The position numbers and the translations under genes are program-made. From assembly GCA_964353135.1 (NCBI GenBank), contig CAYGTV010000001.1, positions 309,497-373,496 on the forward strand: DNA of 64,000 nucleotides, in the 5' to 3' direction. This stretch comes from an uncultured Candidatus Saccharibacteria bacterium (GTDB lineage Bacteria > Patescibacteriota > Minisyncoccia > Phycocordibacterales > UBA918). The notes under the pieces were generated by a model. The model was not told where the DNA came from, ran no database searches, and worked only from the letters and a program-made list of their open reading frames with translations. Position 1 is the stretch's first letter; each line of letters begins with the position of its first letter. Positions 1-64,000 of this stretch are shown piece by piece.

Positions 1-2760
1 CGTAGCCATACTTATGTCATATGGACTGCCAGGACTACTCTCAGTGGCACTAAACGGACTGGTTGCAAACCCAAGACTTGACGTCGCTACCCACTGCACA
101 CCTGAACCAGTGGTTTGCATCACCATCCCTGCTGTACCACGTGACGCAGTGTTGTCGTAGATACCACCGGTGAGCGCAAGGTCACCAGCGACTGATAGTC
201 GAGCGTATGGTGAGGTGGTGCCGATGCCGACGTTGCCAAGACCTCCATCTAAACGCATAAGTTCTGCTCCGGCTACATCAAAAGTAATATCATCTTCGGT
301 TTTTATTTCAACATCTACGTTTGAACCAGTGGCTAGATTTTCAATCAGTAGCGTACGATTATTTAAAAAGCCTAAATTAGCATACTGCCCATTAGTGCTT
401 GTTCGCCATCTGATTGCACCCCCATGGGTGTCAGATGTGCCAGCATTATCAGAATCAGATAAGAATATATTTGGGGCAATATCACTTAAGTCGAGCAAGC
501 TGTTTGGAGAGTCTGTACCAATCCCAAACTCTCCAGTTTCGTTAAACCGAGCAACCTCTGTACCTGATGCCGAGAATGCAAGATTGCCGCCAGTTGGTGC
601 ATACATACCAGTATTGTTGTATCCTAAGCCACTCCCCGTCTCATAAAAAGAATAGGTCGGGACAGATTCGCTGCCAGCAGTGTTGTCACGACGGATTGCA
701 AATGCACCATTACTAATCCGGTTCGCAAAATACGTGCTATTAAAATATGTCCACATTCCACCAGCGGTAACTCCGATATCATCCGCTCCTTCCAGCCAGA
801 ATCCTGCATCTCGGTCACTAGCGAACGTGATTCCTGGAGCATCAAATGTACCATCACTCATAACAACTTGTTGAGCGGCGTTATCTACTAAGAGGGTTGC
901 AACACTACTCGTTCCCACTCTAAAGTTACCCCAAACGTCGAGTTTTGCTGATGGTGAAGTGGTGCCGATACCGACGTTGCCACTTGAAAGTGTGGTGCCG
1001 GTGCCGTCAATCCCTGTTCCAAAGATTAGGTTTCCGAGGTTAAGTTGGTTTGAACCAGTGTTTGATGGAGCTTCGATGTCATACCCGATGATGAGGTTGT
1101 TTGCACCGGTGGTAAGACTGTCCGCTGCTCGATATCCTATCAAAATGTTGTTAGTTCCAGTAGTTATGGTGTTTGCAGCTTGATAGCCTAATGCCACTGA
1201 CCTACTTCCACCAGTCGCGCCCACCTGACCGTTTAAAGCATTTGATCCAAGTGCTACGCTGTAGTTTGCTTGTTCAAGATTTAGCCCAGCATAATACCCA
1301 AGGAACGTGTTCGCATCTCCTGTGACGTTTTCTAATCCAGCTCTGAACCCTACATAAGTGTTGAAGCCACCGCTGATATTTGAACCTCCGGCATTATCAC
1401 CTATGAATACTTGTCTTCCACCAGTAGTATTGGCTGAACCTGCTGCTTCTCCTATCATTACAGACCTGTCACCACTTGTATTAGAGAGTCCAGCCAGGTT
1501 TCCAATGAAAATACTGTCATATCCACCCGTGGTACCAACCCCATTTGTGTAACCAGCTCTATAACCGATATAAATACCTGATTCATCAGAGAGTGCTCCG
1601 GCTTGGTTTCCAATTGCAACTGCATTATTTGAAAAAGTACCACTAGCATTTGCAAATGCTTGATATCCTAGTGCTACGACGTTGTCTACGGAAGGCCCAG
1701 CTAAATTGAGAGCTTGATATCCAATTGCAACGTTATTATTACTTGTGTTGGTCAGGTTTAATCCAGCTCCTTCACCTATAGCAATACTGTCATTGGTTGT
1801 CGAAGCATAAAACATTCGCACCCCCTGGAGTGCTAGTCCTGTGTTAGACCCAGCTAGATTCAAATCAGTCCCATCAAACGTCAAATCAGCACTGTCAGTC
1901 ACTGCATCACCCGTTCCATTGGTGAAAAACAGTCGGTTGGCGTTAAATGACCCGGGAGTATCGGTGAGAGAGAGGAAGTCAGTGGCACCAGTGTCGATAA
2001 ACCCAAGCGAACTTGTCGCCACGTTCACCCACTCCCCACCCACAAACGAAAACAAATCACCTTCGTTTGGACTCGTGAGGTTTGTGTCAGTCAGTCCAGC
2101 CAGGGTGAGGTTCAAAGATGATGATGATACTGACAGTGCATTGCCGGTGATGGTGAGTCCGACGCCGGTCAGGCTCGAGATAAAGTCAGAGCCAACCACT
2201 AGGTTAGTGGTGGTAGCAGTGCCGGTGACGATCAGGTCAGAGGTCTGTGCGCCGGCGGTGAGGGTGAGAAAGGCGTCCATTGAGTCTGGGACGTCAGAGC
2301 GTAGGAATGAGGTTGAAGCCACTCCACCGAGGGTTTGAGCGTTGTTGGCTTCTTCGGCTTGGAAGGCTGCTGGGACGGTGCCTAGTGGTTTTCTAGGGAG
2401 CATTTCCCCATCCCAGGTTGGTGTACCAGTGCCACCGATCTCGACCCCAAGATATAGGGGTTGATTGAAATCAACGCTGGTCAGGGGTGAGGTTGATCCG
2501 AGCATCACTGAGAAAAGACCGTTTACCACTGATACTTGGTTAGCTCCGGTGAGGGACTCAGTCCAGATGGCGCTCGTGGTTGCTTGAGCAGTGTTCTGGA
2601 ATAACCAGAAGCGAACGTTATAGTCACCATCGACGACTGCTGCTCCGGTGTTGTCTGAGAGTTTTCCTTGGTAGTTGACGGTGGGGGTTGGTTGGGCGTG
2701 GGTGGTAGCTGCGAACGAAAATAGTATGAAAACAAAGGCTAGAATAAGAATGAGAGACAT
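1..2760 (-). CDS. Secreted repeat protein, 5'-complete and running off the left edge (C-terminus missing). It has an N-terminal signal peptide, dozens of '(I/L)G(Y/N)xAG/AL' tail-fibre/YadA-head-like repeats and three 'G(N)VGIGTTSP..(K/R)L.V' motifs.
   Basis: Manual reverse-complement translation from the ATG at 2760..2758 gives MSLILILAFVFILFSFAATTHA|QPTPTVNYQGK... with no stop down to position 1. It is absent from the ORF track only because there is no in-window stop. Opposite-strand ORFs 170..646 and 1841..2338 are antisense artefacts. Confidence 0.6.
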   Translation of the reverse strand, partial: MSLILILAFVFILFSFAATTHAQPTPTVNYQGKLSDNTGAAVVDGDYNVRFWLFQNTAQATTSAIWTESLTGANQVSVVNGLFSVMLGSTSPLTSVDFNQPLYLGVEIGGTGTPTWDGEMLPRKPLGTVPAAFQAEEANNAQTLGGVASTSFLRSDVPDSMDAFLTLTAGAQTSDLIVTGTATTTNLVVGSDFISSLTGVGLTITGNALSVSSSSLNLTLAGLTDTNLTSPNEGDLFSFVGGEWVNVATSSLGFIDTGATDFLSLTDTPGSFNANRLFFTNGTGDAVTDSADLTFDGTDLNLAGSNTGLALQGVRMFYASTTNDSIAIGEGAGLNLTNTSNNNVAIGYQALNLAGPSVDNVVALGYQAFANASGTFSNNAVAIGNQAGALSDESGIYIGYRAGYTNGVGTTGGYDSIFIGNLAGLSNTSGDRSVMIGEAAGSANTTGGRQVFIGDNAGGSNISGGFNTYVGFRAGLENVTGDANTFLGYYAGLNLEQANYSVALGSNALNGQVGATGGSRSVALGYQAANTITTGTNNILIGYRAADSLTTGANNLIIGYDIEAPSNTGSNQLNLGNLIFGTGIDGTGTTLSSGNVGIGTTSPSAKLDVWGNFRVGTSSVATLLVDNAAQQVVMSDGTFDAPGITFASDRDAGFWLEGADDIGVTAGGMWTYFNSTYFANRISNGAFAIRRDNTAGSESVPTYSFYETGSGLGYNNTGMYAPTGGNLAFSASGTEVARFNETGEFGIGTDSPNSLLDLSDIAPNIFLSDSDNAGTSDTHGGAIRWRTSTNGQYANLGFLNNRTLLIENLATGSNVDVEIKTEDDITFDVAGAELMRLDGGLGNVGIGTTSPYARLSVAGDLALTGGIYDNTASRGTAGMVMQTTGSGVQWVATSSLGFATSPFSATESSPGSPYDISMAT

Positions 2761-2889
2761 CAAATATACCCTGCCAGGGTTCATCAAAAAAAACAGCAAA
2801 TTATCGAAAGTTTGCTTAAACAATGGTACGTTTATTACCTCGTATTTCGTCTCTTCCACAACCGCGAGAATGTCTCTTGGTGTAATTGT

Positions 2890-2920
2890 ATTATACAGGT
2901 TTTATAAGGCTATTTTTCAA
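2890..2920 (-). promoter_or_regulatory. Candidate sigma70-like promoter for the 1..2760 gene: TTGAAA, 19-nt spacer, TATAAT (read on the minus strand).
   Basis: The reverse complement of 2890-2920 reads TTGAAAaatagccttataaaacctgTATAAT, about 125 nt upstream of the ATG at 2760. The spacer is long, so the call is weak. Confidence 0.3.
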
Positions 2921-2960
2921 TAGTTATGCCCGTTTTTTTGTTGAAAAGCTACTGAGATCA

Positions 2961-5456
2961 CTAAATCCTCGTGCCTCCCCGCAACCGCACTCCACCGTTG
3001 AGACGATACGTTGGGAATGGTGGCTCAAATGAAATATTGGTGTTATTACCACCATCGACACAGTCAAACTCATAACAATTGATTGCCAGGGTATTGACGT
3101 TATTACCATCAGATACAGATATAAAATCAATCGTGCGGCTACCCTGGGGGTCAATCAACCACTGACTACTGCCAGTAGACGACTCGAGCGTGAGTCGGTT
3201 GCCGGCGTCGAGGCCAGTCAGGGTCAAGTTACCGCCGACCGTCTGTGTGTCGCCCGCTGCAAACGTGAGAGTCGAGGCAGCTGACGCTGTTTTTGCTAGG
3301 TTATAAAACGTATTGTCACCAGTGATAGTGTTGGCAGTACCAGAAAACGTAGTAGTCCCAGCGGTCTGATTAAAAACGGCACCAGTATTAGTAAAGTTTC
3401 GGGCTACAGCAATGTCAGCTGTCAGGTTATAGGTACCAGCACTAAAGGCGAGGTTGCTGTAGTTGTATGCACCGATAGTGGTATAGGAGCTAGGTCCGTA
3501 GTATTCAACGGTGGAGCCGACTTCGAGGGTTGGAGTGGTCAGAGTCTGTTCAGGATACACCGCCAACACACCGCCATCTTGCACGGTCACAAAGAACCCA
3601 ACTAACGGATTGCCGTCAGTCCGGAGGGTGCCAAATATTCTGATTTGTCCCAGGTTTCCAGTGGTGTCAGCGGTGAAAATAGTGGCGCCTGCTGCTAGGT
3701 TAAATCGACCATTGGCCCCGCTTTTATCTATATCGACGATGCCTGGAAACACTCCGCTGTAGGTAAAGGTTGTCAGATCATCAAAGGCACCACCATCAAA
3801 CACAAAGGTAATCCCGGTCTCGTCGAACGTTCCGCCGTTGTCGGTGTAGTTACCACCGGCAAATATCGTGGTGCCGTCAAAGTAAAACTCACCACCAGAG
3901 TTAAGTGTGAAGTCGCGACTTAAATCAATAGTGGTGCTCGCGTAGAGAGCGCCAGAAATGGTGAGTGCAAGAGCATCAAGGACGTTGTTGCCGACGTGCA
4001 TGGTGGTGCCAGCGTTGATGACCACAGAACCTTGATTGGTAGACATGTCAGCCATGGTACTAATGGTGCCAGCAGCTAGTGTAAACCGGCCGTTGGTTCC
4101 ACTTTTGTCGATATCAACTATACCTGGAAACACACCGTTGGTGTAGGTAAACGTTGTAAAGTCATCAAACGTACTACCATCAAATACAAAGGTAATCCCG
4201 GTTTCATCAAATGTCGCACCGGTATCGGTGTAGTTAGCACCAGTAAAGATGGTATTGCCGTCATAATAGACCTCTCCGGTTGGGTTCAAAGTAAGGTTAC
4301 GTCGTACGTCGATAGTTGAGCTGGCGTAGAGGGTGCCAGAAACATTAAAATCAAGCGCGTTAAGTGCATTATCAGCGACGTGCATGGTGGCACCAGCGTT
4401 GATGGTAATTGGACCTTGACTGGTCGACAGATCAACTATGCTAATGGTACCAGCGGCTAAGGTAAATGAAGAATTCACGTCAGTTTTCTCAATATCAACC
4501 GACCCCGGAAACACACCCGTAAAGGTAAAAATGGTGTCAGCGTCTGAATCAGCACCATCAAACACAAAGGTAATCCCGGTCTCGTCGAACGTTCCGCCGT
4601 TGTCGGTGTAGTTACCACCGGCAAATATCGTGGTGCCGTCAAAGTAAAACTCACCACCAGAGTTAAGGATGAAGCTGCGCCGTAAATCAATAGTGGTGCT
4701 CGCGTAGAGAGCGCCAGAAATAGTAAGATCAAGCCCATCAAGGACGTTATTGGCGACGTGCATGGTGGTGCCCGAGTTGATAGTTATACGACCCTGATTG
4801 GTGGAGAGGTCAGTTACGTTGTTTAGTATAGCAGTACCAGCCAACGTGAAGAGAGCATTGGCGTTTAATTTTGTGATACCCACCGTGCCGGGGAAGGCAC
4901 CGGTGTAGGTAAACGTTGTATCGTCAATCGCATCACCAAAAAATTCCCATACGCGAGTAGATGAACTAGTCAGACTAGCACTAGCCCCGATGTTGAAATT
5001 GCGCTCTATCCGGTTGTTTGACCCGGCAGCAGCAGTAAAAGAGCCGGCTGTCATCACAAAGGACGCGTCATTAATTTGAAAATTGGTGGTACCTTGAGAA
5101 TACGTCCCATCACCTTGGACAAACCCGGCAGTTCCAATTGTGATATCGCGCTGCTGAGTAATAGTGCCGGTGTAGCCAGAATCAATCTGGATCCCTTGCA
5201 CACTGCCGGCAAACAGTGAGTCGATAAAAGCATCATCGGTGGTGGCACTCGTAAACCGCGCAACATCCCCCGCTCCCGGGCAGATGTCAGACGACCAGTT
5301 GGTGCAGGTGCTCCAGAGGTTATCTGCCCCGCCATTGTCCCAGGTATAGACAGCGGCAGACGTCATTTGAGCGTAGATAATACCGAACAGCACAAAAGCT
5401 AACGCTAAAGAAACCAACCAACGTTTTCTGTTCGACTGTGATTGCAAAATACTCAT
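2961..5456 (-). CDS. Secreted 831-aa repeat protein. The N-terminus carries an autotransporter-passenger/PATR-like motif (YTWDNGGADNLWSTCTNWS), followed by four tandem ~125-aa repeats (TFTYTG.FPG...ITINSGTTMHVANNVLD...LYASTTIDLRR...GNYTDNGGTFDETGITFVFDG).
   Basis: Long ORF with a signal peptide (MSILQSQSNRKRWLVSLALAFVLFGIIYAQMTSAA). The internal protein repeats are evident in the translation. Confidence 0.8.
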   Translation of the reverse strand: MSILQSQSNRKRWLVSLALAFVLFGIIYAQMTSAAVYTWDNGGADNLWSTCTNWSSDICPGAGDVARFTSATTDDAFIDSLFAGSVQGIQIDSGYTGTITQQRDITIGTAGFVQGDGTYSQGTTNFQINDASFVMTAGSFTAAAGSNNRIERNFNIGASASLTSSSTRVWEFFGDAIDDTTFTYTGAFPGTVGITKLNANALFTLAGTAILNNVTDLSTNQGRITINSGTTMHVANNVLDGLDLTISGALYASTTIDLRRSFILNSGGEFYFDGTTIFAGGNYTDNGGTFDETGITFVFDGADSDADTIFTFTGVFPGSVDIEKTDVNSSFTLAAGTISIVDLSTSQGPITINAGATMHVADNALNALDFNVSGTLYASSTIDVRRNLTLNPTGEVYYDGNTIFTGANYTDTGATFDETGITFVFDGSTFDDFTTFTYTNGVFPGIVDIDKSGTNGRFTLAAGTISTMADMSTNQGSVVINAGTTMHVGNNVLDALALTISGALYASTTIDLSRDFTLNSGGEFYFDGTTIFAGGNYTDNGGTFDETGITFVFDGGAFDDLTTFTYSGVFPGIVDIDKSGANGRFNLAAGATIFTADTTGNLGQIRIFGTLRTDGNPLVGFFVTVQDGGVLAVYPEQTLTTPTLEVGSTVEYYGPSSYTTIGAYNYSNLAFSAGTYNLTADIAVARNFTNTGAVFNQTAGTTTFSGTANTITGDNTFYNLAKTASAASTLTFAAGDTQTVGGNLTLTGLDAGNRLTLESSTGSSQWLIDPQGSRTIDFISVSDGNNVNTLAINCYEFDCVDGGNNTNISFEPPFPTYRLNGGVRLRGGTRI
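3700..5000 (-). repeat. Intragenic tandem DNA repeats of about 380 bp, with alternate copies near-identical (about 760-bp periodicity).
   Basis: The 100-nt stretch ggtaatcccggtctcgtcgaacgttccgccgttgtcggtgtagttaccaccggcaaatatcgtggtgccgtcaaagtaaaactcaccaccagagttaag occurs identically at about 3810-3910 and 4570-4670. Diverged copies lie at about 4190-4300 and 4900-5000. Confidence 0.7.
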
Positions 5457-5491
5457 AACCGCAAGAAATTGATACCAATTTGTGCTCGCAT

Positions 5492-5500
5492 ATTATAGCA
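5492..5500 (-). promoter_or_regulatory. Candidate extended -10 element (TGcTATAAT on the minus strand) upstream of the 2961..5456 gene.
   Basis: The reverse complement of 5492-5500 is TGCTATAAT, about 35 nt upstream of the ATG at 5456. The -35 is weak (..AAAAAG..). Confidence 0.3.
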
Positions 5501-5528
5501 ATTTAAATTACCTACTTTTTTGCTGTAC

Positions 5529-6737
5529 CTAACTCAGCAAGATTTCTTCTCGTAAACGTTTGGTAAAATTCACGATGTAATACAGGTTATGTAGTGATGC
5601 TAGATGAGGACCAAGCATTTCTCCGGCGCGGAATAAGTGTGCTAGGTAGGCTTTAGTATAATTTTGACACACATAACAATCACATGACTCATCTGGTTTG
5701 CTGAAATCACGAGTGTACTTGGCGTTTTTGAGGTTGATGCGTTGGTGGCCGCTCTGGGTGCGCTCGTAGATCGTTCCAGTTCGGGCAATTCGGGTCGGCG
5801 CGACACAATCAAATGTGTCACAACCATGAGCGACGCCAGCCACGATGTCAGCCGGCTCACCGATCCCCAGCAAGTGTCGTGGTTTATCTTCCGGGAGGAT
5901 TTCGTTTACTACGCGCAGACTATCGCCCAAGTCTTCTTTAGTGAAACTACCACCAATTCCAAACCCGTCAAAATCCATATTTGACAGCGTGCGGGCACTT
6001 TCCTGTCGTAGGTCGAGGTGACGACCACCTTGCACCACACCATAAATTCCCTGTTTTTTTAACGCTTCGTAGTTTTGTTTATGCGCTAGAATACTTCGTT
6101 TGGCCCACCGGTGGGTGCGCTCCATCGCTTCGCGCTGGTAGGCTTTATCTGCGGTTGGGCTCGTGCACTCATCAAACGCGATGATGATGTCGGCTCCAAT
6201 GTTTTGCTGAATCTCAATAGATCGCTCGGCTGTAAAGCGGTGCATGCTGCCGTCAATATGAGACGTAAAGGTAACACCCTCCTCGTCGATCACACAAAGT
6301 TTGCCGTGCTCACTGGCTAGTTCTTTACTATAGACATTGAGACCGCTATTCTCTGCAGCCTTTTCCGCCTCTTCAGCATTTTGAGCAAATTTGGTCACCC
6401 CTTTTCCAAACGCAGCACCTAGTGAGAACACTTGAAACCCGCCACTGTCAGTGATTGTTGGCATGTCCCAGTTAGAGAACTTATGTAGTCCACCAGCTTC
6501 TTTTACTACGTCGTCTCCTGGTTGTAGAAACAGGTGATAGGTATTTGCTAGCGCTACTTGGTTCCCGACGTAGTCTCGCATGTCTTCTGGTTTGATACTC
6601 TTTACTGTGCCTTTAGTGCCCACCACTACAAACGCTGGTGTTTCAATATCACCATGCGGGGTATGTATAACACCAGCCCGACCTAGTGTGCCGGGCTGTC
6701 GTTTAACAATAGAGAATGTTACGGGCTTGTCTGACAT
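5529..6737 (-). CDS. tgt: Queuine tRNA-ribosyltransferase (tRNA-guanine transglycosylase).
   Basis: The translation has family-typical segments (TPAFVVVGTKGTVKS, ANTYHL, DSGGFQVFSL) and the C-terminal zinc site CDCYVCQNY...AHLF (CxCxxC...H). Confidence 0.9.
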   Translation of the reverse strand: MSDKPVTFSIVKRQPGTLGRAGVIHTPHGDIETPAFVVVGTKGTVKSIKPEDMRDYVGNQVALANTYHLFLQPGDDVVKEAGGLHKFSNWDMPTITDSGGFQVFSLGAAFGKGVTKFAQNAEEAEKAAENSGLNVYSKELASEHGKLCVIDEEGVTFTSHIDGSMHRFTAERSIEIQQNIGADIIIAFDECTSPTADKAYQREAMERTHRWAKRSILAHKQNYEALKKQGIYGVVQGGRHLDLRQESARTLSNMDFDGFGIGGSFTKEDLGDSLRVVNEILPEDKPRHLLGIGEPADIVAGVAHGCDTFDCVAPTRIARTGTIYERTQSGHQRINLKNAKYTRDFSKPDESCDCYVCQNYTKAYLAHLFRAGEMLGPHLASLHNLYYIVNFTKRLREEILLS

Positions 6738-6739
6738 TA

Positions 6740-7279
6740 CTAGTTGATTGCAACGAGTTCTATCGAGAAGATGAGTGTAGCACCGCCTGGAATCGGGCCG
6801 ATACCCTGATCACCATACGCCATCTCTGGTGGAATAACTAAAATTCGCTCTCCACCAACCTTCATACCAACCAGGCCTTCTTCCCAACCTTTAATAACTT
6901 GGCCGCCACCAACTTTAAATTCAAACGGCTCACCTCGCTTTTTAGAGTTATCAAATTCTGTACCGTCCTGCAGCCGACCAGCGTAATGAACACTTACTAC
7001 GTCGCCGTCTTGCACTGCAGCTCCTTCCCCTACTTTAATATCATCAATTACCATACGATTTAAATTACCTCGATTATCAGTCGCTTCTAGCAAAGCTGAT
7101 GTTTGAGCAGATCGCTCATCGCCTGCATCGGACACCACTACCGCACCAGACTCTATAACTGTTGCCGGCTGACCATCTGTTGCCGCATCAAAAGTTGTTT
7201 GAGCTTGTACAAGATAAATCGCACTTGCCATAAGCGCAACACATACCCCAGCTCCAATTAGTTCGAATTTACTAAACAT
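6740..7279 (-). CDS. FKBP-type peptidyl-prolyl cis-trans isomerase (secreted or membrane-anchored).
   Basis: N-terminal hydrophobic segment plus the canonical FKBP core: [80 protein letters not shown]. Confidence 0.85.
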
Positions 7280-7330
7280 AGATTAAAATTATCTGTTCAT
7301 GATAGTCATAAATGGTCGATGATGCAAGGT

Positions 7331-7741
7331 TTACTGGTACACGCTTGGATGAAAGATCCCTACACTGTTCATATGCATAAACAACAAAATTCCGATCAGT
7401 GCAAACACGAGTGAGAACAACCAGATGATTACAATCGTTGCTAACCCAATCCTTTGTTTCTCTGCTGACTCAGGAATAAACTGGTTAAGGTCGACATCAA
7501 TCCCTAGCAACTGTGAAATTTCTTTTGGTTGTAGCGAATCGTTGGTGCGAAAGACTTTATGGAGACCCTCAACTCGAATCTGTTTAGTTTCAGCATCTTC
7601 TCGCAGAATCATGAGCGCTGTATCAATCTCGTCTTTATCATACCTAGCACTTAGCAAAACAGAACGGATCATCTCATCAGGCTCAGCCGGTGACATGCCG
7701 TTTATTTTAAGGATTTTTTCGATGTGGTTACGATCTATCAT
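7331..7741 (-). CDS. Hypothetical small protein with a C-terminal TM helix.
   Basis: 136-aa ORF with a TM segment (LATIVIIWLFSLVFALIGILLF). It overlaps the stop of the upstream transporter gene by 14 nt; an alternative start at the internal Met (7696) is possible. Confidence 0.5.
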   Translation of the reverse strand: MIDRNHIEKILKINGMSPAEPDEMIRSVLLSARYDKDEIDTALMILREDAETKQIRVEGLHKVFRTNDSLQPKEISQLLGIDVDLNQFIPESAEKQRIGLATIVIIWLFSLVFALIGILLFMHMNSVGIFHPSVYQ

Positions 7742-8822
7742 TTGAATCTTCCATATCAGAAATTCTTTGTTCCTGAACTATGTAATGATTATATATCTCG
7801 AGTAACACCAAAAATAGAGTTACTACCACCGGCCCAATCAAAAAGCCGATTGGGCCAAACAATGCTAGTCCACCAAGTACTGAAATCAAGATTATGAATG
7901 GGTGCATATTATTACCCCTGCTCATAAGTTGCGGTCCGATGAAATTATCAACGAGACCGACAGCTAATACGGACCAGATTAGCAGACCTATCGCGGGAAT
8001 AACATTGCCGGTTAAAAAGAGTACAATGACCACCGGAAACATAACTACTCCAGTTCCAAGACCAGGGATCATGGCAGCTATTGCCACAATTCCCCCGATC
8101 AGAACAGCTCGGTCAACTCCTGCGACCGTCATACCAATTGTTGCGAGAACTGCTTGGATTATTGCCACCAGAAGCGTACCTGTAGCAACCGCACGCACCG
8201 CTCTAGCTAGGCGATCGAGGATTTCCTGATCTTCTTCGTCTGGTAGCGGACTAGCCTTAACTACGAGCTTTATCAGCTCTTTACCATCGCGGAAAAAGTA
8301 AAACGAAGCAATTAAAGCAATAAAAAATAGAAAAAACGTTGTAACCGTGCCCGTAAATATCGAGGCAAGATTCCCGGTGAACCATTCAGCACTCAGCTTG
8401 ATCTGATCCTCAACATTAATCTCAAAGCCAGGCACTACACGTTGCACTTGTGACTCAATGCTGTTTGTTACTGTGGTTATTGACAGACCTTCGGGTGAAT
8501 CCATATCCTGATAGAAATCGACAATTTCATTTACAACCAGAGTAGTCATCAAGACAATTGGTAAAATCCCGACCACAAACACAATCGCGGTCGAAAAGAA
8601 CGCCGCCAGAGATGGACTCTGCCTGGGCATGTACGGCACAATTGCTTTATATAGCGGACTAGAGATAGTCACTATCACAGCAGCTAGTGCCAAAGCACTC
8701 AAAAATGGCGACATAATCTGCCACACCATGTAACCTGATAATAAAAGCAGTCCAAAAAAGAAAACGTACTCAACTACTCGACTTAATGACATATAGTAAT
8801 AGTATACACAAAGGCCGCGCAA
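7728..8822 (-). CDS. AI-2E family transporter (UPF0118/PerM-like permease).
   Basis: Multi-TM protein with the family-typical C-terminal region (LIGGIVAIAAMIPGLGTGVVMFPVVIVLFLTG...GLVDNFIGPQLMSRGNNMHPFIILISVLGGLALFGPIGFLIGPVV). The true start may be one of the downstream Mets. Confidence 0.8.
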   Translation of the reverse strand: MRGLCVYYYYMSLSRVVEYVFFFGLLLLSGYMVWQIMSPFLSALALAAVIVTISSPLYKAIVPYMPRQSPSLAAFFSTAIVFVVGILPIVLMTTLVVNEIVDFYQDMDSPEGLSITTVTNSIESQVQRVVPGFEINVEDQIKLSAEWFTGNLASIFTGTVTTFFLFFIALIASFYFFRDGKELIKLVVKASPLPDEEDQEILDRLARAVRAVATGTLLVAIIQAVLATIGMTVAGVDRAVLIGGIVAIAAMIPGLGTGVVMFPVVIVLFLTGNVIPAIGLLIWSVLAVGLVDNFIGPQLMSRGNNMHPFIILISVLGGLALFGPIGFLIGPVVVTLFLVLLEIYNHYIVQEQRISDMEDSNDRS

Positions 8823-8842
8823 ATGCGTGGCCTAGTTTCGGA

Positions 8843-9007
8843 TTAGATGTTTTGCAATTGGATTTGGGATGTGATGGCGGCTGCTTCGATCGTTTTAAAC
8901 GATTGTGCTGCGGCGCTATCTAGTGCTTGAAATGAACTCGTAAAGAATTGCGACAAGCCCCAAAGAACAATTAAAAAACCAATACCTGATCTGATTCCTT
9001 TACGCAT
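8843..9007 (-). CDS. Possible small membrane protein (54 aa) missed by the >=60-aa ORF track.
   Basis: Manual translation from the ATG at 9007..9005: MRKGIRSGIGFLIVLWGLSQFFTSSFQALDSAAAQSFKTIEAAAITSQIQLQNI*, with one predicted TM. It sits in an otherwise empty 300-bp intergenic gap. Confidence 0.3.
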   Translation of the reverse strand: MRKGIRSGIGFLIVLWGLSQFFTSSFQALDSAAAQSFKTIEAAAITSQIQLQNI

Positions 9008-9035
9008 AAATTATTACGTTAATGTCCCGGCTGCT

Positions 9036-9097
9036 TTTCTTATAAAGAAAAGCCATAAAAAAGCACGGAACGTAGGAATCAGACGAATGTTCGTCTG
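9036..9097 (-). promoter_or_regulatory. Two hairpins in the intergenic region downstream of the thioredoxin-like gene.
   Basis: Hairpin 9080-9097: cagacgaa-tg-ttcgtctg. Hairpin 9036-9054: cttttct-tataa-agaaaag. On the minus transcript a U-rich stretch (gugcuuuuuuaug) lies between them. This could be a weak terminator or attenuator before the small ORF. Confidence 0.25.
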
Positions 9098-9128
9098 TAT
9101 ATACAGTAACACAAATTTATTAAACTGT

Positions 9129-9685
9129 CTAATCTACGTTAGACAAAGCTGTGTCGAGCACTTGTGTCAGCTCAGCTGAGGTAATAGCACCACGTTTATG
9201 GTGTATAACATCACCCTTTGTGTCATAGATAACTGTTTCAGGCATTGTGTACCCTTCGATTGCTTTATAGTAACGATCATCCTTATCAACAATCAAAAGG
9301 ACCTCATCTGTGAGACCAAGCGTAGACAAAAATGCCTCTGCTGTTGAACGTGGTTCAGCCCGATTGATGGCTATAACCACGACACCCTTGTCTCGGTAAT
9401 TTTTAGCAACGTTGGTTAATAATTGTAATTCAGAAACACTAGAGGGTGCCCAACTCGCCCAACTGTTAACTATCAGTGTCTGGCCCAGAAATTGTTCAAG
9501 ATCAGCTTCATTACCATCAAAATCTGTAAAATTGGCTGTTGTGGTGCTTGATTTCAATACAGTAGACGCTGGGCTTTGATCTAGACTACGTTCCGCTGAG
9601 CGTTTCTGAACAAGGTGTACCGTAAACGCGGCCACTGCCAGAACTACTACCAAAACAAACAAGGTGACGATTGAACTTTTTTTCA
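9129..9685 (-). CDS. Membrane-anchored TlpA/ResA-like thioredoxin-fold protein lacking the CxxC active site (WASWAPSS instead of WxxWCxPC); no cysteine anywhere in the protein.
   Basis: Start verified at the ATG 9685..9683 (MKKSSIVTLFVLVVVLAVAAF), 2 nt after the upstream gene's stop. The ORF track's 9851 start overlaps that upstream gene. Redoxin-like region: LGQTLIVNSWASWAPSSVSELQLL...GVVVIAINRAEP...TMPETVIYDTKGDVIHHKRGAITSAELTQVL. Confidence 0.75.
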
Positions 9686-9687
9686 TA

Positions 9688-11265
9688 CTAGTTGATTTGA
9701 TCAGTACCAAGATACACAGTGATTGGTGCTTCAGACGCGTCATCAGAAATAAAGGACGACAAGAGAGCATCAGCGAAATATTCTTGCAAACGGACTGCTG
9801 ATTCAGCGTAGCTTGGATTGTAAACAATAACAGTTCGATCCTCACTAACATCAGTGTCCGCGCGGTTCACCTGTACTTTGTATCCCTTACTCTCCAAATC
9901 TTGTGCTCGCAACTCATCAAGACCAGCGATTCCACTACGATTTACAATCGTAATCGCAGGCTGATCAATCACAGCTGTTGAATCTCCTTGCAACGGCGGT
10001 AGGTCGGCTTGATCAGGCAAAGCCACCATCGCTCCGTCTTGTTCGTAGCGCACTTCGTACCCATGCTCACTACTGAGAGCTAGTATCAAGTACCACGCAA
10101 ACAAACCAACAAAGATACATACTGCTAAAAGAACGATTAAAAATAGTCTATATTTCTGCACCAGGGGCAGAATACGCGAAATCAATGAACCTTCACCAGA
10201 GGTTAGTTCTGCTCGCAGATCCAAAATACCTTCTTCCAGAGGAGCGGTTACAGAGATAGTACGTTTTGAGCGATGATTCCCATTGTGTAATTCAGGAGTA
10301 ATTCCTGCCATCTGTAGCATTCTGCGAATATATAACTTAACTCCCCAAATGATAAGCCATAGTAGCCCACCAAAGACGAACATAAATAAGAGCAGCGTGC
10401 GCCAAGGAATAACCCAAAAAGAGGTCTCAGCGGTAACAAATTGTCTTGTTAAGTCACCGTAAGCGAGAGTTACTTCAGCTGTGTAGCGCCCCATATCAGC
10501 AAAAGACCAATCACCGACCCATTCGAAATTATATTTCCGGATACTGTTCGGAAGAACATTTCCGAATTGGGACGTTTGGTTAATTGGAATAGTGCCGCGC
10601 TCTCTACCCCACATATTTTTAATAGTAATATTTCCTTGGGGCTGAACGTGAACATTTCCTGCATTTTCAAACCTGATTGAGAATGCAGCTTTTGGTGATT
10701 CACTAACAAATTGTTCAGTAACGAAGTCACGAATCGAACCTCTTTCAACAATGTCACCGGCCACACTTAGAAACACCAATGCCGTCACAACTTGCGACGT
10801 TTCCACTTGCGCCGGCGTCTCTGAATTAGTTAGAGATCGTGTCCCTACAAGAATCGCTGAAAAATGACCACCTGGCGCCGCATCATCAGGAACATTGATT
10901 GAAAATGGTACCGAAACAGTCTGCTCAGCAGGAATAATAATTTCTTCTGTCGGTAACGTAAACCATTCGGCTAAGGTTGTGCCATTTGATTCAGTCTCTA
11001 AGACCGGAATCATAGTTCCCTGCCCAGACTCACCAGATGGTTCAAAATTGACCGCGTTAACATACACCTTCAAAGGGAATGGGTTGGTGTTGATGACTCG
11101 AACAGCACTAGACCAAGCCTGGCTTTTACTGGCAGACATTTCAAACAAAGTTGGTGATACACTCAGGGCAACCGAACCTTGCGCGACAGCAATAGTCGGA
11201 AACAGCCCAAGTAGTAATACCGCAGCCAGCGAAAGTCTTACTTTATTGAGTGAGGTCAATATCAT
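9688..11265 (-). CDS. Fusion protein: signal peptide + DUF916/DUF3324-like beta-rich surface domain + TM helix (KLYIRR) + second TM + C-terminal LytR_C (LCP C-terminal) domain.
   Basis: ATG verified at 11265..11263 (MILTSLNKVRLSLAAVLLLGLFPTIAVAQG). Family core: FSIRFENAGNVHVQPQGNITIKN...GRYTAEVTLAYGD...FWVIPWRTLLLFMFVFGGLLWLIIWGVKLYIRR. LytR_C-like tail: ITIVNRSGIAGLDELRAQDLESKGYKVQVNRADTDVSEDRTVIVYNPSYAESAVRLQEYFADAL...ITVYLGTDQIN. Overlaps the upstream gene by 23 nt. Confidence 0.7.
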   Translation of the reverse strand: MILTSLNKVRLSLAAVLLLGLFPTIAVAQGSVALSVSPTLFEMSASKSQAWSSAVRVINTNPFPLKVYVNAVNFEPSGESGQGTMIPVLETESNGTTLAEWFTLPTEEIIIPAEQTVSVPFSINVPDDAAPGGHFSAILVGTRSLTNSETPAQVETSQVVTALVFLSVAGDIVERGSIRDFVTEQFVSESPKAAFSIRFENAGNVHVQPQGNITIKNMWGRERGTIPINQTSQFGNVLPNSIRKYNFEWVGDWSFADMGRYTAEVTLAYGDLTRQFVTAETSFWVIPWRTLLLFMFVFGGLLWLIIWGVKLYIRRMLQMAGITPELHNGNHRSKRTISVTAPLEEGILDLRAELTSGEGSLISRILPLVQKYRLFLIVLLAVCIFVGLFAWYLILALSSEHGYEVRYEQDGAMVALPDQADLPPLQGDSTAVIDQPAITIVNRSGIAGLDELRAQDLESKGYKVQVNRADTDVSEDRTVIVYNPSYAESAVRLQEYFADALLSSFISDDASEAPITVYLGTDQIN

Positions 11266-12232
11266 GATCTTTTGGTTGAGGCTTATGGCCATCACGAATA
11301 AACAGCGGCACATCGTCGCCAGCTTCAGCAGATTGAACAAAGGTGCTACCGCGGCGCATGAGTAGAAACACTACTAACAACAGTACTGAGAGTAGTCCAA
11401 TAGCAATATAGAGATAGTACAGTGGGAGCATGTAAAATCCGGCAGAATCAAATAGATTAGCACGTTGGTTTGTGCCGTACACCAGGTTTGCGTTTGCCTT
11501 ATAACGTCCCACACTGGCACCCAGTGGAATGTTTGTTGTATATGTTTTAGTTTCAGAAGGTGCAATGGAAACACCTTCAGTGTTGAACGGTAGAGCTGAA
11601 ACTTCTTGACCACGATTATTATAAAAAATAATTTCGCCCGCGGGGGTAGACTCCAGTTCACCTGAATTTTCCACTGTAATTAGAAGCTGCTGCTGATCAC
11701 TGTTAGTAATAAATCGGTCTACAGTCATACTGCTAATTCGCATACTATCTACTCGCTCATCAGCAACAGTCACAGTAACAATAATCCCATCAGCTGCACC
11801 ACGCAGGGCCATCGCTTCTGCATCTTGACGTTTTTTCACTTCTGAAAATCCTACAAAAGCATGGTATACACCAGGCTCTGCGAAGGGGTGAATTTTGATG
11901 TTTAGGGGCAATTCAACCGTCTCATTGGCAGGCACTTCTATTCGTCCTCGAGTGATCTCTATCCAGCTGGTAATACTGTTGGTGCGATCTGACATTACTG
12001 ACGGAACAAACTCTAGAATCTCACCGGCGGTACCAACCGTGATTTCATTAACAGTAGCATATAAGATTGACGTCCTATCTGGATAGGTACTTTTTAAAAC
12101 TACCGTCTCGTCAGCTGCTTCTCGGGGAACCATCGTAACATCAATCAGGAACGGTCTAATGGTTACCTCGCTTGCTTGTGCAAAAGCGGGTAGAAAGAGT
12201 AACGTAAAAATGAGTGTCGATAGCAACTTCAT
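11243..12232 (-). CDS. DUF916/DUF3324-like surface protein: signal peptide, beta-rich ectodomain, single C-terminal TM helix followed by a basic tail. Paralog of 9688..11265, 27450..28394 and 63371..64000.
   Basis: MKLLSTLIFTLLFLPAFAQA signal. ...ITVENSGELESTPAGEIIFYNNRGQEV...GRYKANANLVYG...LPLYYLYIAIGLLSVLLLVVFLLMRRGS. Confidence 0.7.
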   Translation of the reverse strand: MKLLSTLIFTLLFLPAFAQASEVTIRPFLIDVTMVPREAADETVVLKSTYPDRTSILYATVNEITVGTAGEILEFVPSVMSDRTNSITSWIEITRGRIEVPANETVELPLNIKIHPFAEPGVYHAFVGFSEVKKRQDAEAMALRGAADGIIVTVTVADERVDSMRISSMTVDRFITNSDQQQLLITVENSGELESTPAGEIIFYNNRGQEVSALPFNTEGVSIAPSETKTYTTNIPLGASVGRYKANANLVYGTNQRANLFDSAGFYMLPLYYLYIAIGLLSVLLLVVFLLMRRGSTFVQSAEAGDDVPLFIRDGHKPQPKDHDIDLTQ

Positions 12233-12248
12233 ATAGTAATCATACCAT

Positions 12249-15200
12249 CTAAAAGACCGGTGTAGCGATGTACGTTATGTTGGCAATGTAATCACCTTGC
12301 GCCTGATCTTCGGTGACTTTAATTCTGTATACAACGTCGTGTGCCTCATCTACTGGTATAGAGCTATACATCACTTCTGACACGGTCGTATCAAACGCTG
12401 CATACGTGTCTGTAGCTGCAAACCGAGGTGAACCACCTGCTAACGTAGCGTCTGTCGTATGGTATCCAACGCAACTTGCAGCCAGTGCCGTGCAAACTGT
12501 CGACCAACCTCCTGGCGAGGCATTAGTAGAAGCAATGGGTAAAATTTCTGATCCACCACCGTTTGTCAGCTGCTGTCCAGCTAACTTCCATACCTGATAC
12601 CCTTCAACTGCGTTAGTGTCTACTGACAACCTCTGAGCTGCGATAACATCAGTTCCAAATGGAAGCACACCAAAATCCACTGAGGTAGCCGTGGTTGTGA
12701 CACCAGTTGTAACACCAGCTGTTGATGTGGCGGCTGGTAGACCCTCTATGGTAAATACCAAACGTGCACTTTCGGCGACTGCTGCTGGATAGCTTGCGGT
12801 GCTAAATAAAGCTACCGGCTTAGCAGACGCGACGTCAAACAAGCGGAAGTAATATACTGCACTGGATCGTAGCCTTTGGGACTGAATTGTAAATGAATAC
12901 TCTTGTGCAGCTAGAGCCGGGTGGTCATGACCTGCTACATAGTCAGCAGAGCTATTGTGGGTACCACAACCACCGCCACCAGCAGCCACACAAGTGTCCG
13001 AGATCCCTGTGATTGCTGTGGTAATAGTAGCGTTATTGGCACCACCACCGTCTATGTAGCACCACTCATTACTGATCGTACATGAAGATGAGGCTACAAC
13101 ATCTATCGGATTACTGAATGTAATCTCATCAGAAAACTGTAGTTTGAACTTAACGTTTTCGCCAGTCACACTTTTTTGTTCGTCTAGCACTACTCGTAAT
13201 GCCAATGTGTCTTGTGAGATGATCTCGGTCGGTGCTGAATTGAGCGCTTCTAGGGGTGTAGACGGAGTCTCATTTTGTATATCGTCGTACCATCTCCACC
13301 CAATCACTTCTGGTGTAAAATCAGCGGTGCGAAGTTGCGGGTATTGCAAATAGCCAGACAAAGCGCTACCGTCAGACTCAACAACCCGAAAACAATATAC
13401 GGTGTCTGCGGCGGCGCCATTGTGCTCTAGGTACCAGTCGTACTCAACATCCTCGCCATCAAAGGCAATATAGGTGTTTGTTGCTGACTGGTTTTGATGC
13501 TCGAGTGACCCAGCTACATCAGATACCGAGATCAACAGGTCACCTGGAGTCGGTGGATCACCAGAGAGCACGGTACCGTCAGTCGTACCAGTGGCAGCAT
13601 ACCCTCGCCAGATTTCACCAGATCCAGCCTGACCAACATCAGTCCATGAACCAATGGCTGTACAAGTGCTCACTCGCTCGGCATACTGCAGTTTAAACGC
13701 ATAAAAATCAGCTGGCCAGTTAGCGTTTTTTGCCCGTAGTGTCATTCGTAGACGCAGAATTTCACCTACTCCGGGTGGATCGTCAAACTCAGTGATGGAG
13801 GTGTTCTCTCCTAGATCCTCTAAGCCCGCTGGCCAGGCATCATCTGGAGTTAACTGGTTGTTGCCTGTATAAAACCGATAGTAATTTTGTCGGATCGCTA
13901 AATCAGCAACCGGCCACTGAACAATTTCTGCTCGATACTGCAATTGAGTTCCAGTATCACTTCGCCAAAGTTCGTACCGTAATGGATTAACGATCCGTAG
14001 ACCGGCAATTGCTCGCGGGTGAGCGTTGTTGTTTCCGTTGGCTGATGAGTTTCCAAAAATCGAACTGTTATTGATTGCGTCCAATGCATTGACAATTACC
14101 AAAGAGAGGGTTGTAGGTTCCGCCCCTCCTATAGTAGTTCCATTTTGCCTTTCAACCCGCATCGCACCAGCACCAGCCTGTAAATTTTCGATCACCCACG
14201 CAACAGACGTGTGGACTACTCCCATATTTGCAGCCGCGTTTAACTCAAAAGAAACTGCTCCGATACTTGATAAGTAAACTTGGTGACCAAGGGTAGCCAC
14301 TGTCGTTTGCGCTCCAACTCTTTTTTGAGAATGAATGAATGCCTGATCAAGTGAGGTGACCGGGGTTATAGTTTCGGTCTCTATGACGCCGGCTGCTGTG
14401 TATGTGTGCTCAACTCGTTGAATATTCCAGTTTATACCGGTGTATTCCACTACTGCATAGCTGATATTAATATTTGAACCTCCAGTAGCTTCTCGCGTAA
14501 ATACCGGTCGGTTATTAGCACCATCCCAATCCGCGGTAACTTGAGCCGCATAAAAATCGTTTGCAGCATCGTCTCCGGACACGCCAGTTACAAACACCAC
14601 AACATCGGCATCATCTGTAACTGAAACTGCGGGTCCTGAGATAGTCACTTGTCCAGTATTCATACTCACTGTATTGGCATCTCGAACCAACATTTCATTA
14701 TCTGTGTTTGGTTGGGCTATGAACTCTATAATCTCCCAGTCAACATACGTATCAGCAACAACAGCGTTACGAGCAAAGGTAATGCTGGATACAATATTGT
14801 CAGGATTCTGCACATAAGCAGTCACACCAAGCACGTCCTGGGATCCACCACCGGTAGTATTACCAGCCCCAGTATTGTTGGTATTTGTAATACGAATAAA
14901 CGCCAAACTCGAGGAAGCTGGGGCTGTATAATCCACTCCAGCTGTGATTGTTTGCGTAGTACCAGTTAGGACACTATTACCTTGCTGCACCTTGAAATCT
15001 CGCTTGGCTGCAATGCTAACCTCGGGATACTGATCATACTGATTGATGTCGATTCCTTGTCTTGATAGGCGAAAACAGTACGTAGTATTAAACGCAGACG
15101 CAACGGTAGAGGTGAGGCTAAACTCAAATTCAGCAAATTCTAACTCCGTGATAGTTGTGCTCGCTGTTGCACTACTGGTTTCCCGAATACCACTATTTGG

Positions 15201-18200
15201 ATTTATTAGCGATACATTCTCATCTGCAACTCCACCATCTACCTCTGGTATGTTTGTCACATCAGCACCGTGTACGAGGTTTGTTGAATCGTACATATCC
15301 CACGCATCACCGAGCTCCGCATTGACATCTGTCCACACGGCGATCGCCGAACAGCTTGTCACTCGTTCTGCGTATTCCAAATTAAACACCCGCTCAACTG
15401 ACGTTGTGGCGCCCTCGTTACTTACCTGCATGCGTAACCTGATAGGAGTTGCAATTTGGTGGTCGGGTAAGAGTGTGTCCTGTGAACCTGCAGTTGCAGA
15501 TGTGGCACCAGTTTCTGAACCATCATCGTTACGCCAGTGGTAGTGCGTCTGAGTAAGGATGGCACCCTGCAAGGTTGTGACGCCACCAAGCTCAACCGGT
15601 GTAGATGGTGAAACTGATGCTCCAGGGACAATAACGTCACTATTGGCTGACAGGATTGCGAAGCTCACTGTGTCACCATTTAGCGCCGCATCGGTAACAT
15701 CAGCTACTACATACACACACATGGCTTGGGTGGTTAGAATCGTGACACTACCACTAAACGTAGAGCTACCGTTTATATCGCTCATACCATCTGTATCAGT
15801 ACTACCAAACTGTGGCTCTAGTCCACTGTATGTTTCACTGACACAGTTATACGGAGCTGTAGTATCTAAGTCATACAACAGGCGGATATTAGTTAATCCA
15901 GTAGTTGCATCAATAGACCCAGATTCAGCAATAGTTATATCGGTAACGGTATTGCTAGCTGTGTTTTCTCGAATCACAAATGCCCCACCAAAATATAAAT
16001 CGGCTGAAGGAATATCCACTGTGGCTTGCTGTGTACCAGTCTGAGAGACTGTTACTTCTGCGTTGATTGTGGCTTGTGCATACACATCGTATGCATTAAG
16101 ATCAGCCCCACTATTTGAAAGTCTAAAGCAGTAAGTTGCTCCCTCTGTTGCACTAGTTGAAGCAACCAGCGAAAACTCTAGCTCAAGGAATTCGTTGGTT
16201 GCTAGTGTAATCGACCCTGTAGTGTCAGTTGAGTCTCGCACCCCTGCGTTTGGTGTTTTAAAAACGGCATTTTCATCTGTCACTCCTCCAATTCCGTTAG
16301 CGATGTTAGTTGTGTCAGAACCTTCGGTTAGGTTAACCGTTGGCTGCATGTTGAACTGATCATCGGCAGCTCCGACGGCTGTCCACACCGTCACATCAGT
16401 ACAGGTTGGAGCCGCTTCTGCGAACTCTAGTTGATAGATAATTGGGCTAGAACTGGTTGAACCCTCTACTGAGACACCCATCCTAAGTCTAGTAGTTTGC
16501 CCAATCGGTAACGCTCCACGCGGAGTATCTTGGTTTCCAGCCGTCGCTGAAGTAGCACCAGCTTCTGAACCATCGTCGTTTCGCCAGTGATAGTGAGTTT
16601 GGGTTACGTCGGGACTGATTACAGTGGTCGTGTCAGTCAGGGTAACCGGGAAATTTGGTGCAATGTCAGACCCAGTAACTACCACGTCATTTGGTGGGTC
16701 TGTGATTTCGATTTCGATAGTTTGACCATCCCCTGCACTGCTGGTGATATCGGTCACGACATAGAGACAAATTGCTTGGGTCGGACCGACACCGACTGAA
16801 CTACCAGTAAACAATATCTGACCATCTGCGGCATCAAATCCATCGGTATCGGTGCTGCCAAATTGTGATTCACCACCACTATAGGACTCACTAGCGCAAT
16901 TATATGGTGCAGATGAGTCCAAATCATACAGCAGCCGTACATTAGCAAACGCTGTCGAACCATCAACCGTTCCATTTTCACGTATTGTAATATCTGACAC
17001 AGTGTTTGATGTCAAACTGTTGATCACAAATTGTCCACCAATGTAGTTGTTAGTAGTTTCTGACCTCAGCGTTGCAACCTGAGTACCCAGCGTCGACAGG
17101 TTAGAATCAGGACCAATGTTAGCGAGAGTTTCTCCAAATCTGTCGCTGACAGACCCCTCCCACCAGGCTACATACAAACGGTCATAGTTACTAGGATCCA
17201 ACGCTGGTTTTCTGATGTCACCTGGCGTGGTATTTAACGGACCAGTTTCAGTTCCCCAACTTGTCATAGCATCAGTTGATTCCTTGAAATATATATTTCC
17301 CGTACCGGCAGAACCCGGTGTATCCTGTACTGCGTATGCAACATACACGTCACCATTATTTTGATCAATCGCTATGGCTGTATCTAAAATCCCCCGACCA
17401 GTAATGTTTGTTACGACATCAGTCATAAGCGTCCACACCGAGCCGTCGTAAATCGCTGTTCTGACGTCGTCGTTATTATCAGTCAACAAGTTGTTATCAG
17501 CAACATAGGCAAAGTAGATGTTGTTGGTACTTAGATCAACCGTAGCTGACATAGCACCATCGTATTCACTGTTTTCTGGAGCGTTGTTATCGATGGATGT
17601 CCAGGTACCAGACCAAGTGGAACCATTCCAGACTTTTGAGCGGACTTCATTAGCAGAAATGTCTTGGTTAATCAGTAGCACATTGCCACCAGCTAGCGGC
17701 ATAAGCAGGTTGTGGTCGTTTCGTGCATCCAAGGGTGAGGTTCCCACTTCGATCCAGTTAGTTCCAGTCCCACAGGAAGCAGCGCAAGACACGACGTACG
17801 AATCAGAGTTGTCGTTACTGGTCAGATAAATGTCACCATCGGTCGCTTTTGTGATTGCGTGCGTGTTGATTGCGTCAGTGAATGTTGGAGTTTGTCCCGA
17901 GCTTACGGTCGCATTTACTGGCGAACTACCAAGGAGTAATGTGTCAGTCGACGTATCAAGGGCATTATAAAATAAATCATCATCAGACGTATCCATTGTT
18001 GCGATATGAATTGTGGATCCACTGTCACCAGGGGTCCAACGGTCGTACCACACGACAATGCGGATACAGTCAGTTTGGGCGTCAATAGTAACTGCAGCTG
18101 TCCATGTGCTTCCGGCGTCGGTGGTTTTACTATAAACACACGAGCCAGGACTATCTTGGTAAAAGGTATACCCTACTGTGTCCGAAATAAATACAGTTTG

Positions 18201-18392
18201 CGCACCGGTATGGTTGTTTCCTCGAGCAGACCCGTTTGCTGTACTATCAATCACCACCACGGCAGCATCAGCTATTTGAGGTGAAAATAGTCGGGAAAAA
18301 GTTGTTACCCCAAGTAAATCAAACAACAAAACTATCAGCAGAAAACTACTGAGTAATGTGCGTACATGAGTAAAATTGCGCAGTTGTTTCAT
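12249..18392 (-). CDS. Giant secreted or surface protein (2047 aa). It carries two ~340-aa internal repeat modules containing 'THYHWRNDDGSE.GATSATAG.QDT', and a conserved C-terminal domain ending ...VVYRIKVTEDQAQGDYIANITYIATPVF.
   Basis: 6.1-kb ORF with an N-terminal hydrophobic segment (LLSSFLLIVLLFDLLGVTTF). The C-terminal ~180 aa are homologous to the C-terminus of the 24604..25743 protein. Confidence 0.85.
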   Translation of the reverse strand: MKQLRNFTHVRTLLSSFLLIVLLFDLLGVTTFSRLFSPQIADAAVVVIDSTANGSARGNNHTGAQTVFISDTVGYTFYQDSPGSCVYSKTTDAGSTWTAAVTIDAQTDCIRIVVWYDRWTPGDSGSTIHIATMDTSDDDLFYNALDTSTDTLLLGSSPVNATVSSGQTPTFTDAINTHAITKATDGDIYLTSNDNSDSYVVSCAASCGTGTNWIEVGTSPLDARNDHNLLMPLAGGNVLLINQDISANEVRSKVWNGSTWSGTWTSIDNNAPENSEYDGAMSATVDLSTNNIYFAYVADNNLLTDNNDDVRTAIYDGSVWTLMTDVVTNITGRGILDTAIAIDQNNGDVYVAYAVQDTPGSAGTGNIYFKESTDAMTSWGTETGPLNTTPGDIRKPALDPSNYDRLYVAWWEGSVSDRFGETLANIGPDSNLSTLGTQVATLRSETTNNYIGGQFVINSLTSNTVSDITIRENGTVDGSTAFANVRLLYDLDSSAPYNCASESYSGGESQFGSTDTDGFDAADGQILFTGSSVGVGPTQAICLYVVTDITSSAGDGQTIEIEITDPPNDVVVTGSDIAPNFPVTLTDTTTVISPDVTQTHYHWRNDDGSEAGATSATAGNQDTPRGALPIGQTTRLRMGVSVEGSTSSSPIIYQLEFAEAAPTCTDVTVWTAVGAADDQFNMQPTVNLTEGSDTTNIANGIGGVTDENAVFKTPNAGVRDSTDTTGSITLATNEFLELEFSLVASTSATEGATYCFRLSNSGADLNAYDVYAQATINAEVTVSQTGTQQATVDIPSADLYFGGAFVIRENTASNTVTDITIAESGSIDATTGLTNIRLLYDLDTTAPYNCVSETYSGLEPQFGSTDTDGMSDINGSSTFSGSVTILTTQAMCVYVVADVTDAALNGDTVSFAILSANSDVIVPGASVSPSTPVELGGVTTLQGAILTQTHYHWRNDDGSETGATSATAGSQDTLLPDHQIATPIRLRMQVSNEGATTSVERVFNLEYAERVTSCSAIAVWTDVNAELGDAWDMYDSTNLVHGADVTNIPEVDGGVADENVSLINPNSGIRETSSATASTTITELEFAEFEFSLTSTVASAFNTTYCFRLSRQGIDINQYDQYPEVSIAAKRDFKVQQGNSVLTGTTQTITAGVDYTAPASSSLAFIRITNTNNTGAGNTTGGGSQDVLGVTAYVQNPDNIVSSITFARNAVVADTYVDWEIIEFIAQPNTDNEMLVRDANTVSMNTGQVTISGPAVSVTDDADVVVFVTGVSGDDAANDFYAAQVTADWDGANNRPVFTREATGGSNINISYAVVEYTGINWNIQRVEHTYTAAGVIETETITPVTSLDQAFIHSQKRVGAQTTVATLGHQVYLSSIGAVSFELNAAANMGVVHTSVAWVIENLQAGAGAMRVERQNGTTIGGAEPTTLSLVIVNALDAINNSSIFGNSSANGNNNAHPRAIAGLRIVNPLRYELWRSDTGTQLQYRAEIVQWPVADLAIRQNYYRFYTGNNQLTPDDAWPAGLEDLGENTSITEFDDPPGVGEILRLRMTLRAKNANWPADFYAFKLQYAERVSTCTAIGSWTDVGQAGSGEIWRGYAATGTTDGTVLSGDPPTPGDLLISVSDVAGSLEHQNQSATNTYIAFDGEDVEYDWYLEHNGAAADTVYCFRVVESDGSALSGYLQYPQLRTADFTPEVIGWRWYDDIQNETPSTPLEALNSAPTEIISQDTLALRVVLDEQKSVTGENVKFKLQFSDEITFSNPIDVVASSSCTISNEWCYIDGGGANNATITTAITGISDTCVAAGGGGCGTHNSSADYVAGHDHPALAAQEYSFTIQSQRLRSSAVYYFRLFDVASAKPVALFSTASYPAAVAESARLVFTIEGLPAATSTAGVTTGVTTTATSVDFGVLPFGTDVIAAQRLSVDTNAVEGYQVWKLAGQQLTNGGGSEILPIASTNASPGGWSTVCTALAASCVGYHTTDATLAGGSPRFAATDTYAAFDTTVSEVMYSSIPVDEAHDVVYRIKVTEDQAQGDYIANITYIATPVF
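14950..17050 (-). repeat. Two diverged tandem ~1.05-kb intragenic repeat units inside the 2047-aa gene.
   Basis: Compare gcaccagcttctgaaccatcgtcgtttcgccagtgatagtg (~16557-16597) with gcaccagtttctgaaccatcatcgttacgccagtggtagtg (~15500-15545). Both encode ...DDGSEAGATS/THYHWR in the translation. Confidence 0.5.
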
Positions 18393-18433
18393 AACTCCGG
18401 TCTTCTTATAATACCTTACTCAGTATGGTTGAA

Positions 18434-20032
18434 TCACGAGTCCTGTGTACTGGATGCGGTAGCTTTAGCTGTTGTTTTCTCAAAGGCAGGGATCACAACA
18501 TCTGGTATGGTGGCTTGCTGCACGACGAGGTCCGAAGCAATCGCAACTGGGGTAGAAGTTGGGCGCAAATCGAGGTCTGCACTAACCTCTACTGTAGTGG
18601 TAGATACTACTGGGGTAGAGCTGGCAGTTGGTGTTGGAGGCTCGTCACCAACAGGCTTGGAATCTTGCTGTTCTAGATCGTCCTCATCCTGAAGACTGGT
18701 TGGGAGCGCTCTAGTTTCGCCTGTAGCATCTGGTTTAGGCAGCTCTGTAGGTAGCTCTCTTGGCAAGTGCTCTAGAGGGACAACTTCCCCGGTTATCAAG
18801 TCAAACCCCTTCATGACACTGTCACCATTTTGATACCGCGCTTCATATGTGACTAGCATACGAGGATTAACAACACTCACACCCTCTGTGTCAGCAATCA
18901 GGTTAAAGTTTTCAGTACTTATTTCGTATGTCATCAGAGACTGAGTGCCGTCGTTTGAACGGACATTCCAAATAATCATGTCGCCGTGAATGTGTGGTGC
19001 TATATCATGTTTTTGCGAAGTGGTTAGTTGCATCTCTGTTTCTCCATCAAACAGCACGATCTCCCAGTTATTTGTTACCCAGCGTTGCCAGACAGTATAA
19101 TCACCACTCCTGGTTGGTTCCATATTATTAACACGGGTATTTGTGAGCTGAACCTCCTTTCCTGAGTCGATATCGTACGACATAATCTGGTATCGGTCGT
19201 TGATTAAGCGATGCCAAACTATAGTGTTTGAACGTGAATCAAAGTACGGCGAAGCATCTTCCAACTCGTTGTCTGTAAGTTTTGACTCAACACCATTTTG
19301 AACTACATAGATTTCCATGTCACCGGTACTATCTGGAGCAGCAAATAATGCGTCATCAGGTAGATCATCCAGGTTCATCTTCTGACAATAGAAACTGCCA
19401 TCTGCTACTTCGGTACATTCATTGCGATTAAATGCGATGGCTTGATCAGAGTTCATAACGGTTATCTCTTGGACTACTCCTTGAACGTTAACCTCGTCTG
19501 TAGTGATCCCAGTATTATCAGTAGGCTGTAAATCTGGTTGCGGTTGAGCGTCGTCAGAAGTAGCAGAATTAGAATCAGTTTCAACCCCAGATTCTGTGCT
19601 GTCAACATCGTCTCCTGCCTCACCAGTGCCTGACTGACTAGCGGGCTCTTCTCCTGTTTGGCTGGTAGTTGTTGCAGTCGAAGAACTCACAACCTCACCT
19701 GTTGTAGTCTGCTCATTTTCAAACAGCTCGGTTGTTGTAGCGACCGCAGAAGAGTCGGCTAGATTGCTTTCATCTGTAGTATTTAAAATTTCCTCGGTCT
19801 CTATTGTGGTGTCTGACTGTACGTCTTCTTGAACATCATCAGGAACCTCGACCACCTCATCGTCCGCACTAGTGTTTATGGAGACGACCTCGGTAGTGCT
19901 TGGTACCGTGCTGACAGTTTCAGGTACTGGTTCCTGTGCATAGGCATTTGCAACCGGGTGCATAAGCAAACTGGTGCACAACATGAAAGCAGCGACCAGT
20001 GTCACCCTTGAAGTAAAGGTATATCGATACAT
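18434..20032 (-). CDS. Secreted protein: signal peptide, long acidic T/S/E/D-rich low-complexity stalk, then a beta-propeller-like (PD40/TolB-like) W-containing repeat domain.
   Basis: Signal-peptide-compatible start at the internal ATG 20032..20030 (MYRYTFTSRVTLVAAFMLCTSLLMHPVANAYAQ); the track's ATG at 20149 is an alternative. Repeats: ...TIVWHRLINDRYQIMSYDIDSGKEVQLT / YTVWQRWVTNNWEIVLFDGETEMQLT / MIIWNVRSNDGTQSLMTYEIST. Confidence 0.65.
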   Translation of the reverse strand: MYRYTFTSRVTLVAAFMLCTSLLMHPVANAYAQEPVPETVSTVPSTTEVVSINTSADDEVVEVPDDVQEDVQSDTTIETEEILNTTDESNLADSSAVATTTELFENEQTTTGEVVSSSTATTTSQTGEEPASQSGTGEAGDDVDSTESGVETDSNSATSDDAQPQPDLQPTDNTGITTDEVNVQGVVQEITVMNSDQAIAFNRNECTEVADGSFYCQKMNLDDLPDDALFAAPDSTGDMEIYVVQNGVESKLTDNELEDASPYFDSRSNTIVWHRLINDRYQIMSYDIDSGKEVQLTNTRVNNMEPTRSGDYTVWQRWVTNNWEIVLFDGETEMQLTTSQKHDIAPHIHGDMIIWNVRSNDGTQSLMTYEISTENFNLIADTEGVSVVNPRMLVTYEARYQNGDSVMKGFDLITGEVVPLEHLPRELPTELPKPDATGETRALPTSLQDEDDLEQQDSKPVGDEPPTPTASSTPVVSTTTVEVSADLDLRPTSTPVAIASDLVVQQATIPDVVIPAFEKTTAKATASSTQDS

Positions 20033-20255
20033 CAACGAATTAACATACAGCTCTGAGTCAGAACCCGAGCTATTGCTTGTTGTTTTTGGAGGTCTGTATG
20101 TCGAATATACGTTGTAATATAAGGTTTTTTGAGTGCTTCTACGTTTCATTTGTTGGCTTGACTTCGTTCAGTCAAAAAGCCTGTTATTCCCATCACAATA
20201 TAATTTTATCAATCTTTCAAGAGGTTTGAAGGTGTTATCAACACAAACAAGGGCA

Positions 20256-21011
20256 TTATTGGAGGAAGAAATCTGCCAGAATTATTGAAAAATCTTTAAA
20301 CGTCATGCGTCCGTCATTATCAAAATCGAATAGTTGCGCTTGATTCTGCCAAGCCCCCATAAAAGCACTGATGTCTTGGAGGGTGACTTTTCCATCTTTG
20401 TTTAAGTCAGTAGTAATCCCGCTTGCTATTGCAACCCTAATTTCTTCAGGTGAGGTGTTTTCGTCAAAGTTAAATAGGCTTACTTTGTTTGCATCGTTTG
20501 TTGAAGGGGTAATTTTTTTACCTGTTCCATCACCCGCAACCAAGGTAATATCTTGTGAGCGGATCTCGTACTGTCCGGCTTTGAGAGCTCTAAATTTTAT
20601 AGATGCTACTGGATGCTTTCCTATAAAACCACGACGAAATGTTCCGCCGGTTAATTGTACGTAATCATTGGCAATAATCGGGTCTTCGGTCCATAAGGTT
20701 AGTACTGATGTACCACGGTCAACACTAAACACCTCGACTTTATCAGGTGGAAACACGACTGTAATATCTACAGCATTGACTGGCGCATGTGCCGACACGC
20801 CAACTTGTAGAGTTAAAATTTGACCAACTTCGACCGTGCGCACATCTGGAGTTAGATAAACGTAAGATTTACTTGTACTAGTTATAGTTGTGGCTCCTAA
20901 CAACAATACAGTTCCAAGCACAGCTGGAAACATATATTTAACTGTCGCAGACGACACGCGCTTGCTGCGGTAGACTTTAACTGTAGTAATAATCCAAGTA
21001 AAAGCGCTCAT
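20256..21011 (-). CDS. Small secreted adaptor-like protein with a cohesin-like beta-sandwich domain and a C-terminal dockerin (two Ca-binding-type repeats).
   Basis: Dockerin repeats: DLNKDGKVTLQDISAFMGAW ... FDFDNDGRMTFKDFSIILADFF. Cohesin-like region: TVEVGQILTLQVGVSAHAPVNAVDITVVFPPDKVEVFSVD...IKFRALKAGQYEI. Confidence 0.65.
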   Translation of the reverse strand: MSAFTWIITTVKVYRSKRVSSATVKYMFPAVLGTVLLLGATTITSTSKSYVYLTPDVRTVEVGQILTLQVGVSAHAPVNAVDITVVFPPDKVEVFSVDRGTSVLTLWTEDPIIANDYVQLTGGTFRRGFIGKHPVASIKFRALKAGQYEIRSQDITLVAGDGTGKKITPSTNDANKVSLFNFDENTSPEEIRVAIASGITTDLNKDGKVTLQDISAFMGAWQNQAQLFDFDNDGRMTFKDFSIILADFFLQ

Positions 21012-21014
21012 TGT

Positions 21015-21695
21015 TTACAAAGACGTTACCGTGTTCCTGATTTGCTCTGCCTGTAGACGTGAGAATGCTAGTGCTTCTCGTGTTTCATTCACGTTTGTTA
21101 ATATTGACAAAATTTCTTCTGAACTCGCGGACTTTCCTGCAATAAGAGCGTCGATGATATTCTTTTGTGCTAAGACTAGCTCAGCAAATAATTCACTCTG
21201 TTTTTGCTCTTCGGTCGCTAGTGCTCGCCACTGCTCTACCTTAGCCTTCTCAAACTCATCGCCAGCAGTTAGCGTGTTGAGCAGAGCAACTTGCTCTTCG
21301 TAAGCTTCAATTTCTCGATTAAACCGAGCAGACATGAGCGATTTACGATCTGAATAGAAACTTGCGCATGAACGGAATAGAACATCGAGCTCACGCAGCT
21401 CGGCTTGAGCAAGTCCACTATCAAGACGTCCAAGTAAACTATCAAACCGCATTCGTTCAGACATAGGACAGTCCCTAATAACGGATTCGGTCACACTATC
21501 AGCTCCATTACGTGCGATTGTTTCAGCAATCGTATTTAGAACTGCCTCTTGTTCTGCAACCTGTACCCGTGAAGCGCTTGTAAAAGAATCAACTCGCTCA
21601 GAGGCGATATACATCCCGAGCAAGATAGACAGAATTAGCAGTCCTGCAACAATGATAAAATTTTCACTTTTTTTGAGTACTGGGATATTAGTCAT
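21015..21695 (-). CDS. Hypothetical N-terminally membrane-anchored, mostly alpha-helical protein.
   Basis: 226-aa ORF with an N-terminal TM (FIIVAGLLILSILLGMYIA). Stop and start abut the flanking genes. Confidence 0.55.
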   Translation of the reverse strand: MTNIPVLKKSENFIIVAGLLILSILLGMYIASERVDSFTSASRVQVAEQEAVLNTIAETIARNGADSVTESVIRDCPMSERMRFDSLLGRLDSGLAQAELRELDVLFRSCASFYSDRKSLMSARFNREIEAYEEQVALLNTLTAGDEFEKAKVEQWRALATEEQKQSELFAELVLAQKNIIDALIAGKSASSEEILSILTNVNETREALAFSRLQAEQIRNTVTSL

Positions 21696-21702
21696 AGGTA
21701 TA

Positions 21703-23454
21703 TTAGCTATCTTTGGTTAATGATGTGACGTCTTTGATTTCCTTCTCTACTGCCTTTTGTGAGGCTTCAAGTGAAGCACCAAACACTGCTAGTGTATCAG
21801 CTTCAGCTTTTGTAAGCTTGTTAGTTTTGCGTGATGCCATAAGCAGTGCTCGTTGTTCTGCAACTGTCTGGTGTAGTGAGGTGAATTCACGCTGCAGAAT
21901 AGTCAACGCTTCGTTTGATTCTACTCCTACCACACCTCTAAATCGACGGTATACAAATAGCATGTACCAGACACCAAACACCAACAATAGAGACAACAGT
22001 ATAAGAGGTACGATGACTGACATTGCATTTACAACTTGTGTTCCGATCCTAATGTAGCCAGGTTCTTGGACAGCGATCCGATACACCTCAGATATTTCTG
22101 ATTGGGCTCCAAACTGATCGGTTGCACGCGCTGATAATTCATATACCCCAGTATATAACGACCCATCGGGGATGAAGGTGAACGTTCCAATTTCGTCACT
22201 TACAGTCTCATATACGTTTTGCTCACTACCAACTCGATTAAAGAAAATTTGTACAGCGGAATTTGGTCTAGTTGAACCTGTAATTACTGGTACAACATTT
22301 ACACTCATGTCAGTTGGAACATCCACAAATACTGGTCGTTCAAAGGACTCAATTGTAAATGAGAAGGTCCCAATGACACTATTGCCAGCGCGATCAAATG
22401 CCTCTACGATCACTGTGTGATAGCCAGGTTCAAGAGCCTCGAGTGTATGCGTTGTTGCCCCAGCTTCGGGTACATACTCATAAGGCTCATTGGCATCAAC
22501 CTTGATTAAATACTTTTCGATACCAGAAGTTTCCTCATCAATTTCAAATTGCAGAGTTTTTGCTGGATTTGATGGATCCGAGCTAGTGGCCAAACTTATT
22601 TTAAAGTTTGTCGGCACTAGAGTATCTACCCCCAGTCGATAGTGCTGTACACCACCCCAACCGTCTGAGTTCTGGAATTGTAAATGGAAATACGACACCC
22701 CTTCCTCTAAATCAGCCAGAGTAATAGAGCTGATAGGGTTCTCATAAACGCGTGTTGGTATACTAGAAGGACTGCTGTTTAAAAGCGTACGCACTGAAGT
22801 GACACCAGCTGGCAGCGTCCACGATAGTTCTGCAGTAGTTTGGTTTGACCAACCATCTGGATTTGGGTGGGTTGTTGACTGAATGTTAGGTGTCGCAGGT
22901 GTATTTGCTGACGGCACATACTCTACAATTACTTCAGGTGCTGGAGCCTCTGTTGCCGCACTAACAGTATATGAACCACCATTCATAGAGGTGAGGATGT
23001 TAGTTCCTCTACCGTCATTAGCTAAAACGGAACCATTAGAAAAAGACACTTGTGATGCCCCAGCCCCTTTGGTTCTAAAAGTTACTGTCACAATTCGTCC
23101 AACTGAGCCTGCAAACCCACTTGGTACTCCGCCGCTAAACGTCACAGTTCCAGCTGAATTCGAAAAGGCCGGTTCAGCTGTCCAAAGATTAAAAATTGAG
23201 CTATTTCTATTGACTGCCACTACAGACAGTTGGTTTGGATTGAATTTAAGTGTACCCTCTGCAGCGTTAACCGACTCTCCGTTGGTGCGAATTTGTACAT
23301 CGACAGAAAATGTTGCTCCAGCTTGGTAGACACCAGTGCTTGGCGATACTTGCATGACCGCCGCTTGAGCAAAACCAACAAAGCACATCCACAGCGCTAG
23401 AACAAAAATGGTTTTAAACAATGTTTGTGGAGTAATAAAGCAAGATTTAGTCAT
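21703..23454 (-). CDS. Surface protein: signal peptide, cohesin-like N-terminal domain, Ig-like middle region, C-terminal TM helix and cytoplasmic coiled-coil tail.
   Basis: ATG verified at 23454..23452 (MTKSCFITPQTLFKTIFVLALWMCFVGFAQAA). Cohesin-like: VSPSTGVYQAGATFSVDVQIRTNGESVNAAEGTLKFNPNQLSVVAVNRNSSIFNLWTAEP...TVTFRTKGAGASQVSF. TM: VIVPLILLSLLLVFGVWYMLFVYRRF. Paralog of 58916..60448. Confidence 0.7.
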   Translation of the reverse strand: MTKSCFITPQTLFKTIFVLALWMCFVGFAQAAVMQVSPSTGVYQAGATFSVDVQIRTNGESVNAAEGTLKFNPNQLSVVAVNRNSSIFNLWTAEPAFSNSAGTVTFSGGVPSGFAGSVGRIVTVTFRTKGAGASQVSFSNGSVLANDGRGTNILTSMNGGSYTVSAATEAPAPEVIVEYVPSANTPATPNIQSTTHPNPDGWSNQTTAELSWTLPAGVTSVRTLLNSSPSSIPTRVYENPISSITLADLEEGVSYFHLQFQNSDGWGGVQHYRLGVDTLVPTNFKISLATSSDPSNPAKTLQFEIDEETSGIEKYLIKVDANEPYEYVPEAGATTHTLEALEPGYHTVIVEAFDRAGNSVIGTFSFTIESFERPVFVDVPTDMSVNVVPVITGSTRPNSAVQIFFNRVGSEQNVYETVSDEIGTFTFIPDGSLYTGVYELSARATDQFGAQSEISEVYRIAVQEPGYIRIGTQVVNAMSVIVPLILLSLLLVFGVWYMLFVYRRFRGVVGVESNEALTILQREFTSLHQTVAEQRALLMASRKTNKLTKAEADTLAVFGASLEASQKAVEKEIKDVTSLTKDS

Positions 23455-24499
23455 GATGAATTTGGGTGTAATTAGCCTCAATTGCCTCTATCTCTGCCTG
23501 ACGTTTTAGGATTGATCGTCGGCGCACAATGAACCACGCACCAACTGCAGCCAGCAGCACCAACATTACAAATAGGACATATGATAAGAATTGTTCAAAC
23601 GAAAGTGTGCGTAGTTCAGCGTCTGGAACCAGAGTTGCAATGTATTCATTACCAGCTTTATCAATCGCACGTACACGGATGATGCTGTTGAGGGACTGAT
23701 CCTCAAGCACATATGGGCTTCTGGCCTCTACCCATGATACGTTTGCTCGACCCCAGATAAACGCGTCAAATTGAGTGAGGGATTCTTCCCGTACTTCATA
23801 GCGATCAATTCCTGTTTGCTTGTCAGTTGTAGTAAACGCTATGTAGTATTTACCAGCAAAGGCTAAGGCGTCCTTTTCCAACTGCAAGCTAAACGGCTGA
23901 GGTGGGACGGTATCAGCATCGATTTCTTCAGTCCATGGATCCTGGGTAATTGCTCCTAACTCTGGTAGAACTGTTATTTTGTTTGGAAACAATTCTAGGT
24001 CGGCTTCTGTTCCAAAACCGTCGTTTAGGTATGCTACGGTTTGCGAAGTAAATTGAACTGAGGCTTCGACAGTTTGACCGTCTTGTGCCAGTACAGAATC
24101 AGCCCTTATAATGACATCAAACAAGTTATTGGTCAGACGTGGATCACCTTCAATCCGTCCACAGTATCCATTTGGAATCCCACCGGCAAACGTGACCTGG
24201 GTTTTATCCTCGTTCAAAGCGGGTGTTTCAACCCAAATGCTAAAAATAGAGTCACCAAGCGACACATCGACAGGCTCAATCGGTCCACTAAAGGTTAAGA
24301 CCCCTTGGACAGCATTAACGCACTCCTCTAACTCTTCGTTTGTGTCTAGTCTAACACTTACCTTGAGGGCATCTCCGCGGGCAATTGTAGTTACACCCGG
24401 ATCAAGGTACAACGAGGCTGCTTGGCCGGCACTAGGAAAAAGTAAAACCAGAAGAAAAAATATCCCCACGGAACGTTTCATATAAATGTAGTATATCAA
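23447..24499 (-). CDS. Surface protein: signal peptide, cohesin-like domain, C-terminal TM anchor + basic tail.
   Basis: MKRSVGIFFLLVLLFPSAGQAASLYLDPGVTTIARGDALKVSVRLDTNEELEECVNAVQGVLTFSGP... C-terminal LSYVLFVMLVLLAAVGAWFIVRRRS. Its last 8 nt overlap the downstream gene's start. Confidence 0.7.
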   Translation of the reverse strand: MIYYIYMKRSVGIFFLLVLLFPSAGQAASLYLDPGVTTIARGDALKVSVRLDTNEELEECVNAVQGVLTFSGPIEPVDVSLGDSIFSIWVETPALNEDKTQVTFAGGIPNGYCGRIEGDPRLTNNLFDVIIRADSVLAQDGQTVEASVQFTSQTVAYLNDGFGTEADLELFPNKITVLPELGAITQDPWTEEIDADTVPPQPFSLQLEKDALAFAGKYYIAFTTTDKQTGIDRYEVREESLTQFDAFIWGRANVSWVEARSPYVLEDQSLNSIIRVRAIDKAGNEYIATLVPDAELRTLSFEQFLSYVLFVMLVLLAAVGAWFIVRRRSILKRQAEIEAIEANYTQIHHD

Positions 24500-24530
24500 C
24501 CGATTTCAGTTGATACCGACTATATACACA

Positions 24531-24555
24531 AACAAAAAACCCACCTCGTGGTGGG
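24531..24555 (-). terminator. Rho-independent terminator downstream of the 24604..25743 gene.
   Basis: Minus-strand transcript: hairpin CCCACC-ACGA-GGUGGG (24555-24540) followed immediately by UUUUUUGUUUGUGU (24539-24526). Confidence 0.5.
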
Positions 24556-24603
24556 AGATAGGGTCTTTTGTGTTATAACTCCAAGCTTAGAGTCCAGTTT
24601 CGA

Positions 24604-25743
24604 TTAGAAAACTGGGGTTGCTACGTATGTCAGCGTAGCAGTGTAATCGTCAGCAGCTTCCTGAAGAGAAGTCACTTCGATTTTGTACAGCACCTCAGCA
24701 GTTCCTTCTCCAGGATTGGTCGCATCTGCTGGACCATCATGTCGAAAGACTTCTACTGGTGTAGTTGAGGCAGAAACAAAGTTTACTCCCCCACTGTACA
24801 GATCTGACAGACCAGCTGTCAGCGTATCATCACTAGATGTTAGTGCCCAGTGACCAGCTTCATTTTCAGCTCCAAGAGAACCACTAGGTGATGCCCAAGG
24901 TGCAGGTGTCGATGTAAAGTCACCGTCGGCGAATCCATCGATATCTGCTCCGTTTGAAGATGTTAGCTGTTGATCTGCAGCAACTGTTACAACAAAGCCG
25001 TTTGCGGCGTTAGTTGAAACTGTTAGTGATTGCGCTGCAGTTGTTGCGTTGTCTGCTACCAGTTCACCGAAAGGAATTTCAGTGGCTGTAGACGTTTTAC
25101 CAACTGGATCTGATCCAATGGTTGTCACATCACCTCCAGCAATACCAGATACCGTAAAGGTAAAGATGGTATCAACTGTGGCAGTGACGGTAACAGCGTC
25201 AACGATTGCTACTCGAGTTTCACCAGAGTCAACTGATCCCGCAGTAACATTGATTTCGTAAGAAATCCCGGCTGTTGCTGGATTAGTGATCTGGTTTACA
25301 CCACTATCAGCGTTTAGACCGATCTGGATGATAACTTCCTGTCCTGCTCCAACTGTACCTGTACCGGAGGTAAAGGTAATGCCGGTTGCAGAGGTTGTTG
25401 CTCCCCAGGTTGCACCAGACGGTGCAGCTGCCAGAGTTACATCTGACCCATTGATGTTGAGATCGAGATCTCCTTCATCTAGAGCAGCGATTCCTGTGAA
25501 AGCGGCATCAAACGTAAGTGTGATGGTTTCACCAGCAGCTACTCCGGTTGGAGTAACAAATTCGATTGTGTGATCTGACACAACACTCGGTGCTGAGTCA
25601 GTCAACGTGTTGCTAAAAGTAGTGACATTTGCCGCCTGCGCGAATTGCAGGGTTGGAAAGCCAAGTGACCACATAATGATCGCAAGACTTGCAACTAAGG
25701 CGGTTGCTTGGAGTACAGAGAACGCATAGTTATTGCGTGACAT
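24604..25743 (-). CDS. Secreted 379-aa T/S/G-rich surface protein whose C-terminal ~180 aa are homologous to the C-terminus of the 2047-aa protein (ends ...VLYKIEVTSLQEAADDYTATLTYVATPVF).
   Basis: Signal anchor: MSRNNYAFSVLQATALVASLAIIMWSLGFPTLQFAQAA. Its N-terminal region (TFSNTLTDSAPSVVSDHTIEF) resembles the N-terminus of the 60993..62885 protein (QFSDTLSDSGPNEQSNHTMRF). Confidence 0.75.
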   Translation of the reverse strand: MSRNNYAFSVLQATALVASLAIIMWSLGFPTLQFAQAANVTTFSNTLTDSAPSVVSDHTIEFVTPTGVAAGETITLTFDAAFTGIAALDEGDLDLNINGSDVTLAAAPSGATWGATTSATGITFTSGTGTVGAGQEVIIQIGLNADSGVNQITNPATAGISYEINVTAGSVDSGETRVAIVDAVTVTATVDTIFTFTVSGIAGGDVTTIGSDPVGKTSTATEIPFGELVADNATTAAQSLTVSTNAANGFVVTVAADQQLTSSNGADIDGFADGDFTSTPAPWASPSGSLGAENEAGHWALTSSDDTLTAGLSDLYSGGVNFVSASTTPVEVFRHDGPADATNPGEGTAEVLYKIEVTSLQEAADDYTATLTYVATPVF

Positions 25744-25978
25744 ATACTCTACGTTGTATTAGCTTACAGTGCCCTTTAGCGTGGTGTGCCTCAGGGATGC
25801 GCCATATTGCTACAGCACATTGTAGTTGAGTCTCCACACTCTATCTACAAAAGATCTACTGTAAACATACCCGCTCTGACACAGGCGGCTGACCTGTATG
25901 CGTACACAAAAAACTGCGTACACTCGGCAATTACTAACTGAATTACCTCCATTGCGGATACTCTACCATTGTACTCTG

Positions 25979-26001
25979 CTCGGCTAGCCGAGATTTTGTT
26001 T
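25979..26001 (+). promoter_or_regulatory. GC hairpin plus T-run (plus-strand terminator-like) inside a 600-bp non-coding gap.
   Basis: ctcggc-ta-gccgag (25979-25992) followed by attttgttta. There is no plus-strand gene to terminate, so it could end an antisense or small RNA. Confidence 0.25.
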
Positions 26002-26300
26002 ATACACAAAAATAAAATTTTTTACCAAAATACACTCTCGCTACTGTTGAAATTTCCAAACTTTGGGTAGGAACTGGTAACAAGTGCTACAGCTAACCTA
26101 GCAAGTGAGTCACACAAAGCTGAACCTTTTGAGCTAAGTCCCACCTCGCTCTGCTTTCGTTTCGCTACAGATCGGGTGTTCTCACTTTCGTTCGAAACGG
26201 ATAAAACCTAGCGGACATCATCCATTACTTACTCAACCAACATGCCTGAAGTACAAACCTGAGCCCCACCTATTTTCTTGCCTAGACGGCATAGAAAATT

Positions 26301-26351
26301 CTGGACTCTCGTCCAGAACGGCTAAAAAGCAAAGCCTTTTGCTTTTTAGCC
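26301..26351 (-). terminator. Probable terminator region of the 26346..27446 gene: two hairpins followed on the minus transcript by AAUUUUCUAU.
   Basis: 14-bp A/T-tract stem ggctaaaaagcaaa-gcct-tttgctttttagcc (26320-26351, overlapping the TAA stop). Then ctggac-tctc-gtccag (26301-26316). Confidence 0.35.
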
Positions 26352-27446
26352 AGTCCAGTTAAAGAGTAGGATCGAGAAATCTTCTAGTCCTACATTCCCA
26401 TTTTGATTAATGTCAGCTGGCGGATCAGAATCGCCACCATTTGTTTGCCACCAAAAAATAAGGATTGAAAAGTCGATCAAGTTCACTGACCCATCTCGGT
26501 TCAAGTCAGACGGCTGGCTGGCAGAACCATCCACTCCAACAAACAACTGGAGGGTAGAGCTAAAATTACTTTCTGTAGTGAGCGGTGAGCGTCCGACGAC
26601 CGCTCGCGCTCGTAGTGTATGCTCTGCTACACTCAGAGTGGCTGTATTAAGCTGGTAAGACCACTGTCCATCGCCACCAGCAGTAACCACCTCCACCCGA
26701 GAACTGTTGTCGATATGCAACTCTACTCGTGCCCCAGCTGCTGCTTGTCCTGATACGGTAATAACATCTCCAGGATCAACCCTCTGGTTAACAACACTAA
26801 TAGTTGGAGGGATAATGATACCTGTAACATTCGTAATAGCTCCCTGAGTTACATCGAACGTGTTGTTGATGGTGATAGATCGGTTACCTCTACTGTCAGT
26901 TGTCCAAATACCCATGGTTGCAGTACCAGGATCTGCATCAACTGAGAATTGGAAATCACCATCATTGTCCGCTAAAACTGAACCGACTGAAACTGCATCA
27001 AGCAAAAAGTTTATACGACGACCAGGATAACCCTGACCGCGTACACTAATTAGAGTGTCACCCAACTCTGTGTTACTTCCCCCTCCTCCACCTGAACCAC
27101 CTCCGGAGGAACCACCTCCGCCTGAACCGGCTGGCTCAATGACACAGATCGCCGAACAAAAGTCTCCATCGTCGTTATTTCCGTCGTCGCACTGCTCACC
27201 AAATGCAGTCTGGAGAATACCATCACCACAATACGGACCAAAAAAGCATGACACATTACACTGTCGCCCCGCTATTGTCTGACTGTAGACCCCTGTCTCT
27301 CCAGGCACATCACAGTCTTCATTACCGTCAACAATACTATTGCCGCAGATGCTGAGTTCGAGAGTAGTTGTCGCAACCTGTTGCGCATCAGAAAAGGAAG
27401 GAATTACTATAGCGAATAGGCATAACAAAGCTAGTAAGAACCGCAT
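26346..27446 (-). CDS. Secreted modular protein: signal peptide, myxococcus-type cysteine-rich repeat (CGDG...GEQCDDGN.DDGD.CS..C), Gly/Ser linker, Ig-like domains, C-terminal dockerin.
   Basis: MRFLLALLCLFAIVIPSFSDA. ICGNSIVDGNEDCD...YCGDGILQTAFGEQCDDGNNDDGDFCSAIC. GSGGGGSSGGGSGGGGGS. C-terminal DLNRDGSVNLIDFSILIFWWQTNGGDSDPPADINQNGNVGLEDFSILLFNWTG, nearly identical to the C-terminus of 60993..62885. Confidence 0.75.
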   Translation of the reverse strand: MRFLLALLCLFAIVIPSFSDAQQVATTTLELSICGNSIVDGNEDCDVPGETGVYSQTIAGRQCNVSCFFGPYCGDGILQTAFGEQCDDGNNDDGDFCSAICVIEPAGSGGGGSSGGGSGGGGGSNTELGDTLISVRGQGYPGRRINFLLDAVSVGSVLADNDGDFQFSVDADPGTATMGIWTTDSRGNRSITINNTFDVTQGAITNVTGIIIPPTISVVNQRVDPGDVITVSGQAAAGARVELHIDNSSRVEVVTAGGDGQWSYQLNTATLSVAEHTLRARAVVGRSPLTTESNFSSTLQLFVGVDGSASQPSDLNRDGSVNLIDFSILIFWWQTNGGDSDPPADINQNGNVGLEDFSILLFNWTG

Positions 27447-27449
27447 AGA

Positions 27450-28394
27450 TTACCCTAACCGCTTACGTCTCATAAAGAGGAAGTACAGCACAGCAATCAA
27501 CAATGCAAAGATCGGTAGAAGTAGCGAGACCTTGTGAGCTATAGACAACCCTGCAAAGCCAAATCCTGCAGCTTGGACGGTACCATATGGCTGCACACTA
27601 AGAGTAAGGTCGCCTTCTTGCTTTAAATCGTCACCGTTAAACACACGATAGCGTGCAATGTAGCTTCCAGCCGGCAGCCTAGTTGGCAGTTCAGCAGTTA
27701 CTGTATCTGTATCGTATGGTGAGACTTTTGCTATTTTACCTATGTTTTGCACTTCTTCGAGCAGAGCTTGGCCTGAGCGATCAAATATCCTAAATTCAAC
27801 TCGTGACGGAGAAATGTCAACGTTACCAGTATTTTCAATCAGCATATCAAACCGGATTTTACCTGGGAAAAACAACCAACCAAATTTAGTTCCTTCATTG
27901 AGTTCAGCAACCGAGATTTTTCTAACCCTGAAGTCTTCTATCTGCCTATCAATAACAGTCAAGGCAATGTCTACACGAGCACCAAGCGAGATGTTAACTG
28001 AACCACGAGCGATGTCTTCATTCGCTGGCAGAGTTCTAATACGGATCGAACCAGTATATTCTTTGAATTCAGCGTCAGCTGGTACAAGCACACGTACGGT
28101 CATAGGAACTTTCTGTAGTCCTGAGGGTAGCTGTATCGGTGTTCCTTCAACAATCTCAAGCCATCCAGCTAGCTCCGGAGCGTCGATGACTATCTCCGCT
28201 TGCTGAGGAGCGGTTGGATCGCTACGAACCAAAAGAATCTGTTGTTCGTAGATTGAATTTCGTGTAAGGCTAGTATTCTTTACGTAGGGCGGTGTAATAC
28301 CAAATCCGGCGTGCACCTTAGCTACCCCCAGGCTCGCAAAGAGAACAGGTACAAGACAAAAAAGCACTAGGAACGTACGGAGTAACCCATTCAT
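27450..28394 (-). CDS. DUF916/DUF3324-like surface protein paralog: signal peptide, beta-rich ectodomain, C-terminal TM + RRKR tail.
   Basis: MNGLLRTFLVLFCLVPVLFASLGVAKVHA. ...FDMLIENTGNVDISPSRVEFRIFDRSG...GSYIARYRVFNGD...VSLLLPIFALLIAVLYFLFMRRKRLG. Its stop lies 3 nt before the next gene's start. Confidence 0.7.
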   Translation of the reverse strand: MNGLLRTFLVLFCLVPVLFASLGVAKVHAGFGITPPYVKNTSLTRNSIYEQQILLVRSDPTAPQQAEIVIDAPELAGWLEIVEGTPIQLPSGLQKVPMTVRVLVPADAEFKEYTGSIRIRTLPANEDIARGSVNISLGARVDIALTVIDRQIEDFRVRKISVAELNEGTKFGWLFFPGKIRFDMLIENTGNVDISPSRVEFRIFDRSGQALLEEVQNIGKIAKVSPYDTDTVTAELPTRLPAGSYIARYRVFNGDDLKQEGDLTLSVQPYGTVQAAGFGFAGLSIAHKVSLLLPIFALLIAVLYFLFMRRKRLG

Positions 28395-28432
28395 ATCAGT
28401 CCTACCATTATCCGCAAAAAAACCTTAAATAG

Positions 28433-28481
28433 CAACAACCTCCGTTGGGATAACGGAGGTTGTTTTTCTGCTTTTTTGTTG
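28433..28481. terminator. Strong 13-bp hairpin between two minus-strand genes. The T-tract is on the plus-strand side, so it could be an antisense-blocking terminator or a leaky attenuator.
   Basis: caacaacctccgtt-gggat-aacggaggttgtt (28433-28464) followed on the plus strand by tttctgcttttttgttgc. On the minus transcript the hairpin is preceded by an A-tract and followed after 11 nt by GGUUUUUUUGCGG. Confidence 0.4.
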
Positions 28482-28485
28482 CTTA

Positions 28486-30420
28486 TTATTGCCAGTCGAC
28501 TGCTTCAGCTGTCACACCAAAGAATGTGTTGAGTCCTGTATAGGCCCCGGCCACATTAATCGCACTCGGTACCGCGATACCCCAGAATGTTTCATCTGTC
28601 TCTGGTGTTGTCGTACTAGTAGACTTGATTACGTTAAGTTCTAGCTCGGCTGGTAGAGCAACCGTTGTGGTTGGTAGGGTTTGAGCAAACGGACTGATGT
28701 AGGATACGGCTGTTGTGGCAAATTTTTGGTTTGAAGTAAAGATAGTCGACGTACCATTCAAAGAACAGTCAGACGATGAGGATACAAAACCTGGACACAT
28801 CGCTGAACCATCCAACAATTGGTCAATCCCGGTGTTACCAATGTTGATGATTGTTGTAGAGGTACTTAATGTTCCTGTGTTATCACCTGGAGCTAGTGCT
28901 CCATATGGGATAACCGCTGTTAGCAAATCAATATACGGTGCACTAGTTAAATCTACCGGGAAATCAGTAGCCACTTGAGAACTTGTTGCAAAGTTATCAT
29001 CTGCGCCTGCAACAGCTGCGATCCATGCGTCTCCAGCAAACGAAGCGGGGGTATTTGGCCCAGCGTCTGTTGGATCAGCCAAGAACCAAAGTGGGAACGT
29101 ACAGTTAAATACTTGGGTCTCATCTGTTGGACCGGTACAACTTGTGCTAGATGCTGTACACGATAGCTGCCAGACATCAAACGGTACTCCGTTAGTGTAA
29201 CAACCGTTTGGGTTGTAATCAGCATTTTGCGGATTACAGTTAGTTGATGTTGAGTAAGCACCAGATGGACCAGAGCGTAATACAGATACCTCAAACCCTA
29301 CAATTTCATCACCCGCAGAGGCATTTTCACAACTGTTCGCGTCTGAGACTGTAAAGTCTAATCTAAAGCCAGTCGTTGTACCTCCTGGTGACGTTAATGT
29401 TAGATCACCAACTCCATCAGTGTCTGCAAGGAAGATGTCACTACCCTGGAGCGTCGGTGCGACGTTTGCTACTTCAAAGTTGGCTTGAATTGGGTTTGCT
29501 GCAGCTTCATGTCCATGCTCATCAAGTAGGAATACAAATGCGTCATACACACGGTCACGAACTGGAATTGCTATGGTTGTTGTAGCGGTAACGTTAGGGT
29601 TTGCTGGTACAGAAGTTGAGGCAATAAAGTTAGCATCACAGTCGTTTGTCACAGGATTATAGTCGATAGCGGCACCACAAACTACGATTGTCATAGTGTC
29701 TGTTCCACCAACAGTGTCAGGATCCGATGAGGTTGAGAGGAATGTTAGAAGTGCACCAGGATCTACTGGTCCATCGTTGTACGCGTTAGTTAGTACCGGA
29801 CGGCTGTTTACGTTAAATGGTGAAGAACTTGATGCTCCAGGTCCAAATAGCCCTTGTGATGGCGTTGGGTTACATTCAGCTTGTACCGGATCGTCATCAC
29901 ATACCCACGCGTACCATTCGTTACTTTCAGCAAACAGTGACGCTGTGGCAGCATCAACTGTAGTTGTTGCAGCAAAGGCAGCTTGCAGGTTAGTGGTTGA
30001 GGCAGATACGGCCCATTGAATTGCTCCTACCCCACATTCAGGAGGTGCAGTTCCAAGAGAGCTTGGGTTAGCAGCTTCATTTGCAGTAGGTGTCGCGTTT
30101 GTACTACACACCAAGAGGAAGTATGGTGCGCCGTTACTGTCGTTGCCTACTGCTGTCCACTGAATCACATCACCAGAGTTAGTTGGACTTGTCGTCGAAG
30201 AAGGTATTACCTCTGTTGGAAGAGTATCAAACGTTGGAGGTGTGTTTAGCACAGTCAAACTGGTGGTTGCAGTCTGTGCGGATACTCGTTGGAATTCTTG
30301 TTGACCAACATCCACCATAAAGGCAAATAGAAAGACAGCTAGACCAGCGACGGCTGCTAGGACTGATATTTTACCGGCTGTTTTCATATAATGTGGGAAG
30401 GCTTCTTTGTTGTACGACAT
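28486..30420 (-). CDS. 644-aa Cys-containing surface protein with an N-terminal signal anchor. Its C-terminal ~250 aa are homologous to the C-terminus of the 8058-aa giant (ends ...TFWGIAVPSAINVAGAYTGLNTFFGVTAEAVDWQ).
   Basis: TM: ISVLAAVAGLAVFLFAFMV. Shared blocks with the giant's C-terminus: ADPTD.., LD(V/L)..AI.YG.., (Y/F)WGI(E/A)VP...TG.N.FF. Possible alternative start at the internal Met (30387). Confidence 0.75.
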   Translation of the reverse strand: MSYNKEAFPHYMKTAGKISVLAAVAGLAVFLFAFMVDVGQQEFQRVSAQTATTSLTVLNTPPTFDTLPTEVIPSSTTSPTNSGDVIQWTAVGNDSNGAPYFLLVCSTNATPTANEAANPSSLGTAPPECGVGAIQWAVSASTTNLQAAFAATTTVDAATASLFAESNEWYAWVCDDDPVQAECNPTPSQGLFGPGASSSSPFNVNSRPVLTNAYNDGPVDPGALLTFLSTSSDPDTVGGTDTMTIVVCGAAIDYNPVTNDCDANFIASTSVPANPNVTATTTIAIPVRDRVYDAFVFLLDEHGHEAAANPIQANFEVANVAPTLQGSDIFLADTDGVGDLTLTSPGGTTTGFRLDFTVSDANSCENASAGDEIVGFEVSVLRSGPSGAYSTSTNCNPQNADYNPNGCYTNGVPFDVWQLSCTASSTSCTGPTDETQVFNCTFPLWFLADPTDAGPNTPASFAGDAWIAAVAGADDNFATSSQVATDFPVDLTSAPYIDLLTAVIPYGALAPGDNTGTLSTSTTIINIGNTGIDQLLDGSAMCPGFVSSSSDCSLNGTSTIFTSNQKFATTAVSYISPFAQTLPTTTVALPAELELNVIKSTSTTTPETDETFWGIAVPSAINVAGAYTGLNTFFGVTAEAVDWQ

Positions 30421-30513
30421 ATAATAAATATTACTAATTTCCTACTAATTGTACCGTTACTTTTGTGTACTGCTAGTGGTTATACACACGTTGTACACAG
30501 TACATAACAGCGA

Positions 30514-31728
30514 TTACTCATACCGGATTGCGTCGAGCGGGTTGAGAGTGGAAGCTCGCCTAGCGGGGAAAATTCCGGTTAAATACCCAACCCCGGCCGA
30601 GAAAATAGCAATAAATGCTAGGAAGTCTAGTGGAAATGAGAATAAACTCACGGCCTGACCCCCAAATTGACTTGCGACAATATTAAGGAATATATTTATA
30701 GCTAATCCGAACCCAACCCCCATGAGTATCCCTGTCACGCCCCCTAAGAACCCCACCACAACTGATTCAGACACAAACAGGTATTTAACATCATTTGGTG
30801 ATGCACCAATTGTCCTCATGATTCCGATCTCTTTGGTTCGCTCAAGCAACGTCACCGTCATGGTGTTAAACATTCCAATAGCAGACACAACTAAAGCAAT
30901 ACCTCCGAACGTGGCCAGAACTGCCTGCACCCCCTGAAAGATTTTTGAGGCTTGTTCAACAGTTTTAGAAAGTGCCGTAACGCGGAACCCTTGCTCTACC
31001 AATGCAGCTTCAACTAAGGGAAGACTCTCATTGTCTATGACATTAACCTGGACTCGTTCATATTCATCGATACCAACGTAGTTACGCAGTTCTGGAAGCA
31101 TCATCATAGCGTTAAGTGTTCCAGCTTCTTTGGTAATACCACGTACGATATATTCTTTCTCAAGGATAATCTCATTCACATCGTCACTACCATCATCAGC
31201 TGGTACCAACAATCTGAACGCTACCCGCTCTCCGATAAATGCCTCTGCGTCCTCGTCGGCAATCCCAAACAATTTGAGTGTAGCCGGAGAGAGCATCACT
31301 GAGGTGGTATCCTCAATATCCTCTTCTTCAAACACCTCACCATAACTTGCAGTAATACCGGCATACCTCAGGTACGGTGGCTCTACTCCCTGAATAAACA
31401 CATTACCAGTTAAGCCTTTGTAGGTTACTAGGGCTGGGAAACGTGCCAACGGTGCGGCGTCAACCACAGCCTCATTGTCTTCAAATCGACGCACCACGTC
31501 TGGTGTCAACGCTAAACCTTGAGCACCGGTTGCTGATACACCTAAAGACAACAATGAATCTCCAAACACGATCTGCTCTAGAATAATCTGCTGCAAACCA
31601 AAGCCAAGTCCTACTAAAATTACTACCGCAGCAGTTCCCACCCCCATACCTAAAATCGTTAACCACGTACGAAGTGGGTTAGTTTTAAACATTCGGGTAG
31701 ACAATTGTGCTAAATCTTGAACTCTCAT
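30514..31728 (-). CDS. ABC transporter permease, MacB/FtsX-like (N-terminal TM, large extracytoplasmic domain, three C-terminal TMs).
   Basis: LRTWLTILGMGVGTAAVVILVGLGFG ... C-terminal FtsX region: ALSKTVEQASKIFQGVQAVLATFGGIALVVSAIGMFNTMTVTLLERTKEIGIMRTIGASPNDV...YLTGIFPARRASTLNPLDAIRYE. Confidence 0.85.
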   Translation of the reverse strand: MRVQDLAQLSTRMFKTNPLRTWLTILGMGVGTAAVVILVGLGFGLQQIILEQIVFGDSLLSLGVSATGAQGLALTPDVVRRFEDNEAVVDAAPLARFPALVTYKGLTGNVFIQGVEPPYLRYAGITASYGEVFEEEDIEDTTSVMLSPATLKLFGIADEDAEAFIGERVAFRLLVPADDGSDDVNEIILEKEYIVRGITKEAGTLNAMMMLPELRNYVGIDEYERVQVNVIDNESLPLVEAALVEQGFRVTALSKTVEQASKIFQGVQAVLATFGGIALVVSAIGMFNTMTVTLLERTKEIGIMRTIGASPNDVKYLFVSESVVVGFLGGVTGILMGVGFGLAINIFLNIVASQFGGQAVSLFSFPLDFLAFIAIFSAGVGYLTGIFPARRASTLNPLDAIRYE

Positions 31729-31729
31729 A

Positions 31730-33052
31730 TTATCCTTTGTAACTTACGTCTACTCCCTGGGCAATAATTTTTTCAAAGTAACGAGTCATATCGTCTGCTT
31801 CGGACTCACTGAGGCCTAAACCTTTTGACCTAACCCCTTTCATCAACCTCTCGTTTAATTCAGATTCATCAGCCACACCAGTCACGCGGTCAGCGATTAG
31901 TTCGGTCATATTGTCTTGTTGCTGCTTACTCATCTTGATTCGATGTTCCTGAGCCAAATGTTCTTGCATTCGTTCGGCTAGTTTATCCTGGGTAAAGAAT
32001 ACTGCGTCGTTATCTTTTTTAGCCCGGAATCGGCGGATATCATCAGCAGTATGAATCACTTTCTCTACCACGCCGGCCATGTGTCGCGCCTCTTTTTCAG
32101 ACACCTCTACCCCGCCACGCTCCATTGGTAGGATGAGGCTCTTGATGAAGTGTTCGCGATCAATTCGACCCTGCAAAAAGAGATCAACTGCGTGTTCAAG
32201 TCGACCAATTTGGTCAAAACTATAGTCCTGAGTCAAGAAATTGACCATACTTTTCACCCGCCAGGTTTCTACCGAGTCATACGGATATAACCGTGCAAGT
32301 TGTTCTAGTTCAGTGACAATCGTTTCGCCTTCGCGGACTGGTTTAATTTGCTTTCGCTGCGGGTTCACCACCTCGCGCAAAATTCGGCCGTCTTTTAGGT
32401 AGTACACCCGGTGAGCGTAACTGAGGTGAGCAGCGTTGTGAGACACCATAATAATCGTTCGCTTATCAAACGTATTAATCTCGTCAATCTTGTCCATCAC
32501 CTGCTGAGTAGATACTGAGTCAAGGTTACCGGTAGGTTCGTCTGCTAAGAGAATTTTAGGGTCATTAACCATTGACCTGGCTACCGATACACGCTGTTGC
32601 TGCCCCCCTGACAGCATCGCTGGGATCTTGTGGGAGACGTGCCCTACACCAAAGCGGTCGAGTAGTGATTGAGCTCGACGCTCTCGTGTCGCTCGGTCGG
32701 CATTACAAAAAATCATCGGCAGCGCTACGTTGTCGAGCACTGACAAAGACATAATCAGGTTGAAAGACTGGAAAATAATACCCATCACGTGACGCTGGAA
32801 ATATACCCGCTCTGAAGGTGGATAAGAATACACGTCATCTCCTTTCACGAGCAGAGTCCCCTCACCTGGCGGCAATGATCCCTGGATCGAATACATGAGT
32901 GTGGATTTACCACAACCAGACGGCCCAAACAAAATAATGTACTCACCCTCAAAAATATCAGTGTTAACCCCAGTAAGAGCCTTGAATTCATTGGACTTTC
33001 CTTGGTTATAAATGATCGAAAGATCACGTGCTACGATGAAAGGTTTTGCCAT
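31730..33052 (-). CDS. ABC transporter ATP-binding protein (MacB-type partner) with an unusual ~210-aa C-terminal helical extension.
   Basis: Walker A: [14 protein letters not shown]. Signature: [14 protein letters not shown]. Walker B: [13 protein letters not shown]-loop: [10 protein letters not shown] verified at 33052..33050 ([15 protein letters not shown]), 1 nt after the upstream stop. The extension from ~aa 245 to the end has no recognisable motif. Confidence 0.85.
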
Positions 33053-33053
33053 A

Positions 33054-34652
33054 CTACGCGCCGATGTTTTGAACCCATCCGAAGGTCGCTTCGAAGTTTT
33101 CAAGGATTAAGTCAATAATGTTTTTTTCCTGTATTGGTGTAAACAACACAAAGTTCTCAGACTGAATACTATTGCCAGCCTCATCGCTACATGTGATGTA
33201 GAACTGGTATACAGTGGCCGGTCCAAAATCAACTACTACTTCCACGTGTGACGTACTGTATTGAATCAATTCCTTCTCAACCGTAAACGGTTCGGTACCG
33301 CCAGCTACACCCTCCTGGTATGTCAGCAGACAGGACGATGGTTCATCGGTATCCCACTCTATAATGGTCTGAATGCGAGACTCACTACCAGGAAATAGAG
33401 TCGATTCGTTAGTCACATTAGTAATAATAGGCGCCGCAATGTCACGCACTGTAATAAACTGAATTGGCTGACTTTTTACTCGGTCACCACCTGAGTTTTC
33501 AGACGTAACAAATGCTACGTACCGCGTTCCCAGAGTCAGGTCAGCCAGCCGCATTTGGTGAGTCGTAGCGAGCGTTGGGCGACCAACCGAGTTCTGAGCA
33601 CCAGTGGTTAAATCCTGGAATTCCACGAGTGCCTTGGCTGGTACAGTGGTTTCCCACGCTAGGGTGGCAGCGTCTTCTTCAACTTTGACTACTCGTAGGT
33701 TTCGAATATCAGGAGCGGTGGCTTTGGTTTGAAAGGTAAAGTTTCGACTTTCCCCGGTTATGCCCACTTCGTCAGTAGAAATGACCTTGAAGCTGTAGTC
33801 AGTAAAGGGATCTAGTCCAATGAGGCGAATTTCGTGCTCAGTTGTATTCCCGCCGGTAGATGACTGAGAAAATTCATAATTTACACCATCAAACCCATTG
33901 GAGGCTGAAAAGCGCACTTCTGAGCTGGCTGCGCGGTCAGTCGTCCATTTGACTAGCGCCGAAGTAGTTTCAGGAATAACAGTTGGTGGACCGACGATCG
34001 TCAGGTCTTCGGTAATTCCTTGGATGGCTTTGACTGTTTCATTTATAATTTCTTGTAACTTTTGTGGGTCTGTAATTTGGTTAATTTGTTCGATAATCCG
34101 TAGTGTTGCCAAAGAGTCATTATTGAGCTCTTCGGTAGTAATTTGTGACTCTGGATCAGGTCGATTACCATCACCCTGCCCAGTACCATCATTTGGACCA
34201 TTTCCATTATTTTCTCCGGTTCCAGCTTGTGGTGGACCACTGGTTTCAATTCTGTAGTCAGCTGAGATTCCTTGGTTTCCGTTTTCGTCTGCCGAGACAA
34301 CCCGAAAATAGTAGGTTCGACCAGCCTCTAGTCCGTCGAGAGTGACTGAGTGTTCTGTTCGGTCAGTTTCGGGAATACGGACAATACCGTAGTTTGGCTG
34401 CAAGCCATAGTTAACAGCTGAGTCAGCCTCTTCATCAGTTTCCCAGGTAATAGTGACGCTCGTTTCGGTAACGTTTGTAATTTGCAGGTTGTCAATTTCA
34501 GGAGCTTCTCGATCGTTTGACTGAGCAATTACAAATTGCGGCATTAAACTCGCCATCAGCAATGTGACACAGAGAAGAGGTGTGATTAAAGATCGAGTTT
34601 GCATTACTGTAATCGTATCACGGACAGCTCGTTGTTTAGTTGAGTAATTCAT
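33054..34652 (-). CDS. Secreted protein with four fibronectin type III (FN3) domains and a Gly/Asn/Thr linker.
   Basis: Signal: MQTRSLITPLLCVTLLMASLMPQFVIAQS (alternative start at 34604). FN3 units: ITNVTETSVTITWETDEEADSAVNYGL...TYYFRVVSAD; ...ALVKWTTDRAASSEVRF...YSFKVISTD; ...ATLAWETTVPAKALVEF...RYVAFVTSE; ...IIEWDTDEPSSCLLTY...YQFYITCSD. Confidence 0.75.
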   Translation of the reverse strand: MNYSTKQRAVRDTITVMQTRSLITPLLCVTLLMASLMPQFVIAQSNDREAPEIDNLQITNVTETSVTITWETDEEADSAVNYGLQPNYGIVRIPETDRTEHSVTLDGLEAGRTYYFRVVSADENGNQGISADYRIETSGPPQAGTGENNGNGPNDGTGQGDGNRPDPESQITTEELNNDSLATLRIIEQINQITDPQKLQEIINETVKAIQGITEDLTIVGPPTVIPETTSALVKWTTDRAASSEVRFSASNGFDGVNYEFSQSSTGGNTTEHEIRLIGLDPFTDYSFKVISTDEVGITGESRNFTFQTKATAPDIRNLRVVKVEEDAATLAWETTVPAKALVEFQDLTTGAQNSVGRPTLATTHQMRLADLTLGTRYVAFVTSENSGGDRVKSQPIQFITVRDIAAPIITNVTNESTLFPGSESRIQTIIEWDTDEPSSCLLTYQEGVAGGTEPFTVEKELIQYSTSHVEVVVDFGPATVYQFYITCSDEAGNSIQSENFVLFTPIQEKNIIDLILENFEATFGWVQNIGA

Positions 34653-34655
34653 AGG

Positions 34656-37600
34656 TTAATCAGTGATAGCCATAAAGAAGTTGGTTCCTGTATGTGGTGA
34701 ACTTGCTGTACCAAACGGAACCTCAATCCCCCAGTAAATTTGATCACTAACAACCGGAGTGCTGGCTACAGGTTTTTGTAGGTCAACTTCTAAATCAGCC
34801 CCTGTCACAGCTAGTGTTGAGCATCCGATACACGCAGCATAGTCAAACGTTGAGGTTGAGTAGCGCTGTTGAGCTGCTGGGATAACCGAGGTAATACCAT
34901 CAGTCATGTCGGTTCCAGCAACCTGTACGTCAAGTGATTCGTTACCCAGGTTGACTAGCGTCACAAATGGATTGAACGCTCCCGTGTTCTGGTTGATGTC
35001 TACAGTCCCATAAGCAATGGCATTTTGAACATCGAGAGCTCGAAGTGTTAGGACATCAACCCCAACTGAACTACCAAAGGTATTTGCTCCAGAAAGATCT
35101 TCAACCTCCATAAATGCAAACCACTCTTGAGCACCATCCTCATCTGTAGGGTCTGCGTGGTAAGCAAACGGCGCTTCACAGATCAGTGAACATGAGTTGC
35201 CAGAACAATTAACGTAGCTACATGAGCTGGTGGCGATATAACAGTTGTTGTCATCGGGTGTACAGGCTGCCCCAACAGATGTCTTGTAGAAGGTAGTGGT
35301 GGCTGAACCAAGATCGGCAAATCCGTTAAAGTCAGTCACTGTACTTGAAGCTATAATCGTGGTTGTGGCACCTGGAGTCAGACTGATGTCAAATCCATCA
35401 TTGAGTGTTACGGCTGAAATAATTGGATCAAATGCCAGCGTTAACTCTGGGAGATTGCTGTATGAATCCAGGGTAGAGCCATCATCAGTCACCCGGAAGC
35501 AGTATGCGTCATTGCTGGCATTAGCAGTCAGTTGCAAGGCGTATTCTAGCTCTGTGTATCGGTTTTGATCGAGGTCATAGAGAGATGTTTGGTTACTTGG
35601 ACTAGTTACAATTTCTCCAGCTGCAAAATCACCAGCATCAGTGACTAGGTGGTCTGTGGTCGGGTCACCGTTGGTGACGTTTGGCGAAGTAGCCATACAA
35701 ATTGCGCTACTTCCACAGCTTGCAATGTTAGGAACTTCTATGTAATTAGCCGGATTAACTGCTTCACAGGTTGGAGCGGTCAGCTTAGGAGCGAATTCTA
35801 GCTGGAACCGTTGGTTTTCAATCGGCAGTCCTGAGTTTTCAATCGCAAGTCGCAAACGGGCAGTCTCTCCAATCAAGTACCCCCCAGTTGGAGTGTTTTG
35901 AGGATTTGCCCATGTAGCACCTCCATCAACTTGTTTATCTCCCACATATACCCGCGGCCTGGTTTCGGTACGAGGATACGCTACATAGCTATCCCAACCA
36001 CCATTTTGGAACCAGTATGCAAATCCGATGCCACCAGATGTATATGTACTGTCAGTTGCAGTTGTGGTTGCAACCAATTGCCCGGTTGATTCAAAGTACA
36101 CTGCGACGTCGATTGTGTCGTCAGTTTCCCAATCAACGTAGAACTCATACCAACCAGATCCAAACGATCCACTGGTAAAGTTTGCTGGTGATGTGCCTAG
36201 AATTGTTCCAGAGAACTCTGTATTGGCTACGTTACGTACTATAGAGATTCGGTCAGTTCCGATCTGATCAGTACAAATTGCATAGTTTTGATTACTTGCA
36301 ACGGATCCATTTGATGCAAAGATAGTACAAACTTCATCTCCGGTTCCAGAAACAGTATCGATATACTGCATAAATCTAATCGTTTGACCTTGTGAGACAG
36401 TTACATCACTTCGTGCGATTCCGTCAGTTGTTCGATCACCAGTGTTCACAGCTCGCAATGCAAACCCTCCACCATAGGCAGGAGCACCGTTATCAAGCGC
36501 ACTTTCAGTCTCAAAACGAGCAATGTCTCCAGTACCACCGGTGTATTCAGCAATATCATTGTCTTCAAAATCTTCTATCACATCAAAGACGTTTGCACCA
36601 TTACTAGTTGAGGTTGCAGAAACATTTCCGAAATACATGTAGAACTCTGACACACTGTCAGCAGGAAGAGTTGGAGCTTTGATCCAAACAACTGCGTCAG
36701 TGCCGCTGTTGAATGCTTCAATCCAATGGTCAACCAAGGTTACTCCATCCGCAGCTGTAAACCGCAGATCTTCAAAGTCTGACTGCATATCTGCATCATA
36801 TGCTACCGGAATTTTTACAGCGGTGTTTGTGTAAGTCGCAGGATCATCGTTTACGACTCGCACTCGTTGACGAGCTGACCAGTCAGTATCAAACCACTCA
36901 CTATCTAGAGCACCTTCACCTCCGTCATCGTTGCGCCAACGGTAGTTTGTTTGTTCAGTTAGTAGACATTCACTGTCGTCCCAACGGATTGAACTACAAT
37001 CATCCACCCCGTCAACATCAAACGCCTCACCCCAAAGGTTACCGAGCGAACCAGTAAAGCTCCAACTGTTAGTAGTAGTTGCATCAAGCGAAACGTTTAC
37101 TCCGCCAGTGAAGCCACCAGTAGCAAATCCGGTGTTGGCTACCACTACCGAAGCATTGTTATTGATAACACCTGAGACGAGTGTAATGAGGTTTGTGTTA
37201 TTAGCCGCCTGCGTAAAGTAGCCGTTACTGAGTGAAGTAACATTGGTCGTACCAGATATATCTAGTCCGTTTGCAGTTAAATCAGTGATGTTATAGAAGT
37301 TCGCGTTGAGTGTTCCGCTAGTAGCTATCAGATCATATGCGCCGACTCCCTGGTTTTGTACTGACGTGCTAGCCGTTAGAGTACCAACTATCTGCAGACT
37401 GCCACCAGCTAGAGTCACCGCTGAACTACTTGCAATGTACACATTGGCTTGTCGTGGTGACCCGATCACAGCACCGTCAAAGTCAGTAGCAGCGCTCCAG
37501 TATTCGGTTGTGGTTCCAATACGGTAATCGCCATAAATGTAGAGATCGCCATCAACCCCTGCATGATCCTGAGAGTAGAACGACGAAGTTACTGGCACAT

Positions 37601-40600
37601 TGAGCGTAGTTGCACTAGTGTTCCAACTACTGACATCGGTATTCTCGCCCAACGTTAGGATATCGTATGACTCGGTGGCTGTAACTTTGACGTTTGTTTC
37701 GTACTGATTGCCCCCATCAAGCACCAAGGTTGTCCCGGTCCAGGTAGTAGCAGCACCGCCAACCGTGTTTGTAAATACATTCCCTACGTATACCCGTGAC
37801 CCTGGATTTACCGTAAATGTCCCGGCATTTGTGATTGCAAAGTTATTGGTGGTAGTTGCATTGTCGATCAGTGTCCAACCACCAGCCCCAGCAATCACTA
37901 GGTTGTAGAGGTCGTTTGCGCCTGGGTCGATAAACTCACCACCATCGGCTGAGTTAAACAACAGTGTACCCAAACCGTTGTTGTATACCCCACCAGACAC
38001 ATCAAACGACCCGCCAATTGACACGGTTCCAGTACCGACAGTAAGTGCACCGTCAGAAAGAGTGAGGTTGCCAAGTAATGCGGCAGAAGGATCGGTCAGG
38101 GTGTAATCGCCACCAGTAGCAGTAACAGTCAGGTTTGTCAGGTCGTTGCCGCTCAGAGTAATGATATTTCCGCCAGTGGTACCAACCACTTGAACTGTAC
38201 CGCCATTGTGTGTGATCGTGTCAGTAACCACAAAGTCTTCTCCCACAATCAGCGTACCGCTAGGCAACGTTACAGTCCCGGTTGCAACGGTAAATGATTG
38301 CGTGGTAGTCGCAACAACGTCTGCAAAACTCCACGCACCGACGCCTGAGAATAGAACCGTATCTGCGGTTGACCCCCCAAATCGAACGACGTTACCAAGG
38401 TCAGTCGCAGTAAAGTACAGCACACCACCATTAGCATCAAATGACCCACCAGTGTTTTCAAACGATCCGGCTACCGTTGAAGTTCCAGTTGGTAAAGTCA
38501 GATCACCATTACTAATGACAACATCATTACCGGCAGTAAAGGTTGGATCGGTAATTGTCCAATCACCCGAACCAGAGAAAGTAACATCGAACAGTACCGC
38601 TTCGTTAAAGTCTAGGGTTCGGCCAGCACCGGCAGCTGTAAAGTCAAAGGCTGATTGAGCTGGGGCCAACAGTGATCCGGCTGCGGTAACAATGTCTCCA
38701 CCAACACTATGAGTTTCTCCATTTGCAGCTATGTAATCAGCGCCTGTTAGCAACTCGAGCGAGCCATCATACGACGAACCACTTCCCCCACCACTAATGG
38801 TTACATCACCACCTGGCTGGAAATTTTTGTTTGCCCACACCAAGAGAGTAAAGTCAGCTGGCAAAGTCAATGTATCGGTTCCAGCGTCAACCGCAGTAAA
38901 CGGAATATCAGCATCGTCACTACTGTCGTAGACCGACATAGCTGCAATCGTTTGCGCCCCTGCACTCTCATGTCGAACAATCACGTGATTTTCGTACAAA
39001 TCCATGTCACCAATCAGTGAGATCGGGTCTTTGGAAACTGTTGCCGCCTGAATCGCCTCACCATCAATGTACACAGTTAGAGTGTCACTTGGACCAAAAC
39101 CAATATCGGTAAAGGTGTAATCCCCTGTACCGACCGCACAAGAAGTTGAAGCAAAGGTTAGACCTTGGATACTCAATCGTAGATTGTTAGTAACACCATC
39201 ACAGATAGTTGAAATGGCTGATCGATCGTTTTGGTACACCGTACCTGAGATATCAATAATAGCGGCTGAGTCTGTCCACACAAGATATCCTGGATCTCCT
39301 CCTGGGTCGACGTCTTTTGCTTCACCATCAAGGTTACCGTCAACGTTTACAAACCGCCACGAACTGATACTGGTTCCTGTTGCCGTCACGTTGAAGGCGT
39401 TAATGGTAGTGGTTGTCGCAAACCGGTTATTAGTAAAGTTTTTAGCTGGATTTGCCCCAATCACACTACCACCAACCGTCATCGCAGACCCACCTGCAAA
39501 TGCGACCTCAAAGTCTCCCCGTGAGAGATCAACGACGTTTGGTGTCCCGGTAAGAACCAGTCCGTCAGACACAATGTCGCGTACTGTGTAGTACTGCATA
39601 TCGACAGTTGCGGTTCCTCCAATAGTCATACTGTATGGACCAGCACCTTGAGCCATAATTGTTGTACTGGCGGTTGAAGTACCAAGCACCGTCAATGATC
39701 CGCCGGTATACAGCACACTACCCCCATCCTCAATGCGAACATCTGCTATACGAGGTACCCCGAGAGTTGCTCCATCAAAGTCAGTCGCATAACTCCAATG
39801 ATCAGCTCCAGCAGCACTAATGAAATCACCATAAATAAGCAGATTTCCATCAACCCTTTGATGATCCATTGAATACAATGAACTGTTTGGTGCCGTAGTT
39901 ACTACAGTTGTAGTTGAGTTCCAGAGTCTTGGGTGTGTACCCGCCTCAGTCACGATAGTGTCATAGGTATCACCAGTTGCTTTTGTGTTGATTGTAAACG
40001 CAGTGCCACTGGTTAGTTTAAGGGTAGATCCAGTCCAAGTTGTAGCTGCGTCAGGCATCAAGTTACTAAAGTTACCGGCAACAGATAGAGTCAGACCAGG
40101 GTTCAAGGTAAACCCAGTCACAGAAGCACCAAGTGAGGTGCGTCCAGTGGTAGTAGCACTTTCAACAATTGAGTAATTTGCAGCACCAGTGATGTTGAGC
40201 TTTCCAAATGGTGAATTTCCGGCAGCAATAGTAGCGCTTCCACTAGTGCGCGCAAAGGTGGTGGTTCCGTTATTTGCAGTAAATACACCGTCATTATTCC
40301 AACTTCCATTAACTGTCATTGTTCGGATATCACTAGCAATCAACGTACCAAGCGTTCCAATTGACACATTTGCACCCACCGACACGGCTGGATCATTGAT
40401 CGTTGCATTCAAGGTAGATGTACCAAGCACACCAACCCTCAAGTTATTGAGTACCTGTAGTCCGGTAATTGGTGCCGTAGCATTAACGACACCACCCCGA
40501 TCAGTATCAATCACTAAGTTGTAATAAGGAGTTTGGCGTACATTTGGAGTTGCTCCACTGTAACGGATGGTACTGATGTCTTCGAGAAACGAACCAGTTT

Positions 40601-43600
40601 CAACCAGCACGTTACCGTTTCCTTGCAGATCAAACACACTATTATTAGCATCAAGGAAGTGACCTGCGGCAATAGTCAGCACACTTCGCACTGAAGTTGT
40701 GGCAGTTCCAGCTGGAGTTGTGATTCCTGCTGCAACTCCATTTCCGAGCGTGAGACTGTTAAATGTCCACGGTCGCACTCCACCCAACGTGTTGGTACTG
40801 AGAATACGAGTTAACCCACCAGTCAGGTTCACAGTTCCGTCACCACCAAATGAACCACTATTTACTGTTATATTGGCCACTCCACTCACGGTACCAGTCG
40901 CAACTGTGATGCCGGTTTGTGAGATAATCGGTGTTTGCACAGCCCATCCACCATTTGTACCAGTAAAGGTCAAACTGTTGAATGTAATAGTTGAACTTGC
41001 GGCTGAGCCAATTTGCTGCCCTGGGTTGTTTGCGGTAAAGGTAATTGGGCTCGTAGCTCCAGAGAACGTTGCTCCGGTTTCGAGATAGAGTGAACCACCA
41101 ACTGTAATCGGGTCTGAGCCATTAGCCTGCAGCACAGAACCAGCCTTTTGTAGGATTGAGCCATCAGCTGCAGTTGTACCCGAGCCGAGCAAGTCAATCA
41201 CTCCACCTGGTGCAAAAGTCCGGTTATTCCAAACCACTAGCCCTGACCCGTCAGCTACAGTCAATGTATCTGGCGCACCAAGGGTGGCGGTGAACGGTAG
41301 ATCACTTTCGGTAGTCGAGTCAAAGATACTCATGTCGAAAATAGTCAGCGGATCGATATTTGAGTGTCGCACGACTACTCGATCCTGGTAGAGATCCATG
41401 TCATTGATAGCGTTTGCTACTGAAACAGCTGCTGGTCGCAACGCAAACTGACCAACGTTAACATCATCAGTACTACCACCAGTGAGCGTCGCAGCACCGG
41501 TAGCACCGGCAGTCACCATTGATCGTCCAGAGACAGCGAGCAGCCGGTTGTTTGTCACAATATCTTGTCCAAGCGTTTTCCATGGTGCTGCTGGCATATC
41601 CATTGCTCCATCGTCGATTACATACCAACCAGCCAAAACATAGGCGCCTGGCGTCAGTGTAGTGACACTTGGTGCTGCTGGTGTAGAAGTATTTTGTAGG
41701 TTACTCCATACCGGAGCAACGTCAAATACGTTCGTTGCGTCTACGCCATCAAACGAACCAATCCAGTATGAATACTCTTCGGAATTGGTATCGTTACTTG
41801 TAAACGGATAGGTAGTCGGCTCAGCTCCAGCATTAGTGACAACCTTGTACCACAAACTGGTATACATCTGGTTTCCAATCACTTGTAGCTGTTCAGCTGC
41901 AGCAATCCAACCACTTGGCGGTGTGAAATTGAAATCATCTTCTTTTGCTAGCATCATCACCAACACATCACCATTTTCAACTGCAGGACGTTCCACGTTC
42001 ACATCAGCTGCATTGAGTACGTTACCGGTCTCAACTCGATAGTCTCGGAGTGACACTTGCTCAAACGGTGAACCATTATTCCCTAGTGGTGTCTTGGTGA
42101 CTGCGGCTGCCACAATTGAACTCGTTGCAGTTGGGCTGCTAGCTGGACGGAAAGCAAACTGACCAGCGTGAGGATCACGGCTTGAAATCACACCGGTCAT
42201 AGTTGAGCTACCGGTTGGACCTGCAGTTTTCATCAAGCGTGACGCGACACTTAGGTTGTTGTTAGCAGCACTGACGATATTGTCTGCTCGAACGTCCCAG
42301 TTATAGCTTGGCACTACAGTCGTATCGTCATTATCGACATACCACGCAGACAGGACAAGTGATCCGTTAGTGACAGTTGTTAGTTGAGGTGCGTTCGGCG
42401 CCTGTTCATTTTGATACTTAGTCCACACACTCGCCACATCAATCGGCGTAACCGGGTCAACATTAGTAAGTGCACCCATCCAGTAACTAAAGTTTTCACC
42501 GTTATCGTTAAGTGGGAAATCGTAAGTTGCTGGCTCACCCGCGGCAGTAGCTACTCGTCGATACCAAATACCAGTACCAATCTGATCACCGGTTGCGTTA
42601 CCAAGGATATCAACCGCAGTCCAACCAGCTGGTACTGCTCCAAACGCAGTATCATCGTCCTTCCCAACGATCAACACGAGCGTTGTATCATCAATCAAAG
42701 CCGGACGATTTACGGTCAAAAGGTTGCTTGCTACTGATCCGATCCCAGTTGTTTCAGCATAGATACCCACATTAGTTTGAGGTGTAAGTGCACTACTCTC
42801 GATATAGGTCGTAATTTGTGGTTCACCGGTATAGGCAATTCCTGTCACTTCATACGATCCATCTGCAGCACTACATGCAGCCGTGTAACTAGTAACGCCA
42901 TCGAGCACTACAGTAACCACTTCGGTAGAATCGTTACAGACTGGCGCACCCATTGGGGTCACGCCGTCATCTTGGTATACCACCCCTGAAATGGTTACAG
43001 CGAAGTTACTGTCATCCCACTGGACTGACCCCGGATCACCATCATCGTTATCAAACGCTTCTCCATACAAATTACCTGAACCTGCTGAGAAGAGCCAGAA
43101 GGTGCTTGGCACTCCATCTGCGGTCACGTTGTACGTCACCGTCTCAGCTGAAGTTGTGGCATACAGACTAGTTGGATCAGTGAGGTTTTTATACTCGGTA
43201 TCAATCCAGTTCGTACTAGGAATCACGGTGGTGAATCGAAGTTCATCAACATCTATGTCCATATAAGTGCCGCCACCATAGCGTCCAATTTGCAATCCAG
43301 TTTGCGATGGATTCTCACCGGTAGGAGTTTGAGTGTACGAATCACGTAACTGATTATCTTCATAGATCTCAACTGTCTCTCCGTCAATTGCTCGACCTAA
43401 CGTTGTAAAGTGGTGCCAGATTGCTGGGTTTCGGGTGAAGTTGTAGTCATTACCAGATGATTCACCAAACCGGTGATACCCCCGGGTTGCGTTGTCGTAC
43501 CACGGCATAAACGCCAGACAGTTATCATTCACACAGCCAGGGCCAAACTGCCAGAGTGCACCAGTATCAAAAGCAGACTGAAAGTAGAGCCCAGAAGATA

Positions 43601-46600
43601 CTAAGTCGTCGCCAGCTTCCCAAGTCCAACCGCTGTTGGCTAACATCACGTTTGTTGCCGTAGTATCAAGTGCAGTACCGAGCTGACCTGACGTGGTCGC
43701 TGGCGTTCCAACTGTCGGGAAGAGGTCTCGCTGATTTCCTGAAACGTCAGTAATGCGTACCGTTGGATCCTCGTTAAAGTGATACACCGCTTCGTAGTTG
43801 ACCCACACTGCCTGCGCGCCAAATTCATCAGTCGGTGCGTACGCCACCGCTGCTGGGTTAGCAAAGTGAATGTAAAATGCTGTATTTTCAACCGACGACA
43901 ACGTAGGTGCCAAGAGATGTAACTCTCCAGTTTGATTAGCGGTGTTGATTTCAACTAGGTCAAATGGCAGTTCAACTCCGTTACTTGTAGTGACTCTGAT
44001 ATCTCGTCCATCACTTTGTACACCAGCCCAGAAGCCAGCCCCTAGAGTCGACAGGTCTACGTATAGCGGGAACTGCTCGAGCGTTTCATTAATTTCAGAC
44101 GCCAGAACTGTCACCACTACTTGATCAGCCCAGGCTGGTTCATAGATACTATTTGCAGAAGAAGTACTAAAGACCATATTGGTGTACTCAGCAGACGGCT
44201 GCAGATTAATAGTTGCAGCATCAGCTGTGATACCTGTTCTACCTCCCGCAACTGCAAACGCACTGTTTGCAAGGGTGTCAATTGTAGTTCCACTACGCAA
44301 CTCTAACCCTGCAGGACCAATGTTACTGAACGAAGCGTAGTCAATTGCAACTGTACCAGCAGTAACACCGAGCGTATAAATACCAGAGAGAGATGACACC
44401 GTAGTTTCATTGCCACTAACGCCTACCACATTAAGTGTCGTGCTCGTTCCAAATGAAAGCTCTGCACCACGACCCATTTGCACAGTAACCGCTCGCTCAA
44501 CACCAGTTAAATCTGTTCCGTCGAAATCAGTGGCGTAGCTCCAGTGTTCAGTACCAGTTGTACGCTCATATTGACCGTAGATCTGCAACGTACCGTCAAT
44601 ATCCGCGTAATCAGGCATATAGAGTGACGATGTATCACGTACCGTAGAGGTACTCACTGTTGAGTTCCATAACACAAGATCAGAGTCGTTTGACACAATC
44701 ATTCGGGCATAGTCATCCCCTTCATCAAGCCGACCAGTAATCGTGTAATCTCCTCCAGTTAGTACGAGTGTACTGCCGGCCCATGTGGTCGCCGCTGATG
44801 CAAAAGTGTTGGTAAACTGACCACCTACTGTCATTGTGTTGCCTGATTGCAGTGTGAAATCAGCTCCAGTTACAAGTGACGCATTATTAGTTACGGTAGT
44901 AGTAGCAATACTCCACCCACCACCTACACCATTAAAGCTGAGGTTATAAAAAGCACCTTTTCCAAACTCTACCGTTTCTCCTGTATCAGTACTGTTAAAA
45001 GTAGTAGTAGCACTGTTTGGATCAAACGTTCCGCCAGTGTTAAGGGCTGAACCACCAATCAAAAGATTACTAGTTGGTGCAACCAGGTTGGCAAAATTAA
45101 CTGTCAAATCACCAAGTACCGTCGTTACTGACTCATCGAGTGTGAATGATGAGGCAACATCTAGGTAACTTTCTGAACTCGTACTGTAGAAGTTAACCGC
45201 ATTGGTGAAGTTCTCAAACTCTGTAGTGATCCACTCATTAGAACGAGTAGTAGTCGCGAATCGAAGCTCATCAATTAGAATTTGACCATAGTTTCCAGTG
45301 TTGTACCGTCCAATCTGCAATCCTGTCTGAGATGGATTTTGACCCGTAGCAGTCTGGGCGTAGAAGTCTCGGATAACACCGTCCTCGTAGATTTCTACCT
45401 GTGCACCGTCAGTTGCTCGTCCAAGGGTCGTGAAGTGGTGCCAGTTTAGTGAATCACGAGTAAAGCGGTAATCGTTACCAGAAGTCTCACCAAAGCGATT
45501 ATATCCCCGATCAACACTATCGTACCAAGGTAAAAATGCTAGACAGTTATCTCCAGTACAGGTGGTACCAAACTGCCACAGAGCGACGTCGTCAACGGTA
45601 GACATGAAATAGAGCCCTGAAGACACCAAGTCTTCACCAGCAGTCCAAGTCCAATCAGCATCACCTACCATGACGTTACCAGTGGTTGTATCAAGCGCTG
45701 TACCCATCAGACCAGTTGCCTGATCTGCCAGACCAACCAGTGGCGCTAGATCCTTACCATTACCAGTCACATCGACAAACCCAACCGCTGGGTCACGCAC
45801 AAAGTGGTATACAGCCTCATACTCTCGCCAAACTGCATTACGTCCATATGGATCAGTCACATCATACGCAACGGCGTCCGGGTTGTTGTAATACACATAG
45901 AAGGTTGTGTCTGCAAAACTACTCACAGCTGGTGCCAAGAAGTGGATTTCTCCGCTATCATCACCCGTACTAACATCAACCACTTCAACTGGTACTTCAG
46001 TTACACCATCAGCTGTTGTCACTCTGATATCGTTTCCACTGTTACCTACTCCAGACCAGAACGTAGATCCAAGATGAGCCAAGTTCACATAGACCGGATA
46101 ATTAGTGAGGTCAGCATCGACCATACCCGCATCAATAGTCACCTCGATCCGATTATTCCAATCAGTGTTGTACCATCCAGAACCAGCAGACAGATCGCCA
46201 AAGATAACGTTATTAAATGTCGATCCATTAGTAGAAATTAACTCACTTTCTGACGAAGTAAAGGTAACCGTTCCACCATTGGCGTTAAATCCTCCTCCAT
46301 TAACATCAAGCCTTCCACCGATGGTCAACCCATCACTCGGGAACACAACCGAACCAGCATTAATAATCATGTTATTAGAGGTGGTTGCATTTACTTCAGT
46401 AAAGGTATACGTCCCTACACCATTAAACGTCACATTATTGAATGCGTTGAGGAATTCTGTTCCACTTAGAGTGATACTTTCTGGACCAGTACTTGAGAAT
46501 CGCACTTCACCATTATTGTGCATAAAGACACCTGTATTAGTAAACGATCCACCAATGGTCAGCGTTCCAGTTGGTAGAGCAATGGTACCTGTAGCCACAG

Positions 46601-49600
46601 TGAAGTCGTTATTGACTGACACAGATGTGCTTAAAAAGGCTGCTGTGGTGACCGAGTCATCCATTGTGAAGTTGTAGAAGCTCGCACCACCGGCAGTAAT
46701 GTTATGAGTTGCTTCATCTAGCAGCACGTCAGGCTGATACGTCTGTGGTGAAGTTGTACTGTAAAACAGATTCGGTCGGAACTGATTGAGATACTCTGCC
46801 TCTATCCAGGCTTGCGACCGAGTTTCTGTTGTTACCCGGAATTCATCCAAAATGGCGTTGATTGAACCACCAGTTCCCTCTCGCCCGACCTTTAATCCAG
46901 TGAGGGTGTTTTGTGGGTTTGCGACTGACTGCGCTACTCGTTCAACTTCGATTGCATTTTGATACACAAGGTTATCAGCCGAGGTTGAAGTAGCACCAAG
47001 AGTTGTAAAGTGATACCAACGAGTAGTGTCACGTGGGTTAATTGAGTAGGTTGCACCTCCGGTTTGACCAAAGTAATGGAGACCGTTAGTAGTTTGGTAC
47101 CAAGGACGGAACTCAATATTGTCCGGCTGTGCGTTGTCTCCCCACTCCCAGTATGCCTCGTTGCTGGCGGCACTCATGAAGTACCACCCAGAAGTTGTCA
47201 GTGGATCACCAGCCGTCCAGAAGAAGTCAGGGTCACTGAGGTACCCAGTTGAACCGTTAAAGTCAAAAGCAGTACCCAACTGACCGGTTGAGGTAGCTAG
47301 ACCTTCAATTAACACAGTCAGGTTAAAGCCATTTCCAGTAGCGTCGACTATGGTGTTAGAAACAGCTGTTGGATCATCGGCAAAGTGATACACCGCTTTG
47401 TAGTCGACCCACACATTGTCACGTCCGTAGGTGGCCGCATTAGCGTAGCGATTGGCAGCTGGGTTGTCAAAGTAAATATAAAACGTAGTATCAGCAATAT
47501 CACTAACACTATCAGCTAGGAAGTGAAGCTCACCGGTTTGTGCTGTTGTATCAATTGCAACTAGATCAATTGGCAACTCGGTCTGACCATCACTTGCAGT
47601 CACGCGAATGTCCCCACCATCACTTTTCACATCACTCCAAAATGCTGCACCCAGTGTACTAAGGTCAACAAACATCGGGAAATTAGTCAAAGGCGCGTTA
47701 ACCTCAGCACTATCAACCACTACTGCTACTCGTTTATCAAACGCATTGTCGCCATACCAGTCAGATGAGCCTGGGATAATTGGTGGGTAGACGCGGTCGT
47801 CTGCCACTAATCGTACGGTACTGGTCTGTGCCGAGAAGTTACCTTGATTCAACCAATCACCTCCTACGTTAATAGTGTTCCCAGTCCCACCAACCAACGT
47901 ATCATTAGCACCAATTCGGATATCGTACGCCGACACGTCTGTGGTGACACTGAGCACTGTACTTGGACCATCAATGACCACATTTCCGATATTTTGTAGT
48001 CCAGCAGACCGATCAGTCCAGCTGCGTGCACCGGCTCCGTCAAACGTAGTAGTACCAGTACCAAACCACACCCCACCAAACTCAGTGACGAGACTGCCAG
48101 CGATAGAAATATCAAAACCTGTGCGATCCAGCGTACCAGTAGCCACCGTCAAACTACCAGACAAATCGAGTCCAACACTTGGGGTAAAGGTAGCAGTCCC
48201 AAACCCACCAAAACCAAGGTTATGGAACCGCAAAGGACTTTCAGTTGAAGATATTGTCTCAGCGCCGGTTGATGCGATCAGGTTAACGGTTGAGGTATCA
48301 GCTGATGATGTAGCATTGTTCGTCCATGATCCGGTCAAATTAAACGTATTGGCATCAAGCTCAATCGTCCCATCATTCACAAAATCGTGAGTATTGATAG
48401 TTACTGTCGTAGACGTCGCAGGAATGTAGGTTTGACCTGGCCCAACATACAGATTTGAGTTATCACACGTTCCTACCGCACAGATTGTTAGATTATTTGA
48501 CCCATCAACATCAAAGAAGATATCTTCATCACCAGAGACACTGTTGTCATATAGCCCAAATTGTAGGTTAGATAGTGTACCGATCTCGTTGGCGTCAATT
48601 GCAACATGCTGTTCATGTAGTTTTACACCAGTAATATCACCCAAACCATCATAGCGAAACACTGTTACTGCTTCTTTATCGTCTGCTGCATCATCAATCC
48701 AAACAGTGATCGTATCGCCAGCAAAGGCTGTAACGTTTGTTAGATTCCAAGTACCATCAATAGCAATAGTACCCACACTAGCCAGCGGTACTGCATTAAC
48801 CGCTGCCCTAATCTGACCAACAATTAATGATGCAGCTGAACTGGTCGCATAGAAAGTAGTCGGATCAAGCTGATTGGCGTACTCAGTAGTAATCCATCCA
48901 TCACTACGCTTTACGTTTGCAAATCGGAGTTCATCAAGATCACCTTGGAAGCCTTGTGATGTTTGCCCACCAAAGTTCTCCCAGGTTGAATTTCCAACCT
49001 GAGCCGCATCAGAAAACATTCGAGTCCTGGTGCCATCAATATAGACATCAACTTTGTTTGCACTATCGCGGGTTAGTACCACATGTGACCACGTACCATC
49101 AGTTGGACTATTGACTGACGTATCGCTTGCGCCACCTGCAATCACTCGGGCAAAATTTCGACCAGCTGGACTACTCCATGGACCAAACTTCTCATCAGCA
49201 CCAGCGTTTTTTGATATAGCAAATCCATCTCCAGTCGATCGCCACCACATCGATGCTGAAAATTCGCCAGAGTATGTGAGTGCACTACCAAAGATACCTC
49301 CATCATTACCATCATGGTTTATAGCTTGACCGATTTGCCCAGTGACCACGTCACCTGCAGTCATACCGGTGTAAGAAACGGCGTCGTTTCCATTATCGGT
49401 ACTATCTAGCTGCAACCCACTTGAAGTTGGATCATCATCAAGAGCGTAGCGAAGGTCATAGCCGTTGACCCATACATTCTCTGAACCATACGTACTTGCG
49501 GCAGCATATGCTGTGGCGGTGGCGTTATTGTAATAAATATAAAATGTATTATCTGTCACGCTGCTCAAGGTTGGAGCCAAGAAGTGCAACTCACCAGTAT

Positions 49601-52600
49601 CAGTAGCCGTATTTATAGACACCAAATCAAATGGTGTTTCAGTACTCCCATCACCAAGAGTCACCCGTATATCACGACCATCACTTTGTACACCAGACCA
49701 GAAATCAGGCCCCAGGTCAGCCAGATCAACATAGATCGGGTAATCAGTCAGAGTCTCATCGACGTTCGCTGCTGGTATTACAAGCTCAAGACTACCAAGC
49801 CAAGCTGGATCATACAGCGATGCACCAGAAAGTGGAGTCTGGCGATTGGGTTGGAAGATGCGCCCAGACATGTTTACACCTTCACTCCACTCAACCTGCC
49901 ACTCATTAATCTGTGGACAGTTACCACTTGCACATTCAAGGGTCGCAAATGGTCGAATTTGGTCATACACATCGATATCGATTGTAGTGAGGTCAATTGG
50001 ACTCGAAGTAAAGCCAGTACTGTTACCTGGTAGAGCAACGTCTGGGATCAGAGCGTACTCGCCTTCACTAACTCGATACTGCATTTGATACGTAATCTCA
50101 CTCGCACCAGGAGTAGTATCAACCCATGAGAAGTTTTCAAATTTTGGTCCAGCACCATCGCTAAAGATGATGTCTTCCCCAGCTATGGTACTCACGAGTC
50201 CACCAGTTGTAATGTCCCGTTTAATCAAACCTGAAGCATCTTCAAAGGCAACGATCGATATGATGTTGGCAGCATGGTTGTCTGCCGTTGGTCCCATTTC
50301 TGAAATACTTGTAAATAGGTTGACGTTAGTACTAGCGGTACCCAAGTCTTTTTGAGCGAACCCTCCTTCTGCTCCGTCATCTCCGTTGTTGTGCACCACT
50401 GTAACCGCTGGTGCGGTAGTAAACCCAGTAAGTGCAGTTGCTGATTCAATATGAGTGATGGCATCAGCCGAATTACGAGCCTGGAATCTTGTACCATCAA
50501 CCACACCGGTAGCAACCTCAAATAGCATATAGTCAATGTCTTCGGCCCCGATATGCGTACTGCCAGTAAACTTACTGATAGCGAGCGAGAGACGTAACTG
50601 CGATGTGGTCACCTCACTTTGGAATGAACCGCCACCGTCGACGTGACTGGCGACCCAGTCACTATCATTATCACTCGCAACTGTTGCTAGTACAGTAGGT
50701 GGAGCAGAAAAGGCTGGTGAAATTGGCACCACAGTACCAACCACATCAGAATACGCATTTACTTGCTTATCAGTTACTGACTCTTGGGTTGCTGCAACTA
50801 CACGAAAACCGCCAGCCCCATTATTGATTACCCAGTCCCCCGCTTCCATTACAATGTAATCAACTTCCGTACTACCAGTAAATGAATTGAGATAGTTGTC
50901 GACTTTAATCTCGAAACTATTCTCAGTTTTATTTCGAATACGAGCCGTTCGAGAGTTATCCGTGGTATTAAAGTTAAACTCTGGTGAGGCAACCACAACC
51001 ATGTCGGTATAATCAAGCGATGTCACAACTGTTTGCCACTCGTTGTTAGTAGCGGTTACTCGGCCGTATTCTCCGATATCCTCACTCACCACCACCGAAC
51101 CACCTGAAACAGCAGTTGTTCCGTCCAGGAACCCTTGATTGAACTGGTCACGAGTAGTTTGGAACCAGGTTGAAAGCGTGACACCGGTGTCAACAGTAAA
51201 GGAATCAGGTACTGACCACGGACTCCAAGCGTCTCCACCGGCCGGGTCTTTGGCCCGTACTCGCCACCAGTAAGTAGTCCCGTCTGCAAACGGTGATCCA
51301 GCTTGAGTGGTGTAAGTCAATCGATCGCCGGAAACAAATGGACTCGTGTCTGCACCATTGGCGGTATTAGCAAAGCCAGCGTCAACTCCTGAATTGAAGG
51401 TTGAGGTTGCAGCGGTGAAGTTAAAGCTAGTACTAAAGGAAATTTCATATTCCAGATCGTCACCCTGAGGATCTGATGATACAAAATCAAACACAGGCAA
51501 TGTATTGGCTGTTTTTTGGTTATCAAACGGATCACCAAGGTCTGGTGTTTCAACACGCTGACCCCAAGTCACCTTCCAGTCTTGTAGTGACACAGTAGTC
51601 CCGGTCAAAGTAGCGACCAGTCTGATTTCGTTATAGATACTAGTGTCCAAACCAAGAATACTCACTGGAGATGAGGCGATACCTATATCGTTACCTGGAA
51701 TCAGGGTCGCTGGAACCAGGGTCCATGTTCCATTATTGTTGTATTCAATTTGCACCGACAAACTACCCGATGTTTCAGTCTCATTCCAAGACACTTCTCC
51801 CCAAGCATTACCAACTGTCGCGTCATCAAAGTCTATTGGAGTACTAGTAATGATTCCGGTACCACCTGAAAGATTAGCCTGTCCAGCCGCTACAGTAATA
51901 TTACTTAGACCATTAGTAGCAAACTGATCTCCAGTGGTTTGTAGCCATTCGCTAACAGTCACGTTTGTATCGATTGTAAAGCTATACGGTGTTGACCAGT
52001 CACTACTTGTTGCAGAACCTTCGGGATCACTAGCTCGGACTCGCCACCAGTAGGTAGTGGTTGCAGGTAGGGGTGTTGCCGCAGTAAATCGAATAACCTC
52101 ACCAGATACAAACGGAGATTTATCCGCTCCACCATCTGCTTCTTCAAACAAAAGGAAGTTAGTCTCAGAGTCTCGCTGTAGTTCTACTGAGCTAAAATCA
52201 GCGTCATTATCAATCTGTATTTCGTAGTTCACATCATCACCAGCGATATCACTGGCAACAAAGGTTAACGTTGGGATGATCGCCGGAGTGTTTTCATTAT
52301 CGAAAAATGAAATCGGTAATGGTGTATTTGGTGGCCCCACAGTCTCTAACTCTGGATACACTGTGTAGTTCGTAAAATCACCTTCTTCGACCCGCACCAT
52401 TCGGAAACAGTAATTTGTGTTTACTTCTATATTACTTGCAGTAATCACCCAATCCCATTCAGCCACTTGCCCGGTGCCGATATCAACCGGAACAAAGTCC
52501 GAGAAGTTACGTTCTTCATAGGTTGCTAGCACTGTCGTAGAAGCCAGGAGACTTGTTGGAATCTGTGAACCATCAGCAACAGTAGTGTTATTAAAACCTG

Positions 52601-55600
52601 AAAACGCTGCGGTAGTACTACCGACCTGACCAACTTCATACCACTCAGGTGCAAGAGAACACTGCCCAGCCAAAGCACTGGTGTACTCTAACGTGAACGC
52701 GTCTGTCCCCGCAGTTGAGGTAGCATTTAGCAATCTAGCATTCATGCGCAGTCGTAGAACATCACCCTCGGTAACAGCGGCGGCTCCAGTAATGGGCTGC
52801 CCTTCTACAGTTGACTCACTATCACCAACAGACCACGTTGAGGTTGGGGTAAGACTAAGGGCATTTTGATACCACCAGTATGATAACTGCTCATACTCAA
52901 GACCATTGGCTTCTTCCTGTTCTCCAAAAACAGCCGTGACTGCACCACTACCAAATTTACGAGCCTGGACTGCAGTTTGAATATTCTTCTCATCTTGATC
53001 ATCAGCAACATCTTCAAAAATTGCGTAAAATGGTACACCATTGGTGGACACCACCATTGTCCCAGGATCAAAGTTTACAGTATCACCATCACCTGTCCCA
53101 TTTGTAAAGTAAGCCTTACCCGGAGTTAACGCTCCCGGAGTACATGTGCCCGACTCGATCGTTATTCCTAGCGGACTGACCATCTCTAAATCAACTGAAC
53201 CATTATCAGGAGAGCAAACTACTGCTACATAAGCGGCCGAACGAGTGACCGCATAGCGAGTACCAAACTCTTTTTTTGGCCAATAAACCGTCGATTCATT
53301 TCCGTCAGCATCAGCCTGCTGGATAGCTGCAATTGGACCAGTTGCGGCACTCAAACGTACTGCACTACCTGCACCTTCTGCTACCGCAGTACATGAGGTA
53401 TCAACCTCATGATCTCCTCTGGTAATACCAGTGATAGACGCTCCAGATCCAGCCGAACAGGTCATGGTGAGATTTGTACTAGGATCAACCCCACTCATGA
53501 TCATATTGTTCGAAACAATTCCATAAAGTGGGTCTGTAGTTGGAGGGTACGCAACTAAACCGTCTCCTGGATTGGAGCTGCGATGCGAAACTAAGATTGG
53601 AGACGTTGCTTCTACCACTATTCCGTCACCATCAACAATACTAGTGTCTGATCCCCCAGGATTTGTTGTGGAAGTTTCTGAACCATTTTCCAAAATATTA
53701 AATGTTTGATCAGCGACTCCTGAAGCACCAATATATGTACGCACAGTTGTACTCGCAAACGGTGCATACAAATAGGTAATATTATTGGACCGTCTAGTTG
53801 GAAGGGTAAAAGTAGTTGTCGCAAAACTAATCGGTGCCAACATATCGCTACTGTCTGTACCTGCTCCATTAACCGTTGCGGATACTGGTCCGAGGATAGA
53901 CAGTACGCTAGTACCAATCGGACTTGGGCTTGTGATGGTAGTAGTCTCTCCTTGATTAAGATCGATCACTGAACCACCAGACAGCTGCACTTGATTATTA
54001 TCAACGAGACTGGTGACTGAAATAGAATCAGCACCATGATCATCAACTACATAATAGATCTCTGTCAGTTCACTGTAACTAAAGGTCGCTAGTTCGTCAC
54101 TGGTTGATTCAGCCGAACTATTGCCGTAGTACATGTAGATAGTTGTGGTACCAGACGCTGGCAGATCTTTAATCTGCACCCACACCTCTGCCTCTTCTGC
54201 GCCCGAGTCCCAACTAGTAAACCAGTGATCGAGCTCGACTGAATCAATTGGAGCCAATGACTCAACCGTAGAGGTCGCAAAAAACGTAGCTACGTTCGCC
54301 ATGTTTTCATACTCAGTTTCAGCCCACGCCGCTGATCGAACAACGCTGGCAATACGCAACTCATCCAACAACCCTTCAAAGTTCTCACCAGTACTAAAGT
54401 TTCCACCGACAGTATCTTGATCTTGTCCAACCACTAAACCACCAGATGAAATATCGAGCGCGGTGATAGCTTGCGGGTCTGGGTTTTCATTATCTCCGAC
54501 ACCGTTTATATAAATGTTCATCTCATCAATATCATCTTGGGATGTGGTGATGTAATGCTGCCACGTATTGTTAGCATAATTAACAACTGAATCTGACAGG
54601 TTAAATTCTTCAGCGCTACCTTGTGAGTACAAGTACATTCGAATGTTGTTGTCGAAACGAACCCAGAATTCATTAGCCTGAGAAGCATTTGCACCGCTTA
54701 AAATTGTCATGTCATCAGTTGTAGATGCGATGTGCCACCAAGACACACTGTTGTCAGTGAGTCCATCCATCACTTCCGACGGCAAACTAATATAGTCGAT
54801 TGAGTTTAAACCAAACTCCTGCCCAGCTCCAAACAAACCAGTTTTGCCAGTAGCACTAATCTCATCGTTTCCGTGATACCGATTACTAGTTGAGTCGATG
54901 TACGCATTGAGATTACCAGTACCGGCCAGATTCTCCTCTAAGTGATATACCGCCTGGAAGCCATTGGTCCAAACATTTTCGGAGCCAAAGGTATCGTCAC
55001 GATCGTATGCAATTGCATCTTGGTTATCAAAATAAATATAAAACTCATTATCTTCACCGTCAGTTAGATCAGTTTTGAAATACAGCTCACCGGTTTGAGC
55101 TCCCGTATTAATATTTACTAGTTCGTGCGGAACTTCTGTAAAACCATTCCCAAGCGTCACCCGAATATCACGTCCGTCAGTTGCTACACGATTAAAGAAG
55201 TCAGCACCAAGGAGTGACAAATCAAGGTATACCGGGAAATCTGCAATTGAAGCCGTGATATCTGCGTCAGCGATCGTAAACAGTTGTCTGCCATCCCAAC
55301 TAGTACTGTACCAGCGTAAATCATCACCAAGGATGGTGGTAGAAATCAAAGCTGTCGAAGTTGCGTAAAATGTATTAGGGGTGTTTTGGTTATCAAATTC
55401 AGTTGCAATCCACGAACTACTGCGAACCACGTTAGAGAAGCGGATCTCATCAATTAACCCATCATAGTGCTGGTTAGCTGCTCCAGAGTTCAGACAGCTG
55501 GTATCTTGTTCAAGCCCTGCCAACGTACAGTTGGCTGGTACAGATAGAGCACTCATGGTTTCTGGTAATGGGTTTTGATTATCAGCCACACCGTCAATAT

Positions 55601-58600
55601 ATAGTCGCCACCCATCAGTGACAGCATCTCGAATTACTGTCATGTGCTTCCAGCCAGCACCTACTACTGCACTATCCAAGGCAAATGTATCGCTTGTACC
55701 TCCGTTAAATAGCGTCAGGTTGTTGTTCTGTAAAAATACAATCAATTCATTATTGGCGCCGGCGTTCAAAATCGCCTGATCTCCAGTCTGTGACGTATTG
55801 ATCCAGAATGACATCGACAACTCATCATGAGCATTGACCACTGCACTCGGGAATAAAATATAATCGTCAAGGGTGGCTTCGCGTGCTCGAATTTCTTGCC
55901 CACTACCCACCTTACCAGTTTTACCTGTTGAGTTAATTTCGTCATCTGCATCGTAATTATTACTAGTGGAGTCAACATATAGTCCAGCATTACCTAGACC
56001 AGCCGCATCCTCTTCTAAGTGGTAAGTAGCCACAAAGTTGTTGGTCCACACATTTTGTGCACCATAGGTATCAGTGTCAACATACGCCGTTGCAGCTGCA
56101 TTATTATAATAAATATGGAACGTATTATCAGATGACGCACTCAACGAAGGTGCCAAGAAGTGCAATTCCCCAGTATCACTACCGGTATCGATAGATACTA
56201 AATCAAATGGTGTTTCGGTAGCCCCATCAGCTAGAGTAACGCGGATATCTCGCCCATCTGACTGTACGCCAGCCCAGAAATCAGGCCCCAGGTCAGCGAG
56301 ATCAACAAAGACCGGGAAGTCAGTCAGGGTTGAATCAACGCTACTGGCTGGGATCGTCACAGCTACTCGGCCAAGCCAGCTTGGGTCATAGTTGTTATCA
56401 ACATCAGCTATAGAGTTGCCTTCAGCAAAGAGGTTTCCAGCATTTATCTCCTGGATAAACCGCACGTCTCCCCCGTCTGCCTTAACATTAGCCCAGAAAT
56501 CTGTCATTGTACTGTCAAGCTGAAGCTGTACTTGGAACTCGGTTTGATCAGCGCCGGTCGGGTTAGTGATTTCAATTGGCATTTTATACTGCCACTGTGA
56601 TGACCAAAATGGATCAAGTAGTCCGTACTCATTATCTCCAATTGCTTCAATCCAATACTCTCCAGTTGAAAAGGCTGGGAAGCTGATATCCATTTTGAAA
56701 TACACTGTTTCACCCGGATCAATAGTAAACTCTTGATCAGCGTGCACTCGGCCTTCAAAATTATCAGGAATCTCTTTGCGATCCGGTCCAAAACCAAGAA
56801 GGGCTGCCGCTCGCCTAAAGATACTGCCACGACTAATCGTACCATCATTGATTTCAACCGGATCCCAACCTCGAGCATAGCGAGTCACCTCGTGATCTTT
56901 GACTTTCTGAGTGACAACACAGGCTGTACCATCACCTTCGATTGATTCACAAGCACGGACCACACTTGTCTGACTACAGCTAAATGTTTCTGTCGCTACT
57001 TCAACCTGCTCCTCGGCTGTAGTTGTGGCAAGCCCTGTAGTCGTCGAAGCAGCCGTAGTGCTACTAGATGCCAGGTCGGCTGAAAGTGTCTCAATTGTGT
57101 CAGCTGTAGGAGCTGTAACCTCACTTGGACTCCACCCAGCTTCACAGTGGTACACGTATGGTCGGTACTCTGGAATGACAGCTTGGCGAGGCTTGTTAAG
57201 ATTAAACACTTCAAGGTTAGTTACCTCTCCTAAATCATTAGGGAAATAGGTTTGTACCGAGAAATCATCTTGCTGGCCACTAGTGTTTGTGACACTAAAA
57301 TAGGTAGTTGCCTCAGATAGACCTTCGTATGTTTTTTGATCAGACTTTATGATCAGTGTCTCGTCTGTGTTGTTATCAGTAAAGGTGAATTCAATCTCAG
57401 TACCGTCTCCAAGAACCAAAATATCACCAGACAAGTTTGACGCTTCGAATCCGTCGTCTGCCAGCAACTCTTCAAATAGTGGATCAACTGGATCAACTGG
57501 TGGTTCAAGCACAAACAGCTCTAACCAGACACTTTCAACAAACAGGTCGGCCAACAAGTCAGGATCAGCATCGTACCGAAGTTCTACTTGCAAATTGCCT
57601 AATGTAGCAGGATCAGTAATAGTTGGTAGTGCAAACAAGAAATACCCACCATTGATACTGTTTGAAACCTCGTCTTCAATTACAATCGATCCACCAGTAC
57701 TCCATGACTCTCCTCCATCAAACGAGTAATTCATTGTGAATGACGGGATCAGTTCACGAGTTTCGCGCTGCTTGGCTGCAAATGACATCCGTAGCTGGGC
57801 TCCTGAAAGTTCCGAACCTTCTTCGATCGGGTAACCAAAATTTCCAACCCGCAGAACATACCCTTCGCAATCGGTATCGCAGTTTACTGCCGCTGCCTCC
57901 ACCACTTCCACTTCGGTTGATGTGGCTGCGTTGTCACTCATTCCTGTTTCTGCCGTAGTGGTCGAGGGAGAGCTGGTCGCTGTTGATTCTGGTTCAGCAA
58001 CCACCTCAGGTACAACTTCAAGTGAATCCTGTGTCGTACTGGTCATATCAAGTACCTGCTCTGGTGTATTTGTTGCGACTTCACTATCAGCCGTAAATCC
58101 AAACACAACTTCTGCTTCTGACTGTACATCATCAACTGGTGGAAGATCATTCGCCTCCGAGACATCTTCTTCTGGCTCAGCATTTGATGTTGCAGATGTA
58201 CTTGAGAACGTCTGCGTAAGAGTATCAATTGCAAGCCTGAAAAGACCTCGCACTTCTTTTAGTACGGTGGTGGTTGCAGATTCTTGTGACTCATCGGCGC
58301 CCACTTCCTCTTCGCCTACCACTTCAGGTTCAGCGGTTTCAGCCGACTGCACAGGAGCTTCAGTTGAAGTTACCTCTTCTGATGACTGCCCAGTAGTAGT
58401 TGTTGCTACTGCTTCTGGCGCAAGAGTCTCGACTGTTGATGAAGGAGTCGAAGAAGCTGGCTGTGAATTATCTGGAGTCACTTGTCTATCGACGCCAAAC
58501 TCACTTTCAACGTCAGAAGATTCATCTGGGGTTTGATTGTTTGTATCTCCAGCGATGGTTCGCAGTTTGCCAAGTGTGGCAGAGTTGATTGCATTAAAAT

Positions 58601-58832
58601 CTTGTAACAGCGCGTACTCGTCCAAGTTTTGAAAGTTTAGAGTTTCAACGTTCTCCCAGCCATTTGAACTGATTTCGCTTGGGAAAATATGAACAGTTCG
58701 AACCACATACGCGTCGTTTGAAAGTTGTGCATACGACGAAATACCCACCCCAAAGATAAGGGCGCTAACAACAGCATAAAGCATTGTTTTTTTGCGCTGT
58801 TTTAGTAGCTGTAACATTCGTAATATCCACAA
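34656..58832 (-). CDS. Giant surface protein (8058 aa; 24.2 kb). Signal peptide, acidic S/T/E-rich stalk, about nine DUF2341-like modules each followed by a LamG/ConA-like lectin-fold domain, beta-helix-like G/T-rich repeat tracts, one 'YRWRNDDGGEG' module, and a Cys-rich conserved C-terminal domain shared with the 644-aa protein.
   Basis: Uninterrupted ORF. Example DUF2341-like module: WLGRVAVTIPASSVDSTLTDFPVFVDLADLGPDFWAGVQSDGRDIRVTLADGATETPFDLVSIDTGSDTGELHFLAPSLSASSDNTFHIYYNN. Another: DLRFTAADGVTLVDHWIEAFNSGTDAVVWIKAPTLPADSVSEFYMYFGN. LamG-like module ends: LDELRFSNVVRSSSWIATEFDNQ, LDELRIASVVRSAAWAETEYEN. The start is 83 nt downstream of the previous gene; the stop is 4 nt before the FN3 gene. 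Confidence 0.85.
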   Translation of the reverse strand: MWILRMLQLLKQRKKTMLYAVVSALIFGVGISSYAQLSNDAYVVRTVHIFPSEISSNGWENVETLNFQNLDEYALLQDFNAINSATLGKLRTIAGDTNNQTPDESSDVESEFGVDRQVTPDNSQPASSTPSSTVETLAPEAVATTTTGQSSEEVTSTEAPVQSAETAEPEVVGEEEVGADESQESATTTVLKEVRGLFRLAIDTLTQTFSSTSATSNAEPEEDVSEANDLPPVDDVQSEAEVVFGFTADSEVATNTPEQVLDMTSTTQDSLEVVPEVVAEPESTATSSPSTTTAETGMSDNAATSTEVEVVEAAAVNCDTDCEGYVLRVGNFGYPIEEGSELSGAQLRMSFAAKQRETRELIPSFTMNYSFDGGESWSTGGSIVIEDEVSNSINGGYFLFALPTITDPATLGNLQVELRYDADPDLLADLFVESVWLELFVLEPPVDPVDPLFEELLADDGFEASNLSGDILVLGDGTEIEFTFTDNNTDETLIIKSDQKTYEGLSEATTYFSVTNTSGQQDDFSVQTYFPNDLGEVTNLEVFNLNKPRQAVIPEYRPYVYHCEAGWSPSEVTAPTADTIETLSADLASSSTTAASTTTGLATTTAEEQVEVATETFSCSQTSVVRACESIEGDGTACVVTQKVKDHEVTRYARGWDPVEINDGTISRGSIFRRAAALLGFGPDRKEIPDNFEGRVHADQEFTIDPGETVYFKMDISFPAFSTGEYWIEAIGDNEYGLLDPFWSSQWQYKMPIEITNPTGADQTEFQVQLQLDSTMTDFWANVKADGGDVRFIQEINAGNLFAEGNSIADVDNNYDPSWLGRVAVTIPASSVDSTLTDFPVFVDLADLGPDFWAGVQSDGRDIRVTLADGATETPFDLVSIDTGSDTGELHFLAPSLSASSDNTFHIYYNNAAATAYVDTDTYGAQNVWTNNFVATYHLEEDAAGLGNAGLYVDSTSNNYDADDEINSTGKTGKVGSGQEIRAREATLDDYILFPSAVVNAHDELSMSFWINTSQTGDQAILNAGANNELIVFLQNNNLTLFNGGTSDTFALDSAVVGAGWKHMTVIRDAVTDGWRLYIDGVADNQNPLPETMSALSVPANCTLAGLEQDTSCLNSGAANQHYDGLIDEIRFSNVVRSSSWIATEFDNQNTPNTFYATSTALISTTILGDDLRWYSTSWDGRQLFTIADADITASIADFPVYLDLSLLGADFFNRVATDGRDIRVTLGNGFTEVPHELVNINTGAQTGELYFKTDLTDGEDNEFYIYFDNQDAIAYDRDDTFGSENVWTNGFQAVYHLEENLAGTGNLNAYIDSTSNRYHGNDEISATGKTGLFGAGQEFGLNSIDYISLPSEVMDGLTDNSVSWWHIASTTDDMTILSGANASQANEFWVRFDNNIRMYLYSQGSAEEFNLSDSVVNYANNTWQHYITTSQDDIDEMNIYINGVGDNENPDPQAITALDISSGGLVVGQDQDTVGGNFSTGENFEGLLDELRIASVVRSAAWAETEYENMANVATFFATSTVESLAPIDSVELDHWFTSWDSGAEEAEVWVQIKDLPASGTTTIYMYYGNSSAESTSDELATFSYSELTEIYYVVDDHGADSISVTSLVDNNQVQLSGGSVIDLNQGETTTITSPSPIGTSVLSILGPVSATVNGAGTDSSDMLAPISFATTTFTLPTRRSNNITYLYAPFASTTVRTYIGASGVADQTFNILENGSETSTTNPGGSDTSIVDGDGIVVEATSPILVSHRSSNPGDGLVAYPPTTDPLYGIVSNNMIMSGVDPSTNLTMTCSAGSGASITGITRGDHEVDTSCTAVAEGAGSAVRLSAATGPIAAIQQADADGNESTVYWPKKEFGTRYAVTRSAAYVAVVCSPDNGSVDLEMVSPLGITIESGTCTPGALTPGKAYFTNGTGDGDTVNFDPGTMVVSTNGVPFYAIFEDVADDQDEKNIQTAVQARKFGSGAVTAVFGEQEEANGLEYEQLSYWWYQNALSLTPTSTWSVGDSESTVEGQPITGAAAVTEGDVLRLRMNARLLNATSTAGTDAFTLEYTSALAGQCSLAPEWYEVGQVGSTTAAFSGFNNTTVADGSQIPTSLLASTTVLATYEERNFSDFVPVDIGTGQVAEWDWVITASNIEVNTNYCFRMVRVEEGDFTNYTVYPELETVGPPNTPLPISFFDNENTPAIIPTLTFVASDIAGDDVNYEIQIDNDADFSSVELQRDSETNFLLFEEADGGADKSPFVSGEVIRFTAATPLPATTTYWWRVRASDPEGSATSSDWSTPYSFTIDTNVTVSEWLQTTGDQFATNGLSNITVAAGQANLSGGTGIITSTPIDFDDATVGNAWGEVSWNETETSGSLSVQIEYNNNGTWTLVPATLIPGNDIGIASSPVSILGLDTSIYNEIRLVATLTGTTVSLQDWKVTWGQRVETPDLGDPFDNQKTANTLPVFDFVSSDPQGDDLEYEISFSTSFNFTAATSTFNSGVDAGFANTANGADTSPFVSGDRLTYTTQAGSPFADGTTYWWRVRAKDPAGGDAWSPWSVPDSFTVDTGVTLSTWFQTTRDQFNQGFLDGTTAVSGGSVVVSEDIGEYGRVTATNNEWQTVVTSLDYTDMVVVASPEFNFNTTDNSRTARIRNKTENSFEIKVDNYLNSFTGSTEVDYIVMEAGDWVINNGAGGFRVVAATQESVTDKQVNAYSDVVGTVVPISPAFSAPPTVLATVASDNDSDWVASHVDGGGSFQSEVTTSQLRLSLAISKFTGSTHIGAEDIDYMLFEVATGVVDGTRFQARNSADAITHIESATALTGFTTAPAVTVVHNNGDDGAEGGFAQKDLGTASTNVNLFTSISEMGPTADNHAANIISIVAFEDASGLIKRDITTGGLVSTIAGEDIIFSDGAGPKFENFSWVDTTPGASEITYQMQYRVSEGEYALIPDVALPGNSTGFTSSPIDLTTIDIDVYDQIRPFATLECASGNCPQINEWQVEWSEGVNMSGRIFQPNRQTPLSGASLYDPAWLGSLELVIPAANVDETLTDYPIYVDLADLGPDFWSGVQSDGRDIRVTLGDGSTETPFDLVSINTATDTGELHFLAPTLSSVTDNTFYIYYNNATATAYAAASTYGSENVWVNGYDLRYALDDDPTSSGLQLDSTDNGNDAVSYTGMTAGDVVTGQIGQAINHDGNDGGIFGSALTYSGEFSASMWWRSTGDGFAISKNAGADEKFGPWSSPAGRNFARVIAGGASDTSVNSPTDGTWSHVVLTRDSANKVDVYIDGTRTRMFSDAAQVGNSTWENFGGQTSQGFQGDLDELRFANVKRSDGWITTEYANQLDPTTFYATSSAASLIVGQIRAAVNAVPLASVGTIAIDGTWNLTNVTAFAGDTITVWIDDAADDKEAVTVFRYDGLGDITGVKLHEQHVAIDANEIGTLSNLQFGLYDNSVSGDEDIFFDVDGSNNLTICAVGTCDNSNLYVGPGQTYIPATSTTVTINTHDFVNDGTIELDANTFNLTGSWTNNATSSADTSTVNLIASTGAETISSTESPLRFHNLGFGGFGTATFTPSVGLDLSGSLTVATGTLDRTGFDISIAGSLVTEFGGVWFGTGTTTFDGAGARSWTDRSAGLQNIGNVVIDGPSTVLSVTTDVSAYDIRIGANDTLVGGTGNTINVGGDWLNQGNFSAQTSTVRLVADDRVYPPIIPGSSDWYGDNAFDKRVAVVVDSAEVNAPLTNFPMFVDLSTLGAAFWSDVKSDGGDIRVTASDGQTELPIDLVAIDTTAQTGELHFLADSVSDIADTTFYIYFDNPAANRYANAATYGRDNVWVDYKAVYHFADDPTAVSNTIVDATGNGFNLTVLIEGLATSTGQLGTAFDFNGSTGYLSDPDFFWTAGDPLTTSGWYFMSAASNEAYWEWGDNAQPDNIEFRPWYQTTNGLHYFGQTGGATYSINPRDTTRWYHFTTLGATSTSADNLVYQNAIEVERVAQSVANPQNTLTGLKVGREGTGGSINAILDEFRVTTETRSQAWIEAEYLNQFRPNLFYSTTSPQTYQPDVLLDEATHNITAGGASFYNFTMDDSVTTAAFLSTSVSVNNDFTVATGTIALPTGTLTIGGSFTNTGVFMHNNGEVRFSSTGPESITLSGTEFLNAFNNVTFNGVGTYTFTEVNATTSNNMIINAGSVVFPSDGLTIGGRLDVNGGGFNANGGTVTFTSSESELISTNGSTFNNVIFGDLSAGSGWYNTDWNNRIEVTIDAGMVDADLTNYPVYVNLAHLGSTFWSGVGNSGNDIRVTTADGVTEVPVEVVDVSTGDDSGEIHFLAPAVSSFADTTFYVYYNNPDAVAYDVTDPYGRNAVWREYEAVYHFVRDPAVGFVDVTGNGKDLAPLVGLADQATGLMGTALDTTTGNVMVGDADWTWTAGEDLVSSGLYFMSTVDDVALWQFGTTCTGDNCLAFLPWYDSVDRGYNRFGETSGNDYRFTRDSLNWHHFTTLGRATDGAQVEIYEDGVIRDFYAQTATGQNPSQTGLQIGRYNTGNYGQILIDELRFATTTRSNEWITTEFENFTNAVNFYSTSSESYLDVASSFTLDESVTTVLGDLTVNFANLVAPTSNLLIGGSALNTGGTFDPNSATTTFNSTDTGETVEFGKGAFYNLSFNGVGGGWSIATTTVTNNASLVTGADFTLQSGNTMTVGGQFTNTFASAATTWAGSTLVLTGGDYTITGRLDEGDDYARMIVSNDSDLVLWNSTVSTSTVRDTSSLYMPDYADIDGTLQIYGQYERTTGTEHWSYATDFDGTDLTGVERAVTVQMGRGAELSFGTSTTLNVVGVSGNETTVSSLSGIYTLGVTAGTVAIDYASFSNIGPAGLELRSGTTIDTLANSAFAVAGGRTGITADAATINLQPSAEYTNMVFSTSSANSIYEPAWADQVVVTVLASEINETLEQFPLYVDLSTLGAGFWAGVQSDGRDIRVTTSNGVELPFDLVEINTANQTGELHLLAPTLSSVENTAFYIHFANPAAVAYAPTDEFGAQAVWVNYEAVYHFNEDPTVRITDVSGNQRDLFPTVGTPATTSGQLGTALDTTATNVMLANSGWTWEAGDDLVSSGLYFQSAFDTGALWQFGPGCVNDNCLAFMPWYDNATRGYHRFGESSGNDYNFTRNPAIWHHFTTLGRAIDGETVEIYEDNQLRDSYTQTPTGENPSQTGLQIGRYGGGTYMDIDVDELRFTTVIPSTNWIDTEYKNLTDPTSLYATTSAETVTYNVTADGVPSTFWLFSAGSGNLYGEAFDNDDGDPGSVQWDDSNFAVTISGVVYQDDGVTPMGAPVCNDSTEVVTVVLDGVTSYTAACSAADGSYEVTGIAYTGEPQITTYIESSALTPQTNVGIYAETTGIGSVASNLLTVNRPALIDDTTLVLIVGKDDDTAFGAVPAGWTAVDILGNATGDQIGTGIWYRRVATAAGEPATYDFPLNDNGENFSYWMGALTNVDPVTPIDVASVWTKYQNEQAPNAPQLTTVTNGSLVLSAWYVDNDDTTVVPSYNWDVRADNIVSAANNNLSVASRLMKTAGPTGSSTMTGVISSRDPHAGQFAFRPASSPTATSSIVAAAVTKTPLGNNGSPFEQVSLRDYRVETGNVLNAADVNVERPAVENGDVLVMMLAKEDDFNFTPPSGWIAAAEQLQVIGNQMYTSLWYKVVTNAGAEPTTYPFTSNDTNSEEYSYWIGSFDGVDATNVFDVAPVWSNLQNTSTPAAPSVTTLTPGAYVLAGWYVIDDGAMDMPAAPWKTLGQDIVTNNRLLAVSGRSMVTAGATGAATLTGGSTDDVNVGQFALRPAAVSVANAINDMDLYQDRVVVRHSNIDPLTIFDMSIFDSTTESDLPFTATLGAPDTLTVADGSGLVVWNNRTFAPGGVIDLLGSGTTAADGSILQKAGSVLQANGSDPITVGGSLYLETGATFSGATSPITFTANNPGQQIGSAASSTITFNSLTFTGTNGGWAVQTPIISQTGITVATGTVSGVANITVNSGSFGGDGTVNLTGGLTRILSTNTLGGVRPWTFNSLTLGNGVAAGITTPAGTATTSVRSVLTIAAGHFLDANNSVFDLQGNGNVLVETGSFLEDISTIRYSGATPNVRQTPYYNLVIDTDRGGVVNATAPITGLQVLNNLRVGVLGTSTLNATINDPAVSVGANVSIGTLGTLIASDIRTMTVNGSWNNDGVFTANNGTTTFARTSGSATIAAGNSPFGKLNITGAANYSIVESATTTGRTSLGASVTGFTLNPGLTLSVAGNFSNLMPDAATTWTGSTLKLTSGTAFTINTKATGDTYDTIVTEAGTHPRLWNSTTTVVTTAPNSSLYSMDHQRVDGNLLIYGDFISAAGADHWSYATDFDGATLGVPRIADVRIEDGGSVLYTGGSLTVLGTSTASTTIMAQGAGPYSMTIGGTATVDMQYYTVRDIVSDGLVLTGTPNVVDLSRGDFEVAFAGGSAMTVGGSVIGANPAKNFTNNRFATTTTINAFNVTATGTSISSWRFVNVDGNLDGEAKDVDPGGDPGYLVWTDSAAIIDISGTVYQNDRSAISTICDGVTNNLRLSIQGLTFASTSCAVGTGDYTFTDIGFGPSDTLTVYIDGEAIQAATVSKDPISLIGDMDLYENHVIVRHESAGAQTIAAMSVYDSSDDADIPFTAVDAGTDTLTLPADFTLLVWANKNFQPGGDVTISGGGSGSSYDGSLELLTGADYIAANGETHSVGGDIVTAAGSLLAPAQSAFDFTAAGAGRTLDFNEAVLFDVTFSGSGDWTITDPTFTAGNDVVISNGDLTLPTGTSTVAGSFENTGGSFDANGGVLYFTATDLGNVVRFGGSTADTVLFSGVGAWSFADVVATTTQSFTVATGTVTLPSGTLIVGEDFVVTDTITHNGGTVQVVGTTGGNIITLSGNDLTNLTVTATGGDYTLTDPSAALLGNLTLSDGALTVGTGTVSIGGSFDVSGGVYNNGLGTLLFNSADGGEFIDPGANDLYNLVIAGAGGWTLIDNATTTNNFAITNAGTFTVNPGSRVYVGNVFTNTVGGAATTWTGTTLVLDGGNQYETNVKVTATESYDILTLGENTDVSSWNTSATTLNVPVTSSFYSQDHAGVDGDLYIYGDYRIGTTTEYWSAATDFDGAVIGSPRQANVYIASSSAVTLAGGSLQIVGTLTASTSVQNQGVGAYDLIATSGTLNANFYNITDLTANGLDISGTTNVTSLSNGYFTQAANNTNLITLVSGVINNNASVVVANTGFATGGFTGGVNVSLDATTTNSWSFTGSLGNLWGEAFDVDGVDDCSSIRWDDSECLLTEQTNYRWRNDDGGEGALDSEWFDTDWSARQRVRVVNDDPATYTNTAVKIPVAYDADMQSDFEDLRFTAADGVTLVDHWIEAFNSGTDAVVWIKAPTLPADSVSEFYMYFGNVSATSTSNGANVFDVIEDFEDNDIAEYTGGTGDIARFETESALDNGAPAYGGGFALRAVNTGDRTTDGIARSDVTVSQGQTIRFMQYIDTVSGTGDEVCTIFASNGSVASNQNYAICTDQIGTDRISIVRNVANTEFSGTILGTSPANFTSGSFGSGWYEFYVDWETDDTIDVAVYFESTGQLVATTTATDSTYTSGGIGFAYWFQNGGWDSYVAYPRTETRPRVYVGDKQVDGGATWANPQNTPTGGYLIGETARLRLAIENSGLPIENQRFQLEFAPKLTAPTCEAVNPANYIEVPNIASCGSSAICMATSPNVTNGDPTTDHLVTDAGDFAAGEIVTSPSNQTSLYDLDQNRYTELEYALQLTANASNDAYCFRVTDDGSTLDSYSNLPELTLAFDPIISAVTLNDGFDISLTPGATTTIIASSTVTDFNGFADLGSATTTFYKTSVGAACTPDDNNCYIATSSCSYVNCSGNSCSLICEAPFAYHADPTDEDGAQEWFAFMEVEDLSGANTFGSSVGVDVLTLRALDVQNAIAYGTVDINQNTGAFNPFVTLVNLGNESLDVQVAGTDMTDGITSVIPAAQQRYSTSTFDYAACIGCSTLAVTGADLEVDLQKPVASTPVVSDQIYWGIEVPFGTASSPHTGTNFFMAITD

Positions 58833-58863
58833 CTCAACAAGAGCTTGCGGCGTAGCTAAAGTA

Positions 58864-58918
58864 TAACGCGCGCCCCCTTGCGGAAGCGCGCGTTATCCTC
58901 TATTTTCTGTTGTTTTTA
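58864..58918. promoter_or_regulatory. GC-rich hairpin with a plus-side T-tract between the cohesin-like gene and the giant gene.
   Basis: taacgcgcgc-(12-nt loop)-gcgcgcgtta (58864-58895), then atcctctattttctgttgttttt on the plus strand. There is no U-tract on the minus transcript, so it is not a canonical terminator for the flanking genes. Confidence 0.3.
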
Positions 58919-60448
58919 ACGAAGAATTGACTTTACATCACTGATTTCTTTCTCTATCAAGGTCTCTGATACTTCAAGAGCTTGAGTGAGACTTTCAACC
59001 GCCTCTTTTTCTTTAGCTGACATTCGTTTTCGTTTAGTTATGTGGTTGATTTGGTCATAGATTTCATCTCGGAGGGCCGAGAAAATCTTTTCCATTTGGT
59101 CCTGAATTTCGCGTGTCTCACGTCGAAGTTTTTCCTCTTTGTCCTTCAACACTCTCTTCTCGTACCAGATGTACACCAACATCAGAGCAATCAGTAATGA
59201 TAGGAAGAAGATGAGAATGTTAGTACCAGTGAAGAAATCCCAGAAACTACCTTCTTCGAGGTTCTCTACCGGCTTGGTCCAACCGGCAGTGATCAACACG
59301 GCCGCACTTGATTCACGAGTATTGCCGGCCATATCATGCGCAATGACACTCACAGTGTACGTTCCATCCTCTAACTCACCAAGTAGATAGCCAAGCGCAG
59401 CCTCGTCAGGGGTAACTGTAAATGGTTCCTTATCTGCAATAGTCATTTCATAGAAATCGATTCCTGACGTGACATCATTGGCTGCAAAATTGAGTAACGG
59501 AAAGGCGTTAGCAGATGACCCCGGGGTAACATTTATTTTGAATGGTTCTGGAGCTGTCGTGTCGATCTTTAGTTGTCGATTCAGTACGGCACCCCAGCCA
59601 ACCTGGTTCTCAAAGTTAATACTGATGTACTGTATTCCGTCGGACACATTTTCTGCAGTGATAGCAAACTCTTCACCTGGCGGTTCAACAATCGCATCAG
59701 GATTATCTTGCGGTACGTTTTCTGGATCGTCAGTCACTTCGACTGCTACTGCGGTTACATCAAATGGAAGTGTCCAGGTAAAAAATCCGTTAACTGCGTT
59801 ATACCAGACGGCAGGGTCAAGAAACACCTGCGAACCAATCTCGGGTGCCCGAGGTGGGTCACCAAAAATAATTGCTTCTTCACCGTTATTTCCACTTTCC
59901 TCGGGTTGCGGAGTTGGGGTCGGAGTGGGGGTTGGGGTTGGAGTAGGTGCTGTGGATGCTGCAACGGTGTAGGTTGCACCCGTTCCATTGTTGTAAACAT
60001 CCGTCCCACGGCCATCAGCAGCTAAAACAGATGCGCGTGTAAAGTTAACAGAACCATCGCCATCACCAACGGTTCTAAAAGTAACGGTAAGCAGGTTGGA
60101 CGTCGTAGTAAAAGGAGTGGGGCTTCCTCCACCAAAAGAAATGGTTCCAGCGGCATTTGAAAAGGTCGGTTCAGTGGTCCAAAGAGAGAAAACGGAACCA
60201 GTTTTACTGACACTTACTACAGCCAGGTTATCTGCATCAAAGCCAAGTGTGGCCTCAACTGCGTTCACGCTATCACTACCTGGAACCGCTCGTATGGTTG
60301 CTGTAAATGTCTGCCCAGCCGAGAAACTTCCAGTAGCCGGGGAAATGACTAGGTCAGCGGCGTAGGTATATGCAAATGAGCCGATAAACAACCCTGTAAC
60401 AACTAGGGCTTTTGTGAGGAACTGAAGGTACTGTTTGTGTGTAGTCAT
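58916..60448 (-). CDS. Surface protein: signal peptide, cohesin-like domain, (TP)7 linker, Ig-like region, C-terminal TM helix and cytoplasmic coiled-coil. Paralog of 21703..23454.
   Basis: ISPATGSFSAGQTFTATIRAVPGSDSVNAVEATLGFDADNLAVVSVSKTGSVFSLWTTEP...TVTFRTVGDGDGSVNF. TPTPTPTPTPTPTPQPEE. TM: ILIFFLSLLIALMLVYIWY. KE-rich tail. Confidence 0.75.
   Translation of the reverse strand: MTTHKQYLQFLTKALVVTGLFIGSFAYTYAADLVISPATGSFSAGQTFTATIRAVPGSDSVNAVEATLGFDADNLAVVSVSKTGSVFSLWTTEPTFSNAAGTISFGGGSPTPFTTTSNLLTVTFRTVGDGDGSVNFTRASVLAADGRGTDVYNNGTGATYTVAASTAPTPTPTPTPTPTPQPEESGNNGEEAIIFGDPPRAPEIGSQVFLDPAVWYNAVNGFFTWTLPFDVTAVAVEVTDDPENVPQDNPDAIVEPPGEEFAITAENVSDGIQYISINFENQVGWGAVLNRQLKIDTTAPEPFKINVTPGSSANAFPLLNFAANDVTSGIDFYEMTIADKEPFTVTPDEAALGYLLGELEDGTYTVSVIAHDMAGNTRESSAAVLITAGWTKPVENLEEGSFWDFFTGTNILIFFLSLLIALMLVYIWYEKRVLKDKEEKLRRETREIQDQMEKIFSALRDEIYDQINHITKRKRMSAKEKEAVESLTQALEVSETLIEKEISDVKSILR
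59905..59950 (-). repeat. In-frame (ACN-CCN)n microsatellite-like tract encoding the (TP)7 linker.
   Basis: Plus strand: gggttgcggagttggggtcggagtgggggttggggttggagtaggtg. Confidence 0.5.
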
Positions 60449-60450
60449 AA

Positions 60451-60942
60451 TTACGAACTTTTTCTACGTGATACTGGTTTTGATGTTGTCTTTCTTCCTC
60501 CTTTTATCTGCAACGTTACTTTCTCTTTTTCATTAGGTTTAAGTAGCGGGAGTATGAGTATGAGTACACCATTTTTTATTTTTGCATCAGCCTCTTGGAT
60601 ATTGACACTTTCGGGTAAGATTATCCGCCGGTAAAAATCACCCCACACGCACTCCTCGGCGACGTAGGAGCCGGCTACTTTTTTTCTTGGGAATGCTATA
60701 TATTCTGGACGGATTCGTTTACCTTCTATGAGTACAATATCGGCGTCACCTTCGATGGATACATGCACATCATTCATATCTGCCCCAGCAGACTGCGCGT
60801 ACACAACGATCATACGCTCGGTTTGATATACGTCTACGTGCAGTTGCGCAATCCTGTCTGCGGCCGTCTCTTCAGCTTCAGACAGTAGCCCCGAATCTTC
60901 GTTGCGAACACCTCGCGTTTTGAGTCTTTGGAGAAAGGCCAT
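60451..60942 (-). CDS. Hsp20/alpha-crystallin family small heat-shock protein.
   Basis: VDVYQTERMIVVYAQSAGADMNDVHVSIEGDADIVLIEGKRIRPEY...YVAEECVWGDFYRRIILPESVNIQEADAKIKNGVLILILPLL matches the ACD core (VDVYE..LPG...I.V....L.I.GER; G.F.R...LP..VD....A...NGVL.I.LPK). Confidence 0.85.
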   Translation of the reverse strand: MAFLQRLKTRGVRNEDSGLLSEAEETAADRIAQLHVDVYQTERMIVVYAQSAGADMNDVHVSIEGDADIVLIEGKRIRPEYIAFPRKKVAGSYVAEECVWGDFYRRIILPESVNIQEADAKIKNGVLILILPLLKPNEKEKVTLQIKGGRKTTSKPVSRRKSS

Positions 60943-60992
60943 ACATTAATATTATACGTAGCTCAACTGTTAAAAACCATCATTACCCACAG

Positions 60993-62885
60993 CTACCCAG
61001 TCCAGTTAAATAACAAGATCGAAAAATCTGTCAAACTAACATTTCCATCTTGGTTAATGTCTGCTGGTGGATCTGAATCACCACCATTGGTCTGCCACCA
61101 AAACAGCATGATAGAAAAGTCGATCAGGTTGACAGAACCGTCTCGGTTCAAATCCGGTGCCAAGGGTGTGTCTGCATCTTGGCCAATACCATAAAACTCG
61201 TAGTCCGAGAATCCTGACTTTCGACCACCAGCTTGCTCAGCGTTTGCGCGCACACGGTATGTGTCGCGACCAAGACCAGCTGTGTTATATGTAACTCGCC
61301 ACTCGCCATCGCCATCAGAAAACGCAGTCAACACCTCTGTACCAGTGCCGTCAGCCCGACCGGTCTGGATATTCACCGTCGCATCAGGCAGTGCGTACCC
61401 AGAAAACGTAATGATTTCTCCCGGCTCTGCTGGGTTTGGCGACACTAAAATAGATGGGGCTATATTGATGTTAGATAGCCGTGAAGCTCTAGCTCCACTC
61501 ACTGTAAAAGAAGTGCTAAAGGTACTGGAACGCTCCCCTTCTAAGTCCTCTGCATACACACCAAACGTATAGGCTCCTCGAGCAATCTGATCAAGCAAGA
61601 CTGAATATGCACCATCATTATTAGCACTTCGGGTAGCAGCGATTTGTCCGTCAACCATAATGGTTACTCTCGCCCCCGGGTAGGCATACCCAGAAATTGT
61701 TACCTGACCATCACCACTTTCATATGGCCCGTCAGATGACTCAAATCCGCCACCGCTGGTATCACCGTTATCTCTACCACCACCACCACCACCTCCTCCT
61801 CCAGAACCACCGGAACCGCTAGTGCTTCCTTCAAGCGGTTCTTCTCCGTCAGAATCACCAGCCGTTCCTCCACCACCGGACCCTGAACCAGTACCACTAT
61901 CCCCAGATCCGGTTCCATCTCCACTGTTATCCCCCTCCTCGTTAGCTGTACCAGTTGGTGTGTCGTTTACCGTGAACTGAATTAGGTAGTCATCAATGTT
62001 AAAGTTTCCTTCATCATCGACGCAGCGTACATAATATGAAGCCACCGTACCAGGTGTAACAGCTACAATGGTTGAATGTTGCAAAAAACCAGTATTACTA
62101 AAGAAATTTGGTTGCGCTAAATAGTCAGTATCAGGGACGGTATCAAACCGACAGATTGCCAACTCGTCAGTTTCTAGTGAGATCTCTACATTTAGTGTCG
62201 TTCCACCTACCGTACTAGTTGGTGATCCGTTAAACCGAACTGGCGGAATTTCCTCCGTAGTGTCAACTGGACCAATGGTGACTTTTTCATTTATAAAAAT
62301 GACAAAATCTGTGTTCGCGACCAATACTCCATCGATGACTACTAAAGGTATCTCGTGCACACCAAGTGTGCCAGGATTGCTGACTGGCTCTATGTCTGCC
62401 GGGAGCGTTGTGGTTCCAGTAGTTGTGCTGAACTCAAAGCGTGTTCCAAATGAACCCGTCGTATGGTTCCCAACCCTCAGTTCTAGCTCACTCTCTGGTG
62501 CAATTGTCACATCCGGACCTAGTGCATACCGCACAGTTCCCCCGCTACCGCGGGTAATAGAAACTGCATCCACACCAACAGCAGTCGTAGTTCCAGCAGT
62601 CCTTGGGACCCCATCTATCCTCAGTTCAACATTGCGCTCAGAAAACGTGGAGGTAGCACTAGTAACAATGAAGTCAGCTGGGAATCGCACCTCCAGATAC
62701 GCCCCTGGATCAATTGTCACTTTGGGCGTAAAGCGCATCGTGTGGTTTGACTGCTCGTTGGGACCCGAATCACTAAGTGTATCGCTAAACTGACCAATAT
62801 TGATTGCTTGGGTTGTGTTCGGATACACATACCCCACAAACAAGACAACAAAACATATCAGCAGCCAGTTACGCAAAGCGGTCAT
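60993..62885 (-). CDS. Secreted modular protein: signal anchor, N-terminal domain related to that of 24604..25743, Ig-like domains, long Gly/Ser/Asp linker, C-terminal dockerin. Domain paralog of 26346..27446.
   Basis: ATG verified at 62885..62883 (MTALRNWLLICFVVLFVGYVYPNTTQA). GSGSGGGGTAGDSDGEEPLEGSTSGSGGSGGGGGGGGG. C-terminal DLNRDGSVNLIDFSIMLFWWQTNGGDSDPPADINQDGNVSLTDFSILLFNWTG. Confidence 0.75.
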   Translation of the reverse strand: MTALRNWLLICFVVLFVGYVYPNTTQAINIGQFSDTLSDSGPNEQSNHTMRFTPKVTIDPGAYLEVRFPADFIVTSATSTFSERNVELRIDGVPRTAGTTTAVGVDAVSITRGSGGTVRYALGPDVTIAPESELELRVGNHTTGSFGTRFEFSTTTGTTTLPADIEPVSNPGTLGVHEIPLVVIDGVLVANTDFVIFINEKVTIGPVDTTEEIPPVRFNGSPTSTVGGTTLNVEISLETDELAICRFDTVPDTDYLAQPNFFSNTGFLQHSTIVAVTPGTVASYYVRCVDDEGNFNIDDYLIQFTVNDTPTGTANEEGDNSGDGTGSGDSGTGSGSGGGGTAGDSDGEEPLEGSTSGSGGSGGGGGGGGGRDNGDTSGGGFESSDGPYESGDGQVTISGYAYPGARVTIMVDGQIAATRSANNDGAYSVLLDQIARGAYTFGVYAEDLEGERSSTFSTSFTVSGARASRLSNINIAPSILVSPNPAEPGEIITFSGYALPDATVNIQTGRADGTGTEVLTAFSDGDGEWRVTYNTAGLGRDTYRVRANAEQAGGRKSGFSDYEFYGIGQDADTPLAPDLNRDGSVNLIDFSIMLFWWQTNGGDSDPPADINQDGNVSLTDFSILLFNWTG

Positions 62886-62934
62886 AGCACTATTGTACTG
62901 CACAGTCTGGATGTTTTTTGCTTGATTCCACGGT

Positions 62935-63378
62935 TTACACTGGGAGACCTTGTCGTTCTTTTGTACGGAGATAATCCAGCACGTAGTTAAGCACAAGCAA
63001 TATCAGCTGTATCAATAGGATTGCCGCCAACAGGTAGGTGGTTGCTTGGTTGCTAGACTGAGTCGAGCCTTGCGCCAGACCTAGTTCTATCTCTCTTTCA
63101 GCAACCACCTGTTCTCTTGACGCCAACAACTGCTGCTGCTTGGTTAGTTCGGCTGTGATTTGATTAATCTCGGTGGGACGAACTGACGCTGATGCCCCAA
63201 CTACTGTCGCGTAGAGACTATCAGTCGCTTCGGTAAACACCACCGCTGTCCGCTCATCAACCAAGCCACTTTGAAACACGAGAATACAAGCTGTTACTAC
63301 AACTGATACTCTCAGCACACTTCTGTACAATAACGACTGGTCCATGGTCCACTGATTATACCAAATATTTCTAGGCAA
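62935..63378 (-). CDS. Hypothetical membrane protein (two TM segments; QQ/coiled-coil central region).
   Basis: 147-aa ORF. The likely true start is the internal Met (MDQSLLYRSVLRVSVVVTACILVF). C-terminal TM: TYLLAAILLIQLILLVLNYVL. Confidence 0.5.
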   Translation of the reverse strand: MPRNIWYNQWTMDQSLLYRSVLRVSVVVTACILVFQSGLVDERTAVVFTEATDSLYATVVGASASVRPTEINQITAELTKQQQLLASREQVVAEREIELGLAQGSTQSSNQATTYLLAAILLIQLILLVLNYVLDYLRTKERQGLPV

Positions 63379-64000
63379 ACAGAACTAGCATGACCAGCAT
63401 AAACAGAGCAAGTACAGTCAGTACAGCAACAACCAGTAGTAGTGTGTTTGACGAACTTGGCTGCCGTCGGCGGTTCAATCGGCGGCCGGTTGTCATTTGT
63501 GCCAAAGTTCGACGAATGTAAATCTTGACACCAATGATTGTAGACACCAGGAGCACTCCAAGGACTGCAGCGGCTGGACCAATGATGTTTAGTGGTAACA
63601 CCCAAAACGTAACAGTACTACTCATAGTTTTACGCGCGCCTTCCTCGCCATAGACAGGAGTCACTCTTGCCTCATATCGACCAAAACCAACACCATCGCC
63701 AAGCCAATTTACTTCACCAAACTCTCTTGTTTCACCAGGAAAGATGCCCGCCCGTTCTGCGTTAAAATTAATCGTGCCTACAGTCCGCCCAAGTGAGTTA
63801 GTGATCTCTAGCGGTCCAGTTGGTCGCACGAGCACATCCCCATTGTTTTCGATTCGCACATTGAAATCGACGTTTTGTGAACCATACAGGAACTTGCCGG
63901 TTGAGAACTGGCGAATGCTGGCTGACTCTTCACAATCCCCATTAATTCTGATACTGACAATGTTTGCGACTTGGTAACCTATCGCCGCTCCACTTCTTTC
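63371..64000 (-). CDS. DUF916/DUF3324-like surface protein paralog, 5'-truncated by the window edge. C-terminal TM + RRTLAQM...RRRQ tail.
   Basis: The track 'M' at 63859 is a GTG. I translated the frame by hand and it stays open to position 64000 (...ERSGAAIGYQVANIVSIRINGDCEESASIRQFSTGKFLYGSQNVDFN-V-RIENNGDVLVRPTGP...). Homologous to the other three paralogs (NVRIENNGDV.., GRYEARVTPVYGEE.., FWVLPLNIIGPAAAVLGVLLVSTIIGVKIYIRR). Confidence 0.65.
   Translation of the reverse strand, partial: ERSGAAIGYQVANIVSIRINGDCEESASIRQFSTGKFLYGSQNVDFNVRIENNGDVLVRPTGPLEITNSLGRTVGTINFNAERAGIFPGETREFGEVNWLGDGVGFGRYEARVTPVYGEEGARKTMSSTVTFWVLPLNIIGPAAAVLGVLLVSTIIGVKIYIRRTLAQMTTGRRLNRRRQPSSSNTLLLVVAVLTVLALFMLVMLVLFA

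Follow-up and report, generated by a model that had tools for sequence, protein, structure and literature searches.

On its reverse strand, on which all of the features described below lie, the 64-kb window (the whole stretch of DNA analysed here) carries a single uninterrupted reading frame at positions 34656..58832, which is 8058 codons long from a TTG, as the first-pass annotation of this DNA had claimed. The probable start is the ATG at 58817 (codon 6), giving a product of 8053 aa (residue numbers are counted here from the TTG), and an independent gene call on a Logan contig starts at the same ATG. The computed mass is 852.9 kDa and the computed pI is 4.05; the earlier estimate was about 830 kDa. 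Residues 6–35 (58728..58817) form a Sec-type signal peptide with a basic n-region, a hydrophobic core and an SYA/Q site. It is the only hydrophobic segment in the protein, and a Sec signal is also present in the Kaiserbacteria orthologue P0001 (VHA/Q). The Sec signal, the single hydrophobic segment, the paired cysteines and the predicted all-β fold are in keeping with an extracellular protein.

The encoded protein is repetitive, and public MAGs often carry its gene in pieces or cut at contig ends. Both observations could point to an assembly artefact, the 24-kb frame being a chimera or a collapse over internal repeats and no such protein existing, a concern that had also been raised earlier and is now largely answered. 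The longest exact internal DNA repeat in the gene is 24 nt and its modules (see below) are only 46–59% identical at the DNA level, a divergence too great for an assembler to mix them up. A second assembler produced Logan contig ERR3534985_6326 (28,784 bp, possibly built from the reads that also underlie the window), which carries the 8053-aa gene call and is identical to the window as read outside the 4.3-kb middle at 44653–48915. An orthologue on the closed chromosome CP060229.1, from a Nanopore and Illumina hybrid study (PMC8518188), is collinear over 4,090 aa (one HSP, 62% identity, 4,105 columns), and another metagenome holds a collinear orthologue of about 7,980 aa with one frameshift. 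Moreover, the frame is open over at least 4,090 aa in 51 of 55 other species, and family members of 5,300–7,700 aa are common. The reading frame is intact, and an artefact is extremely improbable: this is a genuine gene of an uncultivated member of the Paceibacteria (Parcubacteria/CPR) related to ‘Ca. Kaiserbacteria’ and ‘Ca. Nomurabacteria’.

A two-domain module, in which a DUF2341-like N-domain is followed by a ConA/LamG domain, occurs in six copies. Modules 1 (55323..56390, aa 815–1170), 2 (54240..55310, aa 1175–1531) and 3 (48807..49814, aa 3007–3342) pass the Pfam gathering cut-off for Laminin_G_3 (PF13385, 27.6 bits) with 58.6, 54.7 and 48.6 bits, respectively; module 2 also matches Pentaxin (40.4 bits) and gives a marginal pentraxin match in the PDB sequence search. 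No Laminin_G_3 match above threshold was found in modules 4 (46719..47753, aa 3694–4038), 5 (45144..46172, aa 4221–4563) and 6 (43119..44144, aa 4897–5238): module 6 reaches 16.2 bits, and modules 4 and 5 give no match even at E ≤ 1. These three modules align with modules 1–3 through a common LDELRF..W..TEY end, with BLAST cross-matches at E < 1e-6; module 4 is homologous to modules 1–3 by alignment and HMM, and modules 5 and 6 are assigned by internal homology. The motifs FPxxVDL, DIRVT, LDELRF and WxxTEY reported previously are all present. The N-domains stay below the DUF2341 cut-off (PF10102, 23.4 bits) in modules 1 (22.9 bits), 3 (18.0 bits) and 4 (18.6 bits) and have no match in modules 2, 5 and 6. 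Yet hhalign relates the module N-domain to DUF2341 with a probability of 97.2% (E 4e-11, 91 columns), and by this profile–profile comparison the N-domains are true DUF2341 homologues that form a divergent subfamily below the Pfam threshold. The DUF2341 protein P0017 of a Promethearchaeota is a detectable homologue of the module.

Whole modules share 46–59% identity in DNA and 30–54% in protein. The figure of about 70% DNA identity between repeats that had been proposed is reached by the N-domains of modules 1 and 3 only, with a range of 53–72% for the N-domains alone. Likewise, the earlier count of about nine modules requires aa 745–800, 1532–1590 and 7318–7435 to be included, and the description of the protein as built from such modules does not stand: the six modules span about 2,050 of the 8,053 residues (about 25%), and they vary across the family. 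They are accessory lectin-type units on a conserved scaffold rather than the building principle of the giant.

The three additional segments belong to two canonical DUF2341 domains. One of these lies near the C-terminus (69.0 bits at aa 7352–7427). The other is split by an insertion of about 730 aa that holds modules 1 and 2, its first half being at 56433..56600 (aa 745–800) and its second half at 54063..54239 (aa 1532–1590; 51.9 bits at aa 1532–1586). In a splice test, aa 742–797 joined to aa 1530–1600 scored 66.2 bits over profile positions 1–67, compared with 51.9 bits over positions 13–67 for the second half alone; the spliced halves, aa 1532–1586 and aa 7352–7427 all exceed the PF10102 gathering score. 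Modules 1 and 2 thus appear, as judged by the splice test, to sit as an insertion in a loop of this canonical DUF2341. The Pfam profile search that had been proposed as a check finds both families, DUF2341 at 69 and 51.9 bits and Laminin_G_3 in modules 1–3, the opposite of the outcome that had been named as refuting.

The remainder of the chain is scaffold. An acidic, S/T/E/V-rich low-complexity linker, read from the sequence, occupies aa ~90–320 (57873..58565). Internal repeats and weak Ig_Rha78A_N matches delimit an fn3/Ig-like domain, a domain that we call rep2300 and a second fn3/Ig-like domain at aa 2165–2560 (51153..52340), and internal repeats reveal a second rep2300 copy at aa 2860–2995 (49848–50255); these fn3/Ig-like and rep2300 domains recur in 27 of 28 family representatives of at least 5,300 aa. 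A pair of orphan domains of about 230 aa each (rep5300a/b; aa 5330–5800, 41433..42845) is confined to the closest clade, with four unannotated matches. It is followed by a long G/T/N-rich repeat region (aa 5801–7289, 36966..41432), a suspected β-solenoid that is kept in every orthologue; shorter stretches of this type lie at aa 3343–3693, 4039–4220 and 4564–4896.

The most conserved part of the protein is its C-terminus, a cassette of about 770 aa (aa 7290–8058, 34659..36965) composed of the canonical DUF2341 domain (aa 7318–7435), a jelly roll resembling CBM66 and L-type lectins (aa ~7430–7640), Ig-like domains and a Cys-rich terminal unit. It ends 1 aa before the C-terminus, and it lies at the extreme C-terminus in all 42 representatives with a full cassette (0–8 aa from the end); identities are 40–68% at full coverage. 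The protein contains 42 cysteines, 14 of them within the last 560 residues, and 14 cysteines are invariant over 45 orthologues. The terminal unit (aa ~7821–8056, 34665..35372) is homologous to the C-terminal part of p644, a 644-aa protein encoded at 28486..30420 with an N-terminal TM anchor and 14 cysteines: BLASTP aligns aa 7885–8057 of the giant with aa 440–637 of p644 (E 1e-11), and hhalign aligns aa 347–636 of p644 with aa ~7821–8056 of the giant (99.4% probability, E 1.5e-21). The Cys-rich C-terminal domain that the first-pass annotation had noticed in both proteins is thus real, and these alignments extend it.

Downstream of the giant, seven genes follow on the same strand. A 532-aa protein with two fn3 domains and an N-terminal signal or anchor (33054..34652) starts 3 nt past the stop of the giant. 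Next come an ABC ATPase (457 aa) and a MacB_PCD/FtsX permease (404 aa, four hydrophobic segments), identified by domain search at 30514..33103, then p644, and finally p314 (signal and C-terminal TM), p366 (DUF4215, Big_6/7 and dockerin) and p379 at 24604..28394. The same order and strand recur among 80 related loci, with the fn3 protein in 79 (directly downstream of the giant in all 79), the ATPase in 75, the permease in 69, p644 in 79, p314 in 58 and p366 in 55; the lower counts broadly go with loci having short downstream flanks. The ATPase and the permease share 70–87% identity in the main group of related loci. No MFP or TolC gene was found near this ABC system. Several neighbours of the giant carry cohesin or dockerin modules, and Pfam finds neither in the giant itself. 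Proteins of this kind had been described as often near MotA/TolQ/ExbB genes; no such domain was detected by Pfam in the giant or in the scanned ORFs of at least 150 aa, and no such gene lies within the 64-kb window. The window is also devoid of type IV pilus machinery (T4P ATPase, TadC, PilM–Q) and of any credible pilin-type leader in a scan for the G-F/Y-T/S-L-I-E motif, and the genes called at three orthologous loci likewise include no T4P, MotA or ExbB gene.

The giant belongs to a large, widespread and barely described family of Paceibacteria giant proteins, encoded by tiny, probably host-dependent CPR bacteria. Defining this nameless family by the cassette of about 770 aa at the extreme C-terminus, we found 440 loci in GTDB species-representative genomes, and in 51 of 55 loci the frame stays open over the 10 kb upstream. 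The 42 cluster representatives with the C-terminal cassette have a median length of 5,760 aa, a maximum of 7,696 aa and 0–5 modules; a typical length is 5,300–7,700 aa. The present protein is the longest sampled member and, with six modules in a family range of 0–6, also has the most. A signal peptide, an acidic linker, fn3/Ig-like domains, orphan domains, G/T-rich repeats over about 1,500 aa or more and the C-terminal cassette make up the common scaffold. The GenBank fragments P0001, P0037, P0040 and P0044 are direct orthologues (51–70% identity). Another orthologue fragment, P0100, is named ‘MotA/TolQ/ExbB proton channel’ in GenBank, a name most likely propagated from the Pfam description. 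GenBank entries named ‘DUF2341 domain-containing protein’ come from Ca. Kaiserbacteria, Paceibacterota and Minisyncoccia. It is true that proteins over 8000 aa are rare, as had been stated, but this family routinely reaches 5,300–7,700 aa, and prokaryotes are known to encode proteins of more than 40,000 aa (PMC13104272).

Structure prediction indicates that two regions of the giant are predominantly β. The AF2 model of the N-domain of module 1 has a pLDDT above 90, and that of modules 1 and 2 matches ConA-like folds in Foldseek (neurotoxin HCN, trans-sialidase lectin and neurexin LNS); the cassette model (pLDDT 92) is all-β. The fold matches of these regions comprise lectins, CBMs, adhesin lectin domains and phage receptor-binding proteins, and Foldseek also returned S-layer, mastigoneme and RbmA matrix proteins. 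The best explanation of the whole, to which we give a probability of roughly 60%, is a genuine giant gene with a conserved family and operon and with accessory lectin-type modules, the product of which is a glycan-binding surface fibre. The giant would most likely be a long attachment fibre on the cell surface, the lectin-type modules of which would recognize surface glycans of a host or partner cell; the number and sequence of the modules would tune binding specificity. Through its conserved C-terminal part the fibre would be held by membrane proteins that the cell itself encodes in the operon, with p644, TM-anchored and carrying a copy of the terminal domains of the giant, as the best docking candidate, and the MacB-type transporter may add assembly or mechanical work from the membrane.

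Other readings of the same data have to be weighed against a glycan-binding fibre. The strong conservation of the scaffold and cassette, a locus layout that is constant in hundreds of species and the Foldseek matches to S-layer and matrix proteins would all suit a structural part of the envelope, either S-layer-like or a shape or spacing fibre, in which the lectins bind the cell's own wall polymers and no host is bound; the conserved cassette lectin could indeed bind a conserved self glycan. However, the lectin modules vary from 0 to 6 copies and diverge rapidly, a pattern that resembles adaptation to external ligands that vary, and a single 850-kDa chain is unlikely as a lattice-forming subunit. 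We regard this reading as unlikely; it is also compatible with an adhesin that binds the wall of its own cell through its base. Were the ConA-like domains GH16-type glucanases or lyases and the G/T-rich regions catalytic β-helices, the giant could be a secreted complex degrading polysaccharides or cell walls for feeding or predation. This is distinctly unlikely: family-level Pfam, NCBIfam and PDB sequence searches found no glycoside hydrolase, lyase or peptidase family over the 8,058 aa, and the top fold matches (CBM66, legume and L-type lectins, neurotoxin HCN and neurexin LNS) are non-catalytic.

A role at a type IV pilus, as a tip adhesin or component, or coupled to MotA/TolQ/ExbB as in the Pfam description and some GenBank names, is suggested by the large archaeal DUF2341 proteins of T4P loci (arCOG03508), which have been modelled as pilus-tip proteins (Makarova et al., 2016; PMC4858521), by the name of P0100 and by a weak TadE/G-like match in p644 (17.4 bits). 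The archaeal proteins are likewise large, secreted, often paired with ConA/LamG and proposed as adhesins. The giant, however, is 5–10 times larger, has a classical Sec signal and a MacB-type ABC neighbour, and lacks pilin leaders and T4P, MotA or ExbB genes in the window and at the three orthologous loci; the Tad match is below threshold, and the GenBank name is probably inherited. Such a role is thus very unlikely. Finally, the size, secretion and filament-like repeats recall CdiA/FhaB-type proteins, and other giant proteins of Patescibacteria frequently carry FhaB domains (PMC11809585), so that a toxic C-terminus might be considered, the giant then being a polymorphic toxin or a protein for contact-dependent delivery (CdiA/Rhs/MafB-like). 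Yet the C-terminus is the most conserved part rather than a variable one and is predicted to be all-β and lectin/Ig-like, no FhaB/TPS, Rhs, PT-TG or toxin family match was found in the giant (including Haemagg_act and Fil_haemagg, by Pfam and NCBIfam), and the gene downstream encodes the conserved fn3 protein instead of a small immunity protein, which makes a toxin highly improbable.

The RTX/T1SS giant adhesins of Gram-negative bacteria are near-megadalton proteins in which a long extender carries sugar- or protein-binding modules, with an ABC transporter encoded nearby. In CPR cells, an outer membrane is presumed to be absent. In giant RTX adhesins such as MpIBP, LapA and FrhA, ligand-binding domains reportedly project from ‘split domains’, as Graham et al. 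are said to have described in 2024. The giant shares the plan of a long extender with binding modules, the ABC transporter encoded nearby and the placement of binding units in a loop of a β-sandwich ‘split domain’, as with modules 1 and 2 in DUF2341. It differs in its N-terminal Sec signal, in an ABC transporter of MacB/FtsX rather than HlyB type with no MFP or TolC, and in an extender of G/T-rich rather than tandem Ig-like repeats; no HemolysinCabind or related RTX match was found by Pfam. The lectin-domain adhesins SraP and Aap of Gram-positive bacteria, and CBM66, are only 7–14% identical in sequence, and the giant has no LPXTG or serine-rich repeat architecture. The Omnitrophota and Oscillospiraceae giants (West-Roberts et al., 2023; PMC13104272) are also very large, multi-domain secreted proteins of small or predatory uncultivated bacteria, but they can exceed 40,000 aa, are linked to cell-wall degradation and belong to another phylum with other domain content, and no sequence relationship was detected. 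A close precedent is a survey of Patescibacteria that counted 149 proteins above 4,000 aa, 82 of them with FhaB and/or DUF2341, and proposed that the DUF2341/FhaB giants act in adhesion or in interaction with hosts (Dutkiewicz et al., 2024; PMC11809585). Phylum, Pfam domain, a length above 4,000 aa and proposed role are the same; however, the proteins were only counted there, its focal proteins (6025 and 4939 aa) are of FhaB type, and the cassette, the variable lectin modules and the downstream ABC operon were not described. Large fn3/ConA surface proteins are candidate host-recognition factors in other CPR (PMC13059738). Giant DUF2341 proteins of Patescibacteria have already been noted; of greater interest as a lead is the conserved operon.

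Little is known of how CPR/Patescibacteria recognize and hold their hosts, and few of the lineages have been cultivated. A gene of about 24 kb takes up roughly 2% of a genome of about 1 Mb, the size of the related closed genomes, and its maintenance intact with the same six or seven partners over hundreds of species argues for an important function. In public MAGs, many family genes are broken up, cut short or wrongly named ‘MotA/TolQ/ExbB’, and the cassette together with the fn3/MacB-ABC/p644 operon provides a signature for finding and correctly annotating them. The lectin modules are the variable part and are therefore natural candidates for determinants of host specificity, and the high-confidence cassette model supplies defined pieces for binding assays. 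Going beyond a glycan-binding fibre, the giant and its seven downstream genes might form a conserved, undescribed surface apparatus specific to Paceibacteria, in which p644, as a membrane-anchored paralogue of the giant's C-terminus, and a MacB-type ABC mechanotransducer would hold, assemble or actuate a host-capturing fibre of about 850 kDa studded with lectins, and in which gain and loss of modules, some of them nested in split domains, would set the host range. This extension is tentative and we hold it to be doubtful, but, if true, much of the CPR would have a defined machine for host attachment that is open to testing.

The giant protein is encoded at 34656–58832 (minus strand) by a single ORF, listed with 8058 codons from a TTG, from which residues are numbered here, and closed by a lone terminal stop on translation. 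The start is likely to be the ATG at codon 6 (58817); an independent prediction on a public contig is 8053 residues long, and the N-terminus of a Ca. Kaiserbacteria orthologue (P0001) aligns with the protein from this ATG onward. The product (852.9 kDa, pI 4.05) is T/G/A/S-rich and contains 42 cysteines, nearly all as close pairs. Its sole hydrophobic segment lies in a Sec signal peptide (aa 6–35: KQRKK, hydrophobic core, SYA↓Q). The ORFs of at least 200 aa in the window share the same strand, bar one plus-strand ORF within the giant coding region, and the GC content is even (0.42–0.50). Between the stop of the upstream 510-aa gene and the giant start codon lies a 14-bp perfect GC-rich hairpin (~58865–58905, minus strand; MFE −42.4 kcal/mol, z = −5.2 versus shuffles), which may serve as an attenuator or stabilise the RNA; it was not flagged in the terminator scan because the U-tract that follows is weak.

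That the 24.2-kb frame is an assembly artefact is barely credible, and its description as a single uninterrupted ORF in the first-pass annotation stands. The Logan contig ERR3534985_6326 (28,784 bp) exactly matches the corresponding window span in length, yields the 8053-aa call and is 100% identical over the two stretches compared (24.5 kb; window 33002–44652 and 48916–61785); since the window may come from the same run, this match is a check on the assembler, not on the data. No exact repeat within the gene exceeds 24 nt, and entire modules share just 46–59% DNA identity, which leaves an assembler nothing to collapse. Moreover, a single collinear HSP without a frame break joins the giant (aa 3968–8058) to aa 6–4090 of the orthologue in CP060229.1, the closed chromosome of Ca. 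Nomurabacteria HK-STAS-PATE-25, at 62% identity. The HK-STAS genomes derive from Nanopore and Illumina hybrid assembly, which gave six complete circular Patescibacteria genomes (PMC8518188). A more distant orthologue (L004; ENA contig k141_2483748) is collinear from the N-terminus to module 6; its annotation in two pieces (1372 and 6607 aa) is explained by one frameshift at the position equivalent to aa 1432/1433.

About nine modules pairing a DUF2341-like domain with a LamG-like domain had been proposed. Motif scans, chunked self-BLAST and HMMs made from the internal repeats recover this module type, but in six complete copies (30–54% protein identity): M1 (aa 815–1170), M2 (aa 1175–1531), M3 (aa 3007–3342), M4 (aa 3694–4038), M5 (aa 4221–4563) and M6 (aa 4897–5238). 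The LamG assignment exceeds the Pfam Laminin_G_3 threshold in M1–M3 only (58.6, 54.7 and 48.6 bits, respectively); M4–M6 fail it (16.2 bits or no match) and align to the first three through the common LDELRF..W..TEY end. The giant has no fewer than seven domains with a ConA fold of the lectin/CBM type. Although the module N-domains score under the Pfam DUF2341 cut-off (22.9, 18.6 and 18.0 bits versus 23.4), they reach 97.2% probability (E = 4e-11, 91 columns) when compared profile against profile with the canonical domain from 45 orthologues, so that the ‘DUF2341-like’ label is correct; judged by these profiles, they are a divergent DUF2341 subfamily.

The two strong Pfam DUF2341 matches both lie outside the modules, at aa 7352–7427 (69 bits) and aa 1532–1586 (51.9 bits). 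The latter spans only profile positions 13–67, and the absent N-terminal part is found at aa 745–800. Splicing aa 742–797 to aa 1530–1600 raised the score from 51.9 to 66.2 bits and extended the coverage to profile positions 1–67, which shows one canonical DUF2341 (halves aa 745–800 and 1532–1590; window 54063–56600, minus strand) to be broken by about 730 residues that hold modules 1 and 2. L004 keeps this nested insertion. In an AF2 model of aa 742–1600 (pLDDT 77; module N-domains above 90), strands are present in each half of the putative nested fold.

The remaining architecture comprises an acidic S/T/E-rich linker (aa ~90–320), two fn3/Ig-like domains with two copies of the internal repeat domain rep2300 (aa 2165–2995), two adjoining orphan domains of ~230 aa (aa 5330–5800) and G/T/N-rich repeat regions (aa 3343–3693, 4039–4220, 4564–4896 and 5801–7289; ~2,350 aa in total), which we suspect to be β-solenoids. 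Searches of Pfam, NCBIfam and PDB sequences left about half of the protein unassigned, and no anchor motif was found. Another large secreted protein, of 2047 aa (12249–18392, minus strand) and without any Pfam match, carries three copies of an Ig-like domain present at aa ~7642–7802 of the giant; giant aa 1978–2214 also match it, and its C-terminus is homologous to a 379-aa protein (p379; 24604–25743).

The last ~770 residues (aa 7290–8058: DUF2341, jelly roll, Ig-like domains and Cys-rich end), termed the cassette, define a family. Scanning GTDB species-representative genomes with an alignment of the cassette identified 440 loci. The best 80 of these all cover it fully (42–63% identity) and belong to Patescibacteria MAGs labelled Nomura-, Kaiser-, Sung- or Adlerbacteria, Parcubacteria or Paceibacteria. 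Of the 55 loci whose flank is complete, 51 keep the frame open across the whole 10 kb upstream, hence for at least 4,090 aa; of the 25 with a shorter flank, 24 keep it open up to the contig end. Searched exhaustively with a profile, 1.84 billion cluster representatives yielded 2,015 proteins at E ≤ 1e-30. A near-full cassette is present in 42 of the best 145, always 0–8 residues from the C-terminus; the median length of these 42 is 5,760 aa (maximum 7,696 aa; at least 5,000 aa in 27). At 8,053 aa, the giant is the longest among the matches listed, yet no outlier. According to HMMs built for this analysis, the cassette and G/T-rich segments occur in all representatives of at least 1,500 aa, and nearly all long ones (27/28 at 5,300 aa or more) also have fn3-like and rep2300 domains, whereas the number of ConA modules varies from 0 (most members of 5.3–6.6 kaa) over 2 and 4 to 5 (P0148, 7,696 aa) and reaches 6 in the giant. 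With a near-constant scaffold and 0–6 modules, the latter are accessory, copy-variable insertions: the protein does contain them, but is not built from them as first proposed. The extra modules largely account for its being the longest member. In public MAGs (L005, L006 and L007, with the fragment P0100) annotation often breaks the orthologous gene into numerous short ORFs on one strand, or into pieces of 2998, 2498, 60 and 983 aa, and contig-end cuts are frequent. With genes fragmented, cut or misnamed, the family is under-counted in protein databases.

Downstream lies a seven-gene block (24604–34652, minus strand) that recurs in nearly all of the loci L008–L087. It encodes, in order, a protein with two fn3 domains (532 aa, starting 3 nt past the giant's stop), an ABC ATPase (457 aa), a MacB_PCD/FtsX permease (404 aa) and proteins of 644, 314, 366 (DUF4215, Big_6/7 and dockerin) and 379 aa. 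Among the best 80 of the 440 loci, these recur in the same order and strand in 79, 75, 69, 79, 58, 55 and 37, respectively; judged overall rather than gene by gene, the lower counts coincide with short downstream flanks. The ABC and FtsX proteins are 70–87% identical within the main group of loci. The ABC_tran domain of the ATPase (31730–33103, minus strand) stops near residue 191 and is followed by a long C-terminal extension without a Pfam match. Since the listed ORF begins at a TTG and overlaps the fn3 gene by ~50 nt, translation probably begins further downstream. In a distant subgroup (L068, L073, L074, L076, L080, L082–L085 and L087) the neighbours are just ~38–60% identical; most loci have an extra ~1.1 kb between the giant and fn3 genes (3.6–6 kb in two, none in L083), and in three the gene resembling the 510-aa neighbour is downstream, not upstream. 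Upstream, the succession of dockerin protein, HSP20 and ~510-aa protein also occurs in a Kaiserbacteria MAG, where the contig end truncates the giant. The C-terminus is invariant across the family, as are the membrane-protein and ABC neighbours; the giant is its variable-length member.

A cohesin/dockerin network surrounds the giant (20256–23481, 26346–27446 and 58916–62996, minus strand), which itself contains neither domain. Cohesins occur in 592-aa and 251-aa neighbours (the latter also with a sub-threshold dockerin/EF-hand match) and dockerins in 366-aa and 667-aa proteins, whose C-terminal halves are 43% identical; the N-terminus of the 592-aa protein, where its cohesin lies, has homologues in a 510-aa and a 350-aa protein. 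Paralogues with a signal peptide and a C-terminal TM segment lie at 9688–12232, 27450–28394 and 63371–63859 (minus strand): they comprise the 314-aa protein, one of 329 aa, one of 550 aa with a LytR_C domain and, at the window edge, a fragment of 162 aa. The window's only clear housekeeping genes are tRNA-guanine transglycosylase and an FKBP-type PPIase (5529–7279, minus strand). Next come an AI-2E family transporter and a redoxin; the remaining ~55 kb encode almost exclusively secreted or surface proteins on one strand.

We propose, with a probability of about 0.6, that the giant is a surface fibre that binds glycans of a partner cell. Specificity would be supplied by the divergent, copy-variable modules, two of which the split DUF2341 would project sideways off the fibre. 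‘Split domains’ of RTX adhesins, reported by Graham et al. in 2024, are said to project ligand-binding domains, and the nested modules 1 and 2 may be analogous. Operon proteins would tether the conserved C-terminal part to the cell, the obvious candidate being the 644-aa protein, which is TM-anchored and has a copy of the terminal domains. MacB-family transporters (FtsEX, LolCDE and MacAB) act through mechanotransmission to extracytoplasmic partners, so a role of the MacB-type transporter in assembly, release or actuation is conceivable.

A fibre with a purely structural role in the envelope is unlikely, and an enzyme complex slightly more so, even though ConA folds are also found in GH16-type enzymes. 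Association with a pilus or ExbB is very improbable: the MotA/TolQ/ExbB genes that the first-pass annotation named as frequent neighbours of known DUF2341/LamG giants are absent from the 64-kb window, as are T4P machinery and pilin-type leaders. One orthologue fragment (P0100) is named ‘MotA/TolQ/ExbB proton channel’ in GenBank, best explained as carried over from a Pfam description. A polymorphic toxin appears less plausible still.

Giant DUF2341 proteins of Patescibacteria were known before. Among 149 NCBI Patescibacteria proteins above 4,000 aa, 82 contain FhaB and/or DUF2341, and a role in adhesion or host interaction was proposed for such giants (PMC11809585); the present protein is a record-length member of this class of DUF2341 giants, and far larger prokaryotic proteins exist (PMC13104272). 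Archaeal DUF2341 proteins were suggested to be pilus-tip adhesins (PMC4858521), and large fn3/ConA surface proteins of other CPR are candidate host-recognition factors (PMC13059738). In the searchable literature we found no description of the cassette with its fn3/MacB-ABC/644-aa operon signature across hundreds of species, of 0–6 variable lectin modules or of the split DUF2341; all three go beyond the first-pass annotation and deserve specialist attention.
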